Shown: one piece after another, positions 1 through 64,000 of the stretch
How the letters are laid out: each line of letters starts with the position of its first letter
Position numbering within the stretch: the stretch's first letter is position 1
NCBI GenBank assembly: GCA_017503005.1
Contig: JAFVTW010000022.1
Coordinates: 46,949-110,948 of the forward strand
DNA length: 64,000 nucleotides
Source of the DNA: Clostridia bacterium
Lineage (GTDB): Bacteria; Bacillota; Clostridia; Christensenellales; UBA1242
Direction: 5' to 3'
Translations under genes and position numbers: made by a program
The notes under the pieces: model-generated
Told to the model about the DNA's origin: nothing
What the model saw: the letters and a program-made list of their open reading frames with translations, nothing else
Databases searched by the model: none

Positions 1-2
1 GT

Positions 3-290
3 AAATGCGAAGTACTTATCAATAGAATAAACTATCGCAAGTTGTACAAAGATGGTGCTGTAGTATCGGTATTTTTAGACCCACCTAGAATAGGTGCTCA
101 AGTGTCTGTACTAGAGGAAATTAATAAGTTAAATCCGTATAGGTTAGTGTACCTAAGTTGTAATCCTAAGACACTCGCTAGAGATCTAAAAGTCCTTACA
201 GATTATGGATTTAAGATTGAAACCGTACAACCATTCGATATGTTTCCACACACTAGCCATGTAGAGACATTAGTTGTGCTTTCAAAATAA
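3..290 (+). CDS. RNA (uracil-5-)-methyltransferase, RumA/TrmA family, C-terminal part (5' end outside window)
   Basis: Frame is open from the window edge. C-terminal class I SAM-MTase motifs FLDPPRIGA and VYLSCNPKTLARD...FDMFPHTSHVE are present. Confidence 0.8.
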   Translation, partial: KCEVLINRINYRKLYKDGAVVSVFLDPPRIGAQVSVLEEINKLNPYRLVYLSCNPKTLARDLKVLTDYGFKIETVQPFDMFPHTSHVETLVVLSK

Positions 291-301
291 TAAGAGGTGG
301 T

Positions 302-574
302 GTGATGAGGGAGAAATTGTATCACATAGATTACTACAAGCAGGTTGGTAGGGACATAGTGTATGCAGTGCTTAGAGAAGATAATTGGTATGCATTTTTC
401 TATTTGCCAGAGAATGGTTCGTGGGAATTGTCTTCTATTAATTTTAACTTTTTGAAAAAAGACTTTGAGTATGTTCAAATAGAGAAAGATATTGCAATTG
501 ATTTTGCAAACAACAAACCTGTAGATCAATTTTTTACTAAAATGTTTGGTTTTAAAATTACTAGGGAGGATTAA
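302..574 (+). CDS. hypothetical small protein (90 aa)
   Basis: ORF tightly packed after the methyltransferase gene, with GAGGTGG upstream of the start. No recognisable motif. Confidence 0.4.
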   Translation: MMREKLYHIDYYKQVGRDIVYAVLREDNWYAFFYLPENGSWELSSINFNFLKKDFEYVQIEKDIAIDFANNKPVDQFFTKMFGFKITRED

Positions 575-577
575 TTT

Positions 578-835
578 ATGGAAACTAGTCAAACCTTTTA
601 TACTATTGCATATATCGACAAAGATGATTATGAGTATGTAGATATGTTAAAAGTTGATTTTGAGAACAAAACATATGTGATATACAAAAATCAAGATTCT
701 ATGATTTTGGGTGGCGAAGACGAAGATGGTAATATTTCGTATGAAACTTATGTGGAACCTATCATTTTTGAAATAATTATAGAGGGGATTCAAAAAAGAG
801 GTTTTGCCGAAATACAATATGCAGAAGACAACTAA
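578..835 (+). CDS. small acidic protein, paralog A (85 aa)
   Basis: RBS AGGGAGG lies upstream. Shares FYTI(A/T)Y..(D/E)(D/E)(Y/F)EY...K(T)(Y/F) and a C-terminal G(I/L)(I)QK(R)GF(A/K)EI pattern with the next ORF. Confidence 0.5.
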   Translation: METSQTFYTIAYIDKDDYEYVDMLKVDFENKTYVIYKNQDSMILGGEDEDGNISYETYVEPIIFEIIIEGIQKRGFAEIQYAEDN

Positions 836-871
836 GACTAAAATATTTTTGTTTTATTAGGAGATAATATT

Positions 872-1153
872 ATGAGTAAAGAATTAGAAATTCAAAATTT
901 GGATAACCCACTAGTAGACCAAATTTTCTATACTATTACATATGTGGAAGAAGATGAGTTTGAGTATGCTCATTGTATACACATTTTCTTAGATACCAAA
1001 ACATTTAAGGTGACAAACAATATTCCAGTGAAGCACCTAGAACACTACTATGAATACGACAAAAAACATCATGCACATTATCTAGAGCATATAGTATTTG
1101 ATGCTTTATATGATGGATTGATACAAAAAGGATTTAAAGAAATAGATGTCTAA
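872..1153 (+). CDS. small acidic protein, paralog B (93 aa)
   Basis: RBS AGGAG lies upstream. Collinear motif similarity to ORF 578-835. Confidence 0.5.
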   Translation: MSKELEIQNLDNPLVDQIFYTITYVEEDEFEYAHCIHIFLDTKTFKVTNNIPVKHLEHYYEYDKKHHAHYLEHIVFDALYDGLIQKGFKEIDV

Positions 1154-1808
1154 AAACAAACAATCAATATTTTTAATAACTGCCGTAGTTATCAACTTTG
1201 CTATATTTGTTTTAGAAGTGGTAGGCATATTTTTGTCTGCATTTGCTTATGGTTGGGGACTATTTGTGTACTACACTCAGCTTTCTAATATTTTTGCACT
1301 ATTAGTTAGTGCAAGTTTTGTAGCTTATGGTATATGTGTTATTGTTTCAAAATCGTACATCATACCACTATGGCTAAAGTTGCTTAGATTTATGGTTACT
1401 TGCTGTCTAGCTGTAACTATGATAGTGGTGTTTGTGGTGCTTATACCTATGATAGGTGAGGGTGGATTTAGACTAATGGTATTAGTAAATGCCACACCAT
1501 ATCATCATTTGATATGCCCACTATTATCTATTATTTCATTTATATTTTTTGAACTAAAACCAGAATTAAATATAAAACACACGGTGTTGGCTTTGGTGCC
1601 TACAATCATATATGGATTAGTAATGTTTTTGCTAAATCTACTAAGGGTTGTAGAAGGACCATATCCGTTTTTACTAGTGTACAATCAGCCATGGTTTATG
1701 ACCATTGTGTGGGCAATAGCTATATTTGGTCTAGCTTATACTATAGGTTGGGCACTGTATTTCGCTAATGCAAAAATAGGTAAAGTTATAAATAAAAACG
1801 ACTTTTAG
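1146..1808 (+). CDS. integral membrane protein (about 6 TM)
   Basis: Strongly hydrophobic 220-aa ORF that overlaps the upstream stop by 8 nt. Confidence 0.6.
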   Translation: MSKNKQSIFLITAVVINFAIFVLEVVGIFLSAFAYGWGLFVYYTQLSNIFALLVSASFVAYGICVIVSKSYIIPLWLKLLRFMVTCCLAVTMIVVFVVLIPMIGEGGFRLMVLVNATPYHHLICPLLSIISFIFFELKPELNIKHTVLALVPTIIYGLVMFLLNLLRVVEGPYPFLLVYNQPWFMTIVWAIAIFGLAYTIGWALYFANAKIGKVINKNDF

Positions 1809-1822
1809 TAAAAGCCGTTTTT

Positions 1823-1984
1823 TTAATTATCATTATATTCTTTTTCACCAGTGTTTAATACTTTAAAACAGAAACTTTTATCTTTAAAACATACGGTTAC
1901 CCACCTACCATCTAGTTTTACTTCTTGTTTTAATTCTTTTTCTAATAACAATTTTAATAATAATGCAAAAGCTTTTTCGTCCAT
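1823..1984 (-). CDS. possible small protein (53 aa, MDEKAFALLLKLLLEKELKQ...)
   Basis: Hand-translated and below the ORF-track cutoff. GGGGGAAATT lies directly upstream of the ATG. Divergent from the XRE gene. Confidence 0.3.
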   Translation of the reverse strand: MDEKAFALLLKLLLEKELKQEVKLDGRWVTVCFKDKSFCFKVLNTGEKEYNDN

Positions 1985-2102
1985 AATTTCCCCCTGCAAG
2001 TTTAATTTATAGATATTATAACACTTTATTTATCGACGATAAACGATATTTAAAGTTATTTTTTCTAGAATTGTAAAAAATACAGTTGTGGAAGAAATAA
2101 AA

Positions 2103-2543
2103 ATGAATAAGTTTAGGGAAAATTTTATTGAACTATTGAGTGAACATAATTTGTCAAAAAGAGCTTTTGCGATTAAGATTGGTATGCCAGAAAGTACTAT
2201 TAGATCTCAAGCTTTGGGTTGTGTTCCTACAGTGGATAACTTGATAAAGATATGTGATTATTTTGATTGCTCTTGTGATTATATATTAGGTTTAACCGAA
2301 GATAATAACTACAAGAATATAAAGAAAGGTGTCAAATTTGTTTTGAAAGATTTTTATACAAGGTACAATACTGCCAAACTTGGAAAATCTGATTATAGTG
2401 TAGCTAAGTCTATGGGTGTAAACAATGGTGTTATAGCAAACTGGAATGCTGGAAAGACCCCATCTGTAAATCATTTGGCTACTTTAGCAGAAGTTTTGGG
2501 TACATCTGTAGACTATCTTGTGGGTAGAAGTGACAATAAATAA
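2103..2543 (+). CDS. transcriptional regulator with two tandem XRE-type HTH domains
   Basis: Two repeats of the HTH_XRE pattern (LSKRAFAIKIGMPESTI...; SDYSVAKSMGVNNGVIANWNAGKTPS...LGTSVDYLVG). ATG 2103 is preferred over GTG 2088. Confidence 0.75.
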   Translation: MNKFRENFIELLSEHNLSKRAFAIKIGMPESTIRSQALGCVPTVDNLIKICDYFDCSCDYILGLTEDNNYKNIKKGVKFVLKDFYTRYNTAKLGKSDYSVAKSMGVNNGVIANWNAGKTPSVNHLATLAEVLGTSVDYLVGRSDNK

Positions 2544-2553
2544 AAAACCGGAG

Positions 2554-3207
2554 TTATTCTCCAGTCTTTTTATTTTTTTCTTCGTATTCTTTCATTTCGT
2601 TGTATGAGTATATGCAACCACAGTAGTTTTGTCTATATAAGTCGTATTGTCTAGATAGGGTAATGCTTAGTTTGTAGCCGTCCTTTTTCTTGAAATCTGC
2701 TACTAAGTACTTACTTTTTGATTGTAATTTAAGACCTATTTCATTTAGCCAGTCGCTTCGTTTGTATGGACTAACCGATAGGGTGGTGCCGTAGTAGTCA
2801 AACCCTTTATCGTTAGCCAGTTTGCTAGTATACTCTAGTCGTTGCTCGTAGCAAGCATAGCACCTAGCTCCACCTTCTTTTTCGGTTTCGTAGTTATCTA
2901 CTTTTTGCACAAAGTCAAAGAATGTTTGTGGTTCGTGTGGTGGTACTATTATTTTTATTTTTCTAGAAAGGGTCTTGTTTATTTCTTCTATAAATTTTAT
3001 CTGCTCGTTTAGTCTTTTTTCGTACTCATCGTTTGGGTGTATGCAAGGGTTGTAGTAAAGGAGTGTAATGTCGAAAAAATCTTTTAGTTTGGTAATTACG
3101 GCAGTTGAGCATGGCCCACAACAGCTGTGTAGTAGTAGTGTTTGTGTGCCGTCAAAATCTTTTATTAAGTTTTCCATTTCTAAGTTGTAATTAATTTTTT
3201 GTTCCAT
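2554..3207 (-). CDS. queH: epoxyqueuosine reductase QueH (DUF208 family)
   Basis: LLLHSCCGPCS, YYNPCIHP..EYEKR and cysteine pattern CYACY...YCGC are typical of QueH. The internal ATG/GTG start near 3207-3213 is preferred because the 3246 start lies inside the upstream terminator. Confidence 0.8.
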   Translation of the reverse strand: MEQKINYNLEMENLIKDFDGTQTLLLHSCCGPCSTAVITKLKDFFDITLLYYNPCIHPNDEYEKRLNEQIKFIEEINKTLSRKIKIIVPPHEPQTFFDFVQKVDNYETEKEGGARCYACYEQRLEYTSKLANDKGFDYYGTTLSVSPYKRSDWLNEIGLKLQSKSKYLVADFKKKDGYKLSITLSRQYDLYRQNYCGCIYSYNEMKEYEEKNKKTGE

Positions 3208-3277
3208 AATCACATAGATTATATCAAATCGTGCAATAAAAAACAATGAACAATCGTTATGCTCATTGTTTTTTTCG

Positions 3278-3697
3278 TTATTTGTTTTCGTTATGATTGA
3301 TTAATTTTTCGCCAGTGCAGAAGACCACAATGCCTAAGATTGTAAGCACTGTACTAAATCCTACGAGTGTAAAGAATCTGCCCATAGCAAAGAATGGTAC
3401 CATCCATTCTACACTAAAACTAGCATATACGATAATGCCCATTACTAAACATAGGAATGCAAGAGCAGCTATTACTAGACCAGTTAGGAATTTGAAGTCG
3501 TGTTTGATACTAGCTACTATATCTAGTATTATGGTCAAAATTAATATAATAGACCAAATGTAGTATACAATTTTTTGGTATACTGCAACCTCGTGCATTC
3601 CCATAGCAATCATAAATACAATACTTAGTGCTATTGTAAGAATGCTAGTGCCATAGTATGCAATTTGTAACAGAGTCTTTTTGTTTTCTCTATCCAT
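3278..3697 (-). CDS. membrane protein (4 TM)
   Basis: Hydrophobic 139-aa ORF with RBS AGGGGGA upstream. Confidence 0.55.
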   Translation of the reverse strand: MDRENKKTLLQIAYYGTSILTIALSIVFMIAMGMHEVAVYQKIVYYIWSIILILTIILDIVASIKHDFKFLTGLVIAALAFLCLVMGIIVYASFSVEWMVPFFAMGRFFTLVGFSTVLTILGIVVFCTGEKLINHNENK

Positions 3698-3861
3698 AGT
3701 TTCCCCCTTATTTGTTTTAGTTTAGTTTGTATAAAAGTTAGGGGGTATATTCAAAAAAATATTTACAAATTCTGGATTATATGTTAAATTCGACAAGTAT
3801 TTTAAATAAAAACAAAAGTTTACTTGTTTTATGTATAGTATAGGGGGTATAATTTGTTGTT

Positions 3862-4764
3862 ATGTGGGAAGTATTGTTAGAGGCAGTGCTTGATTCTGTA
3901 AAATTATTTCCATTTTTAATTTTATTGTATATTATTATCGAAATTGCAGAAGAAAAGATAAGCACATCAAAACAATTTGTAAAATATACTAATGGTAAAT
4001 ATGCAACAGTAGTAGGTGCAGGATTGGGGTTGGTTCCTCAATGTGGATTTTCGGTAGTTGCTAGTGATTTGTACTCAAGAAAATATATTCGTATGGGGAC
4101 ATTACTTGCTATATTTATAGCTACTAGCGATGAGGCTATACCTATTATATTGTCTAATCCAGACAAGGCATATTTAATTTTTCCTATACTCGCTATTAAG
4201 TTTGTATTTGCTCTAGTGGTAGGTTATGGTGTAGATTTGGTGTATAATTTGATTTGTAAACACCACACTATTGTAGAAATTGTACCGCCTAGTGACGATG
4301 TAGACATACACGACCACGACTTGAATGGTTGTTGTGGGCACGATGTAGTAGAAGAAAGAAACAATCTAAAACAATTCTTTGTGCACCCACTTATACATAG
4401 TCTAAAAATTCTTTTGTATATATTTATTGTCAATTTGGTATTGTCTACCATTATACATTTTGTCGGGGAAGAAAATGTGGTAGGATTTATGCAACGAGTT
4501 AAGTTTGTACAACCACTTATTGTGCCACTAGTAGGACTTATACCAAATTGTGCTAGCTCGGTACTTATTACACAACTGCTACTATTAGATGGTATCAGTT
4601 TTGGCTCTGCTGTAGCAGGACTATGTGTAAATGCCGGTATAGGTTTGGCAGTATTGTTTAAACAAAACAAAAGCATCAAAGAAAACCTGACAGTACTTGG
4701 TATACTATATGGTACAGCAGTGATTTTGGGCTATATTATTACATTATTTGAGGTTATTATATAA
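3862..4764 (+). CDS. multi-pass membrane transporter, ArsP_2 / putative manganese-metal exporter-like family
   Basis: GLVPQCGFSVVASDLY...ATSDEAIPI and a second half IPNCASSVLITQLLL, a duplicated Cys-containing motif recalled for this family. Confidence 0.6.
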   Translation: MWEVLLEAVLDSVKLFPFLILLYIIIEIAEEKISTSKQFVKYTNGKYATVVGAGLGLVPQCGFSVVASDLYSRKYIRMGTLLAIFIATSDEAIPIILSNPDKAYLIFPILAIKFVFALVVGYGVDLVYNLICKHHTIVEIVPPSDDVDIHDHDLNGCCGHDVVEERNNLKQFFVHPLIHSLKILLYIFIVNLVLSTIIHFVGEENVVGFMQRVKFVQPLIVPLVGLIPNCASSVLITQLLLLDGISFGSAVAGLCVNAGIGLAVLFKQNKSIKENLTVLGILYGTAVILGYIITLFEVII

Positions 4765-4794
4765 CAAAAAAGGTTTGGAATTATCCAAACCTTT

Positions 4795-5214
4795 TTACTT
4801 TTCCATGCCTTTTGATTTTGTAATTTTTAAGCCAGAAATATCTTGTTTTTCTGGGCTGAATTTAGATACAAAATGCTCGTATCCTTCGTCGTATATGCTG
4901 TATCCGTGTTTTGCATAAAACTTTCTAACTACAGAGTCTTCTTCGCCTTGAGGGAAGTACTTTCCTTCTATTTCTCTTACTCTCCTAAGAGCACAGTCGT
5001 TTTCCATTAGACGAATTAAGTTTCCGCCTATACCATATTTTCTAAATGGCTCTGCAACTCTTACAATGTACAACCAAGCTTTGCCTTTGTCTACGGAATA
5101 GTTGCAAGTACCTATTACTTGCTCGTTTAGTAGTGCTTCGTAGCTTTGATAAGTTTTGTAGTCAACAAAATTATATGTAATTAATTCTTCTATCTTTTTA
5201 TCCATAATTTTCAC
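4795..5214 (-). CDS. GNAT family N-acetyltransferase
   Basis: Acetyl-CoA binding motif RKYGIGGNLIRLME. Size is 139 aa. Confidence 0.7.
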   Translation of the reverse strand: MKIMDKKIEELITYNFVDYKTYQSYEALLNEQVIGTCNYSVDKGKAWLYIVRVAEPFRKYGIGGNLIRLMENDCALRRVREIEGKYFPQGEEDSVVRKFYAKHGYSIYDEGYEHFVSKFSPEKQDISGLKITKSKGMEK

Positions 5215-5410
5215 CTAATTTTATTTTAGCATATTTACAAAACAAATACAATAGGCTACTTTTTTGATTTTTTACTCTAAATTTGTGTGGTTTTAAAATA
5301 TATATGTTTTACTAACTTTATTAATTATGGTATAATTTTACCGATAAAATGGTAAAATGCGAAAATATGCAGTGTTTTAACTATTTAAATAAATTTAAAA
5401 GGTGCAAAAA

Positions 5411-5692
5411 ATGATTACTAAAAAAGATGTATTGCATGTTGCAAAACTTTCAAAATTAGAATTTAATGAAGACGAAATCGATGCTTTCGTAGAGAATATG
5501 GATTCTATAGTAGGCTATGTAAATACTTTGAGTCAAATCGACACATCTGGTCTAGAAGAAGAACTTACTGCTGTAAATCTAGATGACCTTAGACAAGACG
5601 AAGTACAACCATCTCTACCACAAGAATCTGCTATCCTAAATGCTCCTAAAAAACGAAACGGTGGCTTTAGTGTGCCACAAGTAGTAGAGTAG
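5411..5692 (+). CDS. gatC: Asp/Glu-tRNA amidotransferase subunit C
   Basis: VAKLSKLEF.EDE and conserved operon order gatC-gatA-gatB. ATG 5411 follows RBS AAGGTG. Confidence 0.9.
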   Translation: MITKKDVLHVAKLSKLEFNEDEIDAFVENMDSIVGYVNTLSQIDTSGLEEELTAVNLDDLRQDEVQPSLPQESAILNAPKKRNGGFSVPQVVE

Positions 5693-5702
5693 GAGGGGTA
5701 TT

Positions 5703-7142
5703 ATGGATTACACAAAATTAAGTATTTTAGAATTAGCTAAACTTCTAAGAGAAGGTAAAGTTACTAGTGTAGAGCTTACTAAACAAGTTTTAGCTAAAAT
5801 CAAAGAAAAAGAACATCTTCATGCACTTAATAGTGTAATGGAAGAATATGCTCTAGCTAGAGCTAGCGAAGTTGACCAAATGTTTAGTGAAGGTAAAGAA
5901 TTACCTACACTTGCTGGTATTCCTATCACTATCAAAGACAATATCAACATCAAAGGTTTCAATACTACCTGTTCTAGCAAATTTCTAGAAAACTTCGTAG
6001 CTCCATATAGTGCTACTATTGTAGAAAATCTAGAGAAAAATTATGCTGTAATTGTAGGCAAAAACAATATGGACGAATTTGCTATGGGTTCTTCTACCGA
6101 AAACTCAGCATTTTATCCTTGTCTAAACCCTAGAAACGAAGAATGTGTTCCTGGTGGTAGTAGTGGTGGTAGTGCTGCTGCTGTAGCTGCAGACTTAGGC
6201 TTTGCCAGTGTGGGTACAGATACAGGTGGCTCTGTTAGACAACCAGCTAGTTTGTGTGGTGTAGTAGGTCTAAAACCTACCTATGGTCTAGTATCTCGTT
6301 ATGGTATAGTAGCATTTGCTAGTTCGCTAGACCAAGCAGGTCCTCTAACCAAAACTGTTAAAGATTCTGCTGTTATGCTAAATGCTTTAGCAGGCCACGA
6401 TGCAAAAGAAGAAACTAGTGCAAATGTAGAAAAAGTAGACTATATGGATTCTTTCACAGGTTCTGTAAAGGGTGTAAAAATCGGTCTTATCAAAGAATTC
6501 TTTGGTGAGGGCTTAGACGAAGAAGTAAAGAATGCTATTTTAGATGCTGCAAACTTCTACAAAAGCAAAGGTGCAGAGATTGTAGAAATCAGTATGCCAT
6601 TTGTAGGCAGTGCACTTGCTTGTTATTACATCTTAAGTTCTGCTGAGGCTGCTAGTAACCTATCTAGATTTGATGGTGTAAAATATGGTGTAAGTGTAGA
6701 CGACCCAAAAAATCTAAATGATTTATATCTAAGAAACCGTTCTCAAGGATTTGGTAAAGAAGTTAAGCGCCGTATTATGTTAGGCAACTATGTACTAAGT
6801 AGTGGATACTACGATGCTTATTACAAGAAAGCTAAAAAGGTACAAAGACTATTAGTTCAACAATTTGCAGACACATTTAGTAAATGCGATGTAATCTTGA
6901 GTCCTACTAGTCCTACTGTAGCATTCAAAATAGGCGAAAAGGCAAACGATCCACTAGCTATGTATTTGTCTGATATTTATACTGTTCCTGTAAATATTGC
7001 AGAACTACCTGCTATCAGCATTCCTTGTGGGCTAAACAAAGATAATCTACCTATCGGTATGCAACTAATAGGTAAAAAGTTCTCAGAAAAGACACTATTC
7101 AATGTAGCAGATGTGTTTGAAACTATGAAGGGGGAAAACTAA
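5703..7142 (+). CDS. gatA: Asp/Glu-tRNA amidotransferase subunit A
   Basis: Amidase signature GGSSGGSAAAVA...GTDTGGSVRQPAS. Confidence 0.95.
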   Translation: MDYTKLSILELAKLLREGKVTSVELTKQVLAKIKEKEHLHALNSVMEEYALARASEVDQMFSEGKELPTLAGIPITIKDNINIKGFNTTCSSKFLENFVAPYSATIVENLEKNYAVIVGKNNMDEFAMGSSTENSAFYPCLNPRNEECVPGGSSGGSAAAVAADLGFASVGTDTGGSVRQPASLCGVVGLKPTYGLVSRYGIVAFASSLDQAGPLTKTVKDSAVMLNALAGHDAKEETSANVEKVDYMDSFTGSVKGVKIGLIKEFFGEGLDEEVKNAILDAANFYKSKGAEIVEISMPFVGSALACYYILSSAEAASNLSRFDGVKYGVSVDDPKNLNDLYLRNRSQGFGKEVKRRIMLGNYVLSSGYYDAYYKKAKKVQRLLVQQFADTFSKCDVILSPTSPTVAFKIGEKANDPLAMYLSDIYTVPVNIAELPAISIPCGLNKDNLPIGMQLIGKKFSEKTLFNVADVFETMKGEN

Positions 7143-7143
7143 T

Positions 7144-8556
7144 ATGAAGTACGATACAGTCATAGGTTTAGAAGTTCACTGCGAACTTAAAACTCAAACC
7201 AAATGTTTCTGTGGTTGCAAAAACAACTTCGGTGACGAACCAAACTCAAACTGTTGTCCTGTTTGTTTAGGATTCCCAGGAGCACTTCCAGTACTAAACA
7301 AAAAAGCTGTAGAATATGCAGTAATAGCTGGTCTTGCATTTAATTGTAGTATAAACAACGAAAGTGTGTTTGAGAGAAAAAATTATTTCTACCCAGACCT
7401 TAGTAAAGCATATCAAATTAGCCAACTAGAGAAACCTCTATGTGTAAATGGCTATGTAGAAATCAATGTAGATGGCAAACCAAAGAAAATTAGATTAAAC
7501 AGAATTCACTTAGAAGAAGATGCTGGCAAACTTATTCACGATGGTATAGGTGGAACAGTAGTTGACTACAACCGTGGTGGTGTACCACTTATCGAAATTG
7601 TAACTGAGCCAGATATATCTTCTGCTGAGGAGGCAGTTGCTTTCCTAGAAGCACTTAAAAATACAATCGCATACACAGGCATCTCTGATGTTAAGATGGA
7701 AGAGGGCAGCCTTAGATGTGATGTAAACTTGTCAGTAAAACCAAGTGACAGTGTAGTACTAGGTACTCGTACCGAAATGAAAAATCTAAACAGCTTCAAA
7801 GCAGTATATCGTGCTATCAATTATGAACAAAAAAGACAAATCGAAGAAATCGAAGATGGTCACAAAATTGTTCAAGAAACACTTAGATGGGACGACAACA
7901 TCGGTGAAAGTAAGTCTATGAGATCAAAGGAAGATAGTCAAGACTATCGTTACTTCCCAGACCCAGACCTACTACCTGTATATATTTCAAACGAACAAAT
8001 TGAAAGTTTGAAAAACAGCATTCCTAAACTTCCTAGTGAGCTAAAACAAATCTATCTAGGTTATGGACTTAGCGACTATGATGCTAGTCTGCTTGTAGAA
8101 TCAAAGGCAATCAGTGATTATTTCAACGAAGTGCTTAGCTATGTAAACGAGCCAAAGATTGTTGCAAACTTTATCATCAACGAAGTTCTTCGCAAATTGA
8201 AAGAGTGTAACGAAAACAAAATGAAAGCTCAAGAACTTAGCGAACTAGTTACACTTGTAGCAAAGAAAGAAATCAGTGCTACTGCTGGTAAACAAGTATT
8301 TGAAAAAATGTGGGAAACAGGCAAGTCAGCTAATGTACTTGTAGAAGAATTAGGTCTAAAGCAAGTAAACAATGATGACGAGCTATTAAGCTATGTGGTA
8401 GCTGCTATTCAAAACAATCCACAATCTGTAGCTGACTACAAGTCTGGCAAACTAAGTGCTATAGGCTTCTTAGTGGGACAAGTAATGAAAGCTAGTAAGG
8501 GTAAAGCAAATCCACAAAAAGTAAACGAAATGTTAAAGGCAGAACTAGAGAAATAA
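7144..8556 (+). CDS. gatB: Asp/Glu-tRNA amidotransferase subunit B
   Basis: VIGLEVHCEL.T.TK.FC, RIHLEEDAGK and YRYFPDPDL motifs. Confidence 0.95.
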   Translation: MKYDTVIGLEVHCELKTQTKCFCGCKNNFGDEPNSNCCPVCLGFPGALPVLNKKAVEYAVIAGLAFNCSINNESVFERKNYFYPDLSKAYQISQLEKPLCVNGYVEINVDGKPKKIRLNRIHLEEDAGKLIHDGIGGTVVDYNRGGVPLIEIVTEPDISSAEEAVAFLEALKNTIAYTGISDVKMEEGSLRCDVNLSVKPSDSVVLGTRTEMKNLNSFKAVYRAINYEQKRQIEEIEDGHKIVQETLRWDDNIGESKSMRSKEDSQDYRYFPDPDLLPVYISNEQIESLKNSIPKLPSELKQIYLGYGLSDYDASLLVESKAISDYFNEVLSYVNEPKIVANFIINEVLRKLKECNENKMKAQELSELVTLVAKKEISATAGKQVFEKMWETGKSANVLVEELGLKQVNNDDELLSYVVAAIQNNPQSVADYKSGKLSAIGFLVGQVMKASKGKANPQKVNEMLKAELEK

Positions 8557-8620
8557 TTTGTTTTTGTATTGTAAATATATATTTAATGTCAAAAACAGAA
8601 TAGTTTTGGTTTAAATATCA

Positions 8621-8653
8621 AACAGAGTCCAAATTTTTGGGCTCTGTTTTTTG
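8621..8653 (+). terminator. intrinsic terminator after gatB
   Basis: 10-bp stem aacagagtcc/gggctctgtt followed by a T-run. Confidence 0.6.
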
Positions 8654-8740
8654 TTTAAAACAATTTAATGTTTAAAAAAATTGTAAATTATTTTTTTATA
8701 TGATACACTTTGGGTGTATTAAAATAAAGGGGGATAAAAA

Positions 8741-9436
8741 ATGGCTGTTCAAATTTGTCTATGTGTTTTAGCAGTATTAACTACAGCACTATTCATTTTT
8801 GTTCGTGTTACCAAAGGTGGAGTATGGGGTATCCTTACCAAAACCTTAGCAAGCTTTTGCTTTGTATTGTACGGTGTAATGAGCTTTACTCAAATTACAT
8901 GGTTCAATGTTGGTAGTGTGTTCATTATAATGGGTCTAGTATGTGGTTTGATCGGCGACATTGTTCTAGATTTGAAATATGTGTACAAAGAAAGCAATGA
9001 CACTTATCTAAATGCAGGAATGTTATCATTCTCTGTAGGTCATATCTTCTACTTTGCAGGCACAATTCTATTCACAAACGGAACAATCGATTTGTTGTTG
9101 CCTATCTTAGTTGCTGCAGGTGTTGCACTTCTTCTAACTCCAGCTACAATTTTTGGTGGCAAAAAAATGGGTTTAGATTTCGGCAAGTTCTTCTGGCAAA
9201 GCACAGGTTATAGTTTCCTACTTAACTTTATGACAGTATTCTCAATCTATTTGGCTTGCTTGTCTCTAGACTTTGTAGTTCTAGCTGTAGGTATGGGCTT
9301 GTTCTTACTTAGCGACCTTGTATTGTCTATGCAATACTTTGGTGGCAAAGTTGAAGATAAGTTCCTTACAACTATAAACCATGCAACATACTATGCTGCT
9401 CAAATTTTGATTGCTACATTTTTGTTTATGTTTTAA
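8741..9436 (+). CDS. YhhN-family (lysoplasmalogenase-like) membrane protein, copy 1
   Basis: GLIGDIVLD, GHIFYF and LSDLVLS motifs in a polytopic protein. Confidence 0.7.
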   Translation: MAVQICLCVLAVLTTALFIFVRVTKGGVWGILTKTLASFCFVLYGVMSFTQITWFNVGSVFIIMGLVCGLIGDIVLDLKYVYKESNDTYLNAGMLSFSVGHIFYFAGTILFTNGTIDLLLPILVAAGVALLLTPATIFGGKKMGLDFGKFFWQSTGYSFLLNFMTVFSIYLACLSLDFVVLAVGMGLFLLSDLVLSMQYFGGKVEDKFLTTINHATYYAAQILIATFLFMF

Positions 9437-9503
9437 TTAAAAACTTAAACTATCAAAATTTAATACAAAAAAAAGAAACCCATTTGTTTGGGTTTCTTTT
9501 TTA

Positions 9504-10727
9504 TTATCTTATATCAAATTTTGAGCAAAGTTTTAAAACTTCTGCTTTTACTCTAGATACAGCTTTTTGTTTGTTTTCTATGATATCTGCTATATATCTA
9601 GCTATCTTTATCATTTCTTTTTCTTTCATACCACGGCTGGTTACAGCAGGTGTACCTATTCTTACACCACTAGCTATAAATGCTTTTCTCTTTTCGTTTG
9701 GAACAGTATTTTTGTTTGTAGTGATGTGTGCTTTTTGTAGTAATGTCTCTAGCTCTAGACCAGTGATATCTCTATTTGATAGGTCTATTAGTATAAGGTG
9801 ATTGTCAGTGCCACCACTTACTAGTTCTACACCATGTCTTTTTAGTTCCTCTGCTAGTACTTGAGCATTTTTAACTACTTGTGTTTGGTATTTTACAAAG
9901 CTCTTGCTTAGTGCTTCTTTAAAGCATACAGCTTTTGCTGCGATTACATGCTCTAATGGACCACCTTGTGTGCCAGGGAAGATAGCTTTGTCTATCTTTT
10001 CTTTATATTCTTCTTTGCATAGAATAATACCACCTCTAGGTCCTCTTAGTGTTTTGTGTGTGGTAGAAGTTACAAAGTCAGCATATGGTACTGGGCTAGG
10101 GTGTAGTCCTGCAGCTACTAGACCTGCTATGTGTGCCATATCTACCATTAGATATGCACCTACTTCGTCAGCTATTTCTCTAAATTTCTTGAAGTCAATA
10201 ATTCTAGGATAAGCACTAGCACCACATACTATCATTTTTGGTTGGTGAGTTTTAGCTAATTCTCTAACAGTATCGTAATTGATAAATCCATTGTCATCTA
10301 CTCCGTAGCTAACAGCATTGAAGTATTTGCCAGAGATGTTTACCTTGCAACCGTGTGTAAGGTGACCACCGTCACTTAAATTCATACCCAAGATTGTGTC
10401 GCCAGGTTTTAGCATGGCAAAATATACTGCCATATTTGCATTTGCACCAGAGTGTGGTTGTACATTTGCATGGTCACAGCCAAATATTTGTTTTAATCTA
10501 TCGATTGCCAAGGATTCAACAACATCGATGTTTTCGCAACCACCATAGTATCTTTTGTTTGGATATCCTTCTGCATACTTATTTGTAAAACAGCTGCCCA
10601 TAGCTTCCAAAACTGCTTCGGACACATAGTTTTCGCTAGCTATAAGTTCTAGCCCTTCATGTTGTCTTTTTTCTTCTTTTTTAATTGCATTATATACTTT
10701 TTTGTCTACTAATTCTAATGTGCTCAT
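9504..10727 (-). CDS. glyA: serine hydroxymethyltransferase
   Basis: [12 protein letters not shown] site [13 protein letters not shown]; 407 aa. Confidence 0.95.
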
Positions 10728-10934
10728 GTTGTTGCTCCTTTCTCTTTTATTTTTTCATATATATTCTAGCACTTTGGGTACCTATAGGCAAACAACCACA
10801 AAGGGTAATTTTTTAAATTTTTCACTAAAAATTTTTATATTTTCAAAAATATTTTTTTCTATATGTTTTTGGTGGTTATTTTTTTTATTTGGTGCTACAA
10901 TTAGGCGACAAAATTAAACATAAAGGGCAATGTT

Positions 10935-12779
10935 ATGAAAGATTTTGAAGAAAAGAAGTCCATTAAAGGCTTCCATAATTTAAAGAAGTACTTGTGTTAC
11001 TTCAAAAACTACAAATGGTTATGTATAGGGTTTTGGGCATCACTATTAGTTACAGGTGTTATAGGATTTTTTGCACCACTAGCACTAGGTAATGTAATTT
11101 CTAGTATGACTGTTACCCAAGACTTTACTATGGCAGTTACTTTTGCACTTATATATGCAGGCCTTCAATCAGCAGACCAGCTAGTATATATGGCTAGAGT
11201 GCCTTTGTTTAAGAAATTAGAAAACTATGTAAAACGAGATGTTAAAATGGACATCATTAGAGATAGTTTCAATATAAACATAGGCGAATTTGAGAAGCTA
11301 GGCAATGGTGCATTTATTACTAGACTTACAAACGACCTGAATTCTTTGGCTAATAGTTTCAAGTCAATCAGTGAAACTATAGTAAATTTTATGTCTAGAA
11401 TCGGTTTTATTGTATTTGTATTTATAACTAATGTGTGGTTGGGTTTATTCCTTCTTACATTTATTATTATAAGATACTTAGTATATCAAGTAAGAATACA
11501 TTACTTTGCTATTATGAAACCAGGTGTGCTAAAGAAGTCTGAGTATATCAACTCTATGATAGGCGAATCTATCAGAGGTATCAAGGATATCAAAACTTTG
11601 GGTCTTAGCTCAAATATTATAGGTCATGTAAACGAATTACAAGAAGACTTTATGAAAGCAGACAACAAAGAATGGTATGTGGGCTCAGCACTACTAATGC
11701 TTGCTAACTTTGTAAGTATTATTTGTAATTTCTTATTTATAGTATTGTGTATTTATTTGATAGGTTTAGGCAGATTAGATTTGACTATATTCTACTCAGT
11801 ATATGTGTACAAAAACTCTGTCATGGAATTTGCTGTACATTTAGGAAATTTGCAAGACTACTTCAAGGAAATCGAAGTAAATGCATTTAGGGTATTCCAA
11901 CTAGCAAACAACGAAACATACTTACACGATCAATTTGGCAATGTAAGTTTACCAGTATTCAATGGTAATATCGAATTTCAAAATGTAAGCTTCCAGTACG
12001 AAGAAGGCGAAAAAATTCTAGACGATGTTAGCTTCAAAATCTCTAGCAACCAACATATAGCTTTTGTAGGTGAGAGTGGCTGTGGTAAGAGTACTATTGT
12101 GGCACTTATATGTAAATTATACGATCCTACCGATGGTGTAATATTGTTTGACAATACAAACTCTAGAACCTTGTCACAAGACTTTGGTAAACATGTGGCA
12201 ATGGTAAACCAAGCACCATATCTATTCAACCTTACTATTAGAGAAAATATGCAATTAGTAAATAGTCGTGTAACAGACGAAGAAATCTTCCAAGCACTTA
12301 AATTTGCTAATGCTTATGAATTTGTAAAAGATTTGCCTTTAGGATTAGATAGCTTCTTAGGTGAAGGTGGTACTAGATTAAGTGGTGGTCAAAAGCAAAG
12401 AATTTGTATAGCTAGAGCATTACTTAAAAATTCTAAAGTTATCATATTTGACGAAGCTACTAGTGCACTAGACAATATTTCTCAAGAATATGTAATGGAA
12501 TCTATCGAAGAATTAAAGACAGACAAAACAATTATTACTATTGCTCACAGATTATCTACAATCGAAAATTGTGATGTTATATACTTTATAGATCAAGGCA
12601 AAATTATAGACTATGGTACTCACGAGTATCTATTAAAGAACAACAAAAAGTATAGTACTCTATACAACAAACAAAAGAAAGAAGACAAAGAACAAGCTCA
12701 AAAACAAGAAAAATTGCTTAGTGGTGGCGAGGCTGTGGTTACAAATTCTTCTACAGTGAACTTGCTACACGAAAACTAA
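10935..12779 (+). CDS. ABC transporter, fused permease/ATP-binding exporter
   Basis: N-terminal 6-TM domain, Walker A GESGCGKST, signature LSGGQKQR, Walker B IIFDEATSALD. Has a Lys/Glu-rich C-terminal tail. Confidence 0.85.
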   Translation: MKDFEEKKSIKGFHNLKKYLCYFKNYKWLCIGFWASLLVTGVIGFFAPLALGNVISSMTVTQDFTMAVTFALIYAGLQSADQLVYMARVPLFKKLENYVKRDVKMDIIRDSFNINIGEFEKLGNGAFITRLTNDLNSLANSFKSISETIVNFMSRIGFIVFVFITNVWLGLFLLTFIIIRYLVYQVRIHYFAIMKPGVLKKSEYINSMIGESIRGIKDIKTLGLSSNIIGHVNELQEDFMKADNKEWYVGSALLMLANFVSIICNFLFIVLCIYLIGLGRLDLTIFYSVYVYKNSVMEFAVHLGNLQDYFKEIEVNAFRVFQLANNETYLHDQFGNVSLPVFNGNIEFQNVSFQYEEGEKILDDVSFKISSNQHIAFVGESGCGKSTIVALICKLYDPTDGVILFDNTNSRTLSQDFGKHVAMVNQAPYLFNLTIRENMQLVNSRVTDEEIFQALKFANAYEFVKDLPLGLDSFLGEGGTRLSGGQKQRICIARALLKNSKVIIFDEATSALDNISQEYVMESIEELKTDKTIITIAHRLSTIENCDVIYFIDQGKIIDYGTHEYLLKNNKKYSTLYNKQKKEDKEQAQKQEKLLSGGEAVVTNSSTVNLLHEN

Positions 12780-12908
12780 AATATTAAACAGGCACAAAAT
12801 TTGTGTCTGTTTTTCTTTGTGTTGACAACAAATGTGGGATTTTTATCACAAATATTGTCAAAAGATGTAAAAATATAAAAAATTTTTTAAAATTTTGTAA
12901 AATAAGTA

Positions 12909-12937
12909 TTGCATTTTCTAAATCACTAGCATATAAT
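12909..12937 (+). promoter_or_regulatory. sigma-A type promoter of the ncRNA unit
   Basis: TTGCAT (12909-12914), 17-nt spacer, TATAAT (12932-12937). Confidence 0.6.
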
Positions 12938-12943
12938 ACTACT

Positions 12944-13562
12944 ACTAAGGTTAAACACCTTAAGTCACAATATTTGTATCTAGGTGCACAACTGGTTTAC
13001 CCCAGTCCCTAGATAGTGCCGAAAAAGTGGATTGTTCTCGACTGATAGGTTTAGAATAACAGCCATTGTGATAAATGTGAATTTATTACAGAAGTCCAAA
13101 AGACAACTTAAGGCATTAGTGCAACCATACAACTTGATAAGTTAGGCAGATCTATCGCAATCACAATAGACGCTCCGGTGGAGAATAACCCTTACACAGT
13201 TTGGCAGGTAGTGCTGAGAATATGCAGGGGAACACTAATAAGGTTGTTAGACTTGAAGTTGCGAAAGCAATGTATAAGATAGATTGTCGTAAGAGTAGCC
13301 GTATGTCTAGCGAAAGGATATCGCAAAACCCTTCTAAGGTTCTGAATGTTCGGTGAAATTTGGTGGCAACATTCCACTTACTGCATCTGTTATGGGCAAG
13401 AAGTGTAGGGGTCGCTCCCTTATGCTCAGACTTGTTCTCAGTATGAACGAATAATCATTTTGTATGTCATTGTAAGGCGAAGGTCTACAAATATTGTGAC
13501 TTAAGGTGTTTAAACTTGTTTAAGGAAAACAATCTCTAACCAAATCGGTTAGAGTTTTTTTG
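12944..13562 (+). ncRNA. candidate large structured non-coding RNA (~0.6 kb), family unassigned
   Basis: Bounded by a promoter and an intrinsic terminator, with no credible ORF. 12951-12978 is the perfect reverse complement of 13486-13513 (28 bp). The interior is GC-enriched relative to its flanks and contains GNRA-capped hairpins, e.g. ttgc-gaaa-gcaa at 13259-13270. Confidence 0.55.
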
Positions 13563-13567
13563 TTTTT
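13534..13567 (+). terminator. intrinsic terminator of the ncRNA unit
   Basis: Stem ctctaacc/ggttagag, 5-nt loop, then TTTTTTTGTTTTTT. Confidence 0.75.
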
Positions 13568-13667
13568 TAAGCAAAAATTTGCTATGTATATGCAAATAAA
13601 AGTTAAATGAGTTTTAACTTTTAAATTATTGTGGTATGCTAATAAGGTAAATACTGGGGAGGATACT

Positions 13668-14162
13668 ATGGCTACACATAATTATATGTTTGCTCACGAG
13701 CTTATCAAAGTTATCAATTCTAATAAAGATTTCTTTCTAAATACTATAGCTCCAAATCCAAAAAATATGGAGTACTTCATTAGTACAGATGCTCCTAGAA
13801 TTATTTTTAAAGAGTACAATATGCCAGAAATGGTTGTGCCTGTTAAATCTATTACTGGAGATATCAAACAATCTACTGACAAGATTTTGTTGTTTATACA
13901 ATTTGGCGAAGATTTTGTAAACGAATTATTAGATAGCTATGCATTAGCTTTGTCGATTGCTGATAATGGAAATGTTAGACTGTTTACATTTGAAAAAGGT
14001 GCAAGCATTACTGGTGCTGAAATGGGTTTTGTATGTGAATATCGTTATGATAGTTCTCATGTGAACTATGGTGGAATGGCTAATGTGAATATGATGGACT
14101 TCTTTAATCGAGTTGTGGAAGTGTTAAAAGAAGACAGTGGAGAACAAACAGTAGAAGAATAA
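13668..14162 (+). CDS. hypothetical protein (164 aa)
   Basis: ATG preceded by GGGGAGG. No motif recognised. Confidence 0.5.
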   Translation: MATHNYMFAHELIKVINSNKDFFLNTIAPNPKNMEYFISTDAPRIIFKEYNMPEMVVPVKSITGDIKQSTDKILLFIQFGEDFVNELLDSYALALSIADNGNVRLFTFEKGASITGAEMGFVCEYRYDSSHVNYGGMANVNMMDFFNRVVEVLKEDSGEQTVEE

Positions 14163-14192
14163 AATAAAAAGAACTAGCATCGCTAGTTCTTT

Positions 14193-14783
14193 TTATTTGT
14201 TTATTTGATTGTCTATATTTCTAATAGCTCTTTTTTGTGCTACTTGTAGTTTAGGAATATTGTATCGAAGTATACATATAGGTAGAATGTTTAAAAATAG
14301 ATTTACCATACATATAGGTAGTGCGATGTATATACTCATCTTGCCTGGCAGTAGTAGCATATAGCTAAACCCTGCTATCATTCCTGCTATGTGTACAAAT
14401 ATCCCTTTGTTTGACTCTAGCATAAACTGCTCAAAATAAGCAGGATTTGCAGGGTCGTTGATTTTTGCTTTGCTAAATCCTCCTAATCCACCCAGTTCCC
14501 ACACTTTATCCTTCCATTTTTTGATGCCTAGTTTTTCATAGAATAGTTGTTCTTTTTTTGATACTTGATATAATTTTTTATTTGGTGTAAACCAGCTATC
14601 TGGTAGCCACTTGCTTACAACTACGGCAAATATTGCATCTATGCCAAACTGAAATACTACACCTATGACTACTAGGGTGATGACTACTAGTGCACTAGAG
14701 TATATAGTTCCTACACAAAATATGATATTTGGTATGCTGATAAGAATCATTGCTATAAATATAATGGTTAAATATAGTATCAT
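14193..14783 (-). CDS. membrane protein, possibly CrtO-like glycolipid acyltransferase family
   Basis: Polytopic protein with an FYEKLGIKKWKDKV segment recalled from that family. 4-nt overlap with the upstream acyltransferase gene. Confidence 0.4.
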   Translation of the reverse strand: MILYLTIIFIAMILISIPNIIFCVGTIYSSALVVITLVVIGVVFQFGIDAIFAVVVSKWLPDSWFTPNKKLYQVSKKEQLFYEKLGIKKWKDKVWELGGLGGFSKAKINDPANPAYFEQFMLESNKGIFVHIAGMIAGFSYMLLLPGKMSIYIALPICMVNLFLNILPICILRYNIPKLQVAQKRAIRNIDNQINK

Positions 14784-15628
14784 AGTCCACTCACTTTTGC
14801 ATCAGTAGAATATTCTAGTTTGGTATGATAAAACTTTTCGTAAGTATCTACCCATGCTTTGTAGTTTTGATTTTTTAACCTTTGTATATCTTCGTTTTTG
14901 CTCAACTCTGGGTTTGGGTACATAGCAGGTAGTATGTTTATGGTGTATTCTTGTACAAAAAATCCGTTACGGTCTAGAGTTGTGCCGTCTTCCATTGTTA
15001 TGAATATAGGTACTATAGGCACATTGTTAGATACAGCAAATTTGTATGCTCCATTCATTAGTGGTCTAGGTTTTCTATAGTTCCACCACATTCCTTGCTC
15101 AGGGTATATTAGTATTTTTTCGCCTTTGGCTAGTAGTGTTTTCATAGCAGAAAAGAATAGTTTCATTGTGTCGGTGTTTGAGCTAAGGGGTAGGGTATTG
15201 CAGTGTTTAAAGAAAAATCCTATTATACCAGGAAAGTTTGTGTAATTGCCTTCTCTAATTACTTTCCACAATTTCTTGCCGTGCAAATATGGTTTGATTG
15301 CTTTGTATACGGCATAGTTGTCGAAAGCATTGAAGTGGTTGCAAGTAATAATGGCTCCACCTTCTATTGATGCGAAGTTTTCTATACCATTTACTTGTTT
15401 GATTGCAAACTGACCTTCTTTTATTTGCTCTTCAAAGAATTTTGTGCCCATTTTGTTGGCTATTACAGTGCCTATTTTGCTACTAAGTTTCTTATTAAGA
15501 TAATCTACTTTGTCTGGCATAAGTATTTTAGTAGGTGGGTCATTTTCTACATCTTCATGAAATAGACCAAGTTTTTCTTTTTCTTCTATCCTTTTTAAAA
15601 CATCTAATCTGTCTTGTGATTTTTCCAT
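14780..15628 (-). CDS. lysophospholipid (PlsC-type) acyltransferase
   Basis: HX4D motif NHFNAFD and YPEQGMW block. Confidence 0.7.
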   Translation of the reverse strand: MEKSQDRLDVLKRIEEKEKLGLFHEDVENDPPTKILMPDKVDYLNKKLSSKIGTVIANKMGTKFFEEQIKEGQFAIKQVNGIENFASIEGGAIITCNHFNAFDNYAVYKAIKPYLHGKKLWKVIREGNYTNFPGIIGFFFKHCNTLPLSSNTDTMKLFFSAMKTLLAKGEKILIYPEQGMWWNYRKPRPLMNGAYKFAVSNNVPIVPIFITMEDGTTLDRNGFFVQEYTINILPAMYPNPELSKNEDIQRLKNQNYKAWVDTYEKFYHTKLEYSTDAKVSGL

Positions 15629-15643
15629 TGTTGCCTCGTATAT

Positions 15644-16627
15644 TTATATATTGCAGTTGTTTAATACTTTTTGACCAAACACAATGTTGTTGAAAGTGTT
15701 GGTAGAATTAATAATCTTTAGGGCATGGTCCACTATTTGGATATTGGCCCTTTCCTTTTTTGCCTTGTCTTCGTCAGTAAATGCCGCTTTGATTTCTTTT
15801 ATTTTGCTAGCAAAAGGTGATTTTTGGGCATATTCCCAGAAAAGACTCCCGTTTATTACATCATCTACTTGCCACGGCTTTTTGTATAGACAGTAGTGAA
15901 CTAGGTTTAGTTCGCCTTCAGTTTTGTTTTGTAATGCGGCCTTGTTCCAGCCATTAGGTAGATACTTTATTTTTCCATTACACAATACATTGATATAGTC
16001 TTGGTCTGGTGCGATTGTATCAAAGTTGTAGTGTTCTACTAAGTATGCAAATTTATTCTCTATATTGTGTTCTCTAAACTTGTCAAGATTCATTAGCATT
16101 ACACCAGCATTGATGTAATTTTGATGTTGAATGCCTAGTGCTATACTGGTGTATTGTCTAAATTCTTCTTTTCCTGCTATCACTTGGTCAGGTATAGCGG
16201 CTATTATATTATCCCCCATATTAGTGTTGTATAATTTTGATATGTCGCCTAGTACTACTAGGTCGCAATCTAAGTACAACACTTTGGAATATTGTGGAAA
16301 TAGTGATTGTATAAATAATCTGTAGTAGGTGGCTAGCCCAAAGTGATATACATTTTTTAGCTTATCTTTTAAGCCTTCTACTGCTTCGCTTATATCTACA
16401 AAATTGATTGTAAAGTTTTTGTTTTCTTGTCTTTTGACTATATCTACATTTTCTTTTCTAAGACCAGTGTTCAGCACATTGATTATATATTTGTACTTCT
16501 TAGATGCATTTGTGATTATTGAATTTATACTTACATCTAAAAATGGTATATAATTATCGTCTGTAGCAAAGAAGATGGGTATCTCTTTTTGCTTCTTTTT
16601 AGCGAGTGTTATTTTTTTTGTTTTCAT
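15644..16627 (-). CDS. glycosyltransferase family 8
   Basis: FATDDNYIPFL, LYLDCDLVV (DxD) and INAGVMLMNL motifs. Confidence 0.85.
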   Translation of the reverse strand: MKTKKITLAKKKQKEIPIFFATDDNYIPFLDVSINSIITNASKKYKYIINVLNTGLRKENVDIVKRQENKNFTINFVDISEAVEGLKDKLKNVYHFGLATYYRLFIQSLFPQYSKVLYLDCDLVVLGDISKLYNTNMGDNIIAAIPDQVIAGKEEFRQYTSIALGIQHQNYINAGVMLMNLDKFREHNIENKFAYLVEHYNFDTIAPDQDYINVLCNGKIKYLPNGWNKAALQNKTEGELNLVHYCLYKKPWQVDDVINGSLFWEYAQKSPFASKIKEIKAAFTDEDKAKKERANIQIVDHALKIINSTNTFNNIVFGQKVLNNCNI

Positions 16628-16716
16628 ATTAAATTCTCCTCGAATATAGTATCTAATTTATACTTCTAATTTATCAAAGAAAATAATAGATTTCCTATTG
16701 AAAGATTTGTTTGGTG

Positions 16717-16847
16717 TTCCCAACTTATTCTTGTGATGTGGGAATATCCATTTTGCAATTCCCACTATATGGGAATGTGTATAAAATATGGCTTTATTTC
16801 GAGTTTTAATTTTGTATTTTTTAAAAGTACAAAAAACAGAATTCCCA
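16717..16847. promoter_or_regulatory. array of five TGGGAA(T)/(A)TTCCCA half-sites in a divergent promoter region
   Basis: ttccca 16717-16722; gtgggaat 16738-16745; attcccac 16758-16765; tgggaat 16770-16776; attccca 16841-16847. Two perfect inverted pairs have 12-nt and 5-nt spacers. Confidence 0.45.
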
Positions 16848-16911
16848 TAGAGAAAAATCAGCGAAGCTGTTTTTAGTTGTGAAAAATTTTAATAATTGAT
16901 AAAATATATAT

Positions 16912-17508
16912 GTGGAAAAAGATATAAAAGAAATAATTGCTAAAAACTTAATAACTTTAAGAAAGAAACACGGCTTTACACAAAACGATTTGGCAAAGAA
17001 AATCAACTACTCAGACAATGCTATATCCAGGTGGGAAAGAGCAGAACTGGCTCCTAGTGTAGAAGTACTAGAAAGTATTGCTAAAGTATACAATGTGCCT
17101 ATAGAGTATTTACTAAAAGAGCAGATTGATAAAGAGCTAGACAAACAAGATAGGGGTGTAATTATCAATAAATTTGCAACTACTCTACTTTCTGTAATGA
17201 TTGTTTGGTCAGCTGTTACTGTAGCTTTTGTGTACTACAACACTTTTGTTGGTGTAAATATGTGGAAAATGTTTATCTGGGCACTCCCTGCTTCTTGCAT
17301 TATACTATTGTTGTTTAGTAGATACTGGGACAATAGAGTGTATAAGTTTGTGGTGTTGACAGTATTAAACTGGACTTGTTTGCTTTCAGTATATTTAACA
17401 TTTATTGAATACAATATGTGGCTAATATTTTTGGTGGGTGTACCTACACAAGGAGCCTTGGTGGTTTCTTCATTTATCAAAAATAAAAATAATGCGGAGA
17501 AGAAATAA
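16912..17508 (+). CDS. XRE-family HTH regulator fused to a C-terminal 4-TM domain
   Basis: N-terminal LRKKHGFTQNDLAKKINYSDNAISRWERAE followed by hydrophobic helices. The GTG start lies 7 nt after an extended -10 (TGaTAAAAT). Confidence 0.7.
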   Translation: MEKDIKEIIAKNLITLRKKHGFTQNDLAKKINYSDNAISRWERAELAPSVEVLESIAKVYNVPIEYLLKEQIDKELDKQDRGVIINKFATTLLSVMIVWSAVTVAFVYYNTFVGVNMWKMFIWALPASCIILLLFSRYWDNRVYKFVVLTVLNWTCLLSVYLTFIEYNMWLIFLVGVPTQGALVVSSFIKNKNNAEKK

Positions 17509-18308
17509 TGGACGAGAAAGAGTTGGTTCAAGAAAATTCTACAGAACAAAAACCTGTAGACCGTAAACTAAAGAGAAAGTGGTGGTTTAGATTACTAAAA
17601 AAAATGATGAAATCTAGATACAAAGAACCTAGATTTATCTATTTAGGCGAAGAAGTCGGTGAAGGTGGAGTGCTACTTTCAAATCACGAAGGTACAGATG
17701 CTCCTATGTCTCTAGAAATATATATGAATGCTCCACTTCGTATGTGGGGAGCTAGTGAGATGAATTCAGGACTTATCAAGATGTACAAATATCAAACTAG
17801 AGTATACTATCACGAGAAAAAACATTGGAACTTACACTTAGCTAGATTGTTCTGTTTGATTGCTTCACCACTTACAAATTTGTTTTATAAAGGTTTGAGT
17901 TTGATTTCTACATACAGAGATGCAAACTTTGTAAAGACAATCAAAGAAAGTATGGAGGCTATCAAACAAGGACACAATATCGTGGTATATCCAGAAGATT
18001 CTACTAAAGGATATTTGAGTGAACTAGAAGGTTTTCATCCTGGATTTGTAGTATTTGCAAATTATGCTCTAAAGCACGGATATGATTTGCCTATATATGT
18101 TACATATTTTAGGAAGAGCGATAGAACATATATTATCGACAAACCATTTATGTATTCTACCTTGGCAAATCAAGGTCTTTCAAAAGAAGAAATTGCTGAT
18201 AAGCTAAGACTAAGATGTAACGAGTTGGGCAAAATGTATTTTGATGCTGAGGGCAATCTTATTGAAAATGCTAATGGGCAAACAAATAGCGAAAATACAG
18301 AAGCATAA
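17508..18308 (+). CDS. acyltransferase (PlsC-like)
   Basis: HX4D-type motif NHEGTD and VYPEDSTKG block. Start overlaps the upstream stop. Confidence 0.55.
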   Translation: MDEKELVQENSTEQKPVDRKLKRKWWFRLLKKMMKSRYKEPRFIYLGEEVGEGGVLLSNHEGTDAPMSLEIYMNAPLRMWGASEMNSGLIKMYKYQTRVYYHEKKHWNLHLARLFCLIASPLTNLFYKGLSLISTYRDANFVKTIKESMEAIKQGHNIVVYPEDSTKGYLSELEGFHPGFVVFANYALKHGYDLPIYVTYFRKSDRTYIIDKPFMYSTLANQGLSKEEIADKLRLRCNELGKMYFDAEGNLIENANGQTNSENTEA

Positions 18309-18363
18309 TACGATACAGAACAAGAAAAAACTCCCAAATTTGGGAGTTTTTTTGTTTGTATTA

Positions 18364-19341
18364 TTAAATTCCTAAACTATATATATACTTGCTTCTTACA
18401 CGATTTACAAGTTTGTATTTGCTACTAGCATTTTCAAATCCTACAAATACTCTATCATTTACTAGAGCTACTTCTTCTGTCATTGCAGGACATGTGATAT
18501 TGTCTAACAATGTAGTATTGTCTAGTATGTATGTTTTGATAGATTGATCAGCAATTGTTATGGTAGTGTAATTGTTGCTTTCTAAAATATTTTTGTGTAT
18601 GTATAAGTGACTATCAAATATTGAATAAGATGTAGATAGTACTATATTGCCATCTTTATTTAGGCACATGCCTTGTACGATATCTGGTAGAGATATCGCA
18701 TATTCTGGAGTAGTAGAATTTACACCGTATTTATTGTGTTCGTTGATGTTGTATACAAAGCCCAAAGCTCTGTTGGTACCATTTTGGGTTTTAACAGCAT
18801 GAGATGGGTCTGTTTCAAATGATTTTTGTCTATAGAATTCGCCTACAACCAGCTTGTTGTTGTACACTGTAAGGAAGTCGGTATTGTTAGGGATTAAGAA
18901 TTCGTCTAGAGCTTCTACACTGTGACCATTGATTGTGTTTAAAACATCTACCATATTTATTCTAAATACACTGTTGGTTCCTGTAACCCAAATAGTGTTT
19001 TGGTAGCTGGTTATTCCACCAAAGTGGTCACAAGCTAGTTCTTCATCTAGTTCTACAGTTACATATTTTTCGCAATTATATGTGTTGCCATCTACTATAT
19101 ATATTCTAGAACCGTCGCCATTTGCCATATATCCACTTACTAGAAATTTAGAATGTTTTTCGTTATAGTCTAAGCCTTGTGGGACAAATGATGTATCTAG
19201 TCCTGGCATCAAAAATTCTTTCTTTGATAAGTTGTTAAAGTCTACAAAAAATGCACCAAAGAAATATATGATTAGTGTGGATATAATTATGGTTGCAAGT
19301 ATGCAAACTACAGGTATCCAAATTTTCCTTCTTCTTGCCAT
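18364..19341 (-). CDS. N-terminally membrane-anchored extracytoplasmic protein, function unknown
   Basis: Arg-rich N-terminus plus a single TM, then a ~290-aa beta-rich domain. Confidence 0.5.
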   Translation of the reverse strand: MARRRKIWIPVVCILATIIISTLIIYFFGAFFVDFNNLSKKEFLMPGLDTSFVPQGLDYNEKHSKFLVSGYMANGDGSRIYIVDGNTYNCEKYVTVELDEELACDHFGGITSYQNTIWVTGTNSVFRINMVDVLNTINGHSVEALDEFLIPNNTDFLTVYNNKLVVGEFYRQKSFETDPSHAVKTQNGTNRALGFVYNINEHNKYGVNSTTPEYAISLPDIVQGMCLNKDGNIVLSTSYSIFDSHLYIHKNILESNNYTTITIADQSIKTYILDNTTLLDNITCPAMTEEVALVNDRVFVGFENASSKYKLVNRVRSKYIYSLGI

Positions 19342-19553
19342 AAAATTTTTCCTTTTTCACTCTTTTTTTGAAATATACCATATTATAATTTTGTAAGCAA
19401 ATAAATTGGACTAAATTGATATAATGTGTGTGATTTGTACAAATGAAACAAAATGAAAGTATATTATATTTTGTGGGGTGTAAGTATGGTTTTAGATTGG
19501 ATTTATTTTGTTTTTTGTGCTAGTATAATAAAAAAATTTAGGAGATAATTAAA

Positions 19554-20423
19554 ATGAGTGTTAAAAAAGCTATAATACCTTTGGGTGGATTGGCTACTAG
19601 ATTTTTGCCAGCATCAAAGGCAGTGCCAAAGGGAATGTTTCCAGTGGTAGACAAACCTATTTTGCAATATATTATTGAGGAACTAAGTGAGGCAGGTGTG
19701 ACCGACATTCTGCTACTAGTAGGTAGAAATAACGAAGCTATACTTAACCACTTTGACAAATTTCCAGAATTAAACGAAAACTTAACAAGAGATGGTAAAT
19801 TTGCATTGTTAGAAAAAGCAGAAAAACCGGTTAATCTGGCTAGAATACTATACAAGAGAATGTATGAGCCTAGAGGTGTTGCTGATGTAGTTATGAATGC
19901 TAGAACATTTATAGGCAACGATCCGTTCTTTATGGTGTATGGGGACGAACTTTTCTATAACGAAAATTCTAGCTCAATAAAGCAAATGATAGATGTTTAC
20001 AACCAAACACAAAAAGCTGTAGTTGGTTGCTATAGTGTAGATCCTAAAGATGTGTACAAATACGGTATTATGGCTATAGATAATGTAGATGGTATTTTAA
20101 ATATTACACATATGGTAGAAAAACCAAAAGTAGAAGAAGCTCCTTCTACATTAAGTGCTGTTGGTAAATATATCTTAAATCCAGATGTGTTTGAAGTAAT
20201 TGAAGAAGTAAGCAAAAACTTTAATAAAGAAAAGAATTTTACCGAAGCTTTAAACATTCTAGCTGGTCAAGGTAAAGTAGTTGCTTGTGACTTAAAAGGT
20301 GAAAGATACGATACAGGTAGCAAATTGGGATATCTGCTTGCAAATGTTGCATATGGTCTAAAAGACAAAGAAATTTGTGAGGAGCTGAAAAACAATTTGA
20401 TTACCATGTTAGAGGAAAAGTAA
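19554..20423 (+). CDS. galU: UTP--glucose-1-phosphate uridylyltransferase
   Basis: KAIIPLGGLATRFLPASKAVPKGMFPVVDKPILQYIIEE. Confidence 0.9.
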   Translation: MSVKKAIIPLGGLATRFLPASKAVPKGMFPVVDKPILQYIIEELSEAGVTDILLLVGRNNEAILNHFDKFPELNENLTRDGKFALLEKAEKPVNLARILYKRMYEPRGVADVVMNARTFIGNDPFFMVYGDELFYNENSSSIKQMIDVYNQTQKAVVGCYSVDPKDVYKYGIMAIDNVDGILNITHMVEKPKVEEAPSTLSAVGKYILNPDVFEVIEEVSKNFNKEKNFTEALNILAGQGKVVACDLKGERYDTGSKLGYLLANVAYGLKDKEICEELKNNLITMLEEK

Positions 20424-20424
20424 A

Positions 20425-21120
20425 ATGAAGAAATTGTTTACTGTTTTGAATATATTGATGGTAGAAGCTATAGTAATACTGGTAATGCTGTACTCAGAAT
20501 TTGGTGGAGTAGAGCTAAAAGCTGCTACTAGTTCAATGTTTGTAATTTTGAGTGGAATTAATCTAGTATATGCATGTCTAAACAAAACCGACAATCTAAA
20601 ATATTATATATTTATGGTGGCGGCATTTGTGATAGCTATGGCAGGAGATGTAGTTTTGTATTTTGATTTTATGGTAGGTGCAATCATATTTGCTATAGGT
20701 CATATATTCTACTTTGTTGCATACTCTATTAGAACAAAGATTAAGCTTACAGACTTTATATACTCAGCAGCAGTGTTTGTGCCATCTGCATTGCTTATAT
20801 TACTAGAAAAGAGTTTTGATTTTGGTGGAGCACTTATGCAGGTTATTTGCTTAGTGTATGCACTTATTATTTCGCTAATGTTGGGTAAAGCCATAGCAAA
20901 TACTACTAGAGAATTTAGTATGTCAAACATTATTATACTTATAGGTAGTGCATTATTCTTCTTGTCAGATCTAATGTTGCTGCTATGTTACTTTGGTAAT
21001 GGTGGAATGTTGGCAGATATTATATGTCTAGCTACATACTTCCCAGGACAAGGGTTGTTAGCATACTCATTATTTCATATTGAAAATGAAAAAGAAAGTG
21101 AGAAAAAACAAATTGAATAA
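20425..21120 (+). CDS. YhhN-family membrane protein, copy 2
   Basis: AGDVVLYF, GHIFYFVAY and FFLSDLMLL motifs. The ATG is 1 nt after the galU stop. Confidence 0.7.
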   Translation: MKKLFTVLNILMVEAIVILVMLYSEFGGVELKAATSSMFVILSGINLVYACLNKTDNLKYYIFMVAAFVIAMAGDVVLYFDFMVGAIIFAIGHIFYFVAYSIRTKIKLTDFIYSAAVFVPSALLILLEKSFDFGGALMQVICLVYALIISLMLGKAIANTTREFSMSNIIILIGSALFFLSDLMLLLCYFGNGGMLADIICLATYFPGQGLLAYSLFHIENEKESEKKQIE

Positions 21121-21157
21121 TAGAAAAAGAACATTGAAATTTCAATGTTCTTTTTTG

Positions 21158-21967
21158 TTACCTATTTAGTTTTTTACATATAGCTTTGATTTTGTCTAAT
21201 TGTTCTTGTTGTTCTGCATATAATTGTTCTGTAGTAAATTCACCAGTCACACCACCAACTGTTGCTAGATTTGTGTGTTTTATTTTAGGGATATACTCAA
21301 ATGTTACCATTCGTAGGTTTGGACATTTTTTGATAGTGTATTCTAGCAATTCAAACTCCTTGTCGCTACCAGCTGTATGTGAATCAGTAAGTATTCCATT
21401 TTTGTATGCTGTACCAGAAAAGTGTATCTCTACTACCTTATCTAAATCAAGGTTAGATATATATTCTTCGTAGCTTATTCCAAATCTGTCTGCTGCTACT
21501 ATAGCATGTGCTGTGTCTAGAAGCAACTTTAGATTGTATTTGTTGGCTATAGTGTTTACTAGTTTGCTATCAGTACTCCATAGTTCTATATCGCCTAATG
21601 GTGGTAAATTTTCTATAATAATTTCAGTGTTAGGAAATTTGTTTCGTATTATTTTTAGATTGCTCTCAAGTGTAGGAATGTAGTCTGGTTGGTTGTAACT
21701 AGTTCTGTAGTCAAAATGGAAAGACAACCATCTTTGATTTGTTTGTTTTATGATTTTGCTAAATTCCTCAAAGTTGATTAGTAATGTAGGGTCTAGCAGT
21801 GAACCACTAGAAGGGGCTATGCCGTGTAATAAAATTTTGAAATCTAATTTTAATAAATTTTTTAATGTATCTATATCACATATAGAGCCAGGGTACTTTA
21901 TAAATGCAGTGTCCTTTTGTGATAATTTTGTAACTTCATCATCTATATGATTTACACTAAATTCCAT
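21158..21967 (-). CDS. xylose-isomerase-like TIM-barrel protein, possibly DUF692 (MbnB/TglH-like) family
   Basis: Pattern LLHG...SL, WLSFHF, IIENLP, LLLDTAHA and EIHFSG resembles the DUF692 metal-ligand blocks. Assignment is tentative. Confidence 0.4.
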   Translation of the reverse strand: MEFSVNHIDDEVTKLSQKDTAFIKYPGSICDIDTLKNLLKLDFKILLHGIAPSSGSLLDPTLLINFEEFSKIIKQTNQRWLSFHFDYRTSYNQPDYIPTLESNLKIIRNKFPNTEIIIENLPPLGDIELWSTDSKLVNTIANKYNLKLLLDTAHAIVAADRFGISYEEYISNLDLDKVVEIHFSGTAYKNGILTDSHTAGSDKEFELLEYTIKKCPNLRMVTFEYIPKIKHTNLATVGGVTGEFTTEQLYAEQQEQLDKIKAICKKLNR

Positions 21968-22148
21968 AAATTTGTACCTTCTTAGAAATAATGCTGTTTG
22001 ACATATTTTGTAAAATTTTGTCTAACTGCATTTATGGTATCAAATATTTGAAATATAATCAATTGTTTGTCTAGAAATAAAAAATAAAAAACACAACAGA
22101 TGTTGTGTTGTGCTTTTATTGTTATACTTATTGTCAAAAACTATACAA

Positions 22149-22778
22149 TTACAGTTCACTTGCTTCCATAATTAGGTTGTCAAGTGTGGTACACATATCG
22201 ATAGCTTCTGGTGTAATTTGTAGTTCTAATTCTTGTGTAATAGATTCTGCAGGGATAAAAATTTTGTTGTTTTTCTCTCTACTAGAAGATTCTAAGAATT
22301 TGTGTGTATGAGTTTTGTCTAGCTCTATAGTCATACATAGTTTAGATAATATTCTTCGATTCAAGTAAATAGCTATACCTACACCAATTAGAATTAAACC
22401 TACAACCCATACCAGAATTAGTATAGGGCTAAAATTCATTATGGCTTGTACAATTCCATATGCTGTGATTATACTACCAATCACCATTAAGAATATTGAT
22501 AATAGTAGTCCAGGTATTTGTTGTGTAATGCTATAGTTTACTGCTTTGATGTCGCCTAGACGGAAAGAGTGTTTGCGATAAGTTTCATCATTTTTTTGTT
22601 CGCTTACAATTAGTCTTTTGTTTGTAAGAACCACCTTACTAATTGTAGTTGATGTTTCTTTAGTTTTTCTATCTACAGAAATTTCTTCTTCTTCAGTAAA
22701 TACCCATTTTTTTACCAAAGTTTCACTATTGCTGTAATCTTCGATTTGACTAAAATCAATTTTTTCAAACTTTTCCAT
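22149..22778 (-). CDS. membrane protein with N-terminal PH/GRAM-like segment and 2-3 TM
   Basis: VVLTNKRLIVSE...FRLGDIKAV followed by hydrophobic helices. Confidence 0.45.
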   Translation of the reverse strand: MEKFEKIDFSQIEDYSNSETLVKKWVFTEEEEISVDRKTKETSTTISKVVLTNKRLIVSEQKNDETYRKHSFRLGDIKAVNYSITQQIPGLLLSIFLMVIGSIITAYGIVQAIMNFSPILILVWVVGLILIGVGIAIYLNRRILSKLCMTIELDKTHTHKFLESSSREKNNKIFIPAESITQELELQITPEAIDMCTTLDNLIMEASEL

Positions 22779-22915
22779 ATTTCTTCCTTTTATATATTTT
22801 ATTTATATGCAATAAATTTTGGTTTTATATTACTGTTAAAAGTATATACTTTTTGGTTGTTTCAATCAACAAAAAAACAACATCTTAAATTTTTAAAATG
22901 TTGTTTTTTATTGAA

Positions 22916-23248
22916 TTATGCTTTGAAATCTTCAATAGCTTTTTCTGAACCAGTTAGAACCCATTTGCCTTCTTGTGTATATACATTCAATAGGGCATCT
23001 TCTATAAATTGTTCAGCATTTTTAGTTGAGTCGAATAGCATAGCTGTCATTGAAGTTAGACCTTTACTAGCTACAAAACCACCAACTAGACCTTCAGCAT
23101 CTTCTTTAGAATAAGCAACTACGGTGTATCCTGCTTCTTCCATTTTTGCTTCAGCCTTTTCTACATTTGCTGGTACACAAGCAACTAGTGCTACAGAAGC
23201 TAACAATACTACTAGTGCATAGCTAAACATTTTTAAAACTTTTTGCAT
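22916..23248 (-). CDS. small lipoprotein
   Basis: Signal peptide with lipobox LVAC. Confidence 0.6.
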   Translation of the reverse strand: MQKVLKMFSYALVVLLASVALVACVPANVEKAEAKMEEAGYTVVAYSKEDAEGLVGGFVASKGLTSMTAMLFDSTKNAEQFIEDALLNVYTQEGKWVLTGSEKAIEDFKA

Positions 23249-23352
23249 AATGAACCTCCACTATTTTTGTCTATATTTATTGTATCAATATTGTTTAAAT
23301 TTTGTCAAAATTAAAAGACTACATTTTTTATTTTTGTTATTTTAACCAAAGA

Positions 23353-23772
23353 TTATTTTTTGTATCGTTTCCATCCCCACCAGTGCGGCATTAAGTCTTT
23401 TAGCTTTAGGGTTTTTCTAGATTCATAGTCGGTTAGTATTTCCATTTCAGCATTTTCTGCCGATAACTGCAAGAAAAATTCTTGACAAGCACCACATGGC
23501 AAGCCACCATGTTCTTTTGGTGGTTGGTCCCTAAAAGCTATTAGTCTTTTTACAACGGTTTGACCACTATGCATATACATATTTAACCCAGCTACTCGTT
23601 CGGCACATAGGGCTATTACTCCACTAGCACCTTCTATGCAAAATCCGGTATATATTTCTCCATTCTCAGCCTCTATGGCACACACTACATGGTGTGCAGA
23701 TATAAATGGCGACACATCTTCAGGATGATATTCTGCTTTTGCTTTGTTGTATAGTTTTTCCCAAATATCCAT
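23353..23772 (-). CDS. cytidine/deoxycytidylate deaminase-fold protein
   Basis: Zinc motifs CAERVA and PCGACQEF. Confidence 0.7.
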   Translation of the reverse strand: MDIWEKLYNKAKAEYHPEDVSPFISAHHVVCAIEAENGEIYTGFCIEGASGVIALCAERVAGLNMYMHSGQTVVKRLIAFRDQPPKEHGGLPCGACQEFFLQLSAENAEMEILTDYESRKTLKLKDLMPHWWGWKRYKK

Positions 23773-23784
23773 AATTTTACTCCA

Positions 23785-24429
23785 TTAGTTTAGATATTGT
23801 TTTAGTATTTGCCAGTTTTCTAGAATTTCTTTTTCGCTATGTGTTCGTTTACACATAGGACTAGGCGATAGTATTCTAGTATATGGACAGGTGTCTATTT
23901 TCATTATTCTTTGTAACTCGTCTATGCCTTCTTCTTTAAATATTTGCTTTAGTCGTTTTTCCACTTCGTAGCTATTTACAAATATTTGTTTTATATTAGG
24001 ATTGTCTTCTAATATTTTCTTTATAGATTGACTACTATTATTTTTTGAGCTAAGTATTTGATTATCGGCAGAACCCACTCTCTCGCAGGTGTCTATTACA
24101 TCAAATAGTGCTATATGATTTCTATACAAAGCCTCTTTTACTTTGTCTTTGTAGTATTCACAATCGTCAGTATTGTAGTGTGCACGATAGTCGTTTGCTA
24201 GTTTGACAAAATCGTCAGTTTGCAGGGTTTGGGTAAGGTATTTCCAAAAGTTGTTTACCTTGCTCATATAGAAAAAGCCATATTTTACTCCACCAGCCGA
24301 AGGTATGGTACCCATCATTAGTATTTTGGCATTGCCGTCGTATACTGCATCAAAGCTGCTAGCATTTTCGGTTACATTTTTACTCATAAAATCACCATTT
24401 CCTAGTGTAGATTTTTTGTATTTTACCAA
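23785..24429 (-). CDS. uracil-DNA glycosylase superfamily protein (hypoxanthine/deoxyinosine glycosylase-like)
   Basis: ILMMGTIPS...FFYMSKVNNFWKY resembles the G(S/T)xPS...FYY...N.FW pattern. Start is uncertain (TTG 24429 or ATG 24387). Confidence 0.55.
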   Translation of the reverse strand: MVKYKKSTLGNGDFMSKNVTENASSFDAVYDGNAKILMMGTIPSAGGVKYGFFYMSKVNNFWKYLTQTLQTDDFVKLANDYRAHYNTDDCEYYKDKVKEALYRNHIALFDVIDTCERVGSADNQILSSKNNSSQSIKKILEDNPNIKQIFVNSYEVEKRLKQIFKEEGIDELQRIMKIDTCPYTRILSPSPMCKRTHSEKEILENWQILKQYLN

Positions 24430-24618
24430 TATCTAATTATATCATACTTTAGACTTTTGTAGAAGCGATATTTTATTCCAAAATAAAAGGGATATTAAGA
24501 TGTTTATTTTCTAAAACTAAATAGCGAAAATATGTTGAAAGTTGGGTATGAGTATTGTATAATAAGTGGCTACTAGAATTGAGCGACACAATTAAATATT
24601 TATTTTAGGAGGTTTTGT

Positions 24619-25122
24619 ATGGCAACATTTACATGGTTTGACGGCGAAGTTCCTAACGGAACAAAAATTACTCAAGTGTACGGACTAGTTTTTACCCCAG
24701 ATGGCAGAATGCTTATCATTGGCAAAGACAAAAAGGACAGAGTAGAGTATTCTTTAATAGGTGGCACTCCAGAAGATTTTGATGTAGATAAAGAAGCTAC
24801 ACTAAGAAGAGAGCTACTAGAAGAAGCAAATACAGCTTTGGGTAATGAAATACATATGGTAGGTTACCAACTTGTTGATGAAGAAAATGGTATACCACCT
24901 TATGCTCAAGTTAGAATGATGGCTATGATAGATAGTATTGGTCCTAGTCAACCAGACCCAGACAATGGTCAAACATATCAAAGAATTTTGACCACACCAG
25001 ATAGGGTAATCGAACTACTAAAATGGGGAACTACAGGCGAAAAACAGGTCAAAGCTGCAGTACAAATGGCTAAACAATATTTTGGCATTTCATCACATCT
25101 AGATAAGGAAGAAATTGTTTAA
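24619..25122 (+). CDS. NUDIX hydrolase
   Basis: Nudix box GGTPEDFDVDKEATLRRELLEEAN. Confidence 0.75.
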   Translation: MATFTWFDGEVPNGTKITQVYGLVFTPDGRMLIIGKDKKDRVEYSLIGGTPEDFDVDKEATLRRELLEEANTALGNEIHMVGYQLVDEENGIPPYAQVRMMAMIDSIGPSQPDPDNGQTYQRILTTPDRVIELLKWGTTGEKQVKAAVQMAKQYFGISSHLDKEEIV

Positions 25123-25214
25123 GCTCTACAAAAAAGACACACTTTTATGGTGTGTCCTTTTTATTTGTAAAATATCAATTGTTTTTATTGTTGACTTATA
25201 TAATTTGAGTTTGA

Positions 25215-25619
25215 TTATTTTGCATATTTTTTTACTACTTCTTCAGCTACAGGAATGTCAGCTGCTGCCCAGTCTAATTCCATCATATTTTCTGGTTTTA
25301 CCCAACGAATATCTTTGTGTACATTTTGTTTGATATCGTGAGAGATTAGTTCACATTCGTATACTCCCATAGATAGGTGGAAGTCAGGGTAATCGTGTTC
25401 TACTTGATAGAAGAAATTGTTGATTTTTACTTCGATTTCTAATTCTTCTCTTAGTTCTCTAACTAATGTTTCTTCGTTTGTTTCGCCTTCTTCAATTTTA
25501 CCACCAGGGAATTCCCACTTGAAAGATACATATTCATATTTTCCTTGATCTCTTAGTGTGCACAATATTTCACCTTTACTATTTTTTATAACACCTGCAA
25601 TTGTTCTAATTTGTTTCAT
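25215..25619 (-). CDS. MutT-type (deoxy)nucleoside triphosphate pyrophosphohydrolase
   Basis: WEFPGGKIEEGETNEETLVRELREELEI. Confidence 0.8.
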   Translation of the reverse strand: MKQIRTIAGVIKNSKGEILCTLRDQGKYEYVSFKWEFPGGKIEEGETNEETLVRELREELEIEVKINNFFYQVEHDYPDFHLSMGVYECELISHDIKQNVHKDIRWVKPENMMELDWAAADIPVAEEVVKKYAK

Positions 25620-25781
25620 GGTTTGACTCCTTTGTTATTGTTATGCATATCATATCACACATTTTTTAGTTTGTAAATAGTTTTTTGTAGTTTTCTTTAG
25701 TTTTTTATAAATAATTTTAGTTTTTTAAAGTTTTGATGGTTTTTTCTTGATTTTTTGGGTGGAATATATTAATATATAAAT

Positions 25782-26228
25782 ATGGATTACGAATTGGAAA
25801 TTTTGAAGTTAAAGCAAAGAGTAGAACAGTTAGAAGAACTACTTATGCTAAAAGCAGAAGAGAAGCCAGTGGGCGAAAAACAAAATAATAGAGACAAAAC
25901 AAAGTATATGTTTGAGAATAAAGTCTATGCTAAAAATAGACTGGTTTTGGCTGTTATCAAAAAGTATGTGCTAGAGAACAATCCTTCGCTTGACGATTTG
26001 ACTGCTGTATTTGACAAATCATTACAGGGGTCACTAGGTGTAGTAGAGAGATTAGACAAAATACAAACTATCAGTGATGCAGGCAAAAGGTTTTTTATAA
26101 AGGACGAAGACATTATTGTCTTGAGTGATGGTACAAAAATTGCAGTATGTACTCAGTGGGGCATATTCAATATCAAGAAGTTTATAACTTTGGCAGAAAA
26201 ACTAAATTACAATATTACATTGATATAG
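25782..26228 (+). CDS. hypothetical protein (N-terminal coiled coil)
   Basis: 148-aa ORF followed by a terminator at ~26232-26262. No motif recognised. Confidence 0.5.
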   Translation: MDYELEILKLKQRVEQLEELLMLKAEEKPVGEKQNNRDKTKYMFENKVYAKNRLVLAVIKKYVLENNPSLDDLTAVFDKSLQGSLGVVERLDKIQTISDAGKRFFIKDEDIIVLSDGTKIAVCTQWGIFNIKKFITLAEKLNYNITLI

Positions 26229-26379
26229 AATTGGGCGACAAATATTGTCGCTCTTTTTTGTCGAAATATATTGCTATTATTTGCCATATCGACTAGTGAT
26301 TAAGGCTATATTATTTGACATATACTCGCTTGGTTTTGTACACTTATACTGATAACACTTAAAAAAGGGGCAAGTTGCT

Positions 26380-27090
26380 TTGGAAAAAAATATTCAAGAA
26401 CTAAAAAAGATTCCTAATCACTTAGGTATTATTATAGATGGAAACGGCCGTTGGGCAAAAAAGAGAGGACTTACTCGTAGTATGGGGCACAAAGCTGGTT
26501 TCGGTACACTAGAGAAAATTTTGAAAGAGTGTTTCTATACATACAATATTCCTGTAGTAAGTATTTATGCTTTCTCTACCGAAAACTGGAACAGACCAAA
26601 AGACGAAGTTGATTATCTAATGGAAACATTTAGAAAATACTTAAATCAAGAATTCAAAAATGACTATCCAGAAGTTAAACTAAATGTGCTAGGTGATATT
26701 GATGGCCTACCAGAAGACATCGCTATAAACTGCAAGAAGTTGATAGAAGAAACTAAGAATGGCACTAAGTATACACTAAATATGGCTGTAAACTATAGTA
26801 GTCAAGACGAACTTGTGCATGCTTACAATCAAATGATAGAAGAAGGTGTAACTAAGGTAGACAGAGAAACTATCGCAAACCATTTGTATACCAAAGGTCA
26901 GCCACCACTTGATTTTGTAATTAGAACTAGTGGAGAGCAAAGACTAAGCAACTTTATGCTATGGCAAGCAGCTTATGCAGAATTCTATTTCCCAAAAGTA
27001 TACTGGCCAGCATTTACCAAAAATCATCTACACAAAGCACTATTAGAGTATCAAAGCCGTGACCGTCGCTTTGGTGCTATAAAAGGATAA
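26380..27090 (+). CDS. uppS: undecaprenyl diphosphate synthase
   Basis: HLGIIIDGNGRWAKKRGL, FSTENW.RP and RTSGEQRLSNF.LWQ motifs. Confidence 0.9.
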   Translation: MEKNIQELKKIPNHLGIIIDGNGRWAKKRGLTRSMGHKAGFGTLEKILKECFYTYNIPVVSIYAFSTENWNRPKDEVDYLMETFRKYLNQEFKNDYPEVKLNVLGDIDGLPEDIAINCKKLIEETKNGTKYTLNMAVNYSSQDELVHAYNQMIEEGVTKVDRETIANHLYTKGQPPLDFVIRTSGEQRLSNFMLWQAAYAEFYFPKVYWPAFTKNHLHKALLEYQSRDRRFGAIKG

Positions 27091-27169
27091 TATTGTTTTA
27101 GATTTATTCCCCTAGATATATTTTTGTATTTGGGGGAATATATTGTATAAGAACCATTTGGGAGAATTT

Positions 27170-27802
27170 ATGACCGAAGCTATTAGCAATTTTTTGGCAA
27201 CATTATTTAACGACAATGTCGTACTAGCTACCATAATTATTTCTATGATACCCCTATTTGAACTTAAGGTGGGTATTCCTTTTGGTATGAATAGAGATTT
27301 TTGGGCTATACCTTTGTCAAACTGGGAAGCATTGTTTTCTGGTGTGATAGGTGGTCTAATCGTTACACTAATTTTAGCTGTCATATTTAAACCTATATAC
27401 AATGCAGTCAAAGATAAAAAGTTTTTTAAAACCTTAATTGAATTTTTTACTGGTAAAGCTGAAGCAAAAACTAGTGAAGTGGAAAATAAGACTATAAGTT
27501 CTAGCGATGCCAAAAAGTTTTGGATAAAGCTTTTGACGGTATTTTTGTTTGTAGCAGTTCCTGTACCAGGTACAGGAGTATATACTGGTACAGTACTAGC
27601 AGTATTTTTGGGACTTAATTACTGGCAAACTTTGATTACCGTGACACTAGGTAATATTTGTGCAGGACTTATAGTAATGTTTATTTGTAGCATATTCCCT
27701 AGTTTTACAAATATAATTATGTTTGTATTTATAGTGATTATCCTTGCATATTTGGGATATAGAATGGTAGTACATTTTGCTAAAAAGAATACAGAAGAAT
27801 AA
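27170..27802 (+). CDS. small multidrug-export-like membrane protein (COG2426-type)
   Basis: ELKVGIPFGM motif plus 4-5 TM. ATG 27170 follows GGGAGA. Confidence 0.55.
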   Translation: MTEAISNFLATLFNDNVVLATIIISMIPLFELKVGIPFGMNRDFWAIPLSNWEALFSGVIGGLIVTLILAVIFKPIYNAVKDKKFFKTLIEFFTGKAEAKTSEVENKTISSSDAKKFWIKLLTVFLFVAVPVPGTGVYTGTVLAVFLGLNYWQTLITVTLGNICAGLIVMFICSIFPSFTNIIMFVFIVIILAYLGYRMVVHFAKKNTEE

Positions 27803-27821
27803 GTGTTGCATAGGAGAAGCT

Positions 27822-28106
27822 ATGTCATTTTGGAAAAAGTTATTTAATATCAAGAAAATAATCAAGGTTGAGTTTGTTGAACATATAGATGGTTTAGACG
27901 AAGATGAGAAACTTGCAAATTTGGTTGTAGGTGATATGGAAGGTGGGTTCGAAGGTGCTGTGGTTGCTGATGTGTACAATCAGTATCATTCTGCCAAAAC
28001 AGTCTTTAGAGTATACTATGAAGATGGTACTATTGCACTAGAAGAGGTAGAGGACTATAGTAGTAGATACAATTTTTTGGTAAAACTACTAAAAGTTAAT
28101 AGGTAA
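27822..28106 (+). CDS. hypothetical protein (94 aa)
   Basis: ATG after AGGAG, with a terminator at ~28111-28137. Confidence 0.45.
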   Translation: MSFWKKLFNIKKIIKVEFVEHIDGLDEDEKLANLVVGDMEGGFEGAVVADVYNQYHSAKTVFRVYYEDGTIALEEVEDYSSRYNFLVKLLKVNR

Positions 28107-28236
28107 TACAAAAACCGAAGTATTCTTCGGTTTTTTTGTTGCAAATCGGTAAAAACATAGAGTTTTTATTTTGGTTTGACCTACAAATTGAAAATAGAAT
28201 TTGATATAATCTGCTTGTAATTAAAGGAGACGGGTT

Positions 28237-29172
28237 ATGGAAATCAAAGAAGATAGAGTAATTATTGACGGAGAAGTGAAAATAGGTGCAACTATCAGCT
28301 ATACTGACGAAAACAAAAAGAAACCATTAGTATTATTGATTATGGGCACAGGTAAGCTAGATAGAGATGGTAATCAGTTTGGATTCAAAAGTAATGTGTA
28401 CAAAAATATGTCTGATATGTTTGTAAAAATGGGTTATGTATGTGTAAGGTATGACAAAAGAGGCACTCACGAGTCTACTGGCAAATTTAATAGTGCGGGT
28501 ATATCTGATTTGGTTGCTGACTCTGCTAGGGTGATTGAATATGCAAAAAGTTTGCCATTTGTAGATGAAAAGAAGATAATTGCTTGTGGACATAGTGAAG
28601 GGGCTATGGTCGCTACACTACTTACCAAACAAACCGATTTGTCCCGTATCATTTTGTTGGGTGGAGCATGTATGTGTCTAAAAAGTGCTATGGAGTATCA
28701 AAACAACTTGGTGTTAGAAGAGTTTAAAGGTAAAAAGGGTTTTACTGCTTGGCTTATTAACAAGACTATGACTAAAGAAAAGTTGCAAAAACAAATCAAT
28801 TCTATATATGACAAAGCTAAAAAGGCCAAAAGTGATACATTCTTTGTAAAAGGTGCCTTTTTGCCTGCTAAGTGGCTAAGAGAACATGGCGAACTTACAG
28901 ATGATGACTATGTGAAGATGATAGAAGAATATGATGGTAAGGTGCTGGCTATTACCGGTAAAAGCGATTTGCAAGCAGATTATACTTGCCTAGAAAAAAT
29001 CGCTGAGTTTGAAAATGTAACCACTTATGCTCCAGAAAGGGTAAATCATATGCTTAGAGAAATAGATGATGAAAATAGTATAATGACTGTAACAAAGCAA
29101 TACAAAAGATTAGCAAAAAAACCTGTAGAACAAAGTACGAAAGAAAAAATAGAAGAATTTATGAAAAAGTAA
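28237..29172 (+). CDS. alpha/beta hydrolase
   Basis: Nucleophile elbow GHSEGA and overall alpha/beta-hydrolase layout. Confidence 0.7.
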   Translation: MEIKEDRVIIDGEVKIGATISYTDENKKKPLVLLIMGTGKLDRDGNQFGFKSNVYKNMSDMFVKMGYVCVRYDKRGTHESTGKFNSAGISDLVADSARVIEYAKSLPFVDEKKIIACGHSEGAMVATLLTKQTDLSRIILLGGACMCLKSAMEYQNNLVLEEFKGKKGFTAWLINKTMTKEKLQKQINSIYDKAKKAKSDTFFVKGAFLPAKWLREHGELTDDDYVKMIEEYDGKVLAITGKSDLQADYTCLEKIAEFENVTTYAPERVNHMLREIDDENSIMTVTKQYKRLAKKPVEQSTKEKIEEFMKK

Positions 29173-29203
29173 AAAAAAGAACCTTGCATTTAAGGTTCTT
29201 TTT

Positions 29204-30946
29204 TTAATAATTAAAAGAAATATGACTGGCACCAGCACCTACAAGTTTGATAAAACTTACACCACTTAAACTAAATTCTTCGGTGCTATTTGTAATAGTT
29301 TTTAATAATAGCCCGTTAGCTGCATATAGCTCAATGGTTGCATCTTTGTATTTTGTTTTTAAGGTGATGTCTTCGTATTCAATTCCTCTAGATGAAAGTT
29401 GATGTCTAGCAGAATCTACACCTATATATAGGTCTTTGTATGTTATACTTAAAGAGCCACGAGCAGATTTAACAAGTTCCATATTGAAAAAGAAATTGTA
29501 AGTGTTTAGTGAAGACAAGTCAGCCTCAGGCCAACATATATCATTGTATATAGAATCATAATTTGGTGGGGTTTGGTGGGAATATTTTAAATTTTCTTGA
29601 GATGATGTGATTACATGGAATTTATCTCCTAAAGATTGTTCGTAATTGTAGAAATCACTAAAAACATCTGCCCCATAATAATTTTTAAAATATATTTTAA
29701 ATTCTTCCAGTGTTTTAATATTAACTCCAGGATTGTTTAAAAATCCGGTGAAATCGCCATATTTTGAATAGATATAACTAAAGAATCTTGCACCAGTCTC
29801 ATATTGAGAATTTCCAACTAATTCATCTCTTTTTAGTCCAAGTATTTCATTTTCAAAATTGTACTTATATAATTCATTTTTAAGATGATCTATGTTGGTT
29901 AATACAGAACTAAAGGATCCAGAATAAGCATAAGCTTTAGGGTTGGTTTCGTATAATTTTTTTGTTGTTAAGTATTCTACATAAGATGCAAAACCTTCGC
30001 AGTATACACCTATGTTTGTAGTGATATATGCAGGTTGTGTATCCACAACGGCATGTGCTAATTCATGTGCAAATGCACTTGAATTTACCATAAACATATT
30101 GTGAGAATCGATAAATATAGTATCTCCAGCACAAGATGGAAAATTGTCGTTGTCTACCATTACTTTAATTTTGTGTGGTGAAGATAGTCCGGTTGCATCG
30201 TACATAGCATCATATACTTCTTCTGCATATTTTTTGTAGTCTCCAGCAATATATGTTCCAGCTGCAATATGTATCTCAAAATGTTCGGTAGATTCAACTG
30301 TATCTTCTAAAACCATGTAACCAACTTGAAAATTGTCGCTTGTAATTGTTGAGGTGTTTCTATTTTTTACAAAATATTTTACTTTGTACTTATACCCCTT
30401 GTAAGAAACTGTCATAGTTTTTATACCGGTTGTTAATGTTCTAAACCCAGAAACCATTTTTTTTGTTACAGGTACTTCTGTATAGGTCATATATCCATCT
30501 ACAATTTCATAAAAAGAAATAGTTACATCGTCAAGATTTATTTTTTCACCAATATAGTATGTTTGATAAAAGTTGTTTAAACTGGTGATGCCATTTAGTG
30601 ATTTGTCCCAAGTAGATTTTACTACATAATAATCTTGCTCAATCTTTTTGCCATTGTAATTTACAGTGGCTGTTTTTTTGCCTACAGTGTTTGTTTTGAA
30701 GTTGGATACAGAAGAAATGTTTATTTTTACATCGGTATAGACATAGTTATCGTTTAATACGGGTACAGTTTCGTTGCCAGTTAAGGTGTCGCCTATTATA
30801 AAAACTCTGTTTTGTAATGCAGTGTCATTGTAAGAAAACTTTTGTTTATTCAAAAAAGGCAAAATATCGAGAGTGTACATTGCATACAATCCACTAATTA
30901 TCAGTGTCAATATTATTGTGATAATCAAAATAATAGTCTTTTTCAA
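29204..30946 (-). CDS. membrane-anchored protein with repeated Ig-like segments and a zincin (HExxH) domain
   Basis: N-terminal TM; two repeats ending KT(A/M)TV.Y.G(K)K...Y(Y/F)V; HELAHAV motif. Confidence 0.55.
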   Translation of the reverse strand: MKKTIILIITIILTLIISGLYAMYTLDILPFLNKQKFSYNDTALQNRVFIIGDTLTGNETVPVLNDNYVYTDVKINISSVSNFKTNTVGKKTATVNYNGKKIEQDYYVVKSTWDKSLNGITSLNNFYQTYYIGEKINLDDVTISFYEIVDGYMTYTEVPVTKKMVSGFRTLTTGIKTMTVSYKGYKYKVKYFVKNRNTSTITSDNFQVGYMVLEDTVESTEHFEIHIAAGTYIAGDYKKYAEEVYDAMYDATGLSSPHKIKVMVDNDNFPSCAGDTIFIDSHNMFMVNSSAFAHELAHAVVDTQPAYITTNIGVYCEGFASYVEYLTTKKLYETNPKAYAYSGSFSSVLTNIDHLKNELYKYNFENEILGLKRDELVGNSQYETGARFFSYIYSKYGDFTGFLNNPGVNIKTLEEFKIYFKNYYGADVFSDFYNYEQSLGDKFHVITSSQENLKYSHQTPPNYDSIYNDICWPEADLSSLNTYNFFFNMELVKSARGSLSITYKDLYIGVDSARHQLSSRGIEYEDITLKTKYKDATIELYAANGLLLKTITNSTEEFSLSGVSFIKLVGAGASHISFNY

Positions 30947-31125
30947 AATATTGTTTCTCCTATTTATATCCGTAGTATAGCATATTGATATTTGATTTAC
31001 TAAATCAAAATAGTGATTAATACAAAAATGCTTTAAGTTTTTATATTGTTGTAGGTTGAATTAAACTTTACAATCTGTGAATAAATATATTAAAATTGTA
31101 GAGTAATAAAAAAGGTAAGAGATAT

Positions 31126-31920
31126 ATGGATAAATTAAACAAGTTGTATAATAAAAGTGAATTAGAATTTTCGATATTTTTTATAGTTGTGTATATAGTG
31201 GGTGCTAGTCTGTGTGACTTTTTATCTGATATGGTCGGTATTAGCAAACTATTTACATTTCCATTTTTACTTGCAATGTCTGTATTGTTGTATGTGTGGA
31301 TTAAGCAAAACAATTTTATGGAAAAGTACGGATTGTGCAAGCCTAAGTTTACAGCCAAAAGTTTTCTTTTCTATATACCACTAGTTGTTTTGATTTCTAC
31401 TAATGTTTGGTTTGGTGTTAGACTAAACTACAATTTGATTGAGAGTATACTAAATGTACTAGCTATGTTGTGTGTTGGGTTTGCAGAAGAAATTATCTTC
31501 CGTGGATTTTTGTTTAGAGCTATGGAAAAGGATAATGTAAAAACTGCTATCATAGTATCTAGTGTTACATTTGGTATAGGACACATTATCAATTTATTTT
31601 CTAGTGGATTTTCAAATATATTGTCTAATGTGTGCCAAGTTTTCTATGCTATGGCTGTAGGATTTTTATTTGTAATTATATTTTACAAAGGTGGCTCTCT
31701 ACTATCTTGTATACTTACACATAGTTTGGTTAATGCTCTATCTGTGTTTCAAAATGTAGAAGTAATGAGTGGTGTGATAGAGATTGTTGTATCACTTGTA
31801 ATTATAGTTGTTGCTGCACTGTATTCTATAGTGCTACTAAAAACATTAAAGCAAGATGCTTTAGAGGTTGAGGTTCAAAACGAAGAAGAAAAAGTAGAGG
31901 ATTTGACTTTGGAAAAGTAA
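31126..31920 (+). CDS. CPBP family intramembrane glutamic endopeptidase
   Basis: EEIIFRGFLF and FGIGH motifs in a polytopic protein. Confidence 0.8.
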   Translation: MDKLNKLYNKSELEFSIFFIVVYIVGASLCDFLSDMVGISKLFTFPFLLAMSVLLYVWIKQNNFMEKYGLCKPKFTAKSFLFYIPLVVLISTNVWFGVRLNYNLIESILNVLAMLCVGFAEEIIFRGFLFRAMEKDNVKTAIIVSSVTFGIGHIINLFSSGFSNILSNVCQVFYAMAVGFLFVIIFYKGGSLLSCILTHSLVNALSVFQNVEVMSGVIEIVVSLVIIVVAALYSIVLLKTLKQDALEVEVQNEEEKVEDLTLEK

Positions 31921-32099
31921 AGATTCACTTATGAAAAAATGTGAAAAATAAAAAATAGCAAACAACCATATTTGTGTATTTGTAATAAAACAATATGCTT
32001 TTTGCTAATAAATATTAAATTATTGACAAAAACTTAATACTTTATATTAATTAAAAAAGAACTAAAACAAGAATTAAATTGTTTTAGTTCTTTTTGTAA

Positions 32100-32933
32100 T
32101 TAGTTATTTAACGGCTCCACATCTATATTAAATTCTTTACCAGCAGCTAGTCGATGTATAGTTACATCTTTTAAGTTGTTTTCAAAGTATTCTATAACTT
32201 CATCTTTTATGCAATGTCCTAAGTATAGTTCTTTTATGTTGTTTTCTTTAAAGTAGTTTATGGTGTAGTCAATCTTTTCTTTTTGAGGTTCTACTTCTCT
32301 TAAATGAAATCCACCTAATACTCCATATACAGTATTTTGACCTGTTACTTTTTTAGCATACTCAATGGTATTACAAATTCCTCTATGTCCACACCCGGTC
32401 ATTATAAACAAACCTTTGTCGGTAGTAATAGCTACACCACTATCGTCTTCAGTTACATCTATCTCTGTAATTTTGTGGTCTAATGTTGTGGCATAGTTTC
32501 CATCTTTTTCTATGTCAACTGTCATAGGAATTTCGCCTAAGTAGTAGCAGTTGTTGTGTATCAAAAGATGTTCTTTGGTTTCTATTACGGTGTGTTTCTT
32601 TAGTAGTTTTTCTCTAGGAATCAAAAATCCAGCATAGTCTGCTCTTCGTATAGACCATCGTTCTTTGTAGGCATTAGGGTGCATAATGATTGTTTTTTTA
32701 TTTTCTAAAAATGTTATGCCACCGGAGTGGTCGTTGTGTCCGTGTGTTATTACAATTTTTTCAACATCGTCCAAGCTTAGATTCATTAATTTTGCATTCT
32801 GCAAAAATAAATCGGTAAACCCAGTGTCCAACAAAAATTTATTGCCAAAAGCATTTACATGTATTGATAGTCCTGGTTCGCCTTTAAACTCTTCGTTCTC
32901 TCTATTCTCTGTAAGTATCTTTAGTGTAATCAT
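32100..32933 (-). CDS. MBL-fold metallo-hydrolase
   Basis: ITHGHNDHSGG motif. Confidence 0.75.
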   Translation of the reverse strand: MITLKILTENRENEEFKGEPGLSIHVNAFGNKFLLDTGFTDLFLQNAKLMNLSLDDVEKIVITHGHNDHSGGITFLENKKTIIMHPNAYKERWSIRRADYAGFLIPREKLLKKHTVIETKEHLLIHNNCYYLGEIPMTVDIEKDGNYATTLDHKITEIDVTEDDSGVAITTDKGLFIMTGCGHRGICNTIEYAKKVTGQNTVYGVLGGFHLREVEPQKEKIDYTINYFKENNIKELYLGHCIKDEVIEYFENNLKDVTIHRLAAGKEFNIDVEPLNN

Positions 32934-33050
32934 TTTTTCTACTCCTCATTTTCATTATAACATAAATTTAAAATTAAACATTATAATTTTGCTTCTTTTA
33001 AAATATATATTTTATATTTCTATTTTGAATAACAAAAAGACGACTAGATA

Positions 33051-33398
33051 TTAGTCGTCTTTTTCTTCCATATTGTTTAGTCTTTCTATAGTTGCTTCGG
33101 CTTCGGTTTTGGGTGTGTCATATATTACATCTGGTAAGCATAGGAATGTGCAAAACCAACTACCTATACAAGATAGTATATAGCTTACAAATTTGAATGG
33201 TAGACCTATTATAGGAATGAAAGATGGCAATAGTAATATCATTTCTACAACAAAAGATACAATCTCATAAACAAAGAATGGTATGGTAAATAGTACTAGT
33301 AGTAGAGTTTTTAGTGCTATGTATCCAGCATTTTTTGAACCATAAGAAAATATCATAGTGTATCGTAGTTTTAGGGTATAGAACAATTCTACTAGCAT
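33051..33398 (-). CDS. small membrane protein
   Basis: Hydrophobic 115-aa ORF placed 1 nt after the upstream gene. Confidence 0.4.
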   Translation of the reverse strand: MLVELFYTLKLRYTMIFSYGSKNAGYIALKTLLLVLFTIPFFVYEIVSFVVEMILLLPSFIPIIGLPFKFVSYILSCIGSWFCTFLCLPDVIYDTPKTEAEATIERLNNMEEKDD

Positions 33399-33399
33399 A

Positions 33400-33864
33400 T
33401 TACATCTCTTTTTCCATATAGAATTCTATATGACCACATTTTTCACAAACATAAGATTTTACTTTTTTAGGGGATACACCTAATGCAGTTTTTATTTCTT
33501 CGTCTACTATTTTTATTTCAAAAAATTTATCATATCCACAAGCAGTACATTTTCTAACTGGCTTTTTTAGAATATCTTTTCTGTGGGTGACATTGTATGC
33601 TAGTCCACCAAAGCTTTTGTCTATGGTGGTTAGTTGTATACCTAATTTTTTGCAAACTTTTGATACAAGGGCTTTGATAGTTCCTTGTTTTAGTGGGTCT
33701 ACAATATCTTTTTGAGGGTCGTAGTCGATTAGTTTGGCTATTGTAAATTTCTTTTTCTTAGGAAGGGCCACTATTTTCTCTACAATTACTAGTACAGTAT
33801 CTACTAGTTCTTTTTCTTCACATGTATTTTCTACTATTTTCTTTAGTTCGGTATTGTTTGTCAT
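33400..33864 (-). CDS. hypothetical protein with C-terminal CxxC...CxxC zinc ribbon
   Basis: CTACGYD ... CEKCGH pairs. Confidence 0.45.
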   Translation of the reverse strand: MTNNTELKKIVENTCEEKELVDTVLVIVEKIVALPKKKKFTIAKLIDYDPQKDIVDPLKQGTIKALVSKVCKKLGIQLTTIDKSFGGLAYNVTHRKDILKKPVRKCTACGYDKFFEIKIVDEEIKTALGVSPKKVKSYVCEKCGHIEFYMEKEM

Positions 33865-33929
33865 TTTGAGCCTCCAACTTATATTTTTATCACAACATAA
33901 AATTTTGAAGTATCTATCTTTTGAAGTGA

Positions 33930-34577
33930 TTATACTTTAATTGTGTTAAATTGTTTTTGCAATTCGTTAAAAAATCTAGCAGCACATTGTCCGTCTATAG
34001 TTGCATGATGAAATCTTAAGGTCATATTTAGAGTTTTCTTGAATAGTTTGCTTTCATATTTTCCCCACATTACATAATGGTCCCAAAAATCAGAAGATAC
34101 ATCTAGACTAATAGCTGTAAAAGGGTAGTCGATTATAGCAGAAGTCGCTATCTGTGCACCAGTGTCTTCTATAAAACAAGTACAATTTTCGTAGCAGTAG
34201 TTAGTTACTCGTTTGTACTCTTTTTCAAATTCCAAGTAATTGTCGCTATATTTGTAATCAGCATAGTATAGTTGACCATCTTTTCCATTTACTACAGCAT
34301 TAGTTTTCATATTTTCGTAGTAGTACAGCCCATCTTCTTTGATGGCATAGTGAAAATCTTCTATGTTTTGGGCAGCATGTAGTATGCAGTAGCACAAAAG
34401 ACAGTTTAGACTGTGTCCTTTTTTCTTCTGCTTCCACACATTTGTTATATCAAATTTCCCTGTTACACATACACTAGGTGATGCTTCGTTTATAAACATA
34501 TCATACATCATTTTTTTAGGGTAGGTGTTTAGGTCTACTTTTCTCATAGTTTCCATACGAATCACCTCTTTAAACAA
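33930..34577 (-). CDS. chloramphenicol-acetyltransferase (CAT) family protein
   Basis: C-terminal RFHHATIDGQCAARFF resembles the CAT catalytic HHAxxDG block. Substrate is unknown. Confidence 0.6.
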   Translation of the reverse strand: MFKEVIRMETMRKVDLNTYPKKMMYDMFINEASPSVCVTGKFDITNVWKQKKKGHSLNCLLCYCILHAAQNIEDFHYAIKEDGLYYYENMKTNAVVNGKDGQLYYADYKYSDNYLEFEKEYKRVTNYCYENCTCFIEDTGAQIATSAIIDYPFTAISLDVSSDFWDHYVMWGKYESKLFKKTLNMTLRFHHATIDGQCAARFFNELQKQFNTIKV

Positions 34578-35094
34578 TCCAGTCTTTGATAGTTTCGTTT
34601 GCTTTCAGTTCTTCTTTTAATCTAATTATGGTTTCTTCTACTGCTTTTAGGTTTTCTTCTGTTCGTAGATTATCTTTGGCATACTTAAACAAATATCCTA
34701 TTTTCTTCATAATATTTGTTCCCATAGCATCGGTTAAATAATCATGTCTAGGCATTAGCCACACATGAAAGTGATTGCCAACTTTTTCTTCCCAAACTAC
34801 ATTATATTGAGGGCAAACCTCTAATTTTTTTAGACTGGCGATGGTTACATCTATTAGGGTTATAAGCTCTAATTTTTCATCATTGGTCATTTCATTTATG
34901 CTCTCTAAGTGTCTTACACTGCTTATTACCATAAATCCGTTTATAGGCAATTCAAAGTCTTGAGCTATTGTAAAGTTTTTAGTTTTTACTACTTGACCTG
35001 TATATTTGTCGTTGTCAAAATTTTTTACGATTGAGCAACCCATACACTCGCCGATTTGTCTCATTTCTCCATCATACGATTTTATGAAACACAT
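34570..35094 (-). CDS. HIT-like (histidine triad) family protein, tentative
   Basis: GNHFHVWLMPR resembles the HxHxH-type motif. 8-nt overlap with the CAT-like gene. Confidence 0.45.
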   Translation of the reverse strand: MCFIKSYDGEMRQIGECMGCSIVKNFDNDKYTGQVVKTKNFTIAQDFELPINGFMVISSVRHLESINEMTNDEKLELITLIDVTIASLKKLEVCPQYNVVWEEKVGNHFHVWLMPRHDYLTDAMGTNIMKKIGYLFKYAKDNLRTEENLKAVEETIIRLKEELKANETIKDWIV

Positions 35095-35270
35095 TTTATT
35101 TCTCCTAGTTTGTTTTTATCTTTACACGGTCATTATACCACAACTTTTTCTTTTAGTAGTACAAATTTTGTGTATTTTGTCCTGTGTTTTTGGTAAAGAT
35201 TGCATTGCATTTCTTTTGACTTTTTGTAGTGTGAAACATTACACTAAGAAAAAGTGCAGGAGGCCATACT

Positions 35271-35525
35271 ATGGTATATACCGAAAAAGAATTTATTGAC
35301 AAAATTATCAAAGAGTTTGAAGAGCACCCAGACTTGTATATGGCTTGCTATTCCGAAACTGAATCAACCATACTACAAGGTGCTGATATCGATAAACTAA
35401 AGCAAATCGGTATGGAAAATGGTATATATGTAAAACAATTAAATGAAACCAAAACGAAAAAGAAAACTTACACAAAAGAATATGAAAAACATAAAACAAT
35501 AGGATTTTCTAAGTATGATTTTTAA
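35271..35525 (+). CDS. hypothetical protein (84 aa)
   Basis: ATG after AGGAGG. No motif recognised. Confidence 0.4.
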   Translation: MVYTEKEFIDKIIKEFEEHPDLYMACYSETESTILQGADIDKLKQIGMENGIYVKQLNETKTKKKTYTKEYEKHKTIGFSKYDF

Positions 35526-35625
35526 TCGTATTAACAAGTGTATAGATATTGTAATCTTTGATTGACAATGCTCTTCCTTTTGACTATGATAGATTAAAAT
35601 GAGCATATATTAAGGAGATTGTATT

Positions 35626-36315
35626 ATGGAATTGATGTTTGACAATGCAAATATCGACACAATAAAGGAGTTTGCTGAGATTTATCCGTTCGTGGGTGTT
35701 ACTAGCAATCCTACTATCATCAAAAAGGAAGGTAAGATTGATTTTTTCAATCATTTTAGAAAACTTAGAGAAGTAATTGGTGCTGATAAATCTCTTCATA
35801 TTCAAGTTGTTTCTCAAACAGCAGAAGAAATGATAAAGGAAGCAGAAAAGATTGTAGAAAACATCGACAAAGATGTGTATATCAAAATCCCTGTAACCGA
35901 AGAAGGGTTAAAAGCTATCAAAAATTTAAAATCTAGAGGATTTAGGGTTACAGCTACTGCTATATACACCAAAATGCAAGGGTTAGTAGCTATAGCTGCT
36001 GGTGCAGACTATATTGCCCCATATTTTAACCGTATCCAAAGTAGAGGCTCAGATGCAGCAGCAACTGTGGCTTGCTTTAGACAAAATATAGATTTCTTTG
36101 GTAAAAAAACCAAAATTTTGGCTGCAAGTTTCCACCACGGTGGTCAAGTAATTAAGGCTTTGCAAGCAGGTGCAGATGCTGTCACACTATCTCCAGACTT
36201 ACTAAGAGAAATGATTTGTATAAATCCTACTAACTATATAGAAAATGCTATCACTACATTTGCTGCCGACTGGGAAGAATCTCAAGGCACAAAGAGTATA
36301 TTAGATTGCGAATAA
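35626..36315 (+). CDS. fructose-6-phosphate aldolase / transaldolase family protein
   Basis: Collinear with the FSA/TalC pattern: MEL..D.A....IKEF....P..GVTSNPTII, catalytic Lys in IKIPVTEEGL, YIAPYFNRI. Confidence 0.85.
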   Translation: MELMFDNANIDTIKEFAEIYPFVGVTSNPTIIKKEGKIDFFNHFRKLREVIGADKSLHIQVVSQTAEEMIKEAEKIVENIDKDVYIKIPVTEEGLKAIKNLKSRGFRVTATAIYTKMQGLVAIAAGADYIAPYFNRIQSRGSDAAATVACFRQNIDFFGKKTKILAASFHHGGQVIKALQAGADAVTLSPDLLREMICINPTNYIENAITTFAADWEESQGTKSILDCE

Positions 36316-36379
36316 TTTTAATTACTATTAATAATAAAACGGCTAAAAATTAGCCGTTTTTTTGTATGTAGTAATTGCA

Positions 36380-37123
36380 CTAAAATATTAGATATATCAA
36401 AGTTAAATGCAATGGGTAATATATGTAAAACAACCATTTCATAAACTTATTGAAATATATATTTTTGCCTCTTTCGCCGTTATAAAAATATAAAAGTGGA
36501 ATGGCTAATACTACGGCAAATTGTAGTATGGCATATATTAGGTTTATTGCAAATATGTACACTATGAAGTATGTGCTTACCATCAGCACCATTGATATCA
36601 TTTGTTTTACAAAGTTGTCTTTGTACTCCCACATAAATAGTATAATTAGTGGTGCTACACAACTCCAGTCAGCAGGGAATGAAATTGCACATATTAGTAT
36701 ACTCAAAAGTATTTTGTAGTAAGATTTTAAACTAGAATCATTTACTTTGATTAGTAACAATCCACAAGCAAATCCCCACAAAACACTTGTTTGGTTAAAA
36801 ATACTATAGAAACAAGGTATAAATGAGTAAGCATCTTTGTAATTAAACGAAGTAAGTACATATGGGATATGTGATATTAGGGCAAATATCAAAATTCTGC
36901 AGAAATATTTCTTGAAGTTTTTGGTGTAAATATATCCTTGTACAATAAAAAAGCAAAAAATAGGACAAGCTATTCTGCCCAAAATGTGCATAACTATTGC
37001 TACCGGGTGTGTGGAGAATTCTGGAAATGCTGCCCAAGCAATATGGTCAATTGTCATCGATGCAATTGCTATTAATTTTAAAATATTTGAAGTTAAACCT
37101 TTACTTATTTTTTCTTCTGCCAA
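36380..37123 (-). CDS. TraX family membrane protein
   Basis: LKLIAIASMTIDHIA N-terminal signature; polytopic. Confidence 0.7.
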   Translation of the reverse strand: MAEEKISKGLTSNILKLIAIASMTIDHIAWAAFPEFSTHPVAIVMHILGRIACPIFCFFIVQGYIYTKNFKKYFCRILIFALISHIPYVLTSFNYKDAYSFIPCFYSIFNQTSVLWGFACGLLLIKVNDSSLKSYYKILLSILICAISFPADWSCVAPLIILFMWEYKDNFVKQMISMVLMVSTYFIVYIFAINLIYAILQFAVVLAIPLLYFYNGERGKNIYFNKFMKWLFYIYYPLHLTLIYLIF

Positions 37124-37221
37124 GTTTAGTTCTCCCTTTATATGTGTATATTATCACAAACTGTTCTTTTACCCAAACAATACTAGAAAAAACACGAAGT
37201 GTAATTTTTGCTCCGTGTTTT

Positions 37222-38229
37222 TTATTTAAATATAAAATGTCTATCTTCAGGGTCTAGGAATATTCGGTCAATTGTAAATGTATTGTCTGGTTTGATTGTG
37301 TACAAGCAACCACCTTGTATGTCTTCATCGTGGTATGATGCACGACCAGTTTTTATGCCATAACACAATTTTATGCCTTTGTAATCGGCTATAAAAGTGT
37401 TGCGATGGTTGTGTCCATATATCATAGCTGTAGCACTACCTAATTCTTTGGCTGTATCAAATAGTCCTGCATCATTTTTTTGGTATGCTACACCTCCATC
37501 TCGCATTTCGCCATCTAAGGGGATATCGTTGTAGTAATATTGACGATAAGCATAATATGTCTCTACTAGTGGTAGATGGAAGAATGTCCAGCTAGGCAAA
37601 ACTTTGCCACATTCGTTTGATATGCTATTTATAGTATTTCGGTACCACTCTAAGTGATGTTCGGTAGTACTAATGGCATTATCCATAAATACTAGCGAAT
37701 ATATAGGGTTGCCATTTCTGTGTATGTTGTAGTAATAGTTGCCATACGAATCTGTTACATTGCCTTTTTGGAATAGACAATATTTGCCACTCTCATATAG
37801 TTTGCATTGTGTATCCATGGTCATGTCAGTTTTGTAGTCATGATTTCCAAAAACTGGTGCCCATGGAATTTCAAATTCATCTATAAACCTAATATATTTT
37901 TTCAGCATAAACTTTTTGCTGCCATTCATCAAATTGTCGCCAGTTAGTACTATTAGGTCGGGCTGAGCCATCTCTACAGTCATCTGTATTGCATCTAGAG
38001 CTTTTAGAGCATCGCCTAGTGCAGTGATTTGAGTGTCGCTCAGTTGCAGAACCTTGATATCTTTATCGTCATTTACAGATAATATATTGTTTTCTTTGTC
38101 TACAACAACTCTGCTACCTATAGGGCTAGAACAATTTAAAATGTATAGGGCATAACTACCCAAAATAATCAAAGAAGAACAAAGACATACAAGTAAAACA
38201 GCTAGACTAGATTTGATATATACTTTCAC
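37222..38229 (-). CDS. membrane-anchored metallophosphoesterase
   Basis: LSDTQ, GDN, GNHD and GHNH motifs. Confidence 0.75.
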   Translation of the reverse strand: MKVYIKSSLAVLLVCLCSSLIILGSYALYILNCSSPIGSRVVVDKENNILSVNDDKDIKVLQLSDTQITALGDALKALDAIQMTVEMAQPDLIVLTGDNLMNGSKKFMLKKYIRFIDEFEIPWAPVFGNHDYKTDMTMDTQCKLYESGKYCLFQKGNVTDSYGNYYYNIHRNGNPIYSLVFMDNAISTTEHHLEWYRNTINSISNECGKVLPSWTFFHLPLVETYYAYRQYYYNDIPLDGEMRDGGVAYQKNDAGLFDTAKELGSATAMIYGHNHRNTFIADYKGIKLCYGIKTGRASYHDEDIQGGCLYTIKPDNTFTIDRIFLDPEDRHFIFK

Positions 38230-38428
38230 AACTCCCCCTTTGATATATTAGTTTTGGGTAAATACTATCCCAAATACTCGACTGTTATTTGCATCAACAT
38301 TGTACCACATATATTCATTTTTAGGAAGAAATTAAGTAGTACAAAACACTTTTATTGTATTAGCAAAAAAGACTGCACACAGATTGTGGTGCAATCTTTT
38401 TGTATTAGTACTGTGTTTTTAATACGGT

Positions 38429-39298
38429 TTAACCGAGAAATTTATTTGCATAAGTGCAGGTCTTACAAAATTCTTCTGTAATATTTCTATCGGTAAATCC
38501 TTTATAAATATTTTGAGCCCTTGTCGTATTTAATATGTCTAATATCTTGCTTTCGAAAATATTACCAAGTGCAAGTTTGCCTTCGCTATCTAGACAGCAA
38601 GCCACCACAGTTCCGTCACACAAAATCCCAAAATGTGACCTTAAACCATAACAGAATTTTACACAATTTTGCTCTTTGTTTTCTGTATTGATAGGCCACT
38701 CAAAAGTATCTGCAAAACTTATATAAATATTGTCAGCTATACTTGTGTGGTGTTGTACATTTTGATAGTTGATATTTGTATTAAATATATTATTTATTTT
38801 TTCTATTATATTTTTGTTTAATGTGTTTTTAGCATTTTGATTACTGGTTTCGTTCCACAATCTAAATTCGATATATGTTTTGCTATTGTTAGCAATTTCT
38901 TTGCAAGAGTATATAACATTTTCTAAATATTCGTCCAAAGAATATGGATTAGTATTTGCCTCATAGCTATGTAAACTAACCGAAATTCTCTTTGCACAAC
39001 CAGATTTCAATAAATCTAAATTTTGTTTAATAAGTGTACCATTGGTTGTCAAATATACACTCAAATTCTTTCTGTTGCAAATTTCAAATATCTCTTTTAT
39101 GTTTGGGTGCAACAAAGGTTCTCCCATAAGGTGCAAACAAACAGTGTTGGTTAGGGGAGATATCTCATCTGTAATTGTGTCAAACTCTTCTATAGTCATA
39201 AATTTTTTAGGACGATTATTTTTAGGGCAAAACGAACAATTAAGATTGCATATATTGGTGATTTCTATATAAATTTGCTTAAATTTTCTCATATACAT
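38429..39298 (-). CDS. radical SAM protein with SPASM-type C-terminal cysteine cluster
   Basis: CNLNCSFCP (CxxxCxxC) and C-terminal CCLDSEGKLALGNI...CKTC. Confidence 0.8.
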   Translation of the reverse strand: MYMRKFKQIYIEITNICNLNCSFCPKNNRPKKFMTIEEFDTITDEISPLTNTVCLHLMGEPLLHPNIKEIFEICNRKNLSVYLTTNGTLIKQNLDLLKSGCAKRISVSLHSYEANTNPYSLDEYLENVIYSCKEIANNSKTYIEFRLWNETSNQNAKNTLNKNIIEKINNIFNTNINYQNVQHHTSIADNIYISFADTFEWPINTENKEQNCVKFCYGLRSHFGILCDGTVVACCLDSEGKLALGNIFESKILDILNTTRAQNIYKGFTDRNITEEFCKTCTYANKFLG

Positions 39299-39360
39299 AT
39301 CTTACCAAATTTTACAAAATTAAAAAACTAAAACCTCGTTATAAAGCAAAAATCATTGTT

Positions 39361-39410
39361 AAAAAACAAAAGAACTAATCCGTGTTAAGATTAGTTCTTG
39401 CCTGGCGGAG
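39361..39410 (-). repeat. tRNA 3'-end remnant 1 plus terminator hairpin (putative outer att site)
   Basis: Minus strand reads CTCCGCCA-GGC-hairpin (39370-39399)-TTGTTTTTT. Confidence 0.5.
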
Positions 39411-39579
39411 TGTTTGTAACATAAAACGAATTAAATTATAAATTTGTGGCATAAGGTATATTGACAAAATAAAACTCATATTAAACTAACAAAAACTATA
39501 AAATATAAGGTTGTAGAGCAATTTTGCTTTTCAACCTTTTGTTGTTGATTTTGAAAAAAATTAATGAGTATGATATTAT

Positions 39580-40149
39580 ATGAGTACATTTGAAAATTTT
39601 GAAATGGTGGATAATCAAATTGTAAATAATAAATGGATTGAATGGAATCACTTTGGAATACCTAATGAAGCTGGGTTTTTAAGAGAAACAATTAGAATTT
39701 TAATGCTTGTTTTGGGGCACTGTTTGATTTGCACAAAATTAGATGGTTGTTATTTTGTAGAAAGAAAAATGCCAGAACAACCACAACACGAAAGATGTGA
39801 TTGTACCAAATTGAATAAGTCACAAACCCAGGTTAAAGATGTCTCAAATTCAGAATGCGATATTAGAAAATTTACTGATTATATATTTAGAGGTACAGGT
39901 GGTAAAAAAGACCTTTTTGAATCGTGGGGTTATACATTAAAAGATTCACAAATATTGCAAAAAGAGTTTGAAAAACAAGCAAGAGAACAATATATAAAAG
40001 GTAATTACGAATTAAAAGGTTTAGATTATAATGGACAACGAATAGCAATTCCCATAAATCTAAAAGGAAATATATTTTATAGTGGGTGGATGGTATATCC
40101 TAACGGAAAACTGAAAAATACTACCCCATTTGGAGGTTGGGTGAAATGA
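39580..40149 (+). CDS. MuF-type zinc-motif fragment fused to a DUF6883-like C-terminal domain (putative toxin module)
   Basis: HCLICTKLDGCYF...PEQPQHERCDC resembles the Phage_Mu_F CxxC..LDG...PP.H..C.C block. C-terminal KFTDYIF...GGKKDLFESWGY...GQRIAIPI...W resembles DUF6883. Confidence 0.45.
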   Translation: MSTFENFEMVDNQIVNNKWIEWNHFGIPNEAGFLRETIRILMLVLGHCLICTKLDGCYFVERKMPEQPQHERCDCTKLNKSQTQVKDVSNSECDIRKFTDYIFRGTGGKKDLFESWGYTLKDSQILQKEFEKQAREQYIKGNYELKGLDYNGQRIAIPINLKGNIFYSGWMVYPNGKLKNTTPFGGWVK

Positions 40150-40643
40150 AAAAATATGATATAGTAAAATTATCAAATTTAATAGAAGAGTATAAACAAA
40201 ACAATTTATATCTAAATGCACAAGGAATTGTTTTAGAATGTAACAATGAAAAATCAAAAGTATTATTTTTAAATGAATATAATCAAGGAGATTATGCTTA
40301 TTTAGAAGTTAGAAATAATGATGTTGAAATAATTTCTAACGATACAGCTTTATCTTTTATGAATTATATAAAAGATAATCTTAAAGATTTTAATCCAAAA
40401 GAAAAAGGATTTAAACAGAAAGAATTTAATGCATATGAAAAAGTTGAATTATTAATTGAAGATGATAAGTATTCTAAACTTGGAGTTCACAAAGGAGACA
40501 AAGGTGTAATTATGGAAGATTATGCTGTAAAAGATTATGTTTTGGTCGATTTTGGTAGATTGGATGAAGATAATAAATATTTCGGAGATTGTATATCTGT
40601 TAAATTAAAAGATTTAAAAATATTGGAAGAAAATAGGGACTAG
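40146..40643 (+). CDS. protein with two DUF4926-like repeats (putative cognate antitoxin/immunity)
   Basis: ATGA start/stop overlap with the upstream gene. Two segments YDIVKL...GIVLE and EKVELL...GDKGVIMEDY..VLVDF. Confidence 0.4.
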   Translation: MKKYDIVKLSNLIEEYKQNNLYLNAQGIVLECNNEKSKVLFLNEYNQGDYAYLEVRNNDVEIISNDTALSFMNYIKDNLKDFNPKEKGFKQKEFNAYEKVELLIEDDKYSKLGVHKGDKGVIMEDYAVKDYVLVDFGRLDEDNKYFGDCISVKLKDLKILEENRD

Positions 40644-40665
40644 ATTTCTAGTCCCTATTTTTTTG

Positions 40666-40727
40666 TACAAAAAATCCGAACTTATTGTTCGGATTAGGTT
40701 TCTATGGCGGGGTGAAGAACTCTCAAC
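40666..40727 (-). repeat. tRNA 3'-end remnant 2 plus terminator hairpin
   Basis: Minus strand reads ...GTTGAGAGTTCTTCACCCCGCCA-TAGAAACCT-hairpin (40673-40695)-TTTTGT. About 23 nt resemble a degenerate acceptor/T-arm. Confidence 0.45.
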
Positions 40728-40791
40728 ATTGCGAAATGGGGCAAAATTGTGGCAAAAACACATCAGAACCTCTTGAAACACATCAAAATAG

Positions 40792-41082
40792 TACAATTTT
40801 GACTCTAACACTACAAAAGACCAATCGGTTCCAGAGAAGACTGAATATGATGATTACATAGTCAAACAAGCTGGGATTATCTACAAAAATCAAAAGGTCA
40901 GCCCCGAAGGAATCAACCTGCGCTACGATGCACTAAAACGAAAAGATATGTTCAAAGAAATCACCGACATCAACTTCAATACCTTCGTAGCTTATCACCA
41001 CCTCATCGCCATAGCAATCACCTTCGAAAACGACCACGGCAAATCGGTTGACCACTACCTTAAAAAGTATGGGTTGTTTTAA
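40792..41082 (+). pseudogene. startless 3' gene fragment, copy 1 (ends ...AYHHLIAIAITFENDHGKSVDHYLKKYGLF)
   Basis: 96 open codons after an in-frame TAG. The only in-frame ATG/GTG/TTG is a late internal ATG that would give just 44 aa. The last ~64 codons are repeated at 41919-42110. Confidence 0.5.
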
Positions 41083-41085
41083 GAA
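40891..41085 (+). repeat. direct repeat copy 1 (~195 bp)
   Basis: Hand alignment to 41919-42113 gives about 26 substitutions, no indels and a 38-nt perfect block. Confidence 0.85.
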
Positions 41086-41175
41086 TATGCTAAAAAAGTT
41101 AGTCAAGTATAGACTTTGAGATTGAAGTGTGGTAAAATTGCTCTACAGATAAATTTGCTATGGGATTTATTTGTT

Positions 41176-41226
41176 CCCCGCTTGATATGAAAATATCAAG
41201 CCCCTCCAATTCAAACTTTAAGGAGG
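41176..41226 (+). promoter_or_regulatory. 5' UTR hairpin and possible anti-SD element of the nucleotidyltransferase gene
   Basis: 9-bp stem gcttgatat/atatcaagc with GAAA loop (41180-41201). CCTCC (41203-41207) is complementary to SD GGAGG (41222-41226). Confidence 0.4.
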
Positions 41227-41232
41227 TAAAAT

Positions 41233-41871
41233 ATGTTTGAATATGTTCCGAAAAGTGAATATCAACCCATACGAAAATATGTTGAATCAGTAATAAACAA
41301 AGTTCAAGATGATTTGCGTAAAAATGGTATAGTTACTTTTCAATATCATCTTATTGGAAGTGCCGGTAAAAGGCATCTTATAACTAGAGAAATTAATGGT
41401 AATAGGGGATTTGATTTTGATTATAACTTTGTGATACAAAAATATAATCCAGATTATCAAAAACCTAAGGAATTAAAAAAGGTATTTATTAACGAATTTA
41501 ATAAATACTTTGGCTCTAATTATGAGTGTGCCGAGGATTCTACTTCAGTGTTTACAATTAAAAACATAGATAAAACAAAATCAAAGATAATACATAGCTT
41601 TGATTTTGCTATTGTTGACTATGTTTATGACTCTGAAGATAGATTGCGACAAAGATACATAAGGTTTGATAAAAATACTAAAGGATATTCTTGGGCTTTT
41701 AGAAAACTTCATAATGACCATAGCGATTATGAAGAACTTATAAAAGAAGAAGGTTTATGGAATAAGTTGAGAGATTTATATCTTGAAAACAAAAACAAAG
41801 AACCACATAAAAAATCAAGAATAGTTTATTATCAAACAATAGATACAATTTACAAAAGATACTTCCAATAA
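41233..41871 (+). CDS. minimal Pol-beta-fold nucleotidyltransferase (SMODS/CD-NTase-like, 212 aa)
   Basis: hhGSxxK...(15 aa)...FDFDYNF (GS...DxD) followed by HSFDFAIVD (third acidic residue). Confidence 0.55.
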   Translation: MFEYVPKSEYQPIRKYVESVINKVQDDLRKNGIVTFQYHLIGSAGKRHLITREINGNRGFDFDYNFVIQKYNPDYQKPKELKKVFINEFNKYFGSNYECAEDSTSVFTIKNIDKTKSKIIHSFDFAIVDYVYDSEDRLRQRYIRFDKNTKGYSWAFRKLHNDHSDYEELIKEEGLWNKLRDLYLENKNKEPHKKSRIVYYQTIDTIYKRYFQ

Positions 41872-41875
41872 AAAG

Positions 41876-41905
41876 CATCCCTACTTCGGTAGGGGTGTTT
41901 TTTAT
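41876..41905 (+). terminator. intrinsic terminator after the nucleotidyltransferase gene
   Basis: 9-bp stem around a TTCG loop, followed by TTTTTT. Confidence 0.7.
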
Positions 41906-41915
41906 ATTAATATAA

Positions 41916-42110
41916 AACCAAAAAGTCGGCCCCGAAGAAATCAACCTGCATTATGACGCCCTAAAACACAAAGATATGTTTAAAGAAATCACTGATATAA
42001 AACTCAACACCTTTGTAGCTTATCGCCATCTCATCGCCATAGCCATCACCTTCGAAAACGACCACGGCAAATCGGTTGACCATTACTTGAAAAAGCATGG
42101 GTTATTTTAA
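41916..42110 (+). pseudogene. startless 3' gene fragment, copy 2
   Basis: 64 codons open after an in-frame TAA. Homologous to the end of 40792-41082. Confidence 0.5.
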
Positions 42111-42113
42111 GAA
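41919..42113 (+). repeat. direct repeat copy 2 (~195 bp)
   Basis: See copy 1. Confidence 0.85.
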
Positions 42114-42556
42114 AATAATTAATTATTAGTAATAATAAGTTGACAAAACAACTTTATAGTATTATCATGATTGTGTTAGCACTTGAAGGGCAAGACTGCT
42201 AATAAATATTATAATAAAAGAGGTTATATCTATCGAGTATTAATTTGATTGATTTCAATATAAAAAAATAACATCGAGACGAATATAATCTCGATGTTAT
42301 TTTATTTACAACTTGAGAATGAATTCTTTCTAGTTTGGTCGCTTGTAAGAATTCAACAAAGGAGTTGATAATGATTATTCTGTGAAATCACTATACAAGT
42401 ATATTACACAAATTTGTGATCATTGTCAACCGGAAACTTAAAAGAAATATACAAATATGTAAAAACTAATTTGCAGATATAGTATATTTTGAGACTAGCT
42501 GACAGTGATTTTTTTATTCTCTAAGTTGTTTCAACCTAATTTAGGAGGTGCTAAAA

Positions 42557-42778
42557 ATGGCAGTACATGTAACGCCACATAAAAATGGTTGGCAAGTAAA
42601 AACTGGTGGAGCAACGAAAGCTCATAGAGTTGTTGATACGCAAAAACAAGCGATAGATATAGCAAAGTCGGTTGCGAAAAATCAACAAACTGACACAAAA
42701 ATACATGGTCGAGATGGTCGAATTCGTGCTGGAAACAGCTATGGCAATGACCCTCATCCACCAAAAGACAAGAAATAA
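42557..42778 (+). CDS. DUF2188-like small protein
   Basis: VTPHKNGWQVKTGGATKA....TQKQAIDIAK..A.....D..IHGRDGRIR pattern. ATG follows AGGAGG. Confidence 0.65.
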   Translation: MAVHVTPHKNGWQVKTGGATKAHRVVDTQKQAIDIAKSVAKNQQTDTKIHGRDGRIRAGNSYGNDPHPPKDKK

Positions 42779-42799
42779 GAAACAAGAAGGAGAATAATT

Positions 42800-44092
42800 A
42801 TGTTAAAATTATCAGGAGATAAGTTAAAAAGAGAAGGTTTAATAACAGATTTGTTTAATTTGTTTGAAAACTTTGGTAATCAAAATGGCCGCGGATTGAC
42901 TATGGTGATTAATGGTAAATATGGTAGCGGAAAATCAACACTATTAAATTTTATCGAAGAAAAAAATGAGCAAGAAGAAAAGTTTAATATTCTTAAATAT
43001 AATGCGTGGGAAAACAATTTTTTTGAAAATCCACTCATACCTATATTGCATACAATTAGCAAATTAAAAACAAATGGTGCAAAAATAAAAGATGGTGCAA
43101 AAAACATATTAAAAAATATTCCTAAAGTGTTCTTTGCCACATTAGCAAATGCACATAGCTTAGATTTGCAAGCATTATGTTCAAATGAAAACATATTTGA
43201 AGAGTATGATTCTTATAGTAATGCAATGTCAGAATTTAAAAACATCCTAAAAGATCATTGTACTATAAAGAAAACGATTTTGTTTGTGGATGAATTGGAT
43301 AGGTGTTTGCCAGAATATCAAATTAAAGTGTTGGAAAGCATTTATCACTTATTGGATATTCCTGATTTGATAGTTGTGATTGCTTTAGACAAAACACAAT
43401 TAGAAAATGCTATTAAATCAAAATTTGGTGAAGATCAAAACACTTATGGTTATTTAGCAAAATTTATTCAATATGAGATAGATTTACCAGAAGGCGATAC
43501 TTATGAATATATAAAGCAGCTAATGACATTTTCAGTACAAAAGGAATATGAATATGAAACGAAAAGCTTGATTTCTGATATGTTCAAAGTTAATAATGTT
43601 TCGATAAGAGAATGTCAGTTAATGATAAACGAGATTAATATGATCTGTAATGAATGTGGGAAAGATGGTAAACAACTGATATGGTTATATTGGTATCCAA
43701 TTCTTATAGCATTGTTAACAATGATGAAGAAACTAGCGCCTAATGTCTTTAAAAAATATTTCGGAGTTATGAAAGAACGTGTTAATAATTATTCAAACAC
43801 TTTAACTTCTCTTAATTCGACAGATTATGGTGAGTTTTTAAAGGATATTGAAAATACTGCTATAAAACAAATATTAAAGGTTTTATTAAACGATAATTAT
43901 GGGCAATGTTTTATGTTGCACTTCATTAACACTTTTTATCCTATTAGAAAAATAGCACTTGAAAGCTTATCTTCTTACATTGGTAGAGATGGTGATACTA
44001 TTCAGTCTATCACAAACAGTTATGGAGATAAAATGGCATATTATCCAGAGATGATAAATGGTGTAATTGAAAAATTAAAAATATTAAAATAA
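42800..44092 (+). CDS. KAP-family P-loop NTPase
   Basis: Walker A INGKYGSGKST, Walker B LFVDELDRC, and VIALD block typical of KAP NTPases. Confidence 0.75.
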   Translation: MLKLSGDKLKREGLITDLFNLFENFGNQNGRGLTMVINGKYGSGKSTLLNFIEEKNEQEEKFNILKYNAWENNFFENPLIPILHTISKLKTNGAKIKDGAKNILKNIPKVFFATLANAHSLDLQALCSNENIFEEYDSYSNAMSEFKNILKDHCTIKKTILFVDELDRCLPEYQIKVLESIYHLLDIPDLIVVIALDKTQLENAIKSKFGEDQNTYGYLAKFIQYEIDLPEGDTYEYIKQLMTFSVQKEYEYETKSLISDMFKVNNVSIRECQLMINEINMICNECGKDGKQLIWLYWYPILIALLTMMKKLAPNVFKKYFGVMKERVNNYSNTLTSLNSTDYGEFLKDIENTAIKQILKVLLNDNYGQCFMLHFINTFYPIRKIALESLSSYIGRDGDTIQSITNSYGDKMAYYPEMINGVIEKLKILK

Positions 44093-44113
44093 GGTTTATT
44101 GCATTTTTTAATC

Positions 44114-44347
44114 TTAAAGAGATAAAAACTTAACAACAAACTCAATAATTTGGTCAACTTCGATAGAGTGAAGTTGACCTTTTTCTATGTCTAAATAAAG
44201 ATATTCTTTCCATTTGTCTTTTGAAAAGTCCTTTAGGAATTTGTCTTCCATTTCTACAACTTTGTTAAGTTGAAGTTTATACTCTGCAGTCATTTTCTCT
44301 TCATAATATTTTTCTCTAATCATTTCTGCTAAAATTTTGTTATCCAT
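44114..44347 (-). CDS. hypothetical small protein (77 aa)
   Basis: ATG after GAGGTG. Convergent with the KAP gene. Confidence 0.4.
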   Translation of the reverse strand: MDNKILAEMIREKYYEEKMTAEYKLQLNKVVEMEDKFLKDFSKDKWKEYLYLDIEKGQLHSIEVDQIIEFVVKFLSL

Positions 44348-44478
44348 AAACACCTCACATTAATAGTTGGTGTGTGTTTTAACTCTTTAAAATGACAATT
44401 ACAAGTACTTTCTAAAAATAAATTGTATTTTCGTACAAAATCAGAAAAAGTATGTTATAATATCGTTGAGGTAAACTT

Positions 44479-45543
44479 ATGATTAAAAAAATAGAGAACT
44501 TTGTTGATAAATTTAATAGTTATTTTGTTTTACCATTATTGGTAGTATTTTTATTATCATATTTAAGCGAAGAGTATTCAACATCAAGGGTTGGTGTTGC
44601 TATTAATATTGTATTTAGTATATTATTTGTTGCTTATTTAGTTTTAATAATTTATAAGATTTGCAAGAAGACTATTAAAACTCAATCATTAATATGGGTA
44701 TTAGTAACGTCGTTAGTTTTAATTGTTTTATCTTTTGTTATGAGTTTTGGTGATAATGCATCAATTTCAGATATATTTTTTATTGCTGGTGTTATATTTT
44801 TTGAATCCTATTCTTTGTTTATTGTTATACAATGTTGTTTTTCTGAAAAAACAATGATTACAAAGGCTATAATCTTTTCAATGATTTTTATAATATTAGG
44901 TTATTATACGATTTATTTGGCTGCATATGAAAAATCAGATAATTCAATGTTTAATGCGCTGATAAGTGTTTTTTCAGCGATTATTGGCGGAGGAATAACA
45001 CTTATTGGTGTTGCGTGGACTATAAGAAATGAGGCAAAAGAGCGAAAAGAGGATCAAATTGAATATAACAATGTGAAAAAATTGGAATATAAACCTTACT
45101 TCAGTGCAAAAAGAATTGTAGATACTGGTAGAAAAAGACATCATATTATAGATTTAAATAATCCTAAATATGGATATATACTTGATTATTTCTTTGTAAA
45201 TAAAATTAAAGAAGATGAAGAAATTTTTATTATGGAACCAGTTGTTTGCATAAATACAGATCATTCAAATTTTATGGTAAAAAGAGTTGATTTTTTAGAT
45301 GATTCAATTTATTTGGATGAACTAATTAATAGAAATGAAAACTTTGCATTCTTTAATGAAAAAAGATTTTTTATCAAAAACAAAGAAGAACAATTAAAAT
45401 TTAGGGTGTATATTGAAGATTTTATAGGAAATGAATATAAACTTGATTTTTTATTTGAATATTTAAGAAGATCTGAAGATGGACCTAAAGGACCAATAAA
45501 ATATAAACTTGCGGTATACAAAAGAATGCAAGAAGTTAAATAA
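44479..45543 (+). CDS. membrane protein: N-terminal ~6 TM plus ~160-aa soluble C-terminal domain
   Basis: Hydrophobic N-terminal half and charged C-terminal half. No motif recognised. Confidence 0.55.
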   Translation: MIKKIENFVDKFNSYFVLPLLVVFLLSYLSEEYSTSRVGVAINIVFSILFVAYLVLIIYKICKKTIKTQSLIWVLVTSLVLIVLSFVMSFGDNASISDIFFIAGVIFFESYSLFIVIQCCFSEKTMITKAIIFSMIFIILGYYTIYLAAYEKSDNSMFNALISVFSAIIGGGITLIGVAWTIRNEAKERKEDQIEYNNVKKLEYKPYFSAKRIVDTGRKRHHIIDLNNPKYGYILDYFFVNKIKEDEEIFIMEPVVCINTDHSNFMVKRVDFLDDSIYLDELINRNENFAFFNEKRFFIKNKEEQLKFRVYIEDFIGNEYKLDFLFEYLRRSEDGPKGPIKYKLAVYKRMQEVK

Positions 45544-45754
45544 AACACAATGTTAACAAATTTAAAATTTGTTTGTTTTTATTTGAATTTTCAATACAAA
45601 TTTGGAAAATGTGTGGTATAATGAAAAATGCTAGGAAAGAGTAGATAAAATACTTTTACCTGCATTTAATATGATGAAGAATTCATAGATTCTTTGAGAG
45701 AAAAAACAGGTTGACAAAATTGTTTCATATAGTATCTATAGAATTGGAGGAATA

Positions 45755-46837
45755 ATGGATAAAAAGACAATTAGGGTGTTTGAAGGATTTGCGGGATATG
45801 GCGGAGGTAGCTTTGCTTTAAGAAAATTAAAGAAAAAATATCCAGCTTTTAATTATGAAGTAGTAGCTTATTCCGAAATTGATAAATATGCATCAGAGTT
45901 ATTTGATGCAAACCATAGAGATAAGAATGGTAATCCAATTAAGAATTACAATGATATAACATTGGCAAATCCAGAGGATGAAGATTTTCCTGATTTTGAT
46001 TTATTTACAGGGGGATTCCCTTGTCAACCATTCTCAACGGCTGGTATGCAAAAAGGTGTTGATGATCCATATGGAAGAGGAACCTTATTTGAACACATAA
46101 TGAGAATATGTAAAGTAAAAAAGCCAAAATATATTTTACTTGAAAATGTAAAAGGCATATTATCTAAAAAGTTTGATGAAACTAGAAAACAAATGAATGA
46201 TATGCTTAGAGAAATGGGGTATGTGTCAGACAAGAATGACCCTAATGAACAACCATTAGCAATGGCAGTATTAAATAGTAAGGATTATGGTGTACCTCAA
46301 AATAGAGAAAGGGTATGGATGTTTGCTAGATTAGGAGGTTTGCCAAAAGATTTTACAATGGTTCCTCCACAACAGAAAAACGATTTAAGATTAGGTGACT
46401 TTCTAGATCCTGTTGATAGAGTTCCAAAAAACTTATATTTATCAGATAAACAAATTGCTCATTTAAAAGAAAAACATCATATTGAGAGCTTTATTGTAGA
46501 TAAACCATTATGCTTTGATGTTTATAATAAGAAAATTAAAATAGATGGTTATTCTATAACATTAACAATGCCTGAACACAATAGCGTAAGGGTTATTGAG
46601 GCTCATGAAGATAAAGAAGTTGTTAGAAAAATGTCTGTAACTGAACAATTTAGATTAATGGGCTTAGAGGGATTAAAAGACGCAGATAGAGAAGTTGATA
46701 TTGATTTCATAAATCACTCTTATACTCAATTATCTAAAAGAGCGGGTAATGGTTGGGATGTAAATTTGGTGACAATATTGTTAGAGCATATATTCTCGCA
46801 ATTAAAAGATGTTGACTCAGATATGTTTGATATATAA
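45755..46837 (+). CDS. DNA (cytosine-5)-methyltransferase
   Basis: Motif I FEGFAGYGG, IV GGFPCQPFS, VI ENVKG, VIII QNRERV, X GNGW. Confidence 0.9.
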   Translation: MDKKTIRVFEGFAGYGGGSFALRKLKKKYPAFNYEVVAYSEIDKYASELFDANHRDKNGNPIKNYNDITLANPEDEDFPDFDLFTGGFPCQPFSTAGMQKGVDDPYGRGTLFEHIMRICKVKKPKYILLENVKGILSKKFDETRKQMNDMLREMGYVSDKNDPNEQPLAMAVLNSKDYGVPQNRERVWMFARLGGLPKDFTMVPPQQKNDLRLGDFLDPVDRVPKNLYLSDKQIAHLKEKHHIESFIVDKPLCFDVYNKKIKIDGYSITLTMPEHNSVRVIEAHEDKEVVRKMSVTEQFRLMGLEGLKDADREVDIDFINHSYTQLSKRAGNGWDVNLVTILLEHIFSQLKDVDSDMFDI

Positions 46838-46846
46838 GGAGAAAAT

Positions 46847-47929
46847 ATGAAAACAATTAGATTTAGAATAGATGAAAAATCTTTGTTTTATGGTATTTAT
46901 AATGATTTTGAAAGAGGTCAAACAGCTACAGTGCACACCCCTATTAATCAAGCAAAAGATCCTAAAGATTGGCATCAAGATATAATAGAGTTAACAAAAC
47001 ACAATATAGAATTAAAGAAAGTGCCAGAAATGCTTGAAAAAATGTGTCTGAGAAATACAACATCTCAGGCGAAAAGCAAATTAAATCAGTTTTTTGAATT
47101 TAAAAATTTATTATTGGATGGAGAGCCTTTAGAGTGTTTTTGTTCTTTTGGAATGTATATAAAAGAAGAAGTTGATAAAAACATAGTTTCAAGAAGAGGA
47201 ATAGTGTCTCCCAATACACATTTTGGAAGACAAAAATTGCATTATCCAATTTCTTTAAATTATCAAATTGATGGAATGAAAATTGATAACAAAAGAGTAC
47301 TTCAAACTATTTTGGATAAAAATGGCGGTTTTGCTTTTGTTGTTAGAGAATTTGAATATTGTATAGAAAAAGACACTCTTAACTTTATTACTTCAATGGT
47401 TGGACCTCAAAATATACCATTATCTAATGTTTTTAGAAGAGCAAAGGGTGTTGGTAAAAAGTTACTATTAGGTGAAATTGATGTAAACGACTTTGAAATC
47501 TTGAATGAAGTATATACTATTAACAAGAATTTAAAAGACAAAGATATACAATCAGTATTTGAACTTGCAAATAAGACCAAGGTAGAAAATGGAAAACTTG
47601 GTGAAGAAATTATATTAGAAATGTTAAAGAAGAATCCAAAAATTACAGATATATATCATACAAGTAAAGTTTACCCAACATCACCTTATGATATCGAATT
47701 TTATGAAAATGGTGTGAAAAAATATATTGAAGTAAAATCTACTCAAACAAGCAAGAAAGTGTTTAATATGTCGATTGGTGAACTTAAATTTATGGACCAA
47801 TACAGCAAAGATTATAAGTTGTATTTAGTTACAAATGTAAGAGATTCCAGACCAGGAATTACTTCGTTTGTTTCTGAAGAAATTAAAAAGTTGCGTTATG
47901 AACATCCAACTACAAGGTTTTATGCATAG
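46847..47929 (+). CDS. putative restriction endonuclease with DUF3883-like PD-(D/E)xK C-terminal domain
   Basis: GKLGEEIILEML...YDIEF....KKYIEVKST...FNMSIGELKF...YKLYLV. Starts 9 nt after the MTase gene. Confidence 0.55.
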   Translation: MKTIRFRIDEKSLFYGIYNDFERGQTATVHTPINQAKDPKDWHQDIIELTKHNIELKKVPEMLEKMCLRNTTSQAKSKLNQFFEFKNLLLDGEPLECFCSFGMYIKEEVDKNIVSRRGIVSPNTHFGRQKLHYPISLNYQIDGMKIDNKRVLQTILDKNGGFAFVVREFEYCIEKDTLNFITSMVGPQNIPLSNVFRRAKGVGKKLLLGEIDVNDFEILNEVYTINKNLKDKDIQSVFELANKTKVENGKLGEEIILEMLKKNPKITDIYHTSKVYPTSPYDIEFYENGVKKYIEVKSTQTSKKVFNMSIGELKFMDQYSKDYKLYLVTNVRDSRPGITSFVSEEIKKLRYEHPTTRFYA

Positions 47930-47947
47930 AGAGTAAAGGAGAGTAAT

Positions 47948-48766
47948 ATGCCAGAAGCAAATAGTAGAAGAAGAGCTATGACATCTGATCAAGCAAGACA
48001 AGTTAGAGCTCAGGGACATTTAGATGCGAAGGAGTTTGCTCGCATTATAGGTGTTGGGGATGACTATCAAAATGGAGCAACGGATAAAAAAGATGTAGTT
48101 GATCAAAATGGAGACACTCATTCTTTAAAAAGTGGAGAAACTAGGTGGCAAATATTTTTATATTCTGTTACGAGGTTTAAAGAAGATGTTATTTATAAAG
48201 TGATGGGTGGTGTAGGAGATGGAGTAGGTAATTTAATCTTAGAGTGTTTAAATTGCTTTCCTGATTCATTTGATGAATATTTAGAAAATAAAAACAAGTA
48301 TAAAATCTTATTAAAACCAAAGATGATATCATTATGTGGCAAATTGCAAGATAAAGATGTTTTTGCTGCGTTTTTGGTTAAGTCAATTTTTAATTGTGGA
48401 GAAGTAAATTACCTTACAATAAAGAATGATGAGAAATTCCATGTTTTTCTTTCTAATGATGTTGTGGAATGCATGGTCGAAAATGTTGAAAGACAAATGT
48501 CTAAATCGAGAGGAAGAGATCAAATGCATTATCAGAAGGTTGTGTTAGTTCATGACGATGTTAATGTGGGTACAATTGAAATTAGACACGATAGTACTTC
48601 TCATTATAAACAAGCTGTTTTTGCTTTGAATAAGGCAGATATATTTCGTATGTTAACTTCAAAAATAACAAACAAACAGGAGTGGGGAGATAAAGTTGTT
48701 GTTTATTGTAAAGCAATTAATAAGTTTAAAAAGAAGCATAAGGAATATCTACAAAGCAATCAATAA
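47948..48766 (+). CDS. hypothetical protein, possible second nuclease of the R-M locus
   Basis: Same strand, 18-nt gap. KKDVVDQNGDTHSLKSG could be a D...SxK variant nuclease motif, which is speculative. Confidence 0.35.
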   Translation: MPEANSRRRAMTSDQARQVRAQGHLDAKEFARIIGVGDDYQNGATDKKDVVDQNGDTHSLKSGETRWQIFLYSVTRFKEDVIYKVMGGVGDGVGNLILECLNCFPDSFDEYLENKNKYKILLKPKMISLCGKLQDKDVFAAFLVKSIFNCGEVNYLTIKNDEKFHVFLSNDVVECMVENVERQMSKSRGRDQMHYQKVVLVHDDVNVGTIEIRHDSTSHYKQAVFALNKADIFRMLTSKITNKQEWGDKVVVYCKAINKFKKKHKEYLQSNQ

Positions 48767-49038
48767 TACCCATTGCCTCTCTTTTTGAGATAAAAGAAAA
48801 GATTGAAAGGACAAAAACGGGTTTCAGTTTTTTTGTGAATAAAAAGGTTGTCATTATGTGTTGTATTAAATGGAAGTGTAAGATATAGTGAGTTTACAAT
48901 TAAATATTTAGAAATAGAGAACCACGAGTTTCAGCCAGAGATAGAGATATCTTTGTTGGATTTCGTGGTTTTTGTTTTTAATATTTGTATTAAAATGTTA
49001 TCATTTTATTAACATATTATAAACAAGGGAAGAGTTGT

Positions 49039-50052
49039 ATGGAAAAAATACAATATGCATTAAAAGATGATAAATTGTGTTGCATTGATGAGGTGGAATC
49101 AGGATTAAAGTGTGGCTGCGTATGTCCTGCTTGTGGTGGAGTGATGGTTGCTCGTAAGGGGGACATTAAAATTCATCATTTTGCGCATAAATCAAAAGTT
49201 GTGTGTGAGCATGGTTTGGAGACTTCGTTGCACTTGTTGGCAAAACAAATTTTGAAAGACGTTAAAACATTTATGTTGCCGTCTATAAAGTTTAGAGATC
49301 ACGGATGTGTTGTGATTGAAGAAAAACGCAGCATAAAAATTGTAAATGTTGAATTAGAAAAATATATAAATGATATCAAGCCTGATATATTAATGGTTGA
49401 TGAAGATGGAAACAAATATTGTGTTGAAATTTATGTAACGCATGCTATTGATAATGAAAAATTGGAAAAAATAATAAAACTTAAATTGAATACAATTCAA
49501 ATAAATTTAAGTGATTTTGCGAACAAGCAAATAGGATATGATTTTTTGAGAGAAATACTTATTTGTGAAACAAATAAAAAAGAGTGGAAGTATCACTCTA
49601 AAATAGAAGAAAAAAAGAACGAACTTGCAGTTCCTGTTATTAAGTTGAAAAACTGTGTGTTCCAACAAAAGAGGATGTTGGCAGATTTTATTTATTGTTT
49701 AACCCATTGTAAATATGGAGTGGGGATGTCGAAAGATGATAGTGAGGTGTATTGTACGCGAGCAAATGAGGTGTTAGCTGGTTATAAGATTTCTGACAAG
49801 CCCAAATATCATAATGATCCCGAGTGTGGGTGTAAATTAGAAGTTGTTCGAGAAGGGGATAGATTTTATTATAAGTGCACAGGCTATCCTGTTTGCGATT
49901 ATAAAGAAAATATAGAAAGTGTATACCAAACATTGGCGACGGGGGAAACTTGTCCAATATGTAAATCTAAAATGGTTTTGAGAACAGGTAAAAATGGTAA
50001 ATTTTTAGGATGTGAAAGATGGCCGCAATGTAGTTATACAAAAAACTTGTAA
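49039..50052 (+). CDS. CoiA-like nuclease fused to two topoisomerase-type zinc ribbons
   Basis: N-terminal C.CPACGG...HHFAH...C...ETSLHL..K, core KPDIL...VEIYVTH, C-terminal CPICKSKMVLRTGKNGKFLGCERWPQC plus a second C4 unit. Confidence 0.6.
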   Translation: MEKIQYALKDDKLCCIDEVESGLKCGCVCPACGGVMVARKGDIKIHHFAHKSKVVCEHGLETSLHLLAKQILKDVKTFMLPSIKFRDHGCVVIEEKRSIKIVNVELEKYINDIKPDILMVDEDGNKYCVEIYVTHAIDNEKLEKIIKLKLNTIQINLSDFANKQIGYDFLREILICETNKKEWKYHSKIEEKKNELAVPVIKLKNCVFQQKRMLADFIYCLTHCKYGVGMSKDDSEVYCTRANEVLAGYKISDKPKYHNDPECGCKLEVVREGDRFYYKCTGYPVCDYKENIESVYQTLATGETCPICKSKMVLRTGKNGKFLGCERWPQCSYTKNL

Positions 50053-50100
50053 AATATGGGAAGATTTGCCCAATATTTTAACACTTTAAATGTGTGTAAT

Positions 50101-50146
50101 AAAAAACAACCCAACCAAACTTTGTTGGGTTGTTTTTGTGGCGGGA
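50101..50146 (-). repeat. tRNA 3'-end remnant 3 plus terminator hairpin
   Basis: Minus strand reads TCCCGCCA-CAAAA-hairpin (50106-50133)-TTTTTT. Confidence 0.4.
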
Positions 50147-50162
50147 AGACCGTTATCCAATC

Positions 50163-51230
50163 CTAACACTCAGGTTTATCTTGGTTATGGTTGGATTCGT
50201 CTTTCTCTGGTTTTATAATATCTTCAGTTTTCTCATTATTTTCGTCTTCAGTTTTAGAATCTTCTTCATTTTTAAAATATAGTAAATTTTTATATATTGT
50301 GTTATAAAATTTTGTATCAGGCAGATTTGATAGTACTGATGACATATACTTATTAAAATTTGAACTTAAGTTATATAATGATTTAATAGCTGTTGCCATT
50401 ATTTCGGTATTATAATTATAATTAATTGATGAAATCATTTTAGTAAGAGCTTTTAAATAATTGGAAGCAATTATCTCTGAATTTAATGTCGATTTTACGT
50501 CAAGAACTTGGTGTGAACTTATTGCTCTGTCTAGCTCCTTATTTGCTTTATTGAATAACTTATTTGCTTTTTTATAGTCATCATATGATATGTTGTGAAA
50601 ATGCATAACATGATTTCTATAAGTATATAATTCAACATAATAAGTATCAAATTTAAAATCTTTATATTTTGGTTTAAAACATGTTTCCCAAATAGAGTTG
50701 TTAGGAACATCTTTTAGATTTTTATGAATAAATCCATCATTTTTTAAACCTTTTATGCTTTTATATGCTTCTTCGTCTCTGAATAATAACATAAAAATAT
50801 TTGAAAGGTCAGAATATTCAAAAACTAAATCTTCTTCATATTCCTTTCTATGTAATTGTAATTTACTTTTAATGTCTTTTGTTAATGCTTCAAACCCTTT
50901 ATTTAAAATCTCTTGTGTATCACACAGTGCTATATTTAGTAGTTTTCTTAGGTTAATTTCAAATTTTTGAATAAGTGGGTATAACTTTCTTTGAAACAAT
51001 AAACTTGGTTCACACTTTAACGTTTTTATTTTTATTCCTTCCGCTTCAACTTTTGTTTTTATTTCATTGTATTCACAAAGTAAAATTATTGCATTTTTAA
51101 TACTTTCTTGTTTTGCGGTAAGTTTTAATATATAGTTTTCTTTACCATCTATTTGATAGTAATCCACATCAACGTATTTACTGGTTGGTTTAAAAGAAAG
51201 GTTTTTATCAATCAATATTTCAATTATCAT
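50163..51230 (-). CDS. HEPN-domain protein (Swt1-like HEPN), acidic C-terminal tail
   Basis: FEINLRKLL helix and Rx4H motif YRNHVMHFH. Confidence 0.5.
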   Translation of the reverse strand: MIIEILIDKNLSFKPTSKYVDVDYYQIDGKENYILKLTAKQESIKNAIILLCEYNEIKTKVEAEGIKIKTLKCEPSLLFQRKLYPLIQKFEINLRKLLNIALCDTQEILNKGFEALTKDIKSKLQLHRKEYEEDLVFEYSDLSNIFMLLFRDEEAYKSIKGLKNDGFIHKNLKDVPNNSIWETCFKPKYKDFKFDTYYVELYTYRNHVMHFHNISYDDYKKANKLFNKANKELDRAISSHQVLDVKSTLNSEIIASNYLKALTKMISSINYNYNTEIMATAIKSLYNLSSNFNKYMSSVLSNLPDTKFYNTIYKNLLYFKNEEDSKTEDENNEKTEDIIKPEKDESNHNQDKPEC

Positions 51231-51452
51231 TTGTTGCTCCTAAATTCTAATAACATTAGTATAGCATATAATCTTTATTTTTGTATATATTCCATCAAAA
51301 AAAGAAGAAGTTTTTTTAACTTCTTCTCGTGGGTTTTATTGATTGGATTGCAGATGATTGTTGACTTCATTTACTGTAAATCAAGAACCTTTCACGGCAT
51401 AAACCGCCACTAAAAAAGACTAGACCTTGTTTGATCTAGCCTAGTTATGAAT

Positions 51453-51638
51453 TTAGTTGTTTAAAGAGTTTATAAAATTAATAAGCCCTACTGGTAGAAC
51501 ATTCAATATCTCATTTTTGAATCGTTGTTGGTTTTCAGGGCTTAATTCATTTAATGCATCATATAAGTCTTTACTTGCTTTTGCGGCTTTGACTTTAAAT
51601 TGAGCATATTCTCTTTCTAAATCTTCGAAACTTTTCAT
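51453..51638 (-). CDS. hypothetical small helical protein (61 aa)
   Basis: ATG after AAGAGGA. Lies upstream of the HEPN gene on the same strand. Confidence 0.35.
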   Translation of the reverse strand: MKSFEDLEREYAQFKVKAAKASKDLYDALNELSPENQQRFKNEILNVLPVGLINFINSLNN

Positions 51639-51750
51639 AATCTATCCTCTTTTTTGTTTTGGAGAAAATACTATGTGCTTATGAAGTATTAACAACGGGT
51701 TTGGTGGCATAAAGAATATAACACTTAACTTATAAAAAGTCAATAAAAAA

Positions 51751-51791
51751 GCCTAAACCGAGATTATCGATTTAGGTTTTGATTGGCGGAG
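51751..51791 (-). repeat. tRNA 3'-end remnant 4 plus terminator hairpin
   Basis: Minus strand reads CTCCGCCA-ATCAAAA-hairpin (51751-51777)-TTTTTT. Confidence 0.45.
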
Positions 51792-51955
51792 CAAACAAAG
51801 TTCAGGTTGAACTGAAAGTAGACAATAATAAAATTGTTATAAATATACTGTAAATGAGAAAAAATCTCACAAATGTGTCATAAAGTATTGATTTTTTACG
51901 AATTTATGGTATACTAAGTGTGAAAACTTATCATAATATATAAAGGAGGTATACT

Positions 51956-53203
51956 ATGATAATACAATTTAACTTCAAAAATTTTAGATCTTTTAAGGAT
52001 AAAAATACAATAGATATGCGAGCTACAAAAATTACAGAATATAAAGACCAGATTGTAGAGGTTAATGATTTAAAGTTATTGCCAATTGCTACATTTTATG
52101 GTGCAAATGCTAGTGGTAAATCAAATGTTTATTATGCCCTTGAATTTATGAGGACGATGGTATTGAGGTCTTTTTCTTTTGGGGGTACTTCTAAAGAAAC
52201 AAGTGAAATTTTTTATGATTTTAACAATAATGTGCAATTTGCTTTTGATGACGAAGCAAATAAGGCAGATACTGAATTTGAAATTATTTTTACAACTAAG
52301 TATAACGAAAAGAGTTATGTCTTTGATTATGGTTTTTCTCTCAATCCAGATAACATAATAAAAAGTGAATGGTTAAAAACGAAAGCGCCATCATCAAAAT
52401 CATTTAAAGATATATTTGCTAGAAATGAACAAGAAATAAATTTATGTGGGCTGGCAAAAGAATATGCTAACATGATTAGATTAACGTTAGAGAAAGAAGT
52501 TTTAATATTATCATTAGGTTCAAAACTTAAAATTGAGATTTGCAAAATTGTTAGAGAGTGGTTTGAAAAAATAGAATGTTTGAATTTTTCAGGCGGTTTA
52601 AATGCTTTATTTGCTAGTGAAAGGTCTCCTAAGCAGTTTGAAAAAGAAGAAATCCAAAAAAATATTTTAGATTTTATTTCTAGTTTTGATGATTCAATCA
52701 AAGGTTTTAGAAAAATTGATGACGAAAAGAAAAAGTTTTCTAACTATCCCGTTAATGCACTGCATGATACGATTGATAATTCAGGGCAAAAAGAGTTGTC
52801 ATTAGATAATGAATCTGCAGGAACTAGAAAGATGATTAGTTTATATTCGCCAATTAAAGACGTTTTGGACAATGGCGGAGTGTTGCTTGTTGATGAATTA
52901 AATGCAAGATTGCACCCACTTTTAGTTCGAAATATTATAAGAGAATTTGCAAATAAAGGAACAAATCCACTTGGTGCACAATTACTATTTACAACACATG
53001 ATACATTTCATTTAGGAGATAATTTATTAAGAAGAGATGAAATATGGTTTGTAGAAAAAAATAAAGGAATTTCTAATCTTTATTCTCTTGCCGATTTTGA
53101 ATATAACGGAACAAAGATAAGAAAAGATGCTGATTTAGAAAAAAATTATTTGCTAGGAAAATATGGTGCGATTCCTGACTTAAAGCCATTTAATTTAAAA
53201 TAG
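51956..53203 (+). CDS. AAA/ABC-type ATPase (AAA_15/AAA_21-like), defence-associated
   Basis: FKNFRSFKD, Walker A GANASGKSN, Walker B LLVDELNARLHP, and FTTHD. Confidence 0.8.
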   Translation: MIIQFNFKNFRSFKDKNTIDMRATKITEYKDQIVEVNDLKLLPIATFYGANASGKSNVYYALEFMRTMVLRSFSFGGTSKETSEIFYDFNNNVQFAFDDEANKADTEFEIIFTTKYNEKSYVFDYGFSLNPDNIIKSEWLKTKAPSSKSFKDIFARNEQEINLCGLAKEYANMIRLTLEKEVLILSLGSKLKIEICKIVREWFEKIECLNFSGGLNALFASERSPKQFEKEEIQKNILDFISSFDDSIKGFRKIDDEKKKFSNYPVNALHDTIDNSGQKELSLDNESAGTRKMISLYSPIKDVLDNGGVLLVDELNARLHPLLVRNIIREFANKGTNPLGAQLLFTTHDTFHLGDNLLRRDEIWFVEKNKGISNLYSLADFEYNGTKIRKDADLEKNYLLGKYGAIPDLKPFNLK

Positions 53204-53214
53204 TGAGGTGAAAA

Positions 53215-53853
53215 ATGGCAAACAAAAGAGAAATCTTAGCACCTAGAAGGTCCGGATTCAAGAGTCAAAATTTACCCAGATACTTAATTGTCGTTGATAC
53301 AGAGCAAACAGAATTTAATTACTTAAACGGATTAAAAAACACAATCCCACGACATCTTGTTGATAGGGTTGATATCCAAATAAAAAATACTAGTACTGAT
53401 AATTTAGTGGAGTATTGCTTAAATATGTGCAGAAAAAATCCGAATTATGTAACTCCTTGGATTGTTTTCGATAGAGATAGAGTGGTAAATTTTGATGAAA
53501 TAATCCGTGATGCATATAGTCATAAAATTAATGTTGCATGGTCTAATCCTTGTATTGAGACTTGGTTTTTTAGTTATTATGATAAGCCACAAAATATTTC
53601 TGAGTCTACTATTTGTGTGTCAAAGTTTAAAGAAAAATTTAAACAGGAAAACGGACAAGAATATAAAAAGAATGACAAAAACATATATAGAAAGTTAAAT
53701 CAAACAGGGTCTCAAGATAAGGCAATAAAATATCATGATGTTAAATTTAGAAATTATAGACAAGATGCGACTCCTCCATCGGAGATGTTTTCTTGTTCCA
53801 CAATGTATATGTTGATTTCTGAACTACTTGAAATTATTAGTAAATTGAAATAA
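53215..53853 (+). CDS. RloB-like protein
   Basis: YLIVVDTEQTEFNYL and VFDRD...VAWSNPCIETWF match the RloB pattern (cEG..TE..YF / D.D / SNPcFE.W). Confidence 0.7.
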   Translation: MANKREILAPRRSGFKSQNLPRYLIVVDTEQTEFNYLNGLKNTIPRHLVDRVDIQIKNTSTDNLVEYCLNMCRKNPNYVTPWIVFDRDRVVNFDEIIRDAYSHKINVAWSNPCIETWFFSYYDKPQNISESTICVSKFKEKFKQENGQEYKKNDKNIYRKLNQTGSQDKAIKYHDVKFRNYRQDATPPSEMFSCSTMYMLISELLEIISKLK

Positions 53854-54298
53854 ATACATGGCAATACTTACCATTTTACAGATGGCAATTCGCATTAAAA
53901 AGTTAACTGATTTAATTCAAAATATTTTTCTTCTAATTAAAAAGGAGGTAATTATTATGGCTTATGATGTTAATAAACTTCTTGTTGTTTGCGTGTGAAT
54001 TGGGTATTGCCGGACGCGAGTCACAAGAAGTTTGCCAGAGTTAATGCTCTGGCTTTTTATTTTAGCATAATTATTTATTAAAAATAAATTATTTATTTGA
54101 GAGAAATTTATACAAAAAATAATGAAACATGTTATAATGTTGTTATGGACATTCATTTAATGAAGATATTGAGGCAAAATTAAAAGAATGCTTTGTTGAT
54201 TTTATACTTGAAGGTAATATCCTTGAAAAAATAAAAGATTCTAATATTAGAATATTAACAAATTTAGCAAATAGATTATGTGAGTAGAGGTTTTGTGA

Positions 54299-54619
54299 AT
54301 GAAAATTTATAATAAGTTAGTTAGAGATAAAATTCCAGAGATTATTGCTAGTGATAATGGTAAAACTTGTGTTACCAGAATTATGGAAGATGATGAGTAT
54401 TTAGAAACTCTTAATACAAAAATGCAAGAAGAACTTAAAGAATATTTAGAAAGTGGTGATGTTGAAGAACTAGCAGATTTGGAAGAAGTATTAAGAGCAA
54501 TTCTTGATGTTAAGAAAGTTTCTTATGAGGAATTTGAAATTATTAGAAATACAAAGGTTGAAAAACGAGGAGCTTTTAAAAAGAAAATCTTTTTAGAGAG
54601 TGTTGATGATGCAAGATAA
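54299..54619 (+). CDS. MazG-like nucleotide pyrophosphohydrolase (COG4997-type, 106 aa)
   Basis: YNKLVRDKIPEII...EEL.EYLESGDVEELADLEEVL. Confidence 0.6.
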   Translation: MKIYNKLVRDKIPEIIASDNGKTCVTRIMEDDEYLETLNTKMQEELKEYLESGDVEELADLEEVLRAILDVKKVSYEEFEIIRNTKVEKRGAFKKKIFLESVDDAR

Positions 54620-55589
54620 TTTTTATGGAAGATTTACAAAAATTATTAGAGAATGTAATTATGATAATACATATAAAATGGCTTGGGCAAAATCTTTAGT
54701 CGAAATTTGCTCTAATCAAGAATTTCTGGGAGAAAAATTAACAATTTCTTTAAAAGAAATTGCCCATAAGTTTTTAAAATATTATTGGAATCAAACTATA
54801 TTTTTTGATCTAATTCAAGGAAGCAATCCTAATAGACCTCCAATTATTTTAACATTGATTAAATCTCTTATTGAAAAATACTATATTGCAATAAACAAAA
54901 AACAGCCAGAGGTTTTCGAGAAGGTTGAAGATAGATTTGCAAACATTGGTATGCAAAATGATTTTGAAAAAACATTAATTGATATTGCTAAAATTTTAAA
55001 AAATGATGTTAGTTGGAGATTTGACAATATTGACGACAATAGCACAAAATTGTATGACTATCAACAAAAGTTAGATTTTTTGGTAATTGATAAGGATAAT
55101 GCGATAGTATTAAAAAATCATCAACAAGACTTATATGATTTAATAAATTATAGATGGAGTTTGATTTTAGAATCATTTAATAGTTCTCCTAGAATTAATA
55201 AAAAAGTGAGAATTATTGATGAAAGATGTATAAAAAGGTCTCCGTTAAATAAATTTAAAACTTATTTAGATGTTGAGAACCCTAATCATTTTTGTTTTAT
55301 TTGTGGAAAACAAACATCTTCTCGTGAATTAGCTATTGATCATGTGATACCTTGGTCTTATATGTATAGTGATGACTTGTGGAATTTAGTGTACATCTGT
55401 CAACATTGTAATTCTATTAAAAGTAATGTGATACCTTCAAAGGGTCAAATTGATAGGCTAAAAGAGCGAAATAAAAAATTGCTATTATTATTAGAACAGC
55501 AAAGTTCTCACACTAAAATGATTGAAGAATTAAAACTTGCAATAGAAAAAGATTATGTAAATAAATTTTGGACAGGCTGCAAAGGATAA
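54600..55589 (+). CDS. HNH endonuclease with ~230-aa uncharacterised N-terminal domain
   Basis: CFICG...AIDHVIPWS....DDLWNLVYICQHCNSIKSN. Overlaps the MazG-like gene by 20 nt. Confidence 0.8.
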   Translation: MLMMQDNFYGRFTKIIRECNYDNTYKMAWAKSLVEICSNQEFLGEKLTISLKEIAHKFLKYYWNQTIFFDLIQGSNPNRPPIILTLIKSLIEKYYIAINKKQPEVFEKVEDRFANIGMQNDFEKTLIDIAKILKNDVSWRFDNIDDNSTKLYDYQQKLDFLVIDKDNAIVLKNHQQDLYDLINYRWSLILESFNSSPRINKKVRIIDERCIKRSPLNKFKTYLDVENPNHFCFICGKQTSSRELAIDHVIPWSYMYSDDLWNLVYICQHCNSIKSNVIPSKGQIDRLKERNKKLLLLLEQQSSHTKMIEELKLAIEKDYVNKFWTGCKG

Positions 55590-55696
55590 AAAGACAATGC
55601 TTTTACACATTGTCTTTTATATATTTATTAATACAAATTAATGCATAATTCGAAATTGATATAAAGAAAAAACGGCTTTTTAAAGCCGTTTTTTTC

Positions 55697-55784
55697 TGGC
55701 GGAGAGTTAGGGATTCGAACCCCAGGAAGCTTTCACTTCAACGGTTTTCAAGACCGCCGCTTTCGACCGCTCAGCCAACTCTCC
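55697..55784 (-). tRNA. tRNA-Ser (anticodon UGA), CCA encoded
   Basis: Hand-folded: acceptor GGAGAGT/ACTCTCC, anticodon loop CU-UGA-AA, long variable arm GAAG..CTTC, T-arm TGGGG-TTCGAAT-CCCTA, 3' GCCA. Followed by a terminator hairpin. Confidence 0.9.
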
Positions 55785-56044
55785 ATATTTATTAAAGTTT
55801 GTTGCAAAAATTAATTATTAATCAATGCTTTATAAATATATCAAATAAATAGGGGGATTGTCAATAAGTTTGCTGGATTTTTTATTATAATTTTTTTGAT
55901 TGTTTTTTATGGGTACAGGTAGGGTGGTGCTTAATAAAATCGTAACAAATAAATGTTGTTTGTGATTTTAAAAGTTTGTGTATTATTTTGAAATTTGGTA
56001 TACTAATAATGTTGTAAAATTTAAACTAACAAAAAGGAAATCTT

Positions 56045-58225
56045 ATGGATATTACATTACAATTATCACAAGAATTTGGTACATCACTTACTCATACAAC
56101 AAATATTATCAATTTGATGGACGAAGGTTGCACAATTCCTTTTATCGCTCGTTATAGAAAAGAGCTTACAGGTAGTGCAGATGACCAAATGCTAAAAAAC
56201 TTTGCCGATAGACTAAAGTATCTTAGAAGTTTGGCAAAAAGAAAAGAAGAAGTTTACAAATTAATCGACGAACAAGGTAATATGACTGATGAAATCAAGA
56301 AATCCCTTGATGAAGCCATTACTCTTACCGAAGTAGAAGATATTTATAGACCATTCAAACCAAAAAGAAAAACCAGAGCCAGTGTTGCTATTGCAAAAGG
56401 ATTGCAACCTCTTGCTGACTTTATCTTGAAACAAGCTAATCCAAAGTTGGAAGAAGAAGCTGCTAAGTATATCGATGCAGAAAAAGAAGTAAACACTGTT
56501 GCCGAAGCTATACAAGGTGCAAAAGATATTATCGCAGAAATGATATCTGACAATGCAAACCTAAGAAAAATCTTAAGAGAAAAAATGGTTAAATTTGGTG
56601 AAATTGTTACCAAATTAAATCCTAAAAAAGCTGAAGAAGAAGGTGCATATGTTTATGAAATGTATGCTGCTTACAAATCAAAAATCAATCAAACACCTAG
56701 CTTTAGAATATTAGCTATTAACCGTGGTGAAAAAGAAGATTTCTTGAAAGTATCACTAGAACTTAAAGAAGAAGATGCTTTAAACGAAATATACAAAATG
56801 TTTATTCTAAAGAACAGTTGTTTCGAAGAGTTACTAAAAGAAGTAGCTGCCGATAGTTACGACCGTTTGATTTTTGCTAGTATCGAAAGAGAAATTAGAA
56901 ATGAACTAACCGACAATGCAAACGAACAAGCTATCAAAATGTTTGGCTTAAACCTTACACCACTACTTATGCAACCACCACTAAAAGGTAAGGTAATCTT
57001 AGGTCTAGACCCTGCTTATCGTACCGGTTGCAAAATTGCTGTTATCAACGAATTAGGTGCAGTATTAGATACCACAGTTATCTATCCTACTCCTCCTCAA
57101 AACAAGATTGCAGAAGCAGAAGACCGTATCTCTATGCTTATAGAAAAACACAATGTAGATGTAATTTCTATAGGTAATGGTACAGCTACCAAAGAAAGCG
57201 AAATCTTTGTGGCAAACCTAATCAAAAAACTAGATAGAAAGGTAGAGTATGCAGTAGTAAACGAAGCTGGTGCTTCAGTATACTCAGCTAGTAAATTAGG
57301 TGCTCAAGAATTCCCAGACTTTGATGTAGCACTTCGTAGTGCTGTATCTATTGCAAGAAGACTACAAGACCCTCTAGCAGAACTTATCAAAATTGATGTT
57401 AAGTCTATTGGTGTGGGTCAATATCAACACGATATGCCTCAAGCTAGACTAAGCGAAGTACTAGACGGTGTGGTAGAAACTTGTGTAAACTCTATCGGTG
57501 TAGATGTAAATACAGCTAGTGCTAGCTTGCTATCACATGTGGCAGGACTTAATGCTGGTATTGCTAAGAGCATTGAAACATATCGTCACGAAAATGGTAC
57601 TATCAAAACTAGAGAAGAACTAAAGAAAGTGCCTAAATTAGGTGCAAAAGCATTCGAACAATGTGCTGGTTTCTTAAGAGTAACTGATGGTAAGAATATT
57701 CTAGACAATACTGGTGTTCACCCAGAAGCATACGAAGCTACTCATAGACTACTTAAGTACTTTAACTTAAGTGAAGACGATATCAAAAATGGTAACTTAG
57801 AATTACTACCTAAATTAGTGGAAAAAGAGGGCGAAGAAAAAGTAGCTCAAACTATCAATATCGGTGTTCCAACATTGCAAGATATTGTTAAAGAACTACT
57901 AAAACCAGGTAGAGATGTGAGAGACGAACTTCCAAAACCAGTACTAAAGAGCGAACTATTAGGTATCGAAGACCTAAAACCAGGTATGGTACTTACTGGT
58001 GTAGTTAGAAATGTAATCGACTTTGGTGTGTTTGTAGATATCTCTGTACACCAAGACGGTTTGGTACATATCAGTGAAATTAGCAAAGACTATATCAAAC
58101 ACCCTAGCGAAGTGCTTAAAGTAGGCGATGTAGTTAATGTTAAAGTTTTAAATGTAGATGTAAACAAAAAGAGAATTAGTCTAACCATCAAAGGTTGCGA
58201 CAAAGCTCCTGAAGAAAATGTATAA
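56045..58225 (+). CDS. tex: Tex-like transcription accessory protein (S1 RNA-binding domain)
   Basis: TIPFIARYRKELTG, YqgF/RuvC-like middle region, C-terminal S1 domain GVVRNV.DFG.FVDI..HQDGLVHISE. Confidence 0.9.
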   Translation: MDITLQLSQEFGTSLTHTTNIINLMDEGCTIPFIARYRKELTGSADDQMLKNFADRLKYLRSLAKRKEEVYKLIDEQGNMTDEIKKSLDEAITLTEVEDIYRPFKPKRKTRASVAIAKGLQPLADFILKQANPKLEEEAAKYIDAEKEVNTVAEAIQGAKDIIAEMISDNANLRKILREKMVKFGEIVTKLNPKKAEEEGAYVYEMYAAYKSKINQTPSFRILAINRGEKEDFLKVSLELKEEDALNEIYKMFILKNSCFEELLKEVAADSYDRLIFASIEREIRNELTDNANEQAIKMFGLNLTPLLMQPPLKGKVILGLDPAYRTGCKIAVINELGAVLDTTVIYPTPPQNKIAEAEDRISMLIEKHNVDVISIGNGTATKESEIFVANLIKKLDRKVEYAVVNEAGASVYSASKLGAQEFPDFDVALRSAVSIARRLQDPLAELIKIDVKSIGVGQYQHDMPQARLSEVLDGVVETCVNSIGVDVNTASASLLSHVAGLNAGIAKSIETYRHENGTIKTREELKKVPKLGAKAFEQCAGFLRVTDGKNILDNTGVHPEAYEATHRLLKYFNLSEDDIKNGNLELLPKLVEKEGEEKVAQTINIGVPTLQDIVKELLKPGRDVRDELPKPVLKSELLGIEDLKPGMVLTGVVRNVIDFGVFVDISVHQDGLVHISEISKDYIKHPSEVLKVGDVVNVKVLNVDVNKKRISLTIKGCDKAPEENV

Positions 58226-58269
58226 TTGAAAACAAAAAAAAGAACTGGGTTTCCAGTTCTTTTTTCTTA

Positions 58270-58761
58270 TTATTTTCTATCCATACCTTCGTTGGATTTT
58301 GTGTAAGCGATGTATTCATCATGTGCAAATTTTGCATCGTTTAGAGCACCATCGATATGTTTTACACAAATTTCTTTTCTTAGTAGTACTTGATTGTGTG
58401 TGTCGTTTACTGTAAATCTATCAGCTTCGCTAATATCACTAGCAAGTACTTGGTTGTACCAGCTTTGTTCTTTGTAGAATTCGCCTTCTACTACAGCAGC
58501 ATCTATTACCATAGCATCTGTTTTTGATTTGTACATAGGCTCTGTAAGTGGTCTGCCTTCTGCATAAGCTTTAGCTACATTTTGTGATTTGATACTTAGG
58601 CTTTTTAGTCCTGTGTTTACAATCACATTTTTGGCTGAAATCAACTCTTCAGCACACATCATATATTCTTCCACGGAAATTCCATCTTCCATCATTTCTG
58701 CTTCTTTAGCTTCGTGGCGAATTAGAAATTCATTCCACATATTTTCTGTTAAATCTTTCAT
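58270..58761 (-). CDS. hypothetical protein (163 aa)
   Basis: ORF with an upstream terminator context. No motif recognised. Confidence 0.45.
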   Translation of the reverse strand: MKDLTENMWNEFLIRHEAKEAEMMEDGISVEEYMMCAEELISAKNVIVNTGLKSLSIKSQNVAKAYAEGRPLTEPMYKSKTDAMVIDAAVVEGEFYKEQSWYNQVLASDISEADRFTVNDTHNQVLLRKEICVKHIDGALNDAKFAHDEYIAYTKSNEGMDRK

Positions 58762-58891
58762 AGCATAATTTCCTTAAGTTATATTTTTTTAACACAGATA
58801 TTTTATCATATCATACCACTATTTTCAATACCCATTTGTGATTTTTAGTGTAAATTGTAATGGAATTGTATGCAACAAAAAAAAGGATTGA

Positions 58892-59383
58892 TTAGTCAAT
58901 CCTTCCTGTAAGCTCGCCTGTGTTTTTTAGACTAAAGAAATCGTTTTGTCTAAGTGCTTCGTATACAATAATTGCTACCGAATTAGATAGATTTAGGCTT
59001 CTAGCACCATCTGTCATAGGTATTCTTATACAATCTTCGTAGTGCTCTTTTAGTAGACTTTCTCTTAGTCCATAGCTTTCTTTGCCAAATACGATAAAAC
59101 AATCTTTGGGGTATTCCACTTCGGCATAGGTGTGTTTACTTTTGGTGCTAGCAAAGTAGAATTGTTTGTCTTTGTTTGCTTCATATATCTCTTCGAAACT
59201 ATCTACTACTTCAAAGTTTGATAGGCTAAAGTAGTCTAATCCTGCTCTTTTGAAATGTTTGTCGTCTAGTACAAATCCTAGTGGTTTGACCATGTATAGT
59301 TTGCAACCAGTAGCTGCACAAGTTCTTATTATATTGCCAGCATTTTGTGGAATTTCTGGCTCTACTAATACTACTGAAATCAT
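58892..59383 (-). CDS. trmL: tRNA (cytidine/uridine-2'-O-)-methyltransferase TrmL (SpoU family)
   Basis: VVLVEPEIPQNAGNIIRTCAATG...NLSNSVAIIVYE. Confidence 0.85.
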   Translation of the reverse strand: MISVVLVEPEIPQNAGNIIRTCAATGCKLYMVKPLGFVLDDKHFKRAGLDYFSLSNFEVVDSFEEIYEANKDKQFYFASTKSKHTYAEVEYPKDCFIVFGKESYGLRESLLKEHYEDCIRIPMTDGARSLNLSNSVAIIVYEALRQNDFFSLKNTGELTGRID

Positions 59384-59408
59384 ATTAAAGTCCTTAATTT
59401 AGTGTTTT

Positions 59409-59561
59409 TTACCAATCGTATGGTCCATTATTGTGAGTTTTGACATCGTCATAGAATTCAAAATATTTTTGCTTAAAATTGCTAGGCTGTGGCTTTACAA
59501 TTTTTTTCTTTGGTTGTGGTGGTTTTGTGTTTTTAGGTTGTGGTGTTACAGAGTTGTCCAT
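59409..59561 (-). CDS. possible small Pro/Lys-rich protein (50 aa)
   Basis: Hand-translated MDNSVTPQPKNTKPPQPKKK.... The ATG is 1 nt after the rdgB stop. Below the ORF-track cutoff. Confidence 0.25.
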   Translation of the reverse strand: MDNSVTPQPKNTKPPQPKKKIVKPQPSNFKQKYFEFYDDVKTHNNGPYDW

Positions 59562-59562
59562 A

Positions 59563-60150
59563 CTATTTACCTAATTGTCTTTTTAATTCTTCTATAGCTC
59601 TACCACGGTGAGAAACTTTGTTTTTCTCTTCTGCTGTGGCATTGCCGAAAGTTTTGCCTAGTTCAGTTGAGTGGAATAGGCAGTCAAAACCAAAACTTGT
59701 GTCGCCATCTTCAAAAGTTGTAATTGTACCATGTACTTCGCCCTGAGCTACTATTAGTTCGCCGGTTGGTTTTAGTAGAGTGATACAGCATACAAATTTG
59801 GCACTTCTATCTTCTACACCTTGCATTACTCGTAGTAGTTTGTCTCTGTTTGCTTGGTGGTTATGTTCGCCTGCATATCTAGCACTATATACACCAGGTT
59901 CGCCATTTAGAGCATCTACACACAGACCACTATCATCTGCCATAACCATATAGTCTAAATTTTTAGATTTTAGATATTTTGATATTGCGGCTGTTTTTAT
60001 TTTAGAGTTTTCTACAAATGTAGTACCGTTTTCTTCTATATCTTCATTAAATCCAACTTCTGCCATAGGCACAATATTGTATTCAGTCAAAATTTCTTTA
60101 AACTCTTTGATTTTGTGAGCATTGTTTGATGCTAGTACGATTGTTTCCAT
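59563..60150 (-). CDS. rdgB: non-canonical purine NTP pyrophosphatase (RdgB/HAM1 family)
   Basis: VLASNNAHKIKEF, EENGTTF.ENS.IK, DDSGL.VDAL.G.PGVYSARY, and SHRG.A. Confidence 0.85.
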   Translation of the reverse strand: METIVLASNNAHKIKEFKEILTEYNIVPMAEVGFNEDIEENGTTFVENSKIKTAAISKYLKSKNLDYMVMADDSGLCVDALNGEPGVYSARYAGEHNHQANRDKLLRVMQGVEDRSAKFVCCITLLKPTGELIVAQGEVHGTITTFEDGDTSFGFDCLFHSTELGKTFGNATAEEKNKVSHRGRAIEELKRQLGK

Positions 60151-60211
60151 ATTTTAATCTTCCTTGTGGTTTATTTGCATAACAAAAGGGGATTGTATAC
60201 CCCTTTTAGAT

Positions 60212-60862
60212 TTATTGTTTCTTTTGTTTTCTTAGTTTGGTAAGAGCTAATTTTTTAACTTCCTCAAAGTAAGAAGTATATGCTGTATATTGAATAGGTG
60301 AGTGGCAAATCAAGTTTACTTGTTTGATGTTTTTAAACTCGCTTAATGCATTTGAAACTGTAGTAATTACTATAGGTAAAGATAGTCTAGTAGGGAAACC
60401 AAATATTCCGTTTGAGATAGCAGGGAATGTGATTACACCTAGTTTGTTTTCGTCAGCAAGTTTCATACTATTGTAGTAACAACTAGCTAGTTGGTCGCTG
60501 ATTTCTTCTCTGTCTTCACGACTATATACAGGACCTACTGTGTGTATAATTTTTTTGCAAGGTAGTTTGTAAGCTTTTGTGATTTTTGCTTCACCAGTTT
60601 TGCAACCACCTAATTTTGCACATTCGTCAGTTAGTTTAGGACCAGCAGCCTTATGTATAGCTAGGTCTACACCACCACCACATCTTAGTGTTTTGCTGGC
60701 AGAATTTACTATAGCATCACAATGGATTTTGGTAATATCACCGAAAACAATTTCTACTTTTCTCAAGTTTTCTAGTTGTTCTTCAGTTAGTTCTGGAAAT
60801 TCGCTTTTGTCATAGTTAAATACACATTTTTTGATTGTGTTGCAAGAAGTTAATTTTGCCAT
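60212..60862 (-). CDS. macro domain protein (ADP-ribose binding/hydrolase)
   Basis: GDIT...CDAIVNSA......GGGVD.AIH.AAG and HTVGP motifs. Confidence 0.8.
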   Translation of the reverse strand: MAKLTSCNTIKKCVFNYDKSEFPELTEEQLENLRKVEIVFGDITKIHCDAIVNSASKTLRCGGGVDLAIHKAAGPKLTDECAKLGGCKTGEAKITKAYKLPCKKIIHTVGPVYSREDREEISDQLASCYYNSMKLADENKLGVITFPAISNGIFGFPTRLSLPIVITTVSNALSEFKNIKQVNLICHSPIQYTAYTSYFEEVKKLALTKLRKQKKQ

Positions 60863-61017
60863 ATCTCCACCTTCTTTTTTGATTTAGTCCATATTTCTAA
60901 TTTTAATTATATTTTATTATATCACACTATATTTATTTGTGTAAATTCAAATAAATATAATTAGCTAAAAATAGCTTGTATCCAAATTTAGACAAAAAAG
61001 ATGCACAACTGCATCTT

Positions 61018-61866
61018 TTAGTATATATTATTTTGATTTTTAAATGCTTTTATTGTGTTTTTAAGTAGTAGTGCAATTGTAAGTGGACCTACTCCACCAG
61101 GTACTGGTGTGATGTAGCTGGCTTTTTGACTAACTGCTTCAAAATCGGCATCGCCACATAGTCCATTCTCTGTTCTTACTATAGATACATCTATAACTAC
61201 TGCACCATCTTTTATCATATCGGCAGTTAAAAAGTTCTTTTTGCCCACTGCAGTGATTACAATATCGGCATTTTTTGTGTGTTCTACCAGATTTTTTGTG
61301 TGGCTATGGCACATAGTAACAGTGGCATTTTGAGCAGTAAGTAATGCAAACAAAGGTTTGCCCACTAGTATGCTTCTGTTTATGATAGTAGCATTTTTGC
61401 CTTTTAGGTCTATTTTGTATTCCTTAAACAACTCCATTATACCACTAGGTGTACAAGCTACTAGTCCGTCTTCGCCAGTAAGCAGTCTACCCATATTTTC
61501 TTGACCCAAACCGTCTACATCTTTGTCTGCGGATATGCAGTTTAGGGCTTGTCGTTCGTTTAAGTGTTTTGGTAGTGGTAGTTGTAGTAGTATGCCATTG
61601 ATTGTGTTGTCAGCATTTAGATCTTTTAGTTTGCTTTCTAAATCTTCTTGAGTGGTGTCTTCTGGTAGTTCTACCGATACACTCTCTATTCCTACAAAAG
61701 CACAAGCATTCTTTTTGTTTTTTACATATACACAGCTAGCAGGGTCACTACCTACTAGTACTACAGCTAATTTTGGTTTTTTGTTGTATGTGTTATTTAT
61801 ATTTTCCACTGCTACTTTCAGTTCTTCTTTTATCTTTGTTGCCAAAGCTTTACCATCTAAAATCAT
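61018..61866 (-). CDS. folD: bifunctional methylenetetrahydrofolate dehydrogenase/cyclohydrolase
   Basis: ILDGKALA, LAVVLVG.DPAS..YV..K, GILLQLPLP, and TPVPGGVGP.T. Confidence 0.95.
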   Translation of the reverse strand: MILDGKALATKIKEELKVAVENINNTYNKKPKLAVVLVGSDPASCVYVKNKKNACAFVGIESVSVELPEDTTQEDLESKLKDLNADNTINGILLQLPLPKHLNERQALNCISADKDVDGLGQENMGRLLTGEDGLVACTPSGIMELFKEYKIDLKGKNATIINRSILVGKPLFALLTAQNATVTMCHSHTKNLVEHTKNADIVITAVGKKNFLTADMIKDGAVVIDVSIVRTENGLCGDADFEAVSQKASYITPVPGGVGPLTIALLLKNTIKAFKNQNNIY

Positions 61867-62066
61867 ACTTCACCTCATATCCTTTTTAGTTTAACAAATT
61901 TTGGATTTTATGTAAAAGATATTGATTAGTCAACTTTTGTTTTTTTGTAGGTTATATTCTATTTTGAAAAAAACATATTATGATAGGCGACATTTTATTT
62001 TTATGTTTTATAAATATATGGTACACTTAATATCGGGTGGCAAATATATAGTTAAGGAGATTTTGT

Positions 62067-63521
62067 ATGGCAGAAAACAAAAAGTATGATGCAATCATAG
62101 TGGGTATGGGACCTGGTGGAATTTTTTGTGCTTATGAATTAGTAAAACTAGGTAAACACAAAAATATTTTACTTATAGACCAAGGCAGATCTATATTTGA
62201 AAGGGCTTGTCCTATGGCTAAGGCAGGTAAATGTCTAAAATGTCAACCTTGTGCAATCACAAGTGGATTTTCGGGGGCAGGTGCATTTTCTGACGGCAAA
62301 CTTCTTTGCTATCATTTGTCAGATTATGATAACAATGGCAGTATGTATCTAAGTGGTAGTGGTGGCGACTACATTATGCAATTCTTGACCGAACCAGAAA
62401 TGAAAGAGTTATTAGACTACACAGACAAAATTTATTTGAGCTTTGGTGCAGATGAAAAACTAGAAGGTACTACTTTCAAAGAAGAAATCAAAAAAATGCA
62501 AGCTAAGGCTCTAAAAGAAAACTTAAAACTTATAGATATTCCTATTAGGCATTTGGGCACAGAAAAGGCTCATGCACTATATGGTAGAGTGCAAGACTTT
62601 TTGAGTGAAAACAATGTGAAAATGAGATTCTTAACATCTTGTAAAGATATTGTAGTAGAAGGCGATACAGTAAAAGCTGTGGTTGTACTAGATCAAAAAA
62701 CTGGCAAAGAAGAAACCATATATGGCGACCATATTGTAATGGCTACAGGTCGTAAAGGTGCTAGCTGGTTAAGTGATGTTTGTAACAAACACAACATCAA
62801 AAAAGAAGTGGGACCTGTAGATATTGGTATTCGTTATGAGCTAAAAAATGAAGTAATGGACAAAGTAAATAAGTATATGTATGAAGGTAGATTTGTAGGC
62901 AAACCTGCACCATACTGCGATACAGTTCGCACTTTCTGTCAAAATCCTGGTGGTTTTGTGTCAGCAGAAGTGTATGACAATAATTTAACTTTGTGTAATG
63001 GTCATAGCTACAAAGACAAAAAGAGCGACAATACAAACTTAGCAATTTTGGTAACACATCACTTTAGAGAACCATTCAACAAGCCTATAGAGTATGGTAT
63101 CAATGTGGGTGAAAATATGAACACTCTAAGTAATGGTAATATACTAGTACAAAGATTGGGTGACATATATCGTGGTAAACGAACATGGCCAGAAGAGCTA
63201 GAAAACAATAAGGTAAAACCAACCCTAAAAACTGCCGTGGCAGGTGATATCACATTTGCTCTAGGTTATAGAACAATGACAGACATCTTACAATTTATTA
63301 GAAGTGTAGACAAGGTTGTAGAAGGCTTTGCTGATCCGGAAAATTTGTTGTATGCTCCTGAGATTAAGTTCTATTCAAATAGAATTAAAGTAAACAAGGA
63401 TTTTGAGACAAGTATCAAAAATATGTATTCTATAGGAGAATGTGGTGGACTTACTACTGGGCTTTCTAAGGCAAGTGCTTCTGGTGTAAGAATGGCACAA
63501 ATATTAGATAAGAAGTTTTAA
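62067..63521 (+). CDS. FAD-dependent oxidoreductase (COG2509-type uncharacterised dehydrogenase)
   Basis: N-terminal dinucleotide-binding YDAIIVGMGPGG; 484 aa. Confidence 0.65.
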   Translation: MAENKKYDAIIVGMGPGGIFCAYELVKLGKHKNILLIDQGRSIFERACPMAKAGKCLKCQPCAITSGFSGAGAFSDGKLLCYHLSDYDNNGSMYLSGSGGDYIMQFLTEPEMKELLDYTDKIYLSFGADEKLEGTTFKEEIKKMQAKALKENLKLIDIPIRHLGTEKAHALYGRVQDFLSENNVKMRFLTSCKDIVVEGDTVKAVVVLDQKTGKEETIYGDHIVMATGRKGASWLSDVCNKHNIKKEVGPVDIGIRYELKNEVMDKVNKYMYEGRFVGKPAPYCDTVRTFCQNPGGFVSAEVYDNNLTLCNGHSYKDKKSDNTNLAILVTHHFREPFNKPIEYGINVGENMNTLSNGNILVQRLGDIYRGKRTWPEELENNKVKPTLKTAVAGDITFALGYRTMTDILQFIRSVDKVVEGFADPENLLYAPEIKFYSNRIKVNKDFETSIKNMYSIGECGGLTTGLSKASASGVRMAQILDKKF

Positions 63522-63650
63522 ATAGAAAACACACCGATGGGTGTGTTTTTTTGTTTTAAAAATATTTTATTTTTAAGTTTAAAGCATATTGAAATGTTAG
63601 CTTTTATTTGATATAATATTTACAATAGAAAATATGTGTGAGGTGTCGAT

Positions 63651-64000
63651 ATGGATTCAAAAAGAATTAGAAAAGCAATTTTGGAACTTATTGCACTAAG
63701 GAATTTGCAAGGAACTAGCTATGAGCATATTGTTAGTAGGGTTTCAGCAGAATTAAAGAATCAAGGTGTTAGCAAAAAGAGTGTAGCTAAAGAACTTGAT
63801 GCTATTTTAACTACTGGTCAATTAAAAAGAGTAAGACCAGAAGGTAAGAAAGATACTGTTATTCAATTTGGCGAAAGTGGTCAAAAAGGAACATTGTTTG
63901 TTCTTGGTCCTAGCCAAGGTGGATACATTGTGCCTACAGGCTCTGGTAAGAGAGTTCCTGTGCCATATGGTGTATGCAAAGGATACAAAAATGGTGATGT
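63651..64000 (+). CDS. probable ribonuclease R, N-terminal part (3' end outside window)
   Basis: ATG after GAGGTG, open to the window end. Winged-helix-like N-terminus followed by G.L......GGYIVP......V.VP.......NGD as in RNase R N-termini. Confidence 0.45.
   Translation, partial: MDSKRIRKAILELIALRNLQGTSYEHIVSRVSAELKNQGVSKKSVAKELDAILTTGQLKRVRPEGKKDTVIQFGESGQKGTLFVLGPSQGGYIVPTGSGKRVPVPYGVCKGYKNGD

Follow-up and report, generated by a model that had tools for sequence, protein, structure and literature searches.

A 0.6-kb glyA-linked unit in an uncultured low-G+C Bacillota lineage is very likely a stand-alone ROOL RNA gene

A 0.6-kb unit in the 64-kb window (the whole stretch of DNA that was analyzed) is very likely, with a probability of about 0.9, a member of the ROOL family (Rfam RF03087) and a stand-alone RNA gene. 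A covariance scan placed a ROOL match at 12956-13505 on the + strand, covering model positions 1-574 of 574 with a score of 317 bits (gathering score 99.1, E = 4e-72). A first-pass annotation, made from the sequence letters, had put the unit forward as a candidate large ornate noncoding RNA closed by a terminal helix, with ROOL among the candidate classes, and the full-length match bears out this description. The same annotation had left it undecided between a member of such a class and a new class; membership holds and novelty does not, since the family is already known. The RNA class, whose large members occur in bacteria and phages, is already cataloged and structurally characterized, and the unit is not a new class.

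The Rfam search with cmsearch that the annotation had recommended was run, and ROOL scored well above its gathering score. It covered the whole window at gathering thresholds, with a permissive rescan of 12700-13800 at E<=1. Two Rfam matches in the window passed the gathering thresholds, namely ROOL and one tRNA located 42 kb away. In the rescanned interval, ROOL was the sole family detected at E<=1, with no match to GOLLD, OLE, HEARO, RNase P, tmRNA, 6S, or SRP, in agreement with the earlier statement that signatures of RNase P, tmRNA, SRP, and 6S were lacking.

When the model structure was mapped onto the window, 133 of the 152 model pairs for which both residues are present (87%) were canonical, and several of the non-canonical window pairs are non-canonical in the model consensus too, e.g., around AAG...GCUCAGAC in the Rfam alignment. 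Including its full closing helix, the RNA is 571 nt long, compared with a ROOL family mean of 581 nt. Its minimum free energy is -176.4 kcal/mol (z = -5.4 versus shuffles), and the closing helix lies within the predicted fold. The inverted repeat that had drawn attention to the unit was confirmed: positions 12951-12978 match the reverse complement of 13486-13513 exactly (28 bp), for which 0.00 matches are expected in window shuffles, and the repeat extends to 32 nt with 97% complementarity and one mismatch. The two arms form the closing helix P1 of ROOL and are not the termini of a transposon. The pairing of the 5' and 3' ends proposed earlier is thereby substantiated, as the helix corresponds to P1 of the ROOL model, is present in the predicted fold, and shows compensatory changes relative to the orthologue.

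The window is identical to a 134-kb ENA metagenome scaffold. For the collection of further loci, the pattern ACAATAGACG-N(8-18)-AANAANCC proved too loose, with a second ROOL block present in about 21 of the first 120 viral matches listed; a two-block ROOL pattern was used instead for genome contigs and retrieved 20 genome loci. By far the closest relative is found in the metagenome-assembled genome 'Christensenella sp. UBA6345' (locus L138; nhmmer 368 bits, Rfam ROOL 312 bits). UBA6345-type sequence occurs on four contigs (L138 and three metagenome contigs) and represents the sole other close lineage in the genome and metagenome scans. Identity to L138 reaches 83% across 12947-13517 and only 44-50% in the flanks, with conservation starting at the -10 box (CATATAAT) and stopping with the 3' arm of P1.

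The substitutions between the two lineages follow the helices of the RNA. Among the Rfam pairs compared between the window and L138, 113 are unchanged, 15 are kept after a one-sided change, 13 are kept after changes on both sides, one is broken, and four are gained. The pair count was repeated on six sequences (the two lineages plus strain variants) with P1 extended and the three pseudoknots added, using as a control the same 3' partners slid by 1-3 columns. For these six sequences from two lineages, standard pairs occupy 89.8% of cells versus 36-48% in the slid controls, pairs changed on both sides number 14 versus 0-3, and the covariation score is 0.154 versus 0.013-0.059. The features of the locus are compiled in Table 1.

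Table 1. Coordinates of the RNA unit, its structural elements, and its nearest neighbors in the window
Feature	Position	Strand	Basis or remark
ABC-exporter gene (upstream)	10935-12779		ABC_membrane and ABC_tran domains
Intrinsic terminator at the end of the ABC-exporter gene	12786-12812	+	Stem of 12 bp, then a T-run
Spacer preceding the -35 element, extremely A+T-rich	12840-12908	+	G+C 0.117 for 12840-12899
Promoter	-35 TTGCAT 12909-12914; 17-nt spacer; -10 TATAAT 12932-12937	+	Sequence and orthologue
ROOL RNA including the full closing helix	12947-13517	+	RF03087 match; 83% orthologue identity; 89.8% standard pair cells
P1, 5' arm	12947-12978	+	Helix 1: 31 pairs (96.8% paired), of which 3 changed on both sides
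Hairpin loop UUUACC, at the position of the B1 loop in env-120	12996-13001	+	Rfam alignment
L8 loop UAGUG	13209-13213	+	Helix 16, 96% paired; partner J6/8
J6/8 CACUA	13233-13237	+	5 Watson-Crick pairs with L8
P10 pseudoknot, 5' strand UAGAC	13248-13252	+	Helix 17, 100% paired
GAAA tetraloop hairpin ttgc-gaaa-gcaa	13259-13270 (loop 13263-13266)	+	Aligned with the model's conserved GAAA
P10 pseudoknot, 3' strand GUCUA	13305-13309	+	Pairs with UAGAC 13248-13252
Variable linker	13310-13340	+	Bin 13307-13336 (30 nt) with 16 substitutions; 10-nt deletion versus the model
Third pseudoknot, linker-flank strand UCUG	13341-13344	+	Helix 21, 100% paired
L18 loop UCGCU	13412-13416	+	Consensus GGUcGCUCC matched; window sequence GGGGUCGCUCCC
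Third pseudoknot, J17/18 strand CAGA	13427-13430	+	Within conserved GCUCAGACUU
P1, 3' arm	13486-13517	+	Partner of 12947-12978 (inverted repeat, helix 1)
Intrinsic terminator	13534-13567	+	8-bp G+C-containing stem 13534-13554 followed by a T-run
164-aa gene (downstream)	13668-14162	+	150 nt downstream of the ROOL RNA

The internal architecture is that of the family, and all three ROOL-family pseudoknots (L8:J6/8, P10, and linker flank:J17/18) are present. P10 differs in sequence among relatives, with UAGAC/GUCUA in the window, GCCU/AGGC in the consensus, and CCUC/GAGG in env-120. In the third pseudoknot the bases of UCUG and CAGA are invariant, so that complementarity alone is shown for this pair. 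The GNRA hairpin ttgc-gaaa-gcaa pointed out in the first pass is present and represents the conserved GAAA tetraloop hairpin of the model; in the orthologues its loop becomes GUAA, which keeps the GNRA pattern. The linker, which separates P10 from the UUCUGAAUG block, does not align to the model and is the most densely substituted part of the element. A small hairpin at model positions ~450-458 is deleted in the window and its clade, and helix 9 (13134-13142 with 13448-13458) is 12% paired in the model register, with an alternative register giving 11/13 pairs.

The family described by Weinberg et al. 2017 (PMC5737381), together with the L. salivarius lncRNA (PMC5643018), shares with the window RNA its length, P1, multi-junction architecture, three pseudoknots, variable linker, and occurrence in Bacillota, and the conserved blocks ACAAUAGACG, GUAUAA, UUCUGAAUG, GGUCGCUCC, and GCUCAGACUU are all present. 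What sets the window locus apart is its setting, which is chromosomal, tRNA-free, and glyA-linked, whereas prophages, tRNA arrays, and megaplasmids are the usual ones. GOLLD, a 14-mer nanocage associated with phages or prophages and with tRNAs, is likewise a large ornate RNA-only cage with an internal variable linker and, as a family, similar genomic habits; however, its sequence and fold are unrelated, and no GOLLD match was obtained at E<=1.

Solved structures allow a comparison at the level of individual contacts. ROOL env-120 (PDB 9MDS) forms a protein-free D4 homo-octameric cage that remains stable at concentrations as low as 12.5 nM (Kretsch et al. 2025, PMC12286853). Two more ROOL octamers, from E. 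faecalis and Firmicutes bacterium CAG:227, are reported by Ling et al. 2025 (as summarized in PMC12515178). Because the copy of the env-120 sequence used for comparison lacks ~9 nt and its numbering drifts, contacts were placed by local motif context and the published covariation table rather than by global alignment. The L8:J6/8 interaction, annotated as a pseudoknot in the ROOL family, is the intermolecular bridge B4 by cryo-EM, where env-120 G307-A310 pair with U332-C335 with significant covariation (PMC12286853). The two strands covary across loci as well, reading UAGUG/CACUA in the window, UAGUG/UACUA in L138, UGAGA/UCUCA in a further locus (L127), and GGUA/UACC in env-120. Bridge B6 of env-120 is a symmetric inter-shell kissing contact of G565 with C566 (PMC12286853), to which the L18 dinucleotide G13414-C13415 corresponds. 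Bridge B2 is an A-minor contact of G62 with A366 in the loop G364-A367, and the env-120 pseudoknots P10 and linker flank pair 349-352 with 406-409 and 458-461 with 578-581, respectively (PMC12286853). The window thus resembles env-120 in the complementarity of the B4 residues via covarying bases, the G-C of B6, the GNRA loop of B2, P10, and the position of the linker.

Other contacts differ. Bridge B1, observed in the env-120 structure alone, joins kissing loops at residues 38-41 and 465-468, without covariation annotation (PMC12286853), and its complementarity is AAUC/GAUU; in the window, by contrast, the loop UUUACC faces an equivalent GUUC (13348-13351) that is not complementary to it. As another candidate partner, GGUGAAA (13352-13358) would pair with UUUACC with one bulge but was rejected, as this conserved block is already paired. 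P7, which is not always conserved among ROOLs, makes the B3 'daisy chain' in env-120 (PMC12286853) through a long bulged stem; in the window it is a 4-bp hairpin, CUCC-GGU-GGAG, with a 3-nt loop and no bulge. The linker measures 51 nt in env-120 and ~31 nt in the window; the solved structures show it as a disordered segment in the cage interior (PMC12286853). None of the missing B1 complement, the minimal P7, and the lost small hairpin is a defining feature of the ROOL family.

The unit has its own transcription signals. The promoter had been called near-consensus in the first-pass annotation; its coordinates, spacer, and perfect -10 element stand, whereas the wording is overstated, because the -35 element matches TTGACA at only 3/6 positions, which is also why the site is absent from the list of the consensus scanner. 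Promoter-like sites in the AT-rich region are not commoner than in shuffles (12 found versus 10.5 expected). What lends credibility to the promoter is the occurrence of TTGCAA-17-TATAAT in the orthologue L138 at an unchanged distance from the RNA, within flanks that are otherwise unalignable (~50% identical). Transcription is predicted to start near A12944, 3 nt before P1. Upstream, the terminator of the ABC-exporter gene insulates the RNA unit against read-through, and the A+T-rich spacer might play an UP-element-like role. The G+C contrast between the unit and this spacer, estimated by hand at first, was reproduced: 60-nt lines inside the unit range from 0.32 to 0.50 and the RNA overall has 0.40, compared with 0.317 for the window and 0.117 for 12840-12899. 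At the 3' side, the strong terminator claimed earlier was also found by a terminator scanner; strain L004 differs only in its loop (13542, 13545, and 13546) and at 13530, and the stem is kept.

The neighbors are housekeeping genes; they encode YhhN, GlyA, an ABC exporter, an unknown 164-aa protein, a CrtO-like acyltransferase, an acyltransferase, a GT8 glycosyltransferase, and an HTH regulator. The order YhhN - glyA - ROOL is kept in the four UBA6345-type contigs, in which glyA has 81% amino acid and 75% DNA identity to that of the window. The UBA6345-type locus lacks the ABC exporter and has another gene downstream, an oppositely oriented HD-domain gene; the RNA is therefore functionally independent of its immediate neighbors. 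The 164-aa gene has no Pfam or PHROG match and is absent at the orthologous locus, and a functional link between it and the ROOL RNA was rejected on these grounds. Since the YhhN-glyA-ROOL synteny recurs in a second species, the comparison of the two sequences argues that the RNA is vertically inherited at a chromosomal locus.

Several other explanations of the segment were considered. The first-pass annotation itself had suggested a non-autonomous MITE-like element, in which the 28-32 bp terminal inverted repeats would be transposase-binding ends, and a perfect 28-bp inverted repeat does bound a 0.57-kb noncoding segment. However, the arm pair is single-copy in the 64 kb with <=3 mismatches allowed, a count that favors an RNA gene, and no target-site duplication is seen between the flanks ACTACTACT and GTTTAAGG, as had been noted before. 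The arms coincide with P1 of a full-length ROOL match and carry three compensatory pair swaps relative to the orthologue; the same glyA-linked locus exists in another species, and blastn against phage and plasmid collections gave no match. The transposon explanation is therefore rejected, with a negligible probability. A protein or small-peptide locus has hardly any chance of being correct either. ORFs of 33-69 aa are listed in the interval, which would implicate the read-in ORF 12803-13012, the antisense ORF 13192-13377, or short internal ORFs, yet each of the six frames contains 7-18 stops, and the first two are the only ORFs of at least 60 aa in the unit, consistent with the original judgment that no frame is plausibly coding. 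The 69-aa ORF begins in the non-conserved spacer and runs across the promoter. The first-pass annotation had also proposed to distinguish codon-like from helix-preserving substitution, and the outcome is the latter: the 95 substitutions relative to the orthologue are spread 33/33/29 by position modulo 3 (p = 0.84) without third-position bias, while base pairs are preserved, and the segment is therefore an RNA rather than a coding region.

Two further explanations accept an RNA and assign it another role. As a cis-acting leader or riboswitch-like 5' UTR, it would control the 164-aa gene, which lies on the same strand 150 nt downstream with an intervening terminator, as in attenuation systems. 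Such a role is highly improbable, given that the orthologous ROOL neighbors an oppositely oriented HD-domain gene without the 164-aa gene, that ROOLs elsewhere have unrelated neighbors (mostly tRNAs), that P1 closes the RNA upstream of the terminator with no alternative terminator pairing evident, and that Rfam catalogs ROOL as a stand-alone RNA gene (type 'Gene; sRNA', RF03087). The RNA might instead belong to a prophage or its remnant and serve the phage rather than the host. The literature places ROOL often in prophages and near tRNA arrays, tRNAs are held by 29/32 viral ROOL loci scanned (flanking ROOL in most), and an HTH_3 regulator with phage-repressor-like matches lies 3.4 kb downstream. 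Against this, no phage structural, integrase, or replication gene is found among the 10 nearest genes, the nearest tRNA, the only one in the window, is 42 kb away, and the YhhN-glyA synteny in a second species, with glyA DNA 75% identical, points to vertical inheritance. In addition, 15/19 genome-borne ROOL loci are also without a tRNA within 8 kb, and ROOLs outside prophages were already noted by Weinberg et al. (PMC5737381), which together make a prophage origin very unlikely. A host-borne, self-contained ROOL gene remains the favored interpretation.

As such a gene, the locus would produce a discrete transcript of ~620 nt that starts near 12944, downstream of TTGCAT-17-TATAAT, and ends at the terminator (13534-13567). 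This transcript would fold into a flat ROOL monomer. By analogy with the L. salivarius ROOL, the RNA may accumulate stably. That ROOL is described in PMC12286853, citing Cousin et al. 2017, as having about the abundance of 16S rRNA and being non-essential; Cousin et al. (PMC5643018) found it very stable, with no significant growth change upon deletion. Eight copies would then form a protein-free, hollow D4 cage ~28 nm across, in which half-shells would be held by L8:J6/8 kissing (UAGUG/CACUA) and A-minor contacts, and two half-shells would be joined via the L18 G-C contact, with the variable linker oriented toward the lumen. Because three different ROOLs solved by cryo-EM form such cages, octameric assembly of the window RNA is probable by homology. 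Published ideas for the cage include the encapsulation of tRNAs, ribosomal particles, or other macromolecules (PMC12286853). The RNA most likely serves here as an abundant structural or encapsulating RNA maintained by the host rather than as an accessory of a phage, since two species share the synteny of the locus and neither phage genes nor tRNAs neighbor it.

A variation on this role has also been considered because of the absent B1 complement, the minimal P7, and the loss of one small hairpin. The glyA-linked, tRNA-free ROOL lineage could represent a host-domesticated variant with an assembly unlike the published octamer, which appears unlikely; if true, such a variant might form another stoichiometry or an open assembly serving a host function.

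A separate observation concerns the linker of a viral ROOL. One viral contig (L021) contains a full-length ROOL (326.5 bits, 1600-2195) with a tRNA located exactly in the variable linker (Rfam 53.1 bits, 1955-2026), identified by ARAGORN as tRNA-Phe, and a second tRNA begins 2 nt past the 3' end of this ROOL. tRNAs in GOLLD linkers are mentioned by Kretsch et al. (PMC12286853), and no mention of a tRNA inside a ROOL linker was found in the ROOL literature cited here. If a tRNA were covalently tethered within a ROOL cage, this would be relevant to the encapsulation hypothesis.

The present analysis adds one further ROOL gene, from an uncultured low-G+C Bacillota lineage, and this case confirms that reading raw sequence alone is able to pick out such RNAs. 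For the structural study of the family, the locus supplies natural variants of the B4, P10, and GNRA contacts that are compatible with the cryo-EM models. ROOL is here a clean, self-contained chromosomal transcription unit beside glyA, and the RNA is better conserved than the adjacent glyA DNA (83% versus 75%), which argues for selection in the host and not in phages alone.

Only in the window's lineage does an ABC exporter gene lie between glyA and the ROOL gene; in contigs bearing the ROOL sequence type of the metagenome-assembled genome Christensenella sp. UBA6345, the source of the closest orthologue, glyA directly adjoins ROOL and the exporter gene is missing. In this gene the two lineages differ by an insertion or a deletion. 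Downstream, a 164-aa ORF preceded by a good ribosome-binding site yielded no match in Pfam or PHROG and is missing from the orthologous ROOL locus, and seven metagenome contigs encode exactly the same protein. Elsewhere in the window, a 479-aa protein matches a PHROG family over its full length, and the 470-aa protein adjoining it has no PHROG match.

Genes and a hairpin in the window
Feature	Position	Strand	Details
479-aa protein	5703-7142		phrog_29364 (unknown function), E 1.4e-92
ABC exporter gene	10935-12779		ABC_membrane and ABC_tran domains
164-aa ORF	13668-14162	+	ribosome-binding site GGGGAGGA
Palindromic hairpin	14162-14198		17 bp, perfect; A- and T-runs on its flanks
Convergent gene	14193-14783	-	

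With regard to termination, the UBA6345-type orthologues (L138, the contig with the closest orthologue, and the further contigs L147-L149) have no separate terminator hairpin. A T-run, CTTTTTTTT, directly follows the 3' arm of the closing helix P1 at 4236-4250 of L138, and the other three contigs show the same arrangement. In these orthologues the ROOL 3' structures themselves may serve in termination. In the window, the palindrome located between the 164-aa ORF and the convergent gene looks like a bidirectional terminator.

Within ROOL, at 13205, 13207 and 13226 of the window, lie the starts of three independently assembled Logan contigs that carry the downstream gene (L003, L005 and L006); beyond its start, each contig agrees with the window at every base. 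These starts may stem from a branch of the assembly graph in the conserved core of ROOL, from differences between strains in the 5' half of the gene, or from low coverage.

Among the matches listed for viral ROOL loci (L017-L126), tRNA genes were present in 29 of the 32 loci scanned, and in most of these tRNA-bearing loci they flank ROOL, often on both sides and within 100 nt. In one viral contig, L021 (IMGVR_UViG_3300032038_000273; region of interest, 1600-2267), the variable linker of a full-length ROOL (1600-2195, 326.5 bits) holds a nested tRNA (1955-2026, 53.1 bits with Rfam), assigned by ARAGORN as tRNA-Phe GAA, and a second tRNA starts 2 nt past the ROOL 3' end. This linker lies inside the cage in solved ROOL structures. 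Nested tRNAs are on record for the linkers of GOLLD, another cage-forming RNA family (Kretsch et al., PMC12286853); no mention of a tRNA within the ROOL linker was found in the literature examined. For genome-borne ROOL loci (L127-L146), only 4 of 19 contain any tRNA within the 8-kb locus. As with the ROOL of the window, those of Streptococcus and most Phascolarctobacterium ROOLs appear to be chromosomal and free of tRNAs.

Follow-up and report, generated by a model that had tools for sequence, protein, structure and literature searches.

An uncultured gut Clostridia genome carries 16 kb of unusual DNA adjoining a serine tRNA gene. The window analysed here is the 64-kb stretch around it. The interval (39403-55696) lies between tRNA-Ser(UGA), near which a promoter-like site is located at 55864-55835, and a radical-SAM/SPASM gene whose counterparts in 14 related species (loci L016-L029) are 77-86% identical. 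Its GC content is 0.284, compared with 0.328 in the flanks (Mann-Whitney p = 1.5e-7), and is low uniformly over the whole interval; the tetranucleotide distance from the flank profile reaches 2.7-3.7 within it, against 1.0-1.9 outside. Searches of its 17 ORFs against Pfam, PADLOC, NCBIfam and PHROGs gave no recombinase or transposase match, and no recombinase remnant was found in the window; all of the intergenic DNA, scanned with Pfam in six frames, was likewise empty. A preliminary description had named the same two flanking genes and proposed an integrase-less island, and all of this agrees with our searches. The evidence supports a genuine, horizontally acquired defence island without an integrase, whose borders are the tRNA-Ser 3′ end and a displaced copy of this sequence.

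Table 1. Genes, scars and terminators of the island and its flanks, in window coordinates
Feature	Position	Strand	Evidence or remark
Radical-SAM/SPASM gene, conserved chromosomal flank	38429-39298	minus	Pfam Radical_SAM 1e-17, SPASM 2e-12
Hairpin0, putative ancestral tRNA terminator; island now between it and tRNA	39370-39399	minus	Terminator scan
Distal att scar	39402-39416		Core TGGCGGAG 39403-39410, then element arm
189-aa ORF, module A; possible orphan toxin domain	39580-40149	plus	DUF6883-like, sub-threshold
168-aa ORF, module A; possible immunity protein	40137-40643	plus	DUF4926-like, sub-threshold
Scar 2	40673-40712		Terminator hairpin 40673-40695, core TGGCGGGG 40705-40712
p115 pseudogene, left bracket of defence-cargo slot	40736-41082	plus	Frameshifted
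212-aa minimal CD-NTase-like nucleotidyltransferase	41233-41871	plus	PADLOC Cyclase 3.7e-6
Truncated second copy of p115 3′ end	41914-42116	plus	203-bp direct repeat
DUF2188 protein, PADLOC candidate PDC-S16	42548-42778	plus	Pfam 2e-20; PDC-S16 5e-32
KAP-family P-loop NTPase, PADLOC candidate PDC-S20	42800-44092	plus	Pfam KAP_NTPase 6e-33; PDC-S20 7e-55
s77, small conserved ORF, right bracket of slot	44114-44353	minus	Homologous proteins
354-aa predicted membrane protein	44479-45543	plus	Hydrophobic N-terminal half of translation
C-5 cytosine DNA methyltransferase (type II RM methylase)	45755-46837	plus	Pfam DNA_methylase 1e-55; PADLOC MTase_II 3e-59
360-aa protein with C-terminal NOV_C domain; candidate restriction partner	46847-47929	plus	Pfam NOV_C 5e-15; TmtA C-terminus 1e-15
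272-aa ORF, possible third gene of RM module	47948-48766	plus	No library match
CoiA-like protein, two topoisomerase-type zinc ribbons	49039-50052	plus	Pfam CoiA_N 9e-12; Zn_ribbon_Top1 2e-19
Scar 3	50103-50146		Terminator hairpin, core TGGCGGGA 50139-50146
355-aa protein with HEPN-type RNxxxH motif, module C	50163-51230	minus	HEPN_Swt1 E = 0.04
Inverted scar	51404-51442		CCGCCA 51404-51409 beside hairpin 51417-51442
61-aa ORF	51453-51638	minus	Called as gene in L006, L007, L040-L042
Scar 4	51752-51791		Terminator hairpin 51752-51776, core TGGCGGAG 51784-51791
AbiLi (AAA_21 ATPase), module D	51956-53203	plus	PADLOC AbiLi 4e-86; Pfam AAA_21 4e-24
AbiLii (RloB-like), module D	53215-53853	plus	Pfam RloB 4e-30; PADLOC AbiLii 2e-18
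106-aa MazG-like NTP pyrophosphohydrolase homologue, module D	54299-54619	plus	Overlaps HNH gene
329-aa HNH endonuclease, module D	54600-55589	plus	Pfam HNH 6e-10
Present tRNA terminator, putatively supplied by newest module	55667-55694	minus	Terminator scan
tRNA-Ser(UGA), putative integration target	55697-55784	minus	ARAGORN and Rfam both call tRNA-Ser(tga)

Cargo of the four modules

The two ORFs of module A overlap. The 189-aa ORF resembles DUF6883 (Pfam E = 0.025, under the cut-off) and matches nothing in PADLOC, NCBIfam or PHROGs, while the 168-aa ORF resembles DUF4926 (E = 0.022, also below cut-off) and phrog_7871 (1.3e-5). The DUF6883 and DUF4926 labels given earlier are therefore sub-threshold (E about 0.02), and module A is possibly a toxin/immunity remnant. 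It is already present in all five conspecific contigs that contain the radical-SAM gene.

Module B is predicted to comprise a p115-to-s77 slot with the CD-NTase-like enzyme and the DUF2188 and KAP NTPase pair, then the gene for a membrane protein, the m5C restriction-modification genes and the gene for a CoiA-like protein. In seven loci, exchangeable defence systems lie between two small conserved genes, p115 and s77: DRT3, IetAS, PDC-S53, a helicase, or a CD-NTase-like enzyme with a KAP NTPase. The p115 homologues (about 115 aa, 80-95% identity) are under purifying selection as a family. The s77 homology block spans 44107-44462; proteins 79-92% identical to s77 are found in L022, L030, L033, L047 and L051, and partial ones where the contigs of L036 and L052 end. 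Both genes are absent from the viral contig collection. The nucleotidyltransferase (NTase) gene is bracketed by the 203-bp p115 repeat, and this p115-NTase-fragment arrangement recurs in L034 and L035. The NTase has invariant G42, S43, D61, D63 and D124, the Pol-beta-type GS...DxD...D residues that it shares with the CD-NTases of CBASS, and its AlphaFold model (pLDDT 90) is nearest in Foldseek to CdnB, DncV and cGAS (E = 3e-6). However, the TM-score is only about 0.5, the PADLOC match is weak, the protein has only 212 residues where CD-NTases have about 300-330, and no CBASS effector was recognised among the adjacent genes. The 354-aa protein has no significant family match in Pfam, PADLOC, NCBIfam or PHROGs, and the 272-aa ORF none in these four, PDB sequences or plasmids. 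We take the NOV_C domain of the 360-aa protein to be nuclease-like.

In module C, R205, N206 and H210 of the 355-aa protein are invariant in all seven homologues; a Nudix gene replaces this gene in the conspecific contig L007. The 61-aa ORF has no family match. Module D has the adjacent AAA_21 ATPase and RloB-like genes of the AbiL system, whose activity here is putative. The 106-aa protein has no HMM match of its own in Pfam, PADLOC or NCBIfam, and its MazG-like label stands only through full-length homologues (42-48% identity) named 'nucleoside triphosphate pyrophosphohydrolase' in RefSeq. The MazG-like and HNH pair also occurs on a Bacillus thuringiensis plasmid, and the HNH gene is disrupted in L009, L012 and L013. 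The earlier calls of DUF2188, KAP NTPase, m5C methyltransferase, CoiA-like, AAA ATPase plus RloB-like and HNH genes were all recovered by HMM, and those of a nucleotidyltransferase and a HEPN protein are borne out by the invariant residues and, for the former, by the CD-NTase-like model. The island as a whole would be expected to have anti-phage activity.

Scars and terminators

The distal sequence CTGGCGGAGTGTTTG (39402-39416) is identical to the tRNA 3′ end CTGGCGGAGAGTTAG (55696-55710) at 13 of 15 positions and is its only other match in the window with at most two mismatches, against 0.02 expected by chance. The displaced copy that had been reported is real, but the '12 of 14' quoted for it overstates the att identity. 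Only an 8-9-nt core, (C)TGGCGGAG, is derived from the tRNA, and the following bases (tgtttgtaac...) are an element arm conserved in another species, the segment 39398-39443 being 85% identical to L017:9291-9334.

The terminal CCGCCA of the tRNA occurs in five same-orientation copies, at 39403, 40705, 50139, 51784 and 55697 (the tRNA's own end), and the three internal ones had been overlooked. Each of the five has, at a distance of 1-9 nt, a strong hairpin and then a T-run on the tRNA strand; shuffled sequence gave 0.6 weaker matches per window. The six occurrences of TGGCGGAG in the window (0.15 expected) are all on the plus strand and within 39403-55704, and nine of the 10 plus-strand copies of TGGCGG are in the island. 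The same-orientation scars divide the island into four modules, each without an integrase. Thus, the proposal of a 16-kb defence island at the tRNA-Ser 3′ end holds, but not that of a single element.

To the right of the distal scar (scar 1) and of scars 3 and 4, the arms share 80-85% identity with junctions in L017, L016 and L018, respectively, where the cargo is different. For the scar 3 arm (50139-50185) the identity is 83%, with L016:1700-1746, a segment that likewise abuts TCCGCCA and a hairpin; for the scar 4 arm (51783-51846) it is 80%, with the L018 junction on the radical-SAM side. At scar 2, nucleotide homology to the p115 loci L030, L033 and L034 starts at 40698-40709. Because the p115 upstream core (TGGCGGGG) is degenerate in L030, L047 and L052, where p115 sits away from any tRNA, scar 2 could in part be a conserved p115 leader. 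Each scar alone is weak evidence, since only a very short core of 6-9 nt is shared.

Variation among strains and species

In the related species, the interval between tRNA-Ser and the radical-SAM gene contains other defence cargo and similar scar arrays; the block is not conserved there as a unit. No relatives of the island proteins were found among the 14 loci, and outside them only the NTase, together with its p115 bracket, recurs as cargo (L034/L035, 58% identity). Hairpin0 (aaaactaatcc...ggattagtttt) directly precedes the radical-SAM gene in L019, L024, L025 and L028, and is itself preceded by ..CCGCCA in six loci, with a perfect 20-nt copy of the tRNA end in L025. Scar arrays were also found in L016 (six scars), L018, L024, L026 and L029, those of L016 and L026 with very short spacing, and 51 nt of the tRNA 3′ part are duplicated in L018. 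The L028 locus encodes a large serine recombinase of 513 aa (Pfam Resolvase, Recombinase and Zn_ribbon_recom; PHROG integrase 3e-98) whose gene terminates on 'cccgcca', with hairpin0 and then the radical-SAM gene after it; a 64% identical homologue is encoded on a viral contig of 74.5 kb. The tRNA-Ser site is used by at least one integrase family, of the phage-type large serine kind.

Conspecific contigs vary module by module. L008 diverges from the window exactly at 55697 and has its own, different hairpin at the tRNA terminator position, the end of an AlwI-like gene and, as read by eye, a putative serine-recombinase fragment; L007 diverges to the left of 51381. One pattern scan of metagenome contigs recovered no empty site, the arrangement expected earlier in which the radical-SAM gene adjoins tRNA-Ser.

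Origin of the island

We conclude that 39403-55696 probably consists of four or more decayed integrative elements in tandem, produced by successive site-specific insertions at the 3′ end of tRNA-Ser(UGA). The target would be the last 6-9 bases of the tRNA gene (CTCCGCCA), and each incoming element would carry an attP consisting of its own terminator hairpin and a CCGCCA core. Recombination would restore the tRNA, supply a new terminator and displace the older core and terminator towards the radical-SAM gene, so that the oldest module would be leftmost and the newest beside the tRNA. The integrases may since have been lost, or may always have acted in trans, leaving the cargo. As the window contains no recombinase remnant, the recombinase type of its four modules can only be inferred. 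Cis-mobilizable elements and tandem accretion have been described as concepts (PMC5704250, PMC3146451). Three further TGGCGGAG copies, which are Gly-Gly codons inside genes, count against a tandem array, as do the lack of an empty site in the scan, the presence of module A in all five conspecific contigs with the radical-SAM gene, the short core and the possible p115 leader at scar 2.

The preliminary reading, one integration of a single element of about 16 kb with later loss of its integrase, has the outer boundaries right and fits the uniformly low GC content. It is nevertheless very improbable, given three internal terminator-core scars oriented like the distal scar and the tRNA end, arms whose counterparts are junctions of distinct elements in distinct species, and the module-wise differences of L008 and L007. 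Alternatively, the modules might be still-mobile cassettes whose hairpin and CCGCCA serve as minimal att sites for a recombinase in trans, perhaps from a resident serine-integrase phage, and the array a reservoir of defence genes of an integron-like or cis-mobilizable type. The small size of some modules (down to 1.3-1.6 kb, one or two genes, no recombinase), the intact core and hairpin at every scar, the closely spaced arrays in L016 and L026, the use of the same site by the L028 integrase and the precedents for cis-mobilization and accretion all favour such cassettes. We consider them unlikely, however: the island proteins have no relatives in L016-L029, so no module recurs there with the same cargo, and the NTase with p115 is the sole recurrence of cargo. 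In addition, the arms vary between modules, and a single recombinase would therefore need loose specificity; the hairpins resemble plain terminators rather than structured attC sites; and several strains have a decaying HNH gene. Also quite unlikely is a long-standing variable region of the chromosome in which homologous recombination alone, acting on conserved flanks and on repeated genes like p115, reshuffles the content, with no current site-specific integration. The repeated, highly conserved p115 and s77 around different cargo, the p115 repeat flanking the NTase gene and the missing integrase are in line with this, but it leaves unaccounted for the one-orientation, island-only copies of the tRNA end with their own terminators and the L028 integrase gene ending on the same core. 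Homologous exchange may well add turnover, yet it cannot have made the scars.

Comparison with known systems

In defence hotspots such as those of P2/P4 prophages, unrelated defence systems swap between the same conserved flanking genes. The p115 and s77 genes similarly bracket exchangeable systems, but they encode two small proteins of unassigned fold from uncultured Clostridia. Like integron arrays, the island has ordered, short, recombinase-less modules, each with a hairpin and a short core, beside a fixed anchor. Unlike integrons, it has neither an IntI tyrosine recombinase nor attI, its core is CCGCCA and not GTTRRRY, its hairpins are simple terminators, and its gene orientation is mixed.

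Tandem accretion of integrative elements and of cis-mobilizable elements (CIMEs) at tRNA genes or 3′ gene ends is known, for example, for ICESt1/CIME of Streptococcus (reviewed in PMC5704250). These elements likewise keep att sites without integration genes and form direct-repeat arrays downstream of the target. In the tRNA-Ser island, however, the repeats have only 6-9 nt, each paired with its own terminator, and the cargo is anti-phage defence without conjugation or mobilisation genes; any mobility is putative. The ssrA islands of Dehalococcoides (tmRNA target, 20-bp repeat, reductive dehalogenase cargo) are also tandem islands downstream of a small RNA gene with direct repeats of its 3′ end, and some have no integration module and were proposed to be cis-mobilizable (PMC3146451). 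Like that of L028, their large serine recombinase is encoded on the reverse strand beside the distal att; in contrast, the present island has a tRNA-Ser target, a shorter core and no integrase in any module of the window. It is an ordinary kind of genomic island with some new details, and, taking all the evidence together, is likely to be a decayed tandem array at a tRNA hotspot.

Borders and composition of the island

tRNA-Ser(UGA), located with both ARAGORN and Rfam, has its 3′ end pointing left, and the island stops at 55696, directly before it. At the far border, CTGGCGGAGTGTTTG (39402–39416) shares 13 of its 15 bases with the tRNA end CTGGCGGAGAGTTAG, including an exact core of 9 nt. This is the only other match to the tRNA end in the 64 kb at two mismatches or fewer (0.02 expected), and a conserved hairpin, the ancestral terminator of the tRNA, lies next to it. 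The flanking genes are a radical-SAM/SPASM gene on the left and Tex on the right. The GC content is 0.284 in the island and 0.328 in the flanks (p = 1.5e-7), and the tetranucleotide distance to the flank profile is 2.7–3.7 within the island versus 1.0–1.9 outside, or two to three times the flank value. Only 80% of the island is coding. The preliminary description had delimited the island by this tRNA, this repeat and the radical-SAM gene; its coordinates are correct, the observation itself is real and the interpretation is largely right. The window comes from an uncultured Clostridia bacterium, and NCBI attributes an identical protein to a Clostridia MAG.

The island had also been described as lacking an integrase, and we found no recombinase or transposase family among its 17 ORFs (HMM searches); scanning the intergenic DNA in six frames with Pfam returned nothing. 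Rfam at gathering thresholds detected no RNA family in the island besides the tRNA. Far from the island, the window contains a full-length ROOL RNA (RF03087, model positions 1–574 of 574; score 317 bits, gathering score 99). To the right of the tRNA, a 163-aa ORF differs in a conspecific contig (L006:8343–8444): about 155 nt are inserted or duplicated close to its 3′ end, and the ORF is not called there.

Features of the island and other features mentioned in the text
Feature	Position	Strand	Details
ROOL RNA	12956–13505	+	
Radical-SAM/SPASM gene	38429–39298		left flank
Ancestral terminator hairpin	39370–39399		
Scar	39403		core copy with hairpin
Module A	39411–40704		two small overlapping ORFs
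Scar	40705		core copy with hairpin (TGGCGGGG)
Module B	40713–50138		p115 pseudogene, NTase, DUF2188 and KAP NTPase, s77, predicted membrane protein, putative RM genes, CoiA-like
p115	40736–41082	+	
NTase (212 aa)	41233–41871		
s77	44114–44353	−	
Scar	50139		core copy with hairpin (TGGCGGGA)
Module C	50147–51783		HEPN-like protein, 61-aa ORF
Inverted core copy	51404		
Scar	51784		core copy with hairpin
Module D	51792–55696		AbiL, MazG-like and HNH
HNH gene	54600–55589		
tRNA-Ser(UGA)	55697–55784	−	own 3′ end with hairpin, 55697
163-aa ORF	58270–58761	−	

Scars at the tRNA end

The terminal octamer of the tRNA (TGGCGGAG on the plus strand) occurs six times in the window, where 0.15 copies are expected; all six are on the plus strand and within the island. 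The shorter TGGCGG is found on the plus strand ten times in the window, nine of them inside the island. Five core copies, all on the same strand, are positioned 1–9 nt from a strong hairpin with a T-run after it on the tRNA strand. In their layout, all five resemble a tRNA 3′ end with a terminator behind it. These scars cut the island into four modules (A–D), indicating that the island is composite. Of the single insertion proposed earlier, integration at the tRNA end stands, but one event is replaced by several modules.

The far-border repeat could also be read as a 15-nt att site that has decayed at two positions, and the 13/15 match itself was confirmed. The DNA beyond the core, which we call the arm, decides against this. 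The arms to the right of scars 1, 3 and 4 show 80–85% identity to junctions in three loci of related species (L017, L016 and L018), and therefore the bases from 39411 onwards belong to an element arm and not to a decayed tRNA end. The comparison with L017 places the post-core bases of the repeat in that arm, and the 15-nt att reading was rejected. We also considered additional att sites. Three further exact copies of TGGCGGAG are intragenic (44985, 45799 and 52873) and on the scar strand, with none elsewhere in the window. That at 52873 has 12 nt (TGGCGGAGTGTT) in common with the distal scar. All three are in-frame Gly-Gly codons without hairpins, and despite their enrichment they were therefore rejected as att sites.

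Variation among conspecific contigs

In conspecific contigs at 96.7–100% identity, modules A and D are common to most. One of them (L008) departs from the window exactly at 55697 and continues with its own hairpin and the end of an AlwI-like gene; it also carries a putative serine-recombinase fragment, read by eye. Another (L007) departs at 51381 and has a Nudix gene in place of the HEPN-like gene of the window. Beside this Nudix gene lies an imperfect palindrome, richer in GC and about 200 nt long (L007:420–660), of which the window retains the right arm only (51381–51414), with an inverted CCGCCA. A conserved non-coding segment containing CATTGCCTCTCTTTTTGAGATAAAAGAAAAGATTGAAAGGAC recurs between modules in the window (48765–48883), in L008 (284–402) and in the related-species locus L022 (1742–1818). 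Since it precedes the putative recombinase fragment in L008, it may be a relic of the 5′ region of a recombinase gene. For contig breaks at about 40.76–40.87 kb in L002, L003 and L005, strain variation was rejected as the explanation, the repeated p115 gene being the more likely cause.

The same interval in related species

The radical-SAM gene is present in 14 related species at 77–86% identity. In four of the 14, tRNA-Ser(UGA) is located 3.9–9.2 kb upstream in the same orientation, and the cargo differs in each. The interval between the two genes ranges from 3.9 to 16.3 kb, with distinct cargo in L018 (a TIR-like protein), L022 (CBASS cyclase, AriA-like ATPase, RM genes and a resolvase), L024 and L029 (an N6-MTase module). 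In L026, the radical-SAM gene has a different tRNA-Ser (CGA) 365 nt upstream. Directly upstream of the radical-SAM gene, several species retain the window's leftmost hairpin. CCGCCA usually stands in front of it; in L025, the tRNA end is copied there perfectly over 20 nt. Scar arrays occur in L016 (six scars) and L018 (three), as well as in L024, L026 and L029. In L026 (7914–8358), the last 10 nt of tRNA-Ser(GGA) recur twice after the gene, at a spacing of about 180 nt; the copy at 7919 and the tRNA end (8276) each bear the same terminator hairpin, and therefore other tRNA-Ser genes also seem to gather scars.

In one related locus (L028), a CI/LexA-type repressor adjoins a large serine recombinase of 513 aa that matches Pfam Resolvase, Recombinase and Zn_ribbon_recom and, at 3e-98, a PHROG integrase. 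This recombinase ends precisely on 'cccgcca', followed by the conserved hairpin and then the radical-SAM gene. A homologue with 64% identity exists on a 74.5-kb viral contig. A tblastn search with the L028 recombinase found no remnant in the window. One scan of metagenome contigs for an empty site, GATTAGTT-N(2-14)-TGGCGGAGAGTTAGGGATTCGAACC, gave no match.

Defence genes of the modules

A clustering of defence systems is supported by PADLOC, which recognised AbiL, a type II m5C methyltransferase, PDC-S16, PDC-S20 and a weak cyclase match within the 16 kb. HMMs confirmed the DUF2188 protein (PDC-S16), the KAP NTPase (PDC-S20), the methyltransferase (MTase_II, 3e-59), the HNH protein and the CoiA_N protein, which carries two topoisomerase-type zinc ribbons. 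What had been called an AAA ATPase with a RloB-like partner is AbiL, encoded by adjacent AbiLi (4e-86) and AbiLii/RloB-like (2e-18) genes. The neighbours of the methyltransferase are a NOV_C-domain protein and a 272-aa ORF, neither of which matched a REase model. The suggested MuF/DUF6883-like and DUF4926-like pair was not upheld, as both matches (E = 0.025 and 0.022) fall below the curated cut-offs.

The ORF originally noted as a minimal nucleotidyltransferase (NTase) has GS...DxD...D residues that are invariant in 45 homologues. Its model (pLDDT 90) is closest to the folds of CdnB, DncV and cGAS (E = 3e-6, TM about 0.5). The catalytic residues and predicted fold are CD-NTase-like; the protein is one third shorter than these CD-NTases. 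Copies of p115 lie on both sides of the gene, and no CBASS effector was recognised among its neighbours. Only seven homologues of the 355-aa minus-strand ORF were found, and RNxxxH is invariant in all of them (7/7); this motif is compatible with HEPN, but Pfam HEPN_Swt1 matches at only E = 0.04. The 106-aa MazG-like ORF has no HMM match and shows 42–48% identity to RefSeq proteins annotated as 'nucleoside triphosphate pyrophosphohydrolase'. On a Bacillus thuringiensis plasmid, too, a gene of this type precedes an HNH gene, and therefore the MazG-like and HNH pair looks like a unit. The HNH gene is split or truncated in three conspecific contigs (L009, L012 and L013), which suggests that this module is decaying. 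PDB sequence searches with the MazG-like, NTase, HEPN-like and 272-aa ORFs gave nothing significant, tblastn against plasmids with the NTase, NOV_C, 272-aa and HEPN-like ORFs gave no match, and NCBIfam and PHROGs added nothing for the ORFs without a family.

The p115/s77 bracket

We found a 203-bp direct repeat around the NTase gene, which corresponds to the 3′ end of p115. The p115 family consists of proteins of about 115 aa with 80–95% identity in many metagenomes. Its variable columns at codon positions 1, 2 and 3 number 18, 11 and 47, a pattern that indicates purifying selection on the family. In the window, the full-length copy carries a frameshift. The slot opened by p115 is closed by s77, and the order p115 (+), cargo, s77 (−) is found at seven loci. 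In the window the cargo comprises the CD-NTase-like gene, DUF2188 and the KAP NTPase. Elsewhere it is DRT3 (Drt3a and Drt3b; L030), a Cas3/DpdF-like helicase (L033), IetA and IetS (L051), PDC-S53 (L052) or genes without assigned function (L036 and L047). The p115/s77 bracket has the appearance of a conserved slot in which defence systems dock; comparable slots are known in other mobile elements.

Neither p115 nor s77 matched a family or known domain in the libraries searched, and the AlphaFold model of p115 (pLDDT 55) is too low in confidence for a fold search. No p115 was found in viral contigs, and the metagenome contig search returned only two distant loci. In L030 (10349–10870), about 500 nt of non-coding DNA with a terminator-like hairpin at its end separates p115 from the Drt3a/Drt3b genes and is a candidate non-coding RNA of the DRT3 system.

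Discussion

The scars, arms, cargo and polymorphism can be read directly from the sequences compared here, and the simplest account of the island would be repeated site-specific integration at the tRNA end. The attP of each element would have brought a terminator and a core. Integration would have rebuilt the tRNA and pushed the older core and terminator towards the radical-SAM gene, and the integration genes would have been lost afterwards. In this scheme, the sequence of events, the recombinase that acted on each module and any mobility today are our inference.

Tandem accretion and cis-mobilizable elements have been reported for streptococcal elements (PMC5704250) and for the ssrA islands of Dehalococcoides (PMC3146451). 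As in tandem accretion arrays, the window has several elements with att repeats between them in one orientation. The Dehalococcoides islands have a serine recombinase beside the distal att (PMC3146451), as does L028. Integrons, in contrast, have IntI, attI and attC with a GTTRRRY core, whereas the window has the core CCGCCA and no tyrosine recombinase.

It is improbable, in our estimation, that 'terminator plus CCGCCA' constitutes working minimal att sites and that p115/s77 is at the same time a portable docking slot. If the former were true, a recombinase acting in trans, for example that of serine-integrase phages, would load, stack and exchange integrase-less defence modules at tRNA-Ser, making the locus an integron-like reservoir of defence genes anchored at a tRNA. 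If the latter were true, gut Clostridia would possess a slot of a previously undescribed kind, within which unrelated defence systems are exchanged.

The island is composite and decayed and occupies a tRNA hotspot; as a defence island it is an object of an ordinary kind, and none of these findings overturns current ideas. What is new is of modest value: the base-level scar architecture, the conservation of the hotspot across the clade and a few candidate systems. Those for testing are the 212-aa CD-NTase-like enzyme without a recognised adjacent effector, the p115/s77 bracket, and the MazG-like and HNH pair, which is conserved between Clostridia and a Bacillus plasmid. The locus offers a base-level example of how a defence island may be assembled, in which every one of the repeated insertions at a single tRNA end leaves behind a scar with a terminator and the integrases subsequently decay. 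In a clade of uncultured Clostridia from animal guts, the stretch from tRNA-Ser(UGA) to the radical-SAM gene stands out as a defence hotspot, and is therefore useful for mining new systems.

Follow-up and report, generated by a model that had tools for sequence, protein, structure and literature searches.

A defence island beside a clostridial tRNA-Ser gene as a probable stack of elements inserted at the CCA end, most likely by large serine recombinases

Introduction

Among the elements that large serine recombinases (LSRs) insert at the very 3′ end of a conserved housekeeping gene are SCC/SCCmec and the Enterococcus cassette chromosome. In SCC/SCCmec, reuse of the site leads to tandem cassettes split by short direct repeats, many of them without a recombinase of their own; the target is the protein gene rlmH, the enzymes are Ccr recombinases, and the cargo consists mainly of resistance genes.

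Tandem islands at tRNA genes are also known and have been attributed to tyrosine integrases, whereas a serine recombinase acting at a tRNA gene is barely documented. In the tandem tRNA islands of Islander and TIGER, and in the “tandem accretion” of Streptococcus ICE/CIME elements, an intact tRNA gene stands at one end, same-orientation displaced 3′ ends mark the older boundaries, the newest element lies beside the tRNA, and integrase-less members persist in the array. Their integrases are tyrosine integrases, and the tDNA they carry suffices to restore part of the tRNA. Of the 3919 islands in Islander, arrays of at least three were recorded four times (PMC4383910). For S-Int elements, 14 of 297 were computationally called at t(m)RNA genes by TIGER, a use which “has not been reported previously” and for which proof was said to be needed (Mageeney et al. 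2020, PMC7192596).

The locus described here, from an uncultured gut Christensenellales-like clostridium, resembles the Islander/TIGER and ICE/CIME arrays in all four respects listed above, and an empty/occupied pair is available from a sister species. It differs in that only CCGCCA ± 2 nt is common to the boundaries and the linked enzyme is an LSR; in place of a tyrosine integrase of its own for each island, related intact elements carry serine recombinases. Four tandem units are rare by the Islander count. As in S-Int elements, the att core is short, the integrase lies near one end (in the relatives), and the window’s arms at sites 1 and 4 are homologous to LSR attP arms, those at sites 2 and 3 belonging to other families, although LSR domains are not encoded in the window. 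No Ccr-family LSR at an rlmH 3′ end is involved, and the likeness to SCC is one of mechanism and architecture only: the target is a tRNA-Ser CCA end, the tRNA terminator hairpin is supplied by the element, and the cargo is anti-phage. Integron arrays share promoter-poor or compact cassettes with cassette-specific hairpins beside a short conserved core, but the locus lacks IntI, attI and the attC R″/R′ consensus, Pfam searches of the island’s large ORFs found no tyrosine recombinase, and the hairpins, unlike attC, have G+C-rich stems followed by T-runs and score as intrinsic terminators.

Layout of the array

The window is the whole 64-kb stretch of DNA that was analysed. Within it, 16 kb between a radical-SAM gene and tRNA-Ser(UGA) form an island whose cargo is defence genes (AbiL, a PDC-S20 KAP NTPase, and a methylase with NOV_C). 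The first-pass annotation had described four intergenic motifs mimicking the tRNA-Ser 3′ end, each with a minus-strand hairpin, and all of these were found where it had placed them. From the tRNA gene outwards, the features in window coordinates are:

55697..55784, minus strand: intact tRNA-Ser(UGA) gene (ARAGORN; Rfam tRNA, 56.9 bits)
55697-55704, plus strand: last 8 nt of tRNA-Ser(UGA), CTCCGCCA, the recombination core/target
55667..55694, minus strand: hairpin T5, the current tRNA-Ser(UGA) terminator, supplied by element D
51792-55696: element D, tRNA-proximal, with AbiLi/AbiLii(RloB), a 106-aa gene and an HNH gene
51792..51813, minus strand: distal arm of element D, AGCAAACAAAGTTCAGGTTGAACT, with a short palindrome
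51784..51791, minus strand: core 4, CTCCGCCA, junction of the element D distal arm with the element C proximal end
51381..51783, minus strand: site-4 unit, the proximal (P′) end of an LSR-type element
about 51751-51777, minus strand: hairpin T4, within the site-4 unit
51453-51638, minus strand: 61-aa gene, within the site-4 unit
51417-51442: terminator of the 61-aa gene, within the site-4 unit
51404-51409: inverted CCGCCA, within the site-4 unit
50147..50175, minus strand: distal arm of element C, GAAGACCGTTATCCAATCCTAAYAC
50139..50146, minus strand: core 3, TCCCGCCA
about 50104-50135, minus strand: hairpin T3, proximal end of element B
40713-50138: element B, with genes for NTase-like, DUF2188, KAP NTPase, membrane, C5 methylase, NOV_C, 272-aa and CoiA_N/Zn-ribbon proteins
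40713..41082, plus strand: distal arm of element B, a 5′ leader and frameshifted copy of a multicopy ~115-aa ORF
40705..40712, minus strand: core 2, CCCCGCCA
40673..40695, minus strand: hairpin T2, proximal end of element A
39411-40704: element A, with two genes of unknown function (189 aa and 165 aa)
39411..39431, minus strand: distal arm of LSR-type family, TGTTTGTAACATAAAACGAAT
39403..39410, minus strand: core 1, CTCCGCCA, the outermost junction
39370..39399, minus strand: hairpin T1, an orphan terminator immediately upstream of the radical-SAM gene

Beginning with the tRNA, the succession of parts is tRNA, core and T5; element D, arm, core and T4; element C, arm, core and T3; element B, arm, core and T2; element A, arm, core and T1. 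The far ends of the modules carry displaced 3′ fragments of the same tRNA in the same orientation, as four copies of (C/T)(C/T)CCGCCA on one strand, and at 6-8 nt these fragments are shorter than standard detection would use. The element C distal arm is situated just past the final codons of a 355-aa minus-strand gene, with which it overlaps; hairpin T3 also acts as terminator for the flanking convergent genes; and no minus-strand gene was found upstream of hairpin T1. The module map proposed earlier (39.4/40.7/50.1/51.8/55.7 kb) is right in placing its boundaries at the cores, but it missed further internal mosaicism, namely the 51381 junction, a 203-nt fragment present twice (at 40886 and at 41914), and a relic spanning 48765-48872.

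Motif counts and chance expectation

The motif TGGCGGRR has eight copies in the window, all on the plus strand and all within 39.4-55.7 kb, against 0.85 expected from shuffles, none of 100 of which reached eight:

39403, 40705, 50139 and 51784, plus strand: intergenic copies
55697, plus strand: 3′ end of tRNA-Ser(tga)
44985, 45799 and 52873, plus strand: copies inside CDSs

The three copies in CDSs, already recognised as Gly codons in the first-pass annotation, do encode Gly-Gly and have no hairpin; one of them corresponds to the FxGxGG motif in the C5 methylase. Of the 133 terminator-like hairpins that a permissive scan detected across the window, exactly five are preceded by CCGCCA at no more than 16 nt, namely those of the four sites and of the real tRNA-Ser. 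In an empirical background of 1.30 Mb, drawn from 80 related-species loci, only nine of 542 CCGCCA are followed within 12 nt by a terminator-like hairpin, three of these nine being tRNA-Ser ends or an obvious tRNA-Ser remnant. On that background ~0.06 occurrences would be expected by chance in the 12.4-kb stretch, compared with the four observed; measured against shuffles and background alike, the motif-hairpin combination is in far excess and not common by chance.

Junctions in related strains

Related strains part from the window at the cores. Contig L124 loses homology exactly at 39403, to the left of which it carries another hairpin; L121 loses it at 40709, inside core 2, where T2 is joined to a site-3-type right flank; in L105, L111, L112 and L114 it ends at 51789-51791; and L008 loses it exactly at 55697, the tRNA CCA end, and carries a different terminator. 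Two more contigs, L119 and L123, start at 39403 and 39402, in a comparison composed wholly of metagenome contigs, some of whose ends reflect repeats rather than strain differences. The arm of element D is common to L113 for 22 nt past core 4 before the two diverge, and Logan contigs L154 and L155 break within the element C arm, at 50168. The expectation that module boundaries in relatives would coincide with the motifs is thereby upheld at 39403, 40709, 51791 and 55697, and the cores are recombination junctions.

Many combinations were seen when arm/hairpin pairings were compared over 17 junctions. T4 has five different left partners, two of which are genuine tRNA-Ser(GCU) genes; T2 occurs with two arms, the site-3 arm with three hairpins and the site-1 arm with four; and different hairpins occupy the T5 position in L008 and L016. 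The element C arm adjoins T2 in L121 and a third hairpin in L111/L114 (position 2153). Element A occurs with 100% identity in three different neighbourhoods, those of the window, of L121 and of L124, and the 106-aa and HNH pair of element D recurs, at 82% identity, between two cores in the L125 array. Identity to the tRNA ends after 6-8 nt at every junction, the fresh ones in L126 and L125 included.

Sites 4 and 2

Site 4 is a displaced tRNA-Ser end with an element-supplied terminator, because its hairpin and 61-aa gene lie directly 3′ of a complete tRNA-Ser(GCU) in L105/L125 and L111/L114; the unit derives from a tRNA-Ser end. It is 96-98% identical in L105, L111, L112, L113 and L114. An intact 499-aa LSR ends 140 nt past the 51381 junction in L105/L125, while L110 retains the last LSR codons and L112 an LSR C-terminal remnant of ~80 aa. 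The recombinase gene that follows the site-4 unit in intact relatives has been lost left of 51381 in the window.

At site 2, ~23 nt had been taken for a degenerate acceptor/T-arm. This stretch gave no tRNA match at E<=10 and is instead the conserved 5′ end of the multicopy ~115-aa ORF family, whose copy here runs from an ATG at 40735 to a stop at 41082 with a shift from frame 0 to +2. A second, 3′-only copy lies at 41914-42116, and the two copies of the 203-nt repeat are 86% identical to each other. Homologues of the family number 75, with identities of 72-95%, and most of them stand on short contigs; the element B arm stands beside a core with a different hairpin in L099, and a longer form of it beside a core in L100. 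On its right, every site is flanked by an element arm rather than by degenerate tRNA.

Large serine recombinases beside the core

In a sister species, an LSR-only element occupies exactly this core site. The pair consists of L016, with an empty site, and L126, with an occupied one, the flanks being 96% and 90% identical; the 4.7-kb insert has a 7-bp TGGCGGA repeat at its ends, is bounded by TGGCGGA(G/A), and contains a 499-aa LSR as its only recombinase. A protein with the domains of this ~499-aa LSR (Resolvase, Recombinase and Zn_ribbon_recom) is encoded in the homologous elements L105/L125, L126 and L129-L133. A layout of core, hairpin, small gene and LSR is common to L125, L126, L130-L132 and the IMG/VR contig L133, with the LSR stop codon ~0.2-0.6 kb from the core in L125, L126, L130 and L133. 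Another LSR family, of 494-528 aa, adjoins the core from its other side in L130 and L133, and LSR pseudogene remnants adjoin cores in L008, L110 and L112. Altogether, serine recombinases flank cores in six independent loci.

In the window, tblastn with the LSR found no LSR anywhere in the 64 kb, Pfam searches of large ORFs found no recombinase gene or pseudogene in the island, and no cognate recombinase was found for the arm families at sites 2, 3 and 4. As the island has no recombinase, LSR involvement there rests on the homology of the site-1 and site-4 arms to intact elements. Taken with its core, the site-1 arm agrees in 27 of 29 positions with its distal counterpart in the intact L125 LSR element (position 4721), and the arm is matched as well by the L126 insert at its distal junction (7667); for the site-4 hairpin unit, the match to the proximal end in L125 is 98%. 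Site 1 is the distal arm of the LSR element family, and site 4 is a tRNA-proximal end from which the recombinase gene has been deleted. On these sequence comparisons, the LSR most likely catalyses integration at the tRNA-Ser core.

Discussion

[quoted passage not shown] Serial accretion in modules, as first proposed, is supported by the strain junctions, the tRNA-Ser(GCU) context of site 4, the background frequencies and the L016/L126 pair. Each element would have entered the last 6-8 bp of the tRNA gene at the core (C/T)(C/T)CCGCCA, placing its own terminator hairpin (the P′ end) behind the CCA end; with a crossover at the extreme 3′ end of the gene, the tRNA body need not be rebuilt by the incoming element. 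The other element end (the P arm) would be joined via the core to whatever previously followed the tRNA, and every new insertion would displace the earlier core and hairpin outward. The idea that each element brought a replacement tRNA 3′ end and terminator holds for the terminator; as tRNA-derived identity covers only 6-8 nt, the “replacement 3′ end” is really a replacement terminator. Recombinase genes would then have been lost in the window, leaving the array as a fossil of integrase-less anti-phage cassettes.

We infer the order of element arrival, the newest lying beside the tRNA. T1 is probably the terminator that the tRNA had at the outset, though it may instead close an element older still; a search for an empty-site strain of the window’s own species found only alternative occupants (L008, L121 and L124). 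Recombination between attP and a hybrid attL-type site is not something that serine integrases normally perform, so reuse of the tRNA after the first insertion would need tolerance of a changed B′ half-site, a tolerance that SCC elements show.

Could the motifs be chance or functional sequences unrelated to recombination, such as CCGCCA in terminator or antisense-RNA units, with islands exchanged via homologous recombination in flanking core genes? The further copies of the 8-mer in three CDSs would suit this, as would orphan minus-strand terminators that could end antisense transcripts, but ~0.06 occurrences are expected by chance against the four observed, homology breaks within the 8-mer in five independent contigs, and the identical site-4 unit abuts real tRNA-Ser genes; junction mapping rules the idea out, and its probability is close to nil. 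A classical tyrosine-integrase array, its integrases and longer tRNA fragments since decayed, would accord with most known tRNA-targeting islands, where tyrosine integrases act and displaced 3′ pieces of tDNA are left behind (PMC4383910). The short core is nevertheless original rather than a product of decay, given the 6-8 nt of identity even at the fresh L126 and L125 junctions; tRNA-like signal is absent at E<=10, as is the Phage_integrase domain from the island’s large ORFs (Pfam) and from the L126 insert. Together with the serine recombinases beside cores in six independent loci, the short original core largely refutes a tyrosine-integrase origin, which we regard as very improbable.

More serious is the proposal that the units, each made up of an arm, cargo and a terminator hairpin of its own, are not decayed elements but bona fide mini-elements, SCC-like or integron-like, moved singly in trans by a serine recombinase whose gene lies on an adjacent element or in another part of the genome. 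With two genes in only 1.3 kb, module A has precise core bounds and an LSR-type distal arm, and its complete identity across the window, L121 and L124 implies that a gain or loss took place very recently, exactly at cores, in a lineage with a recombinase-less island; the 106-aa and HNH unit that recurs in the L125 array points the same way. The same pattern would, however, follow from whole elements integrating or excising beside A, or from core-by-core deletions; LSR gene remnants show that decay does occur, a circular attP form was looked for and not found, and the 64-kb window has no LSR. Movement of single mini-elements in trans is an unlikely account of the array.

Compared with the S-Int calls of TIGER, the locus and its relatives, while still computational only, add a clean pair of empty and occupied sites, the use of two tRNA-Ser isoacceptors for targets, two families of serine recombinase beside the core, and multi-element arrays built on the last 6-8 bp alone. 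Island finders that seek tRNA fragments would miss such arrays. Even when devoid of recombinases, a defence island remains legible as a dated series of stacked insertions, and the recombinases, with the reconstructed att sites, are candidates for experiment and possibly tools. As a tentative and rather doubtful extension, small integrase-less units, each with one or a few defence genes, may form a working cassette system served in trans by serine recombinases at tRNA-Ser CCA ends; if so, gut Christensenellales would possess an SCC-like or integron-like, rapidly shuffling anti-phage array on a tRNA gene.

Motif-hairpin sites in the island

The octamer TGGCGGRR occurs eight times in the window (G+C content 31.7%), always on the plus strand and always between 39.4 and 55.7 kb, against an expectation of 0.85 from shuffled sequence. 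Three of the eight copies lie within CDSs as Gly-Gly codons, a caveat already entered by the first-pass annotation. The features concerned are:

39403, 40705, 50139 and 51784, plus strand: intergenic TGGCGGRR copies, here cores 1–4 (with their flanks, sites 1–4)
55697, plus strand: TGGCGGRR copy forming the 3' end of tRNA-Ser(tga)
55697-55784, minus strand: tRNA-Ser(tga), the sole tRNA of the window

Before each intergenic copy, in plus-strand order, stands a minus-strand intrinsic terminator hairpin where the first-pass annotation had placed one (T1–T4; T5 lies behind the tRNA). In a permissive scan of the window, CCGCCA was found at most 16 nt upstream of exactly five of 133 terminator-like hairpins, namely those of the four sites and the tRNA. 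A chance test was run on real sequence, 80 loci of related species totalling 1.30 Mb: a hairpin follows only nine of 542 CCGCCA motifs, three of these nine being tRNA-Ser ends or a tRNA-Ser remnant. By chance ~0.06 sites would thus be expected over the 12.4 kb, versus four observed. The motif-hairpin pairing is thus real and non-random. Another candidate motif near the sites, GGCATAA, was discarded as it occurs at chance frequency.

The proposal that each incoming element brought both a replacement tRNA 3' end and a replacement terminator holds for its second half: every junction carries a different hairpin, that of site 3 doubling as the terminator of an adjoining 355-aa gene. Its first half does not stand, as identity to the tRNA extends over no more than 6-8 nt at every junction, recent ones among them. 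An Rfam search found no tRNA-like signal at the sites at E<=10, and the ~23 nt at site 2 once read as a degenerate acceptor/T-arm are instead the conserved leader of a ~115-aa ORF (MGQNCGKNT...HYLKKYGLF).

The 39.4-55.7 kb interval is a defence island, bounded by a radical-SAM/SPASM gene and by the tRNA, on whose other side lies Tex. In a tRNA scan of the best 45 of 80 Tex loci, tRNA-Ser(tga) adjoins Tex in only one, so that species-level synteny was of little help. The cores divide the island into modules A–D:

Module A, 39411-40704: two small genes with no function assigned (189 and 165 aa)
Module B, 40713-50138: ~115-aa ORF copies at 40735-41082 (frameshifted) and 41914-42116 (3' fragment)
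Module B, 41233-41871: nucleotidyltransferase-like gene, with a weak PADLOC cyclase match (3.7e-6; CBASS)
Module B: KAP P-loop NTPase (PADLOC PDC-S20)
Module B: C5 methylase, NOV_C and two more genes
Module B: CoiA_N/zinc-ribbon protein
Module C, between cores 3 and 4: 355-aa gene without assigned function and 61-aa gene
Module D, 51792-55696: AbiLi/AbiLii (AAA_21 + RloB)
Module D: 106-aa gene and HNH protein gene
Also in the island: DUF2188 gene; membrane protein gene

No recombinase domain was found by Pfam in the ORFs scanned within 36-58 kb, and tblastn with a large serine recombinase (LSR) query returned no homologue anywhere in the 64-kb window. Unrelated to the island, a full-length ROOL RNA lies at 12956-13505 on the plus strand (Rfam RF03087, 317 bits, E 4e-72, model positions 1-574). 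Downstream of Tex, at ~58.2-58.4 kb, strains also differ (contig L006 versus L007/L008), some contigs having an extra 163-aa gene; by blastn, L006 aligns to the window in two parts that overlap at 58295-58349, which suggests a second small variable spot or a repeat.

Junctions in related strains

The organism is an uncultured Christensenellales-like clostridium of ruminant gut metagenomes, and the evidence is computational, drawn from metagenome contigs throughout. Contigs encoding exact copies of window proteins, from ruminant samples that include SRR12529312, SRR32129109 and the ERZ286537xx/ERZ286540xx/ERZ286543xx assemblies, were compared with the window by blastn, and four junctions fall on the cores, where module boundaries in relatives had been predicted. 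In L008, at 98.6% identity in the core genome, the match to the window ends precisely at 55697, where the tRNA finishes in CCA, and another terminator hairpin follows. The window, L121 and L124 share module A at 100% identity in three different neighbourhoods, and units such as this one, 1.3 kb long, may move on their own with help in trans. L124 has another hairpin left of 39403, and L121 matches the window at 100% through the right half of T1, module A and T2, diverges at 40709, within core 2, and continues as TGGCGAGAAGACCGTTATCCAATCCTAA..., the right flank of window site 3, before turning to other cargo. Five other contexts contain a 96-98% identical version of the 411-bp unit at 51381-51791, which comprises T4, core 4 and the 61-aa gene between them and the unit's left end; four of these contexts stop matching the window at 51789-51791, and L113 matches for 22 nt more.

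A table of 17 junctions has arms (the distal ends of elements) and hairpins freely combined about an invariant CCGCCA: T4 has five different left partners and T2 two, and the arms of sites 3 and 1 occur with three and four hairpins, respectively. Such free pairing is the signature of site-specific recombination at the core. All contexts of the CoiA-like gene follow the window collinearly and thus offer no independent variants for the T3 side. Because complete tRNA-Ser(GCU) genes in L105/L125 and L111/L114 end in this core and are followed by T4, site 4 is a tRNA-Ser end with an element-borne terminator, now displaced 3.9 kb from a tRNA. No empty-site strain of the window's own species was found. 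Logan contig ends at 40759, 50168 and 55758 were set aside as strain junctions, being better explained by repeated arms or the tRNA breaking assembly.

Downstream of tRNA-Ser(GCU), L125 (2225, 4721) and L111/L114 (274, 2153, 3000) have core-plus-hairpin arrays of their own, that of L125 including a homologue (82% identity) of the window's 106-aa and HNH pair and type I restriction-modification genes. On the minus strand of L087, from a more distant species, a tRNA-Ser end, ...CCCTCTCCGCCA plus terminator, is accompanied 2.3 kb off by another CCCTCTCCGCCA with its own terminator (the two sites lie at ~6802 and 4457). The latter copy is probably a further displaced tRNA-Ser end bounding a small island.

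A large serine recombinase beside the core in relatives

Beyond the T4/61-aa unit, L105/L125 encode an intact, convergent LSR of 499 aa with Resolvase, Recombinase and Zn_ribbon_recom domains. A 93% identical homologue, P0080, lies in L126, at a locus syntenic with the window (Tex, SpoU, Ham1, Macro, FolD). L016, a sister-species genome with the same tRNA-Ser(tga), gives two alignments to L126, one at 96% on the right side of the tRNA end and one at 90% across the 209 nt that lie to the left of a position 4.7 kb off; they overlap by the 8 nt TGGCGGA(A/G). By this overlap, the 4.7-kb insert of L126 lies between 7-bp direct repeats of the end of the tRNA, with L016 as the empty site. The LSR is the only recombinase in the insert, so that the pair shows integration at the core of an element whose sole recombinase is the LSR, presumably the catalyst.

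Homologues of the insert's distal arm, ...TTCGTTTTACGTTACAAATGCT-CCGCCA, stand at 4721 in L125 and at window site 1 (27/29 positions matching, core counted), and the insert's proximal hairpin is a variant of T4. Site 1 thus bears the P arm of this family of LSR elements, and site 4 bears its P', tRNA-proximal, end. The attP rebuilt from L126 is ATTCGTTTTACGTTACAAATGCT-CCGCCA-AGCAAAACCTAAATCGAT; scans of viral contigs found no free attP. The order core, hairpin, small gene and LSR also occurs in L130-L132 and the IMG/VR contig L133, and a further LSR family, of 494-528 aa, adjoins the core from the opposite side in L130 and L133, giving tandem LSR elements. Stages of LSR decay are found beside cores, as an N-terminal fragment (L008), a C-terminal remnant of ~80 aa (L112) and the last codons only (L110/L007). 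The window has lost the gene completely, to the left of 51381.

Mosaicism within modules

The modules are themselves mosaic. The ~115-aa ORF family, without Pfam or PHROG match, has 75 homologues (72-95% identity), and their occurrence mostly on contigs <2 kb suggests a multicopy element. Its leader adjoins a core with a different hairpin in L099, with a longer form in L100. In the window, L096, L099, L100 and L101 the ORF is always the first of a series of defence-like genes. Part of its 3' end, 203 nt long, is duplicated at 86% identity around the nucleotidyltransferase-like gene at 41233-41871, and this pair is the only longer direct repeat found between modules. Metagenome DNA scans for the ORF element and T1 gave no match; the ORF-element query is known in a JGI contig, so the collection lacks these samples.

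Junction 51381 splits two alternative left flanks of the 61-aa unit, has an inverted CCGCCA nearby at 51404-51409, and may be a deletion endpoint or a second recombination site. LSR-bearing relatives (L105 6186-6420) have a conserved, fairly G+C-rich non-coding stretch of ~140 nt from the LSR stop codon to the equivalent of 51381; this stretch may represent an ncRNA, a regulatory site or another site of recombination. Window 48765-48872 is an 88% identical relic of L008 284-480, which is tRNA-proximal in L008 and there precedes the N-terminal LSR pseudogene fragment, ending ...LNDGVRVLSARENISDDASGILMESVLEGMAEY and a stop.

Serial accretion and known systems

Serial accretion, as first suggested from the sequence alone, is borne out by the free recombination of arms and hairpins at the cores and by the displaced tRNA-Ser end at site 4. 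Contig comparison identifies the cores as recombination junctions, one of them (site 4) tRNA-derived. Since crossover would fall in the last bases of the gene, an element need not rebuild the tRNA; since it would supply the terminator, each junction acquires a different hairpin; and every insertion would move the earlier core and hairpin outward. The island would then read: tRNA-core-T5, D (AbiL, HNH), arm-core-T4, C (61-aa, 355-aa), arm-core-T3, B (CoiA-like, methylase set, KAP, NTase, 115-aa ORF), arm-core-T2, A (189, 165 aa), arm-core-T1-radical SAM. The arrival order of the elements we infer; T1 is presumably the native terminator, and an enzyme is likewise presumed behind the arm families of sites 2, 3 and 4.

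Islander builds on displaced tDNA fragments that mark where islands end, and on tandem arrays; its authors name tyrosine integrases as the only enzymes known to target tDNAs and found only four arrays of at least three islands among 3919 islands (PMC4383910). With TIGER, 14 S-Int elements out of 297 were placed at t(m)RNA genes, a use that by its authors' account had no earlier report and calls for experimental proof (PMC7192596). Integrons, defined by IntI, attI and attC, are a different system, as all three are lacking here.

In SCC composite islands an LSR acts at the very 3' end of a conserved gene, the direct repeats are short, and there are cassettes without a recombinase. They are the closest mechanistic analogue, the present island differing in target, cargo and host. 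Accretion itself is ordinary; what appears unusual is the use by a serine recombinase of the CCA end of tRNA-Ser, with a 6-8-bp footprint and arrays of defence cassettes.
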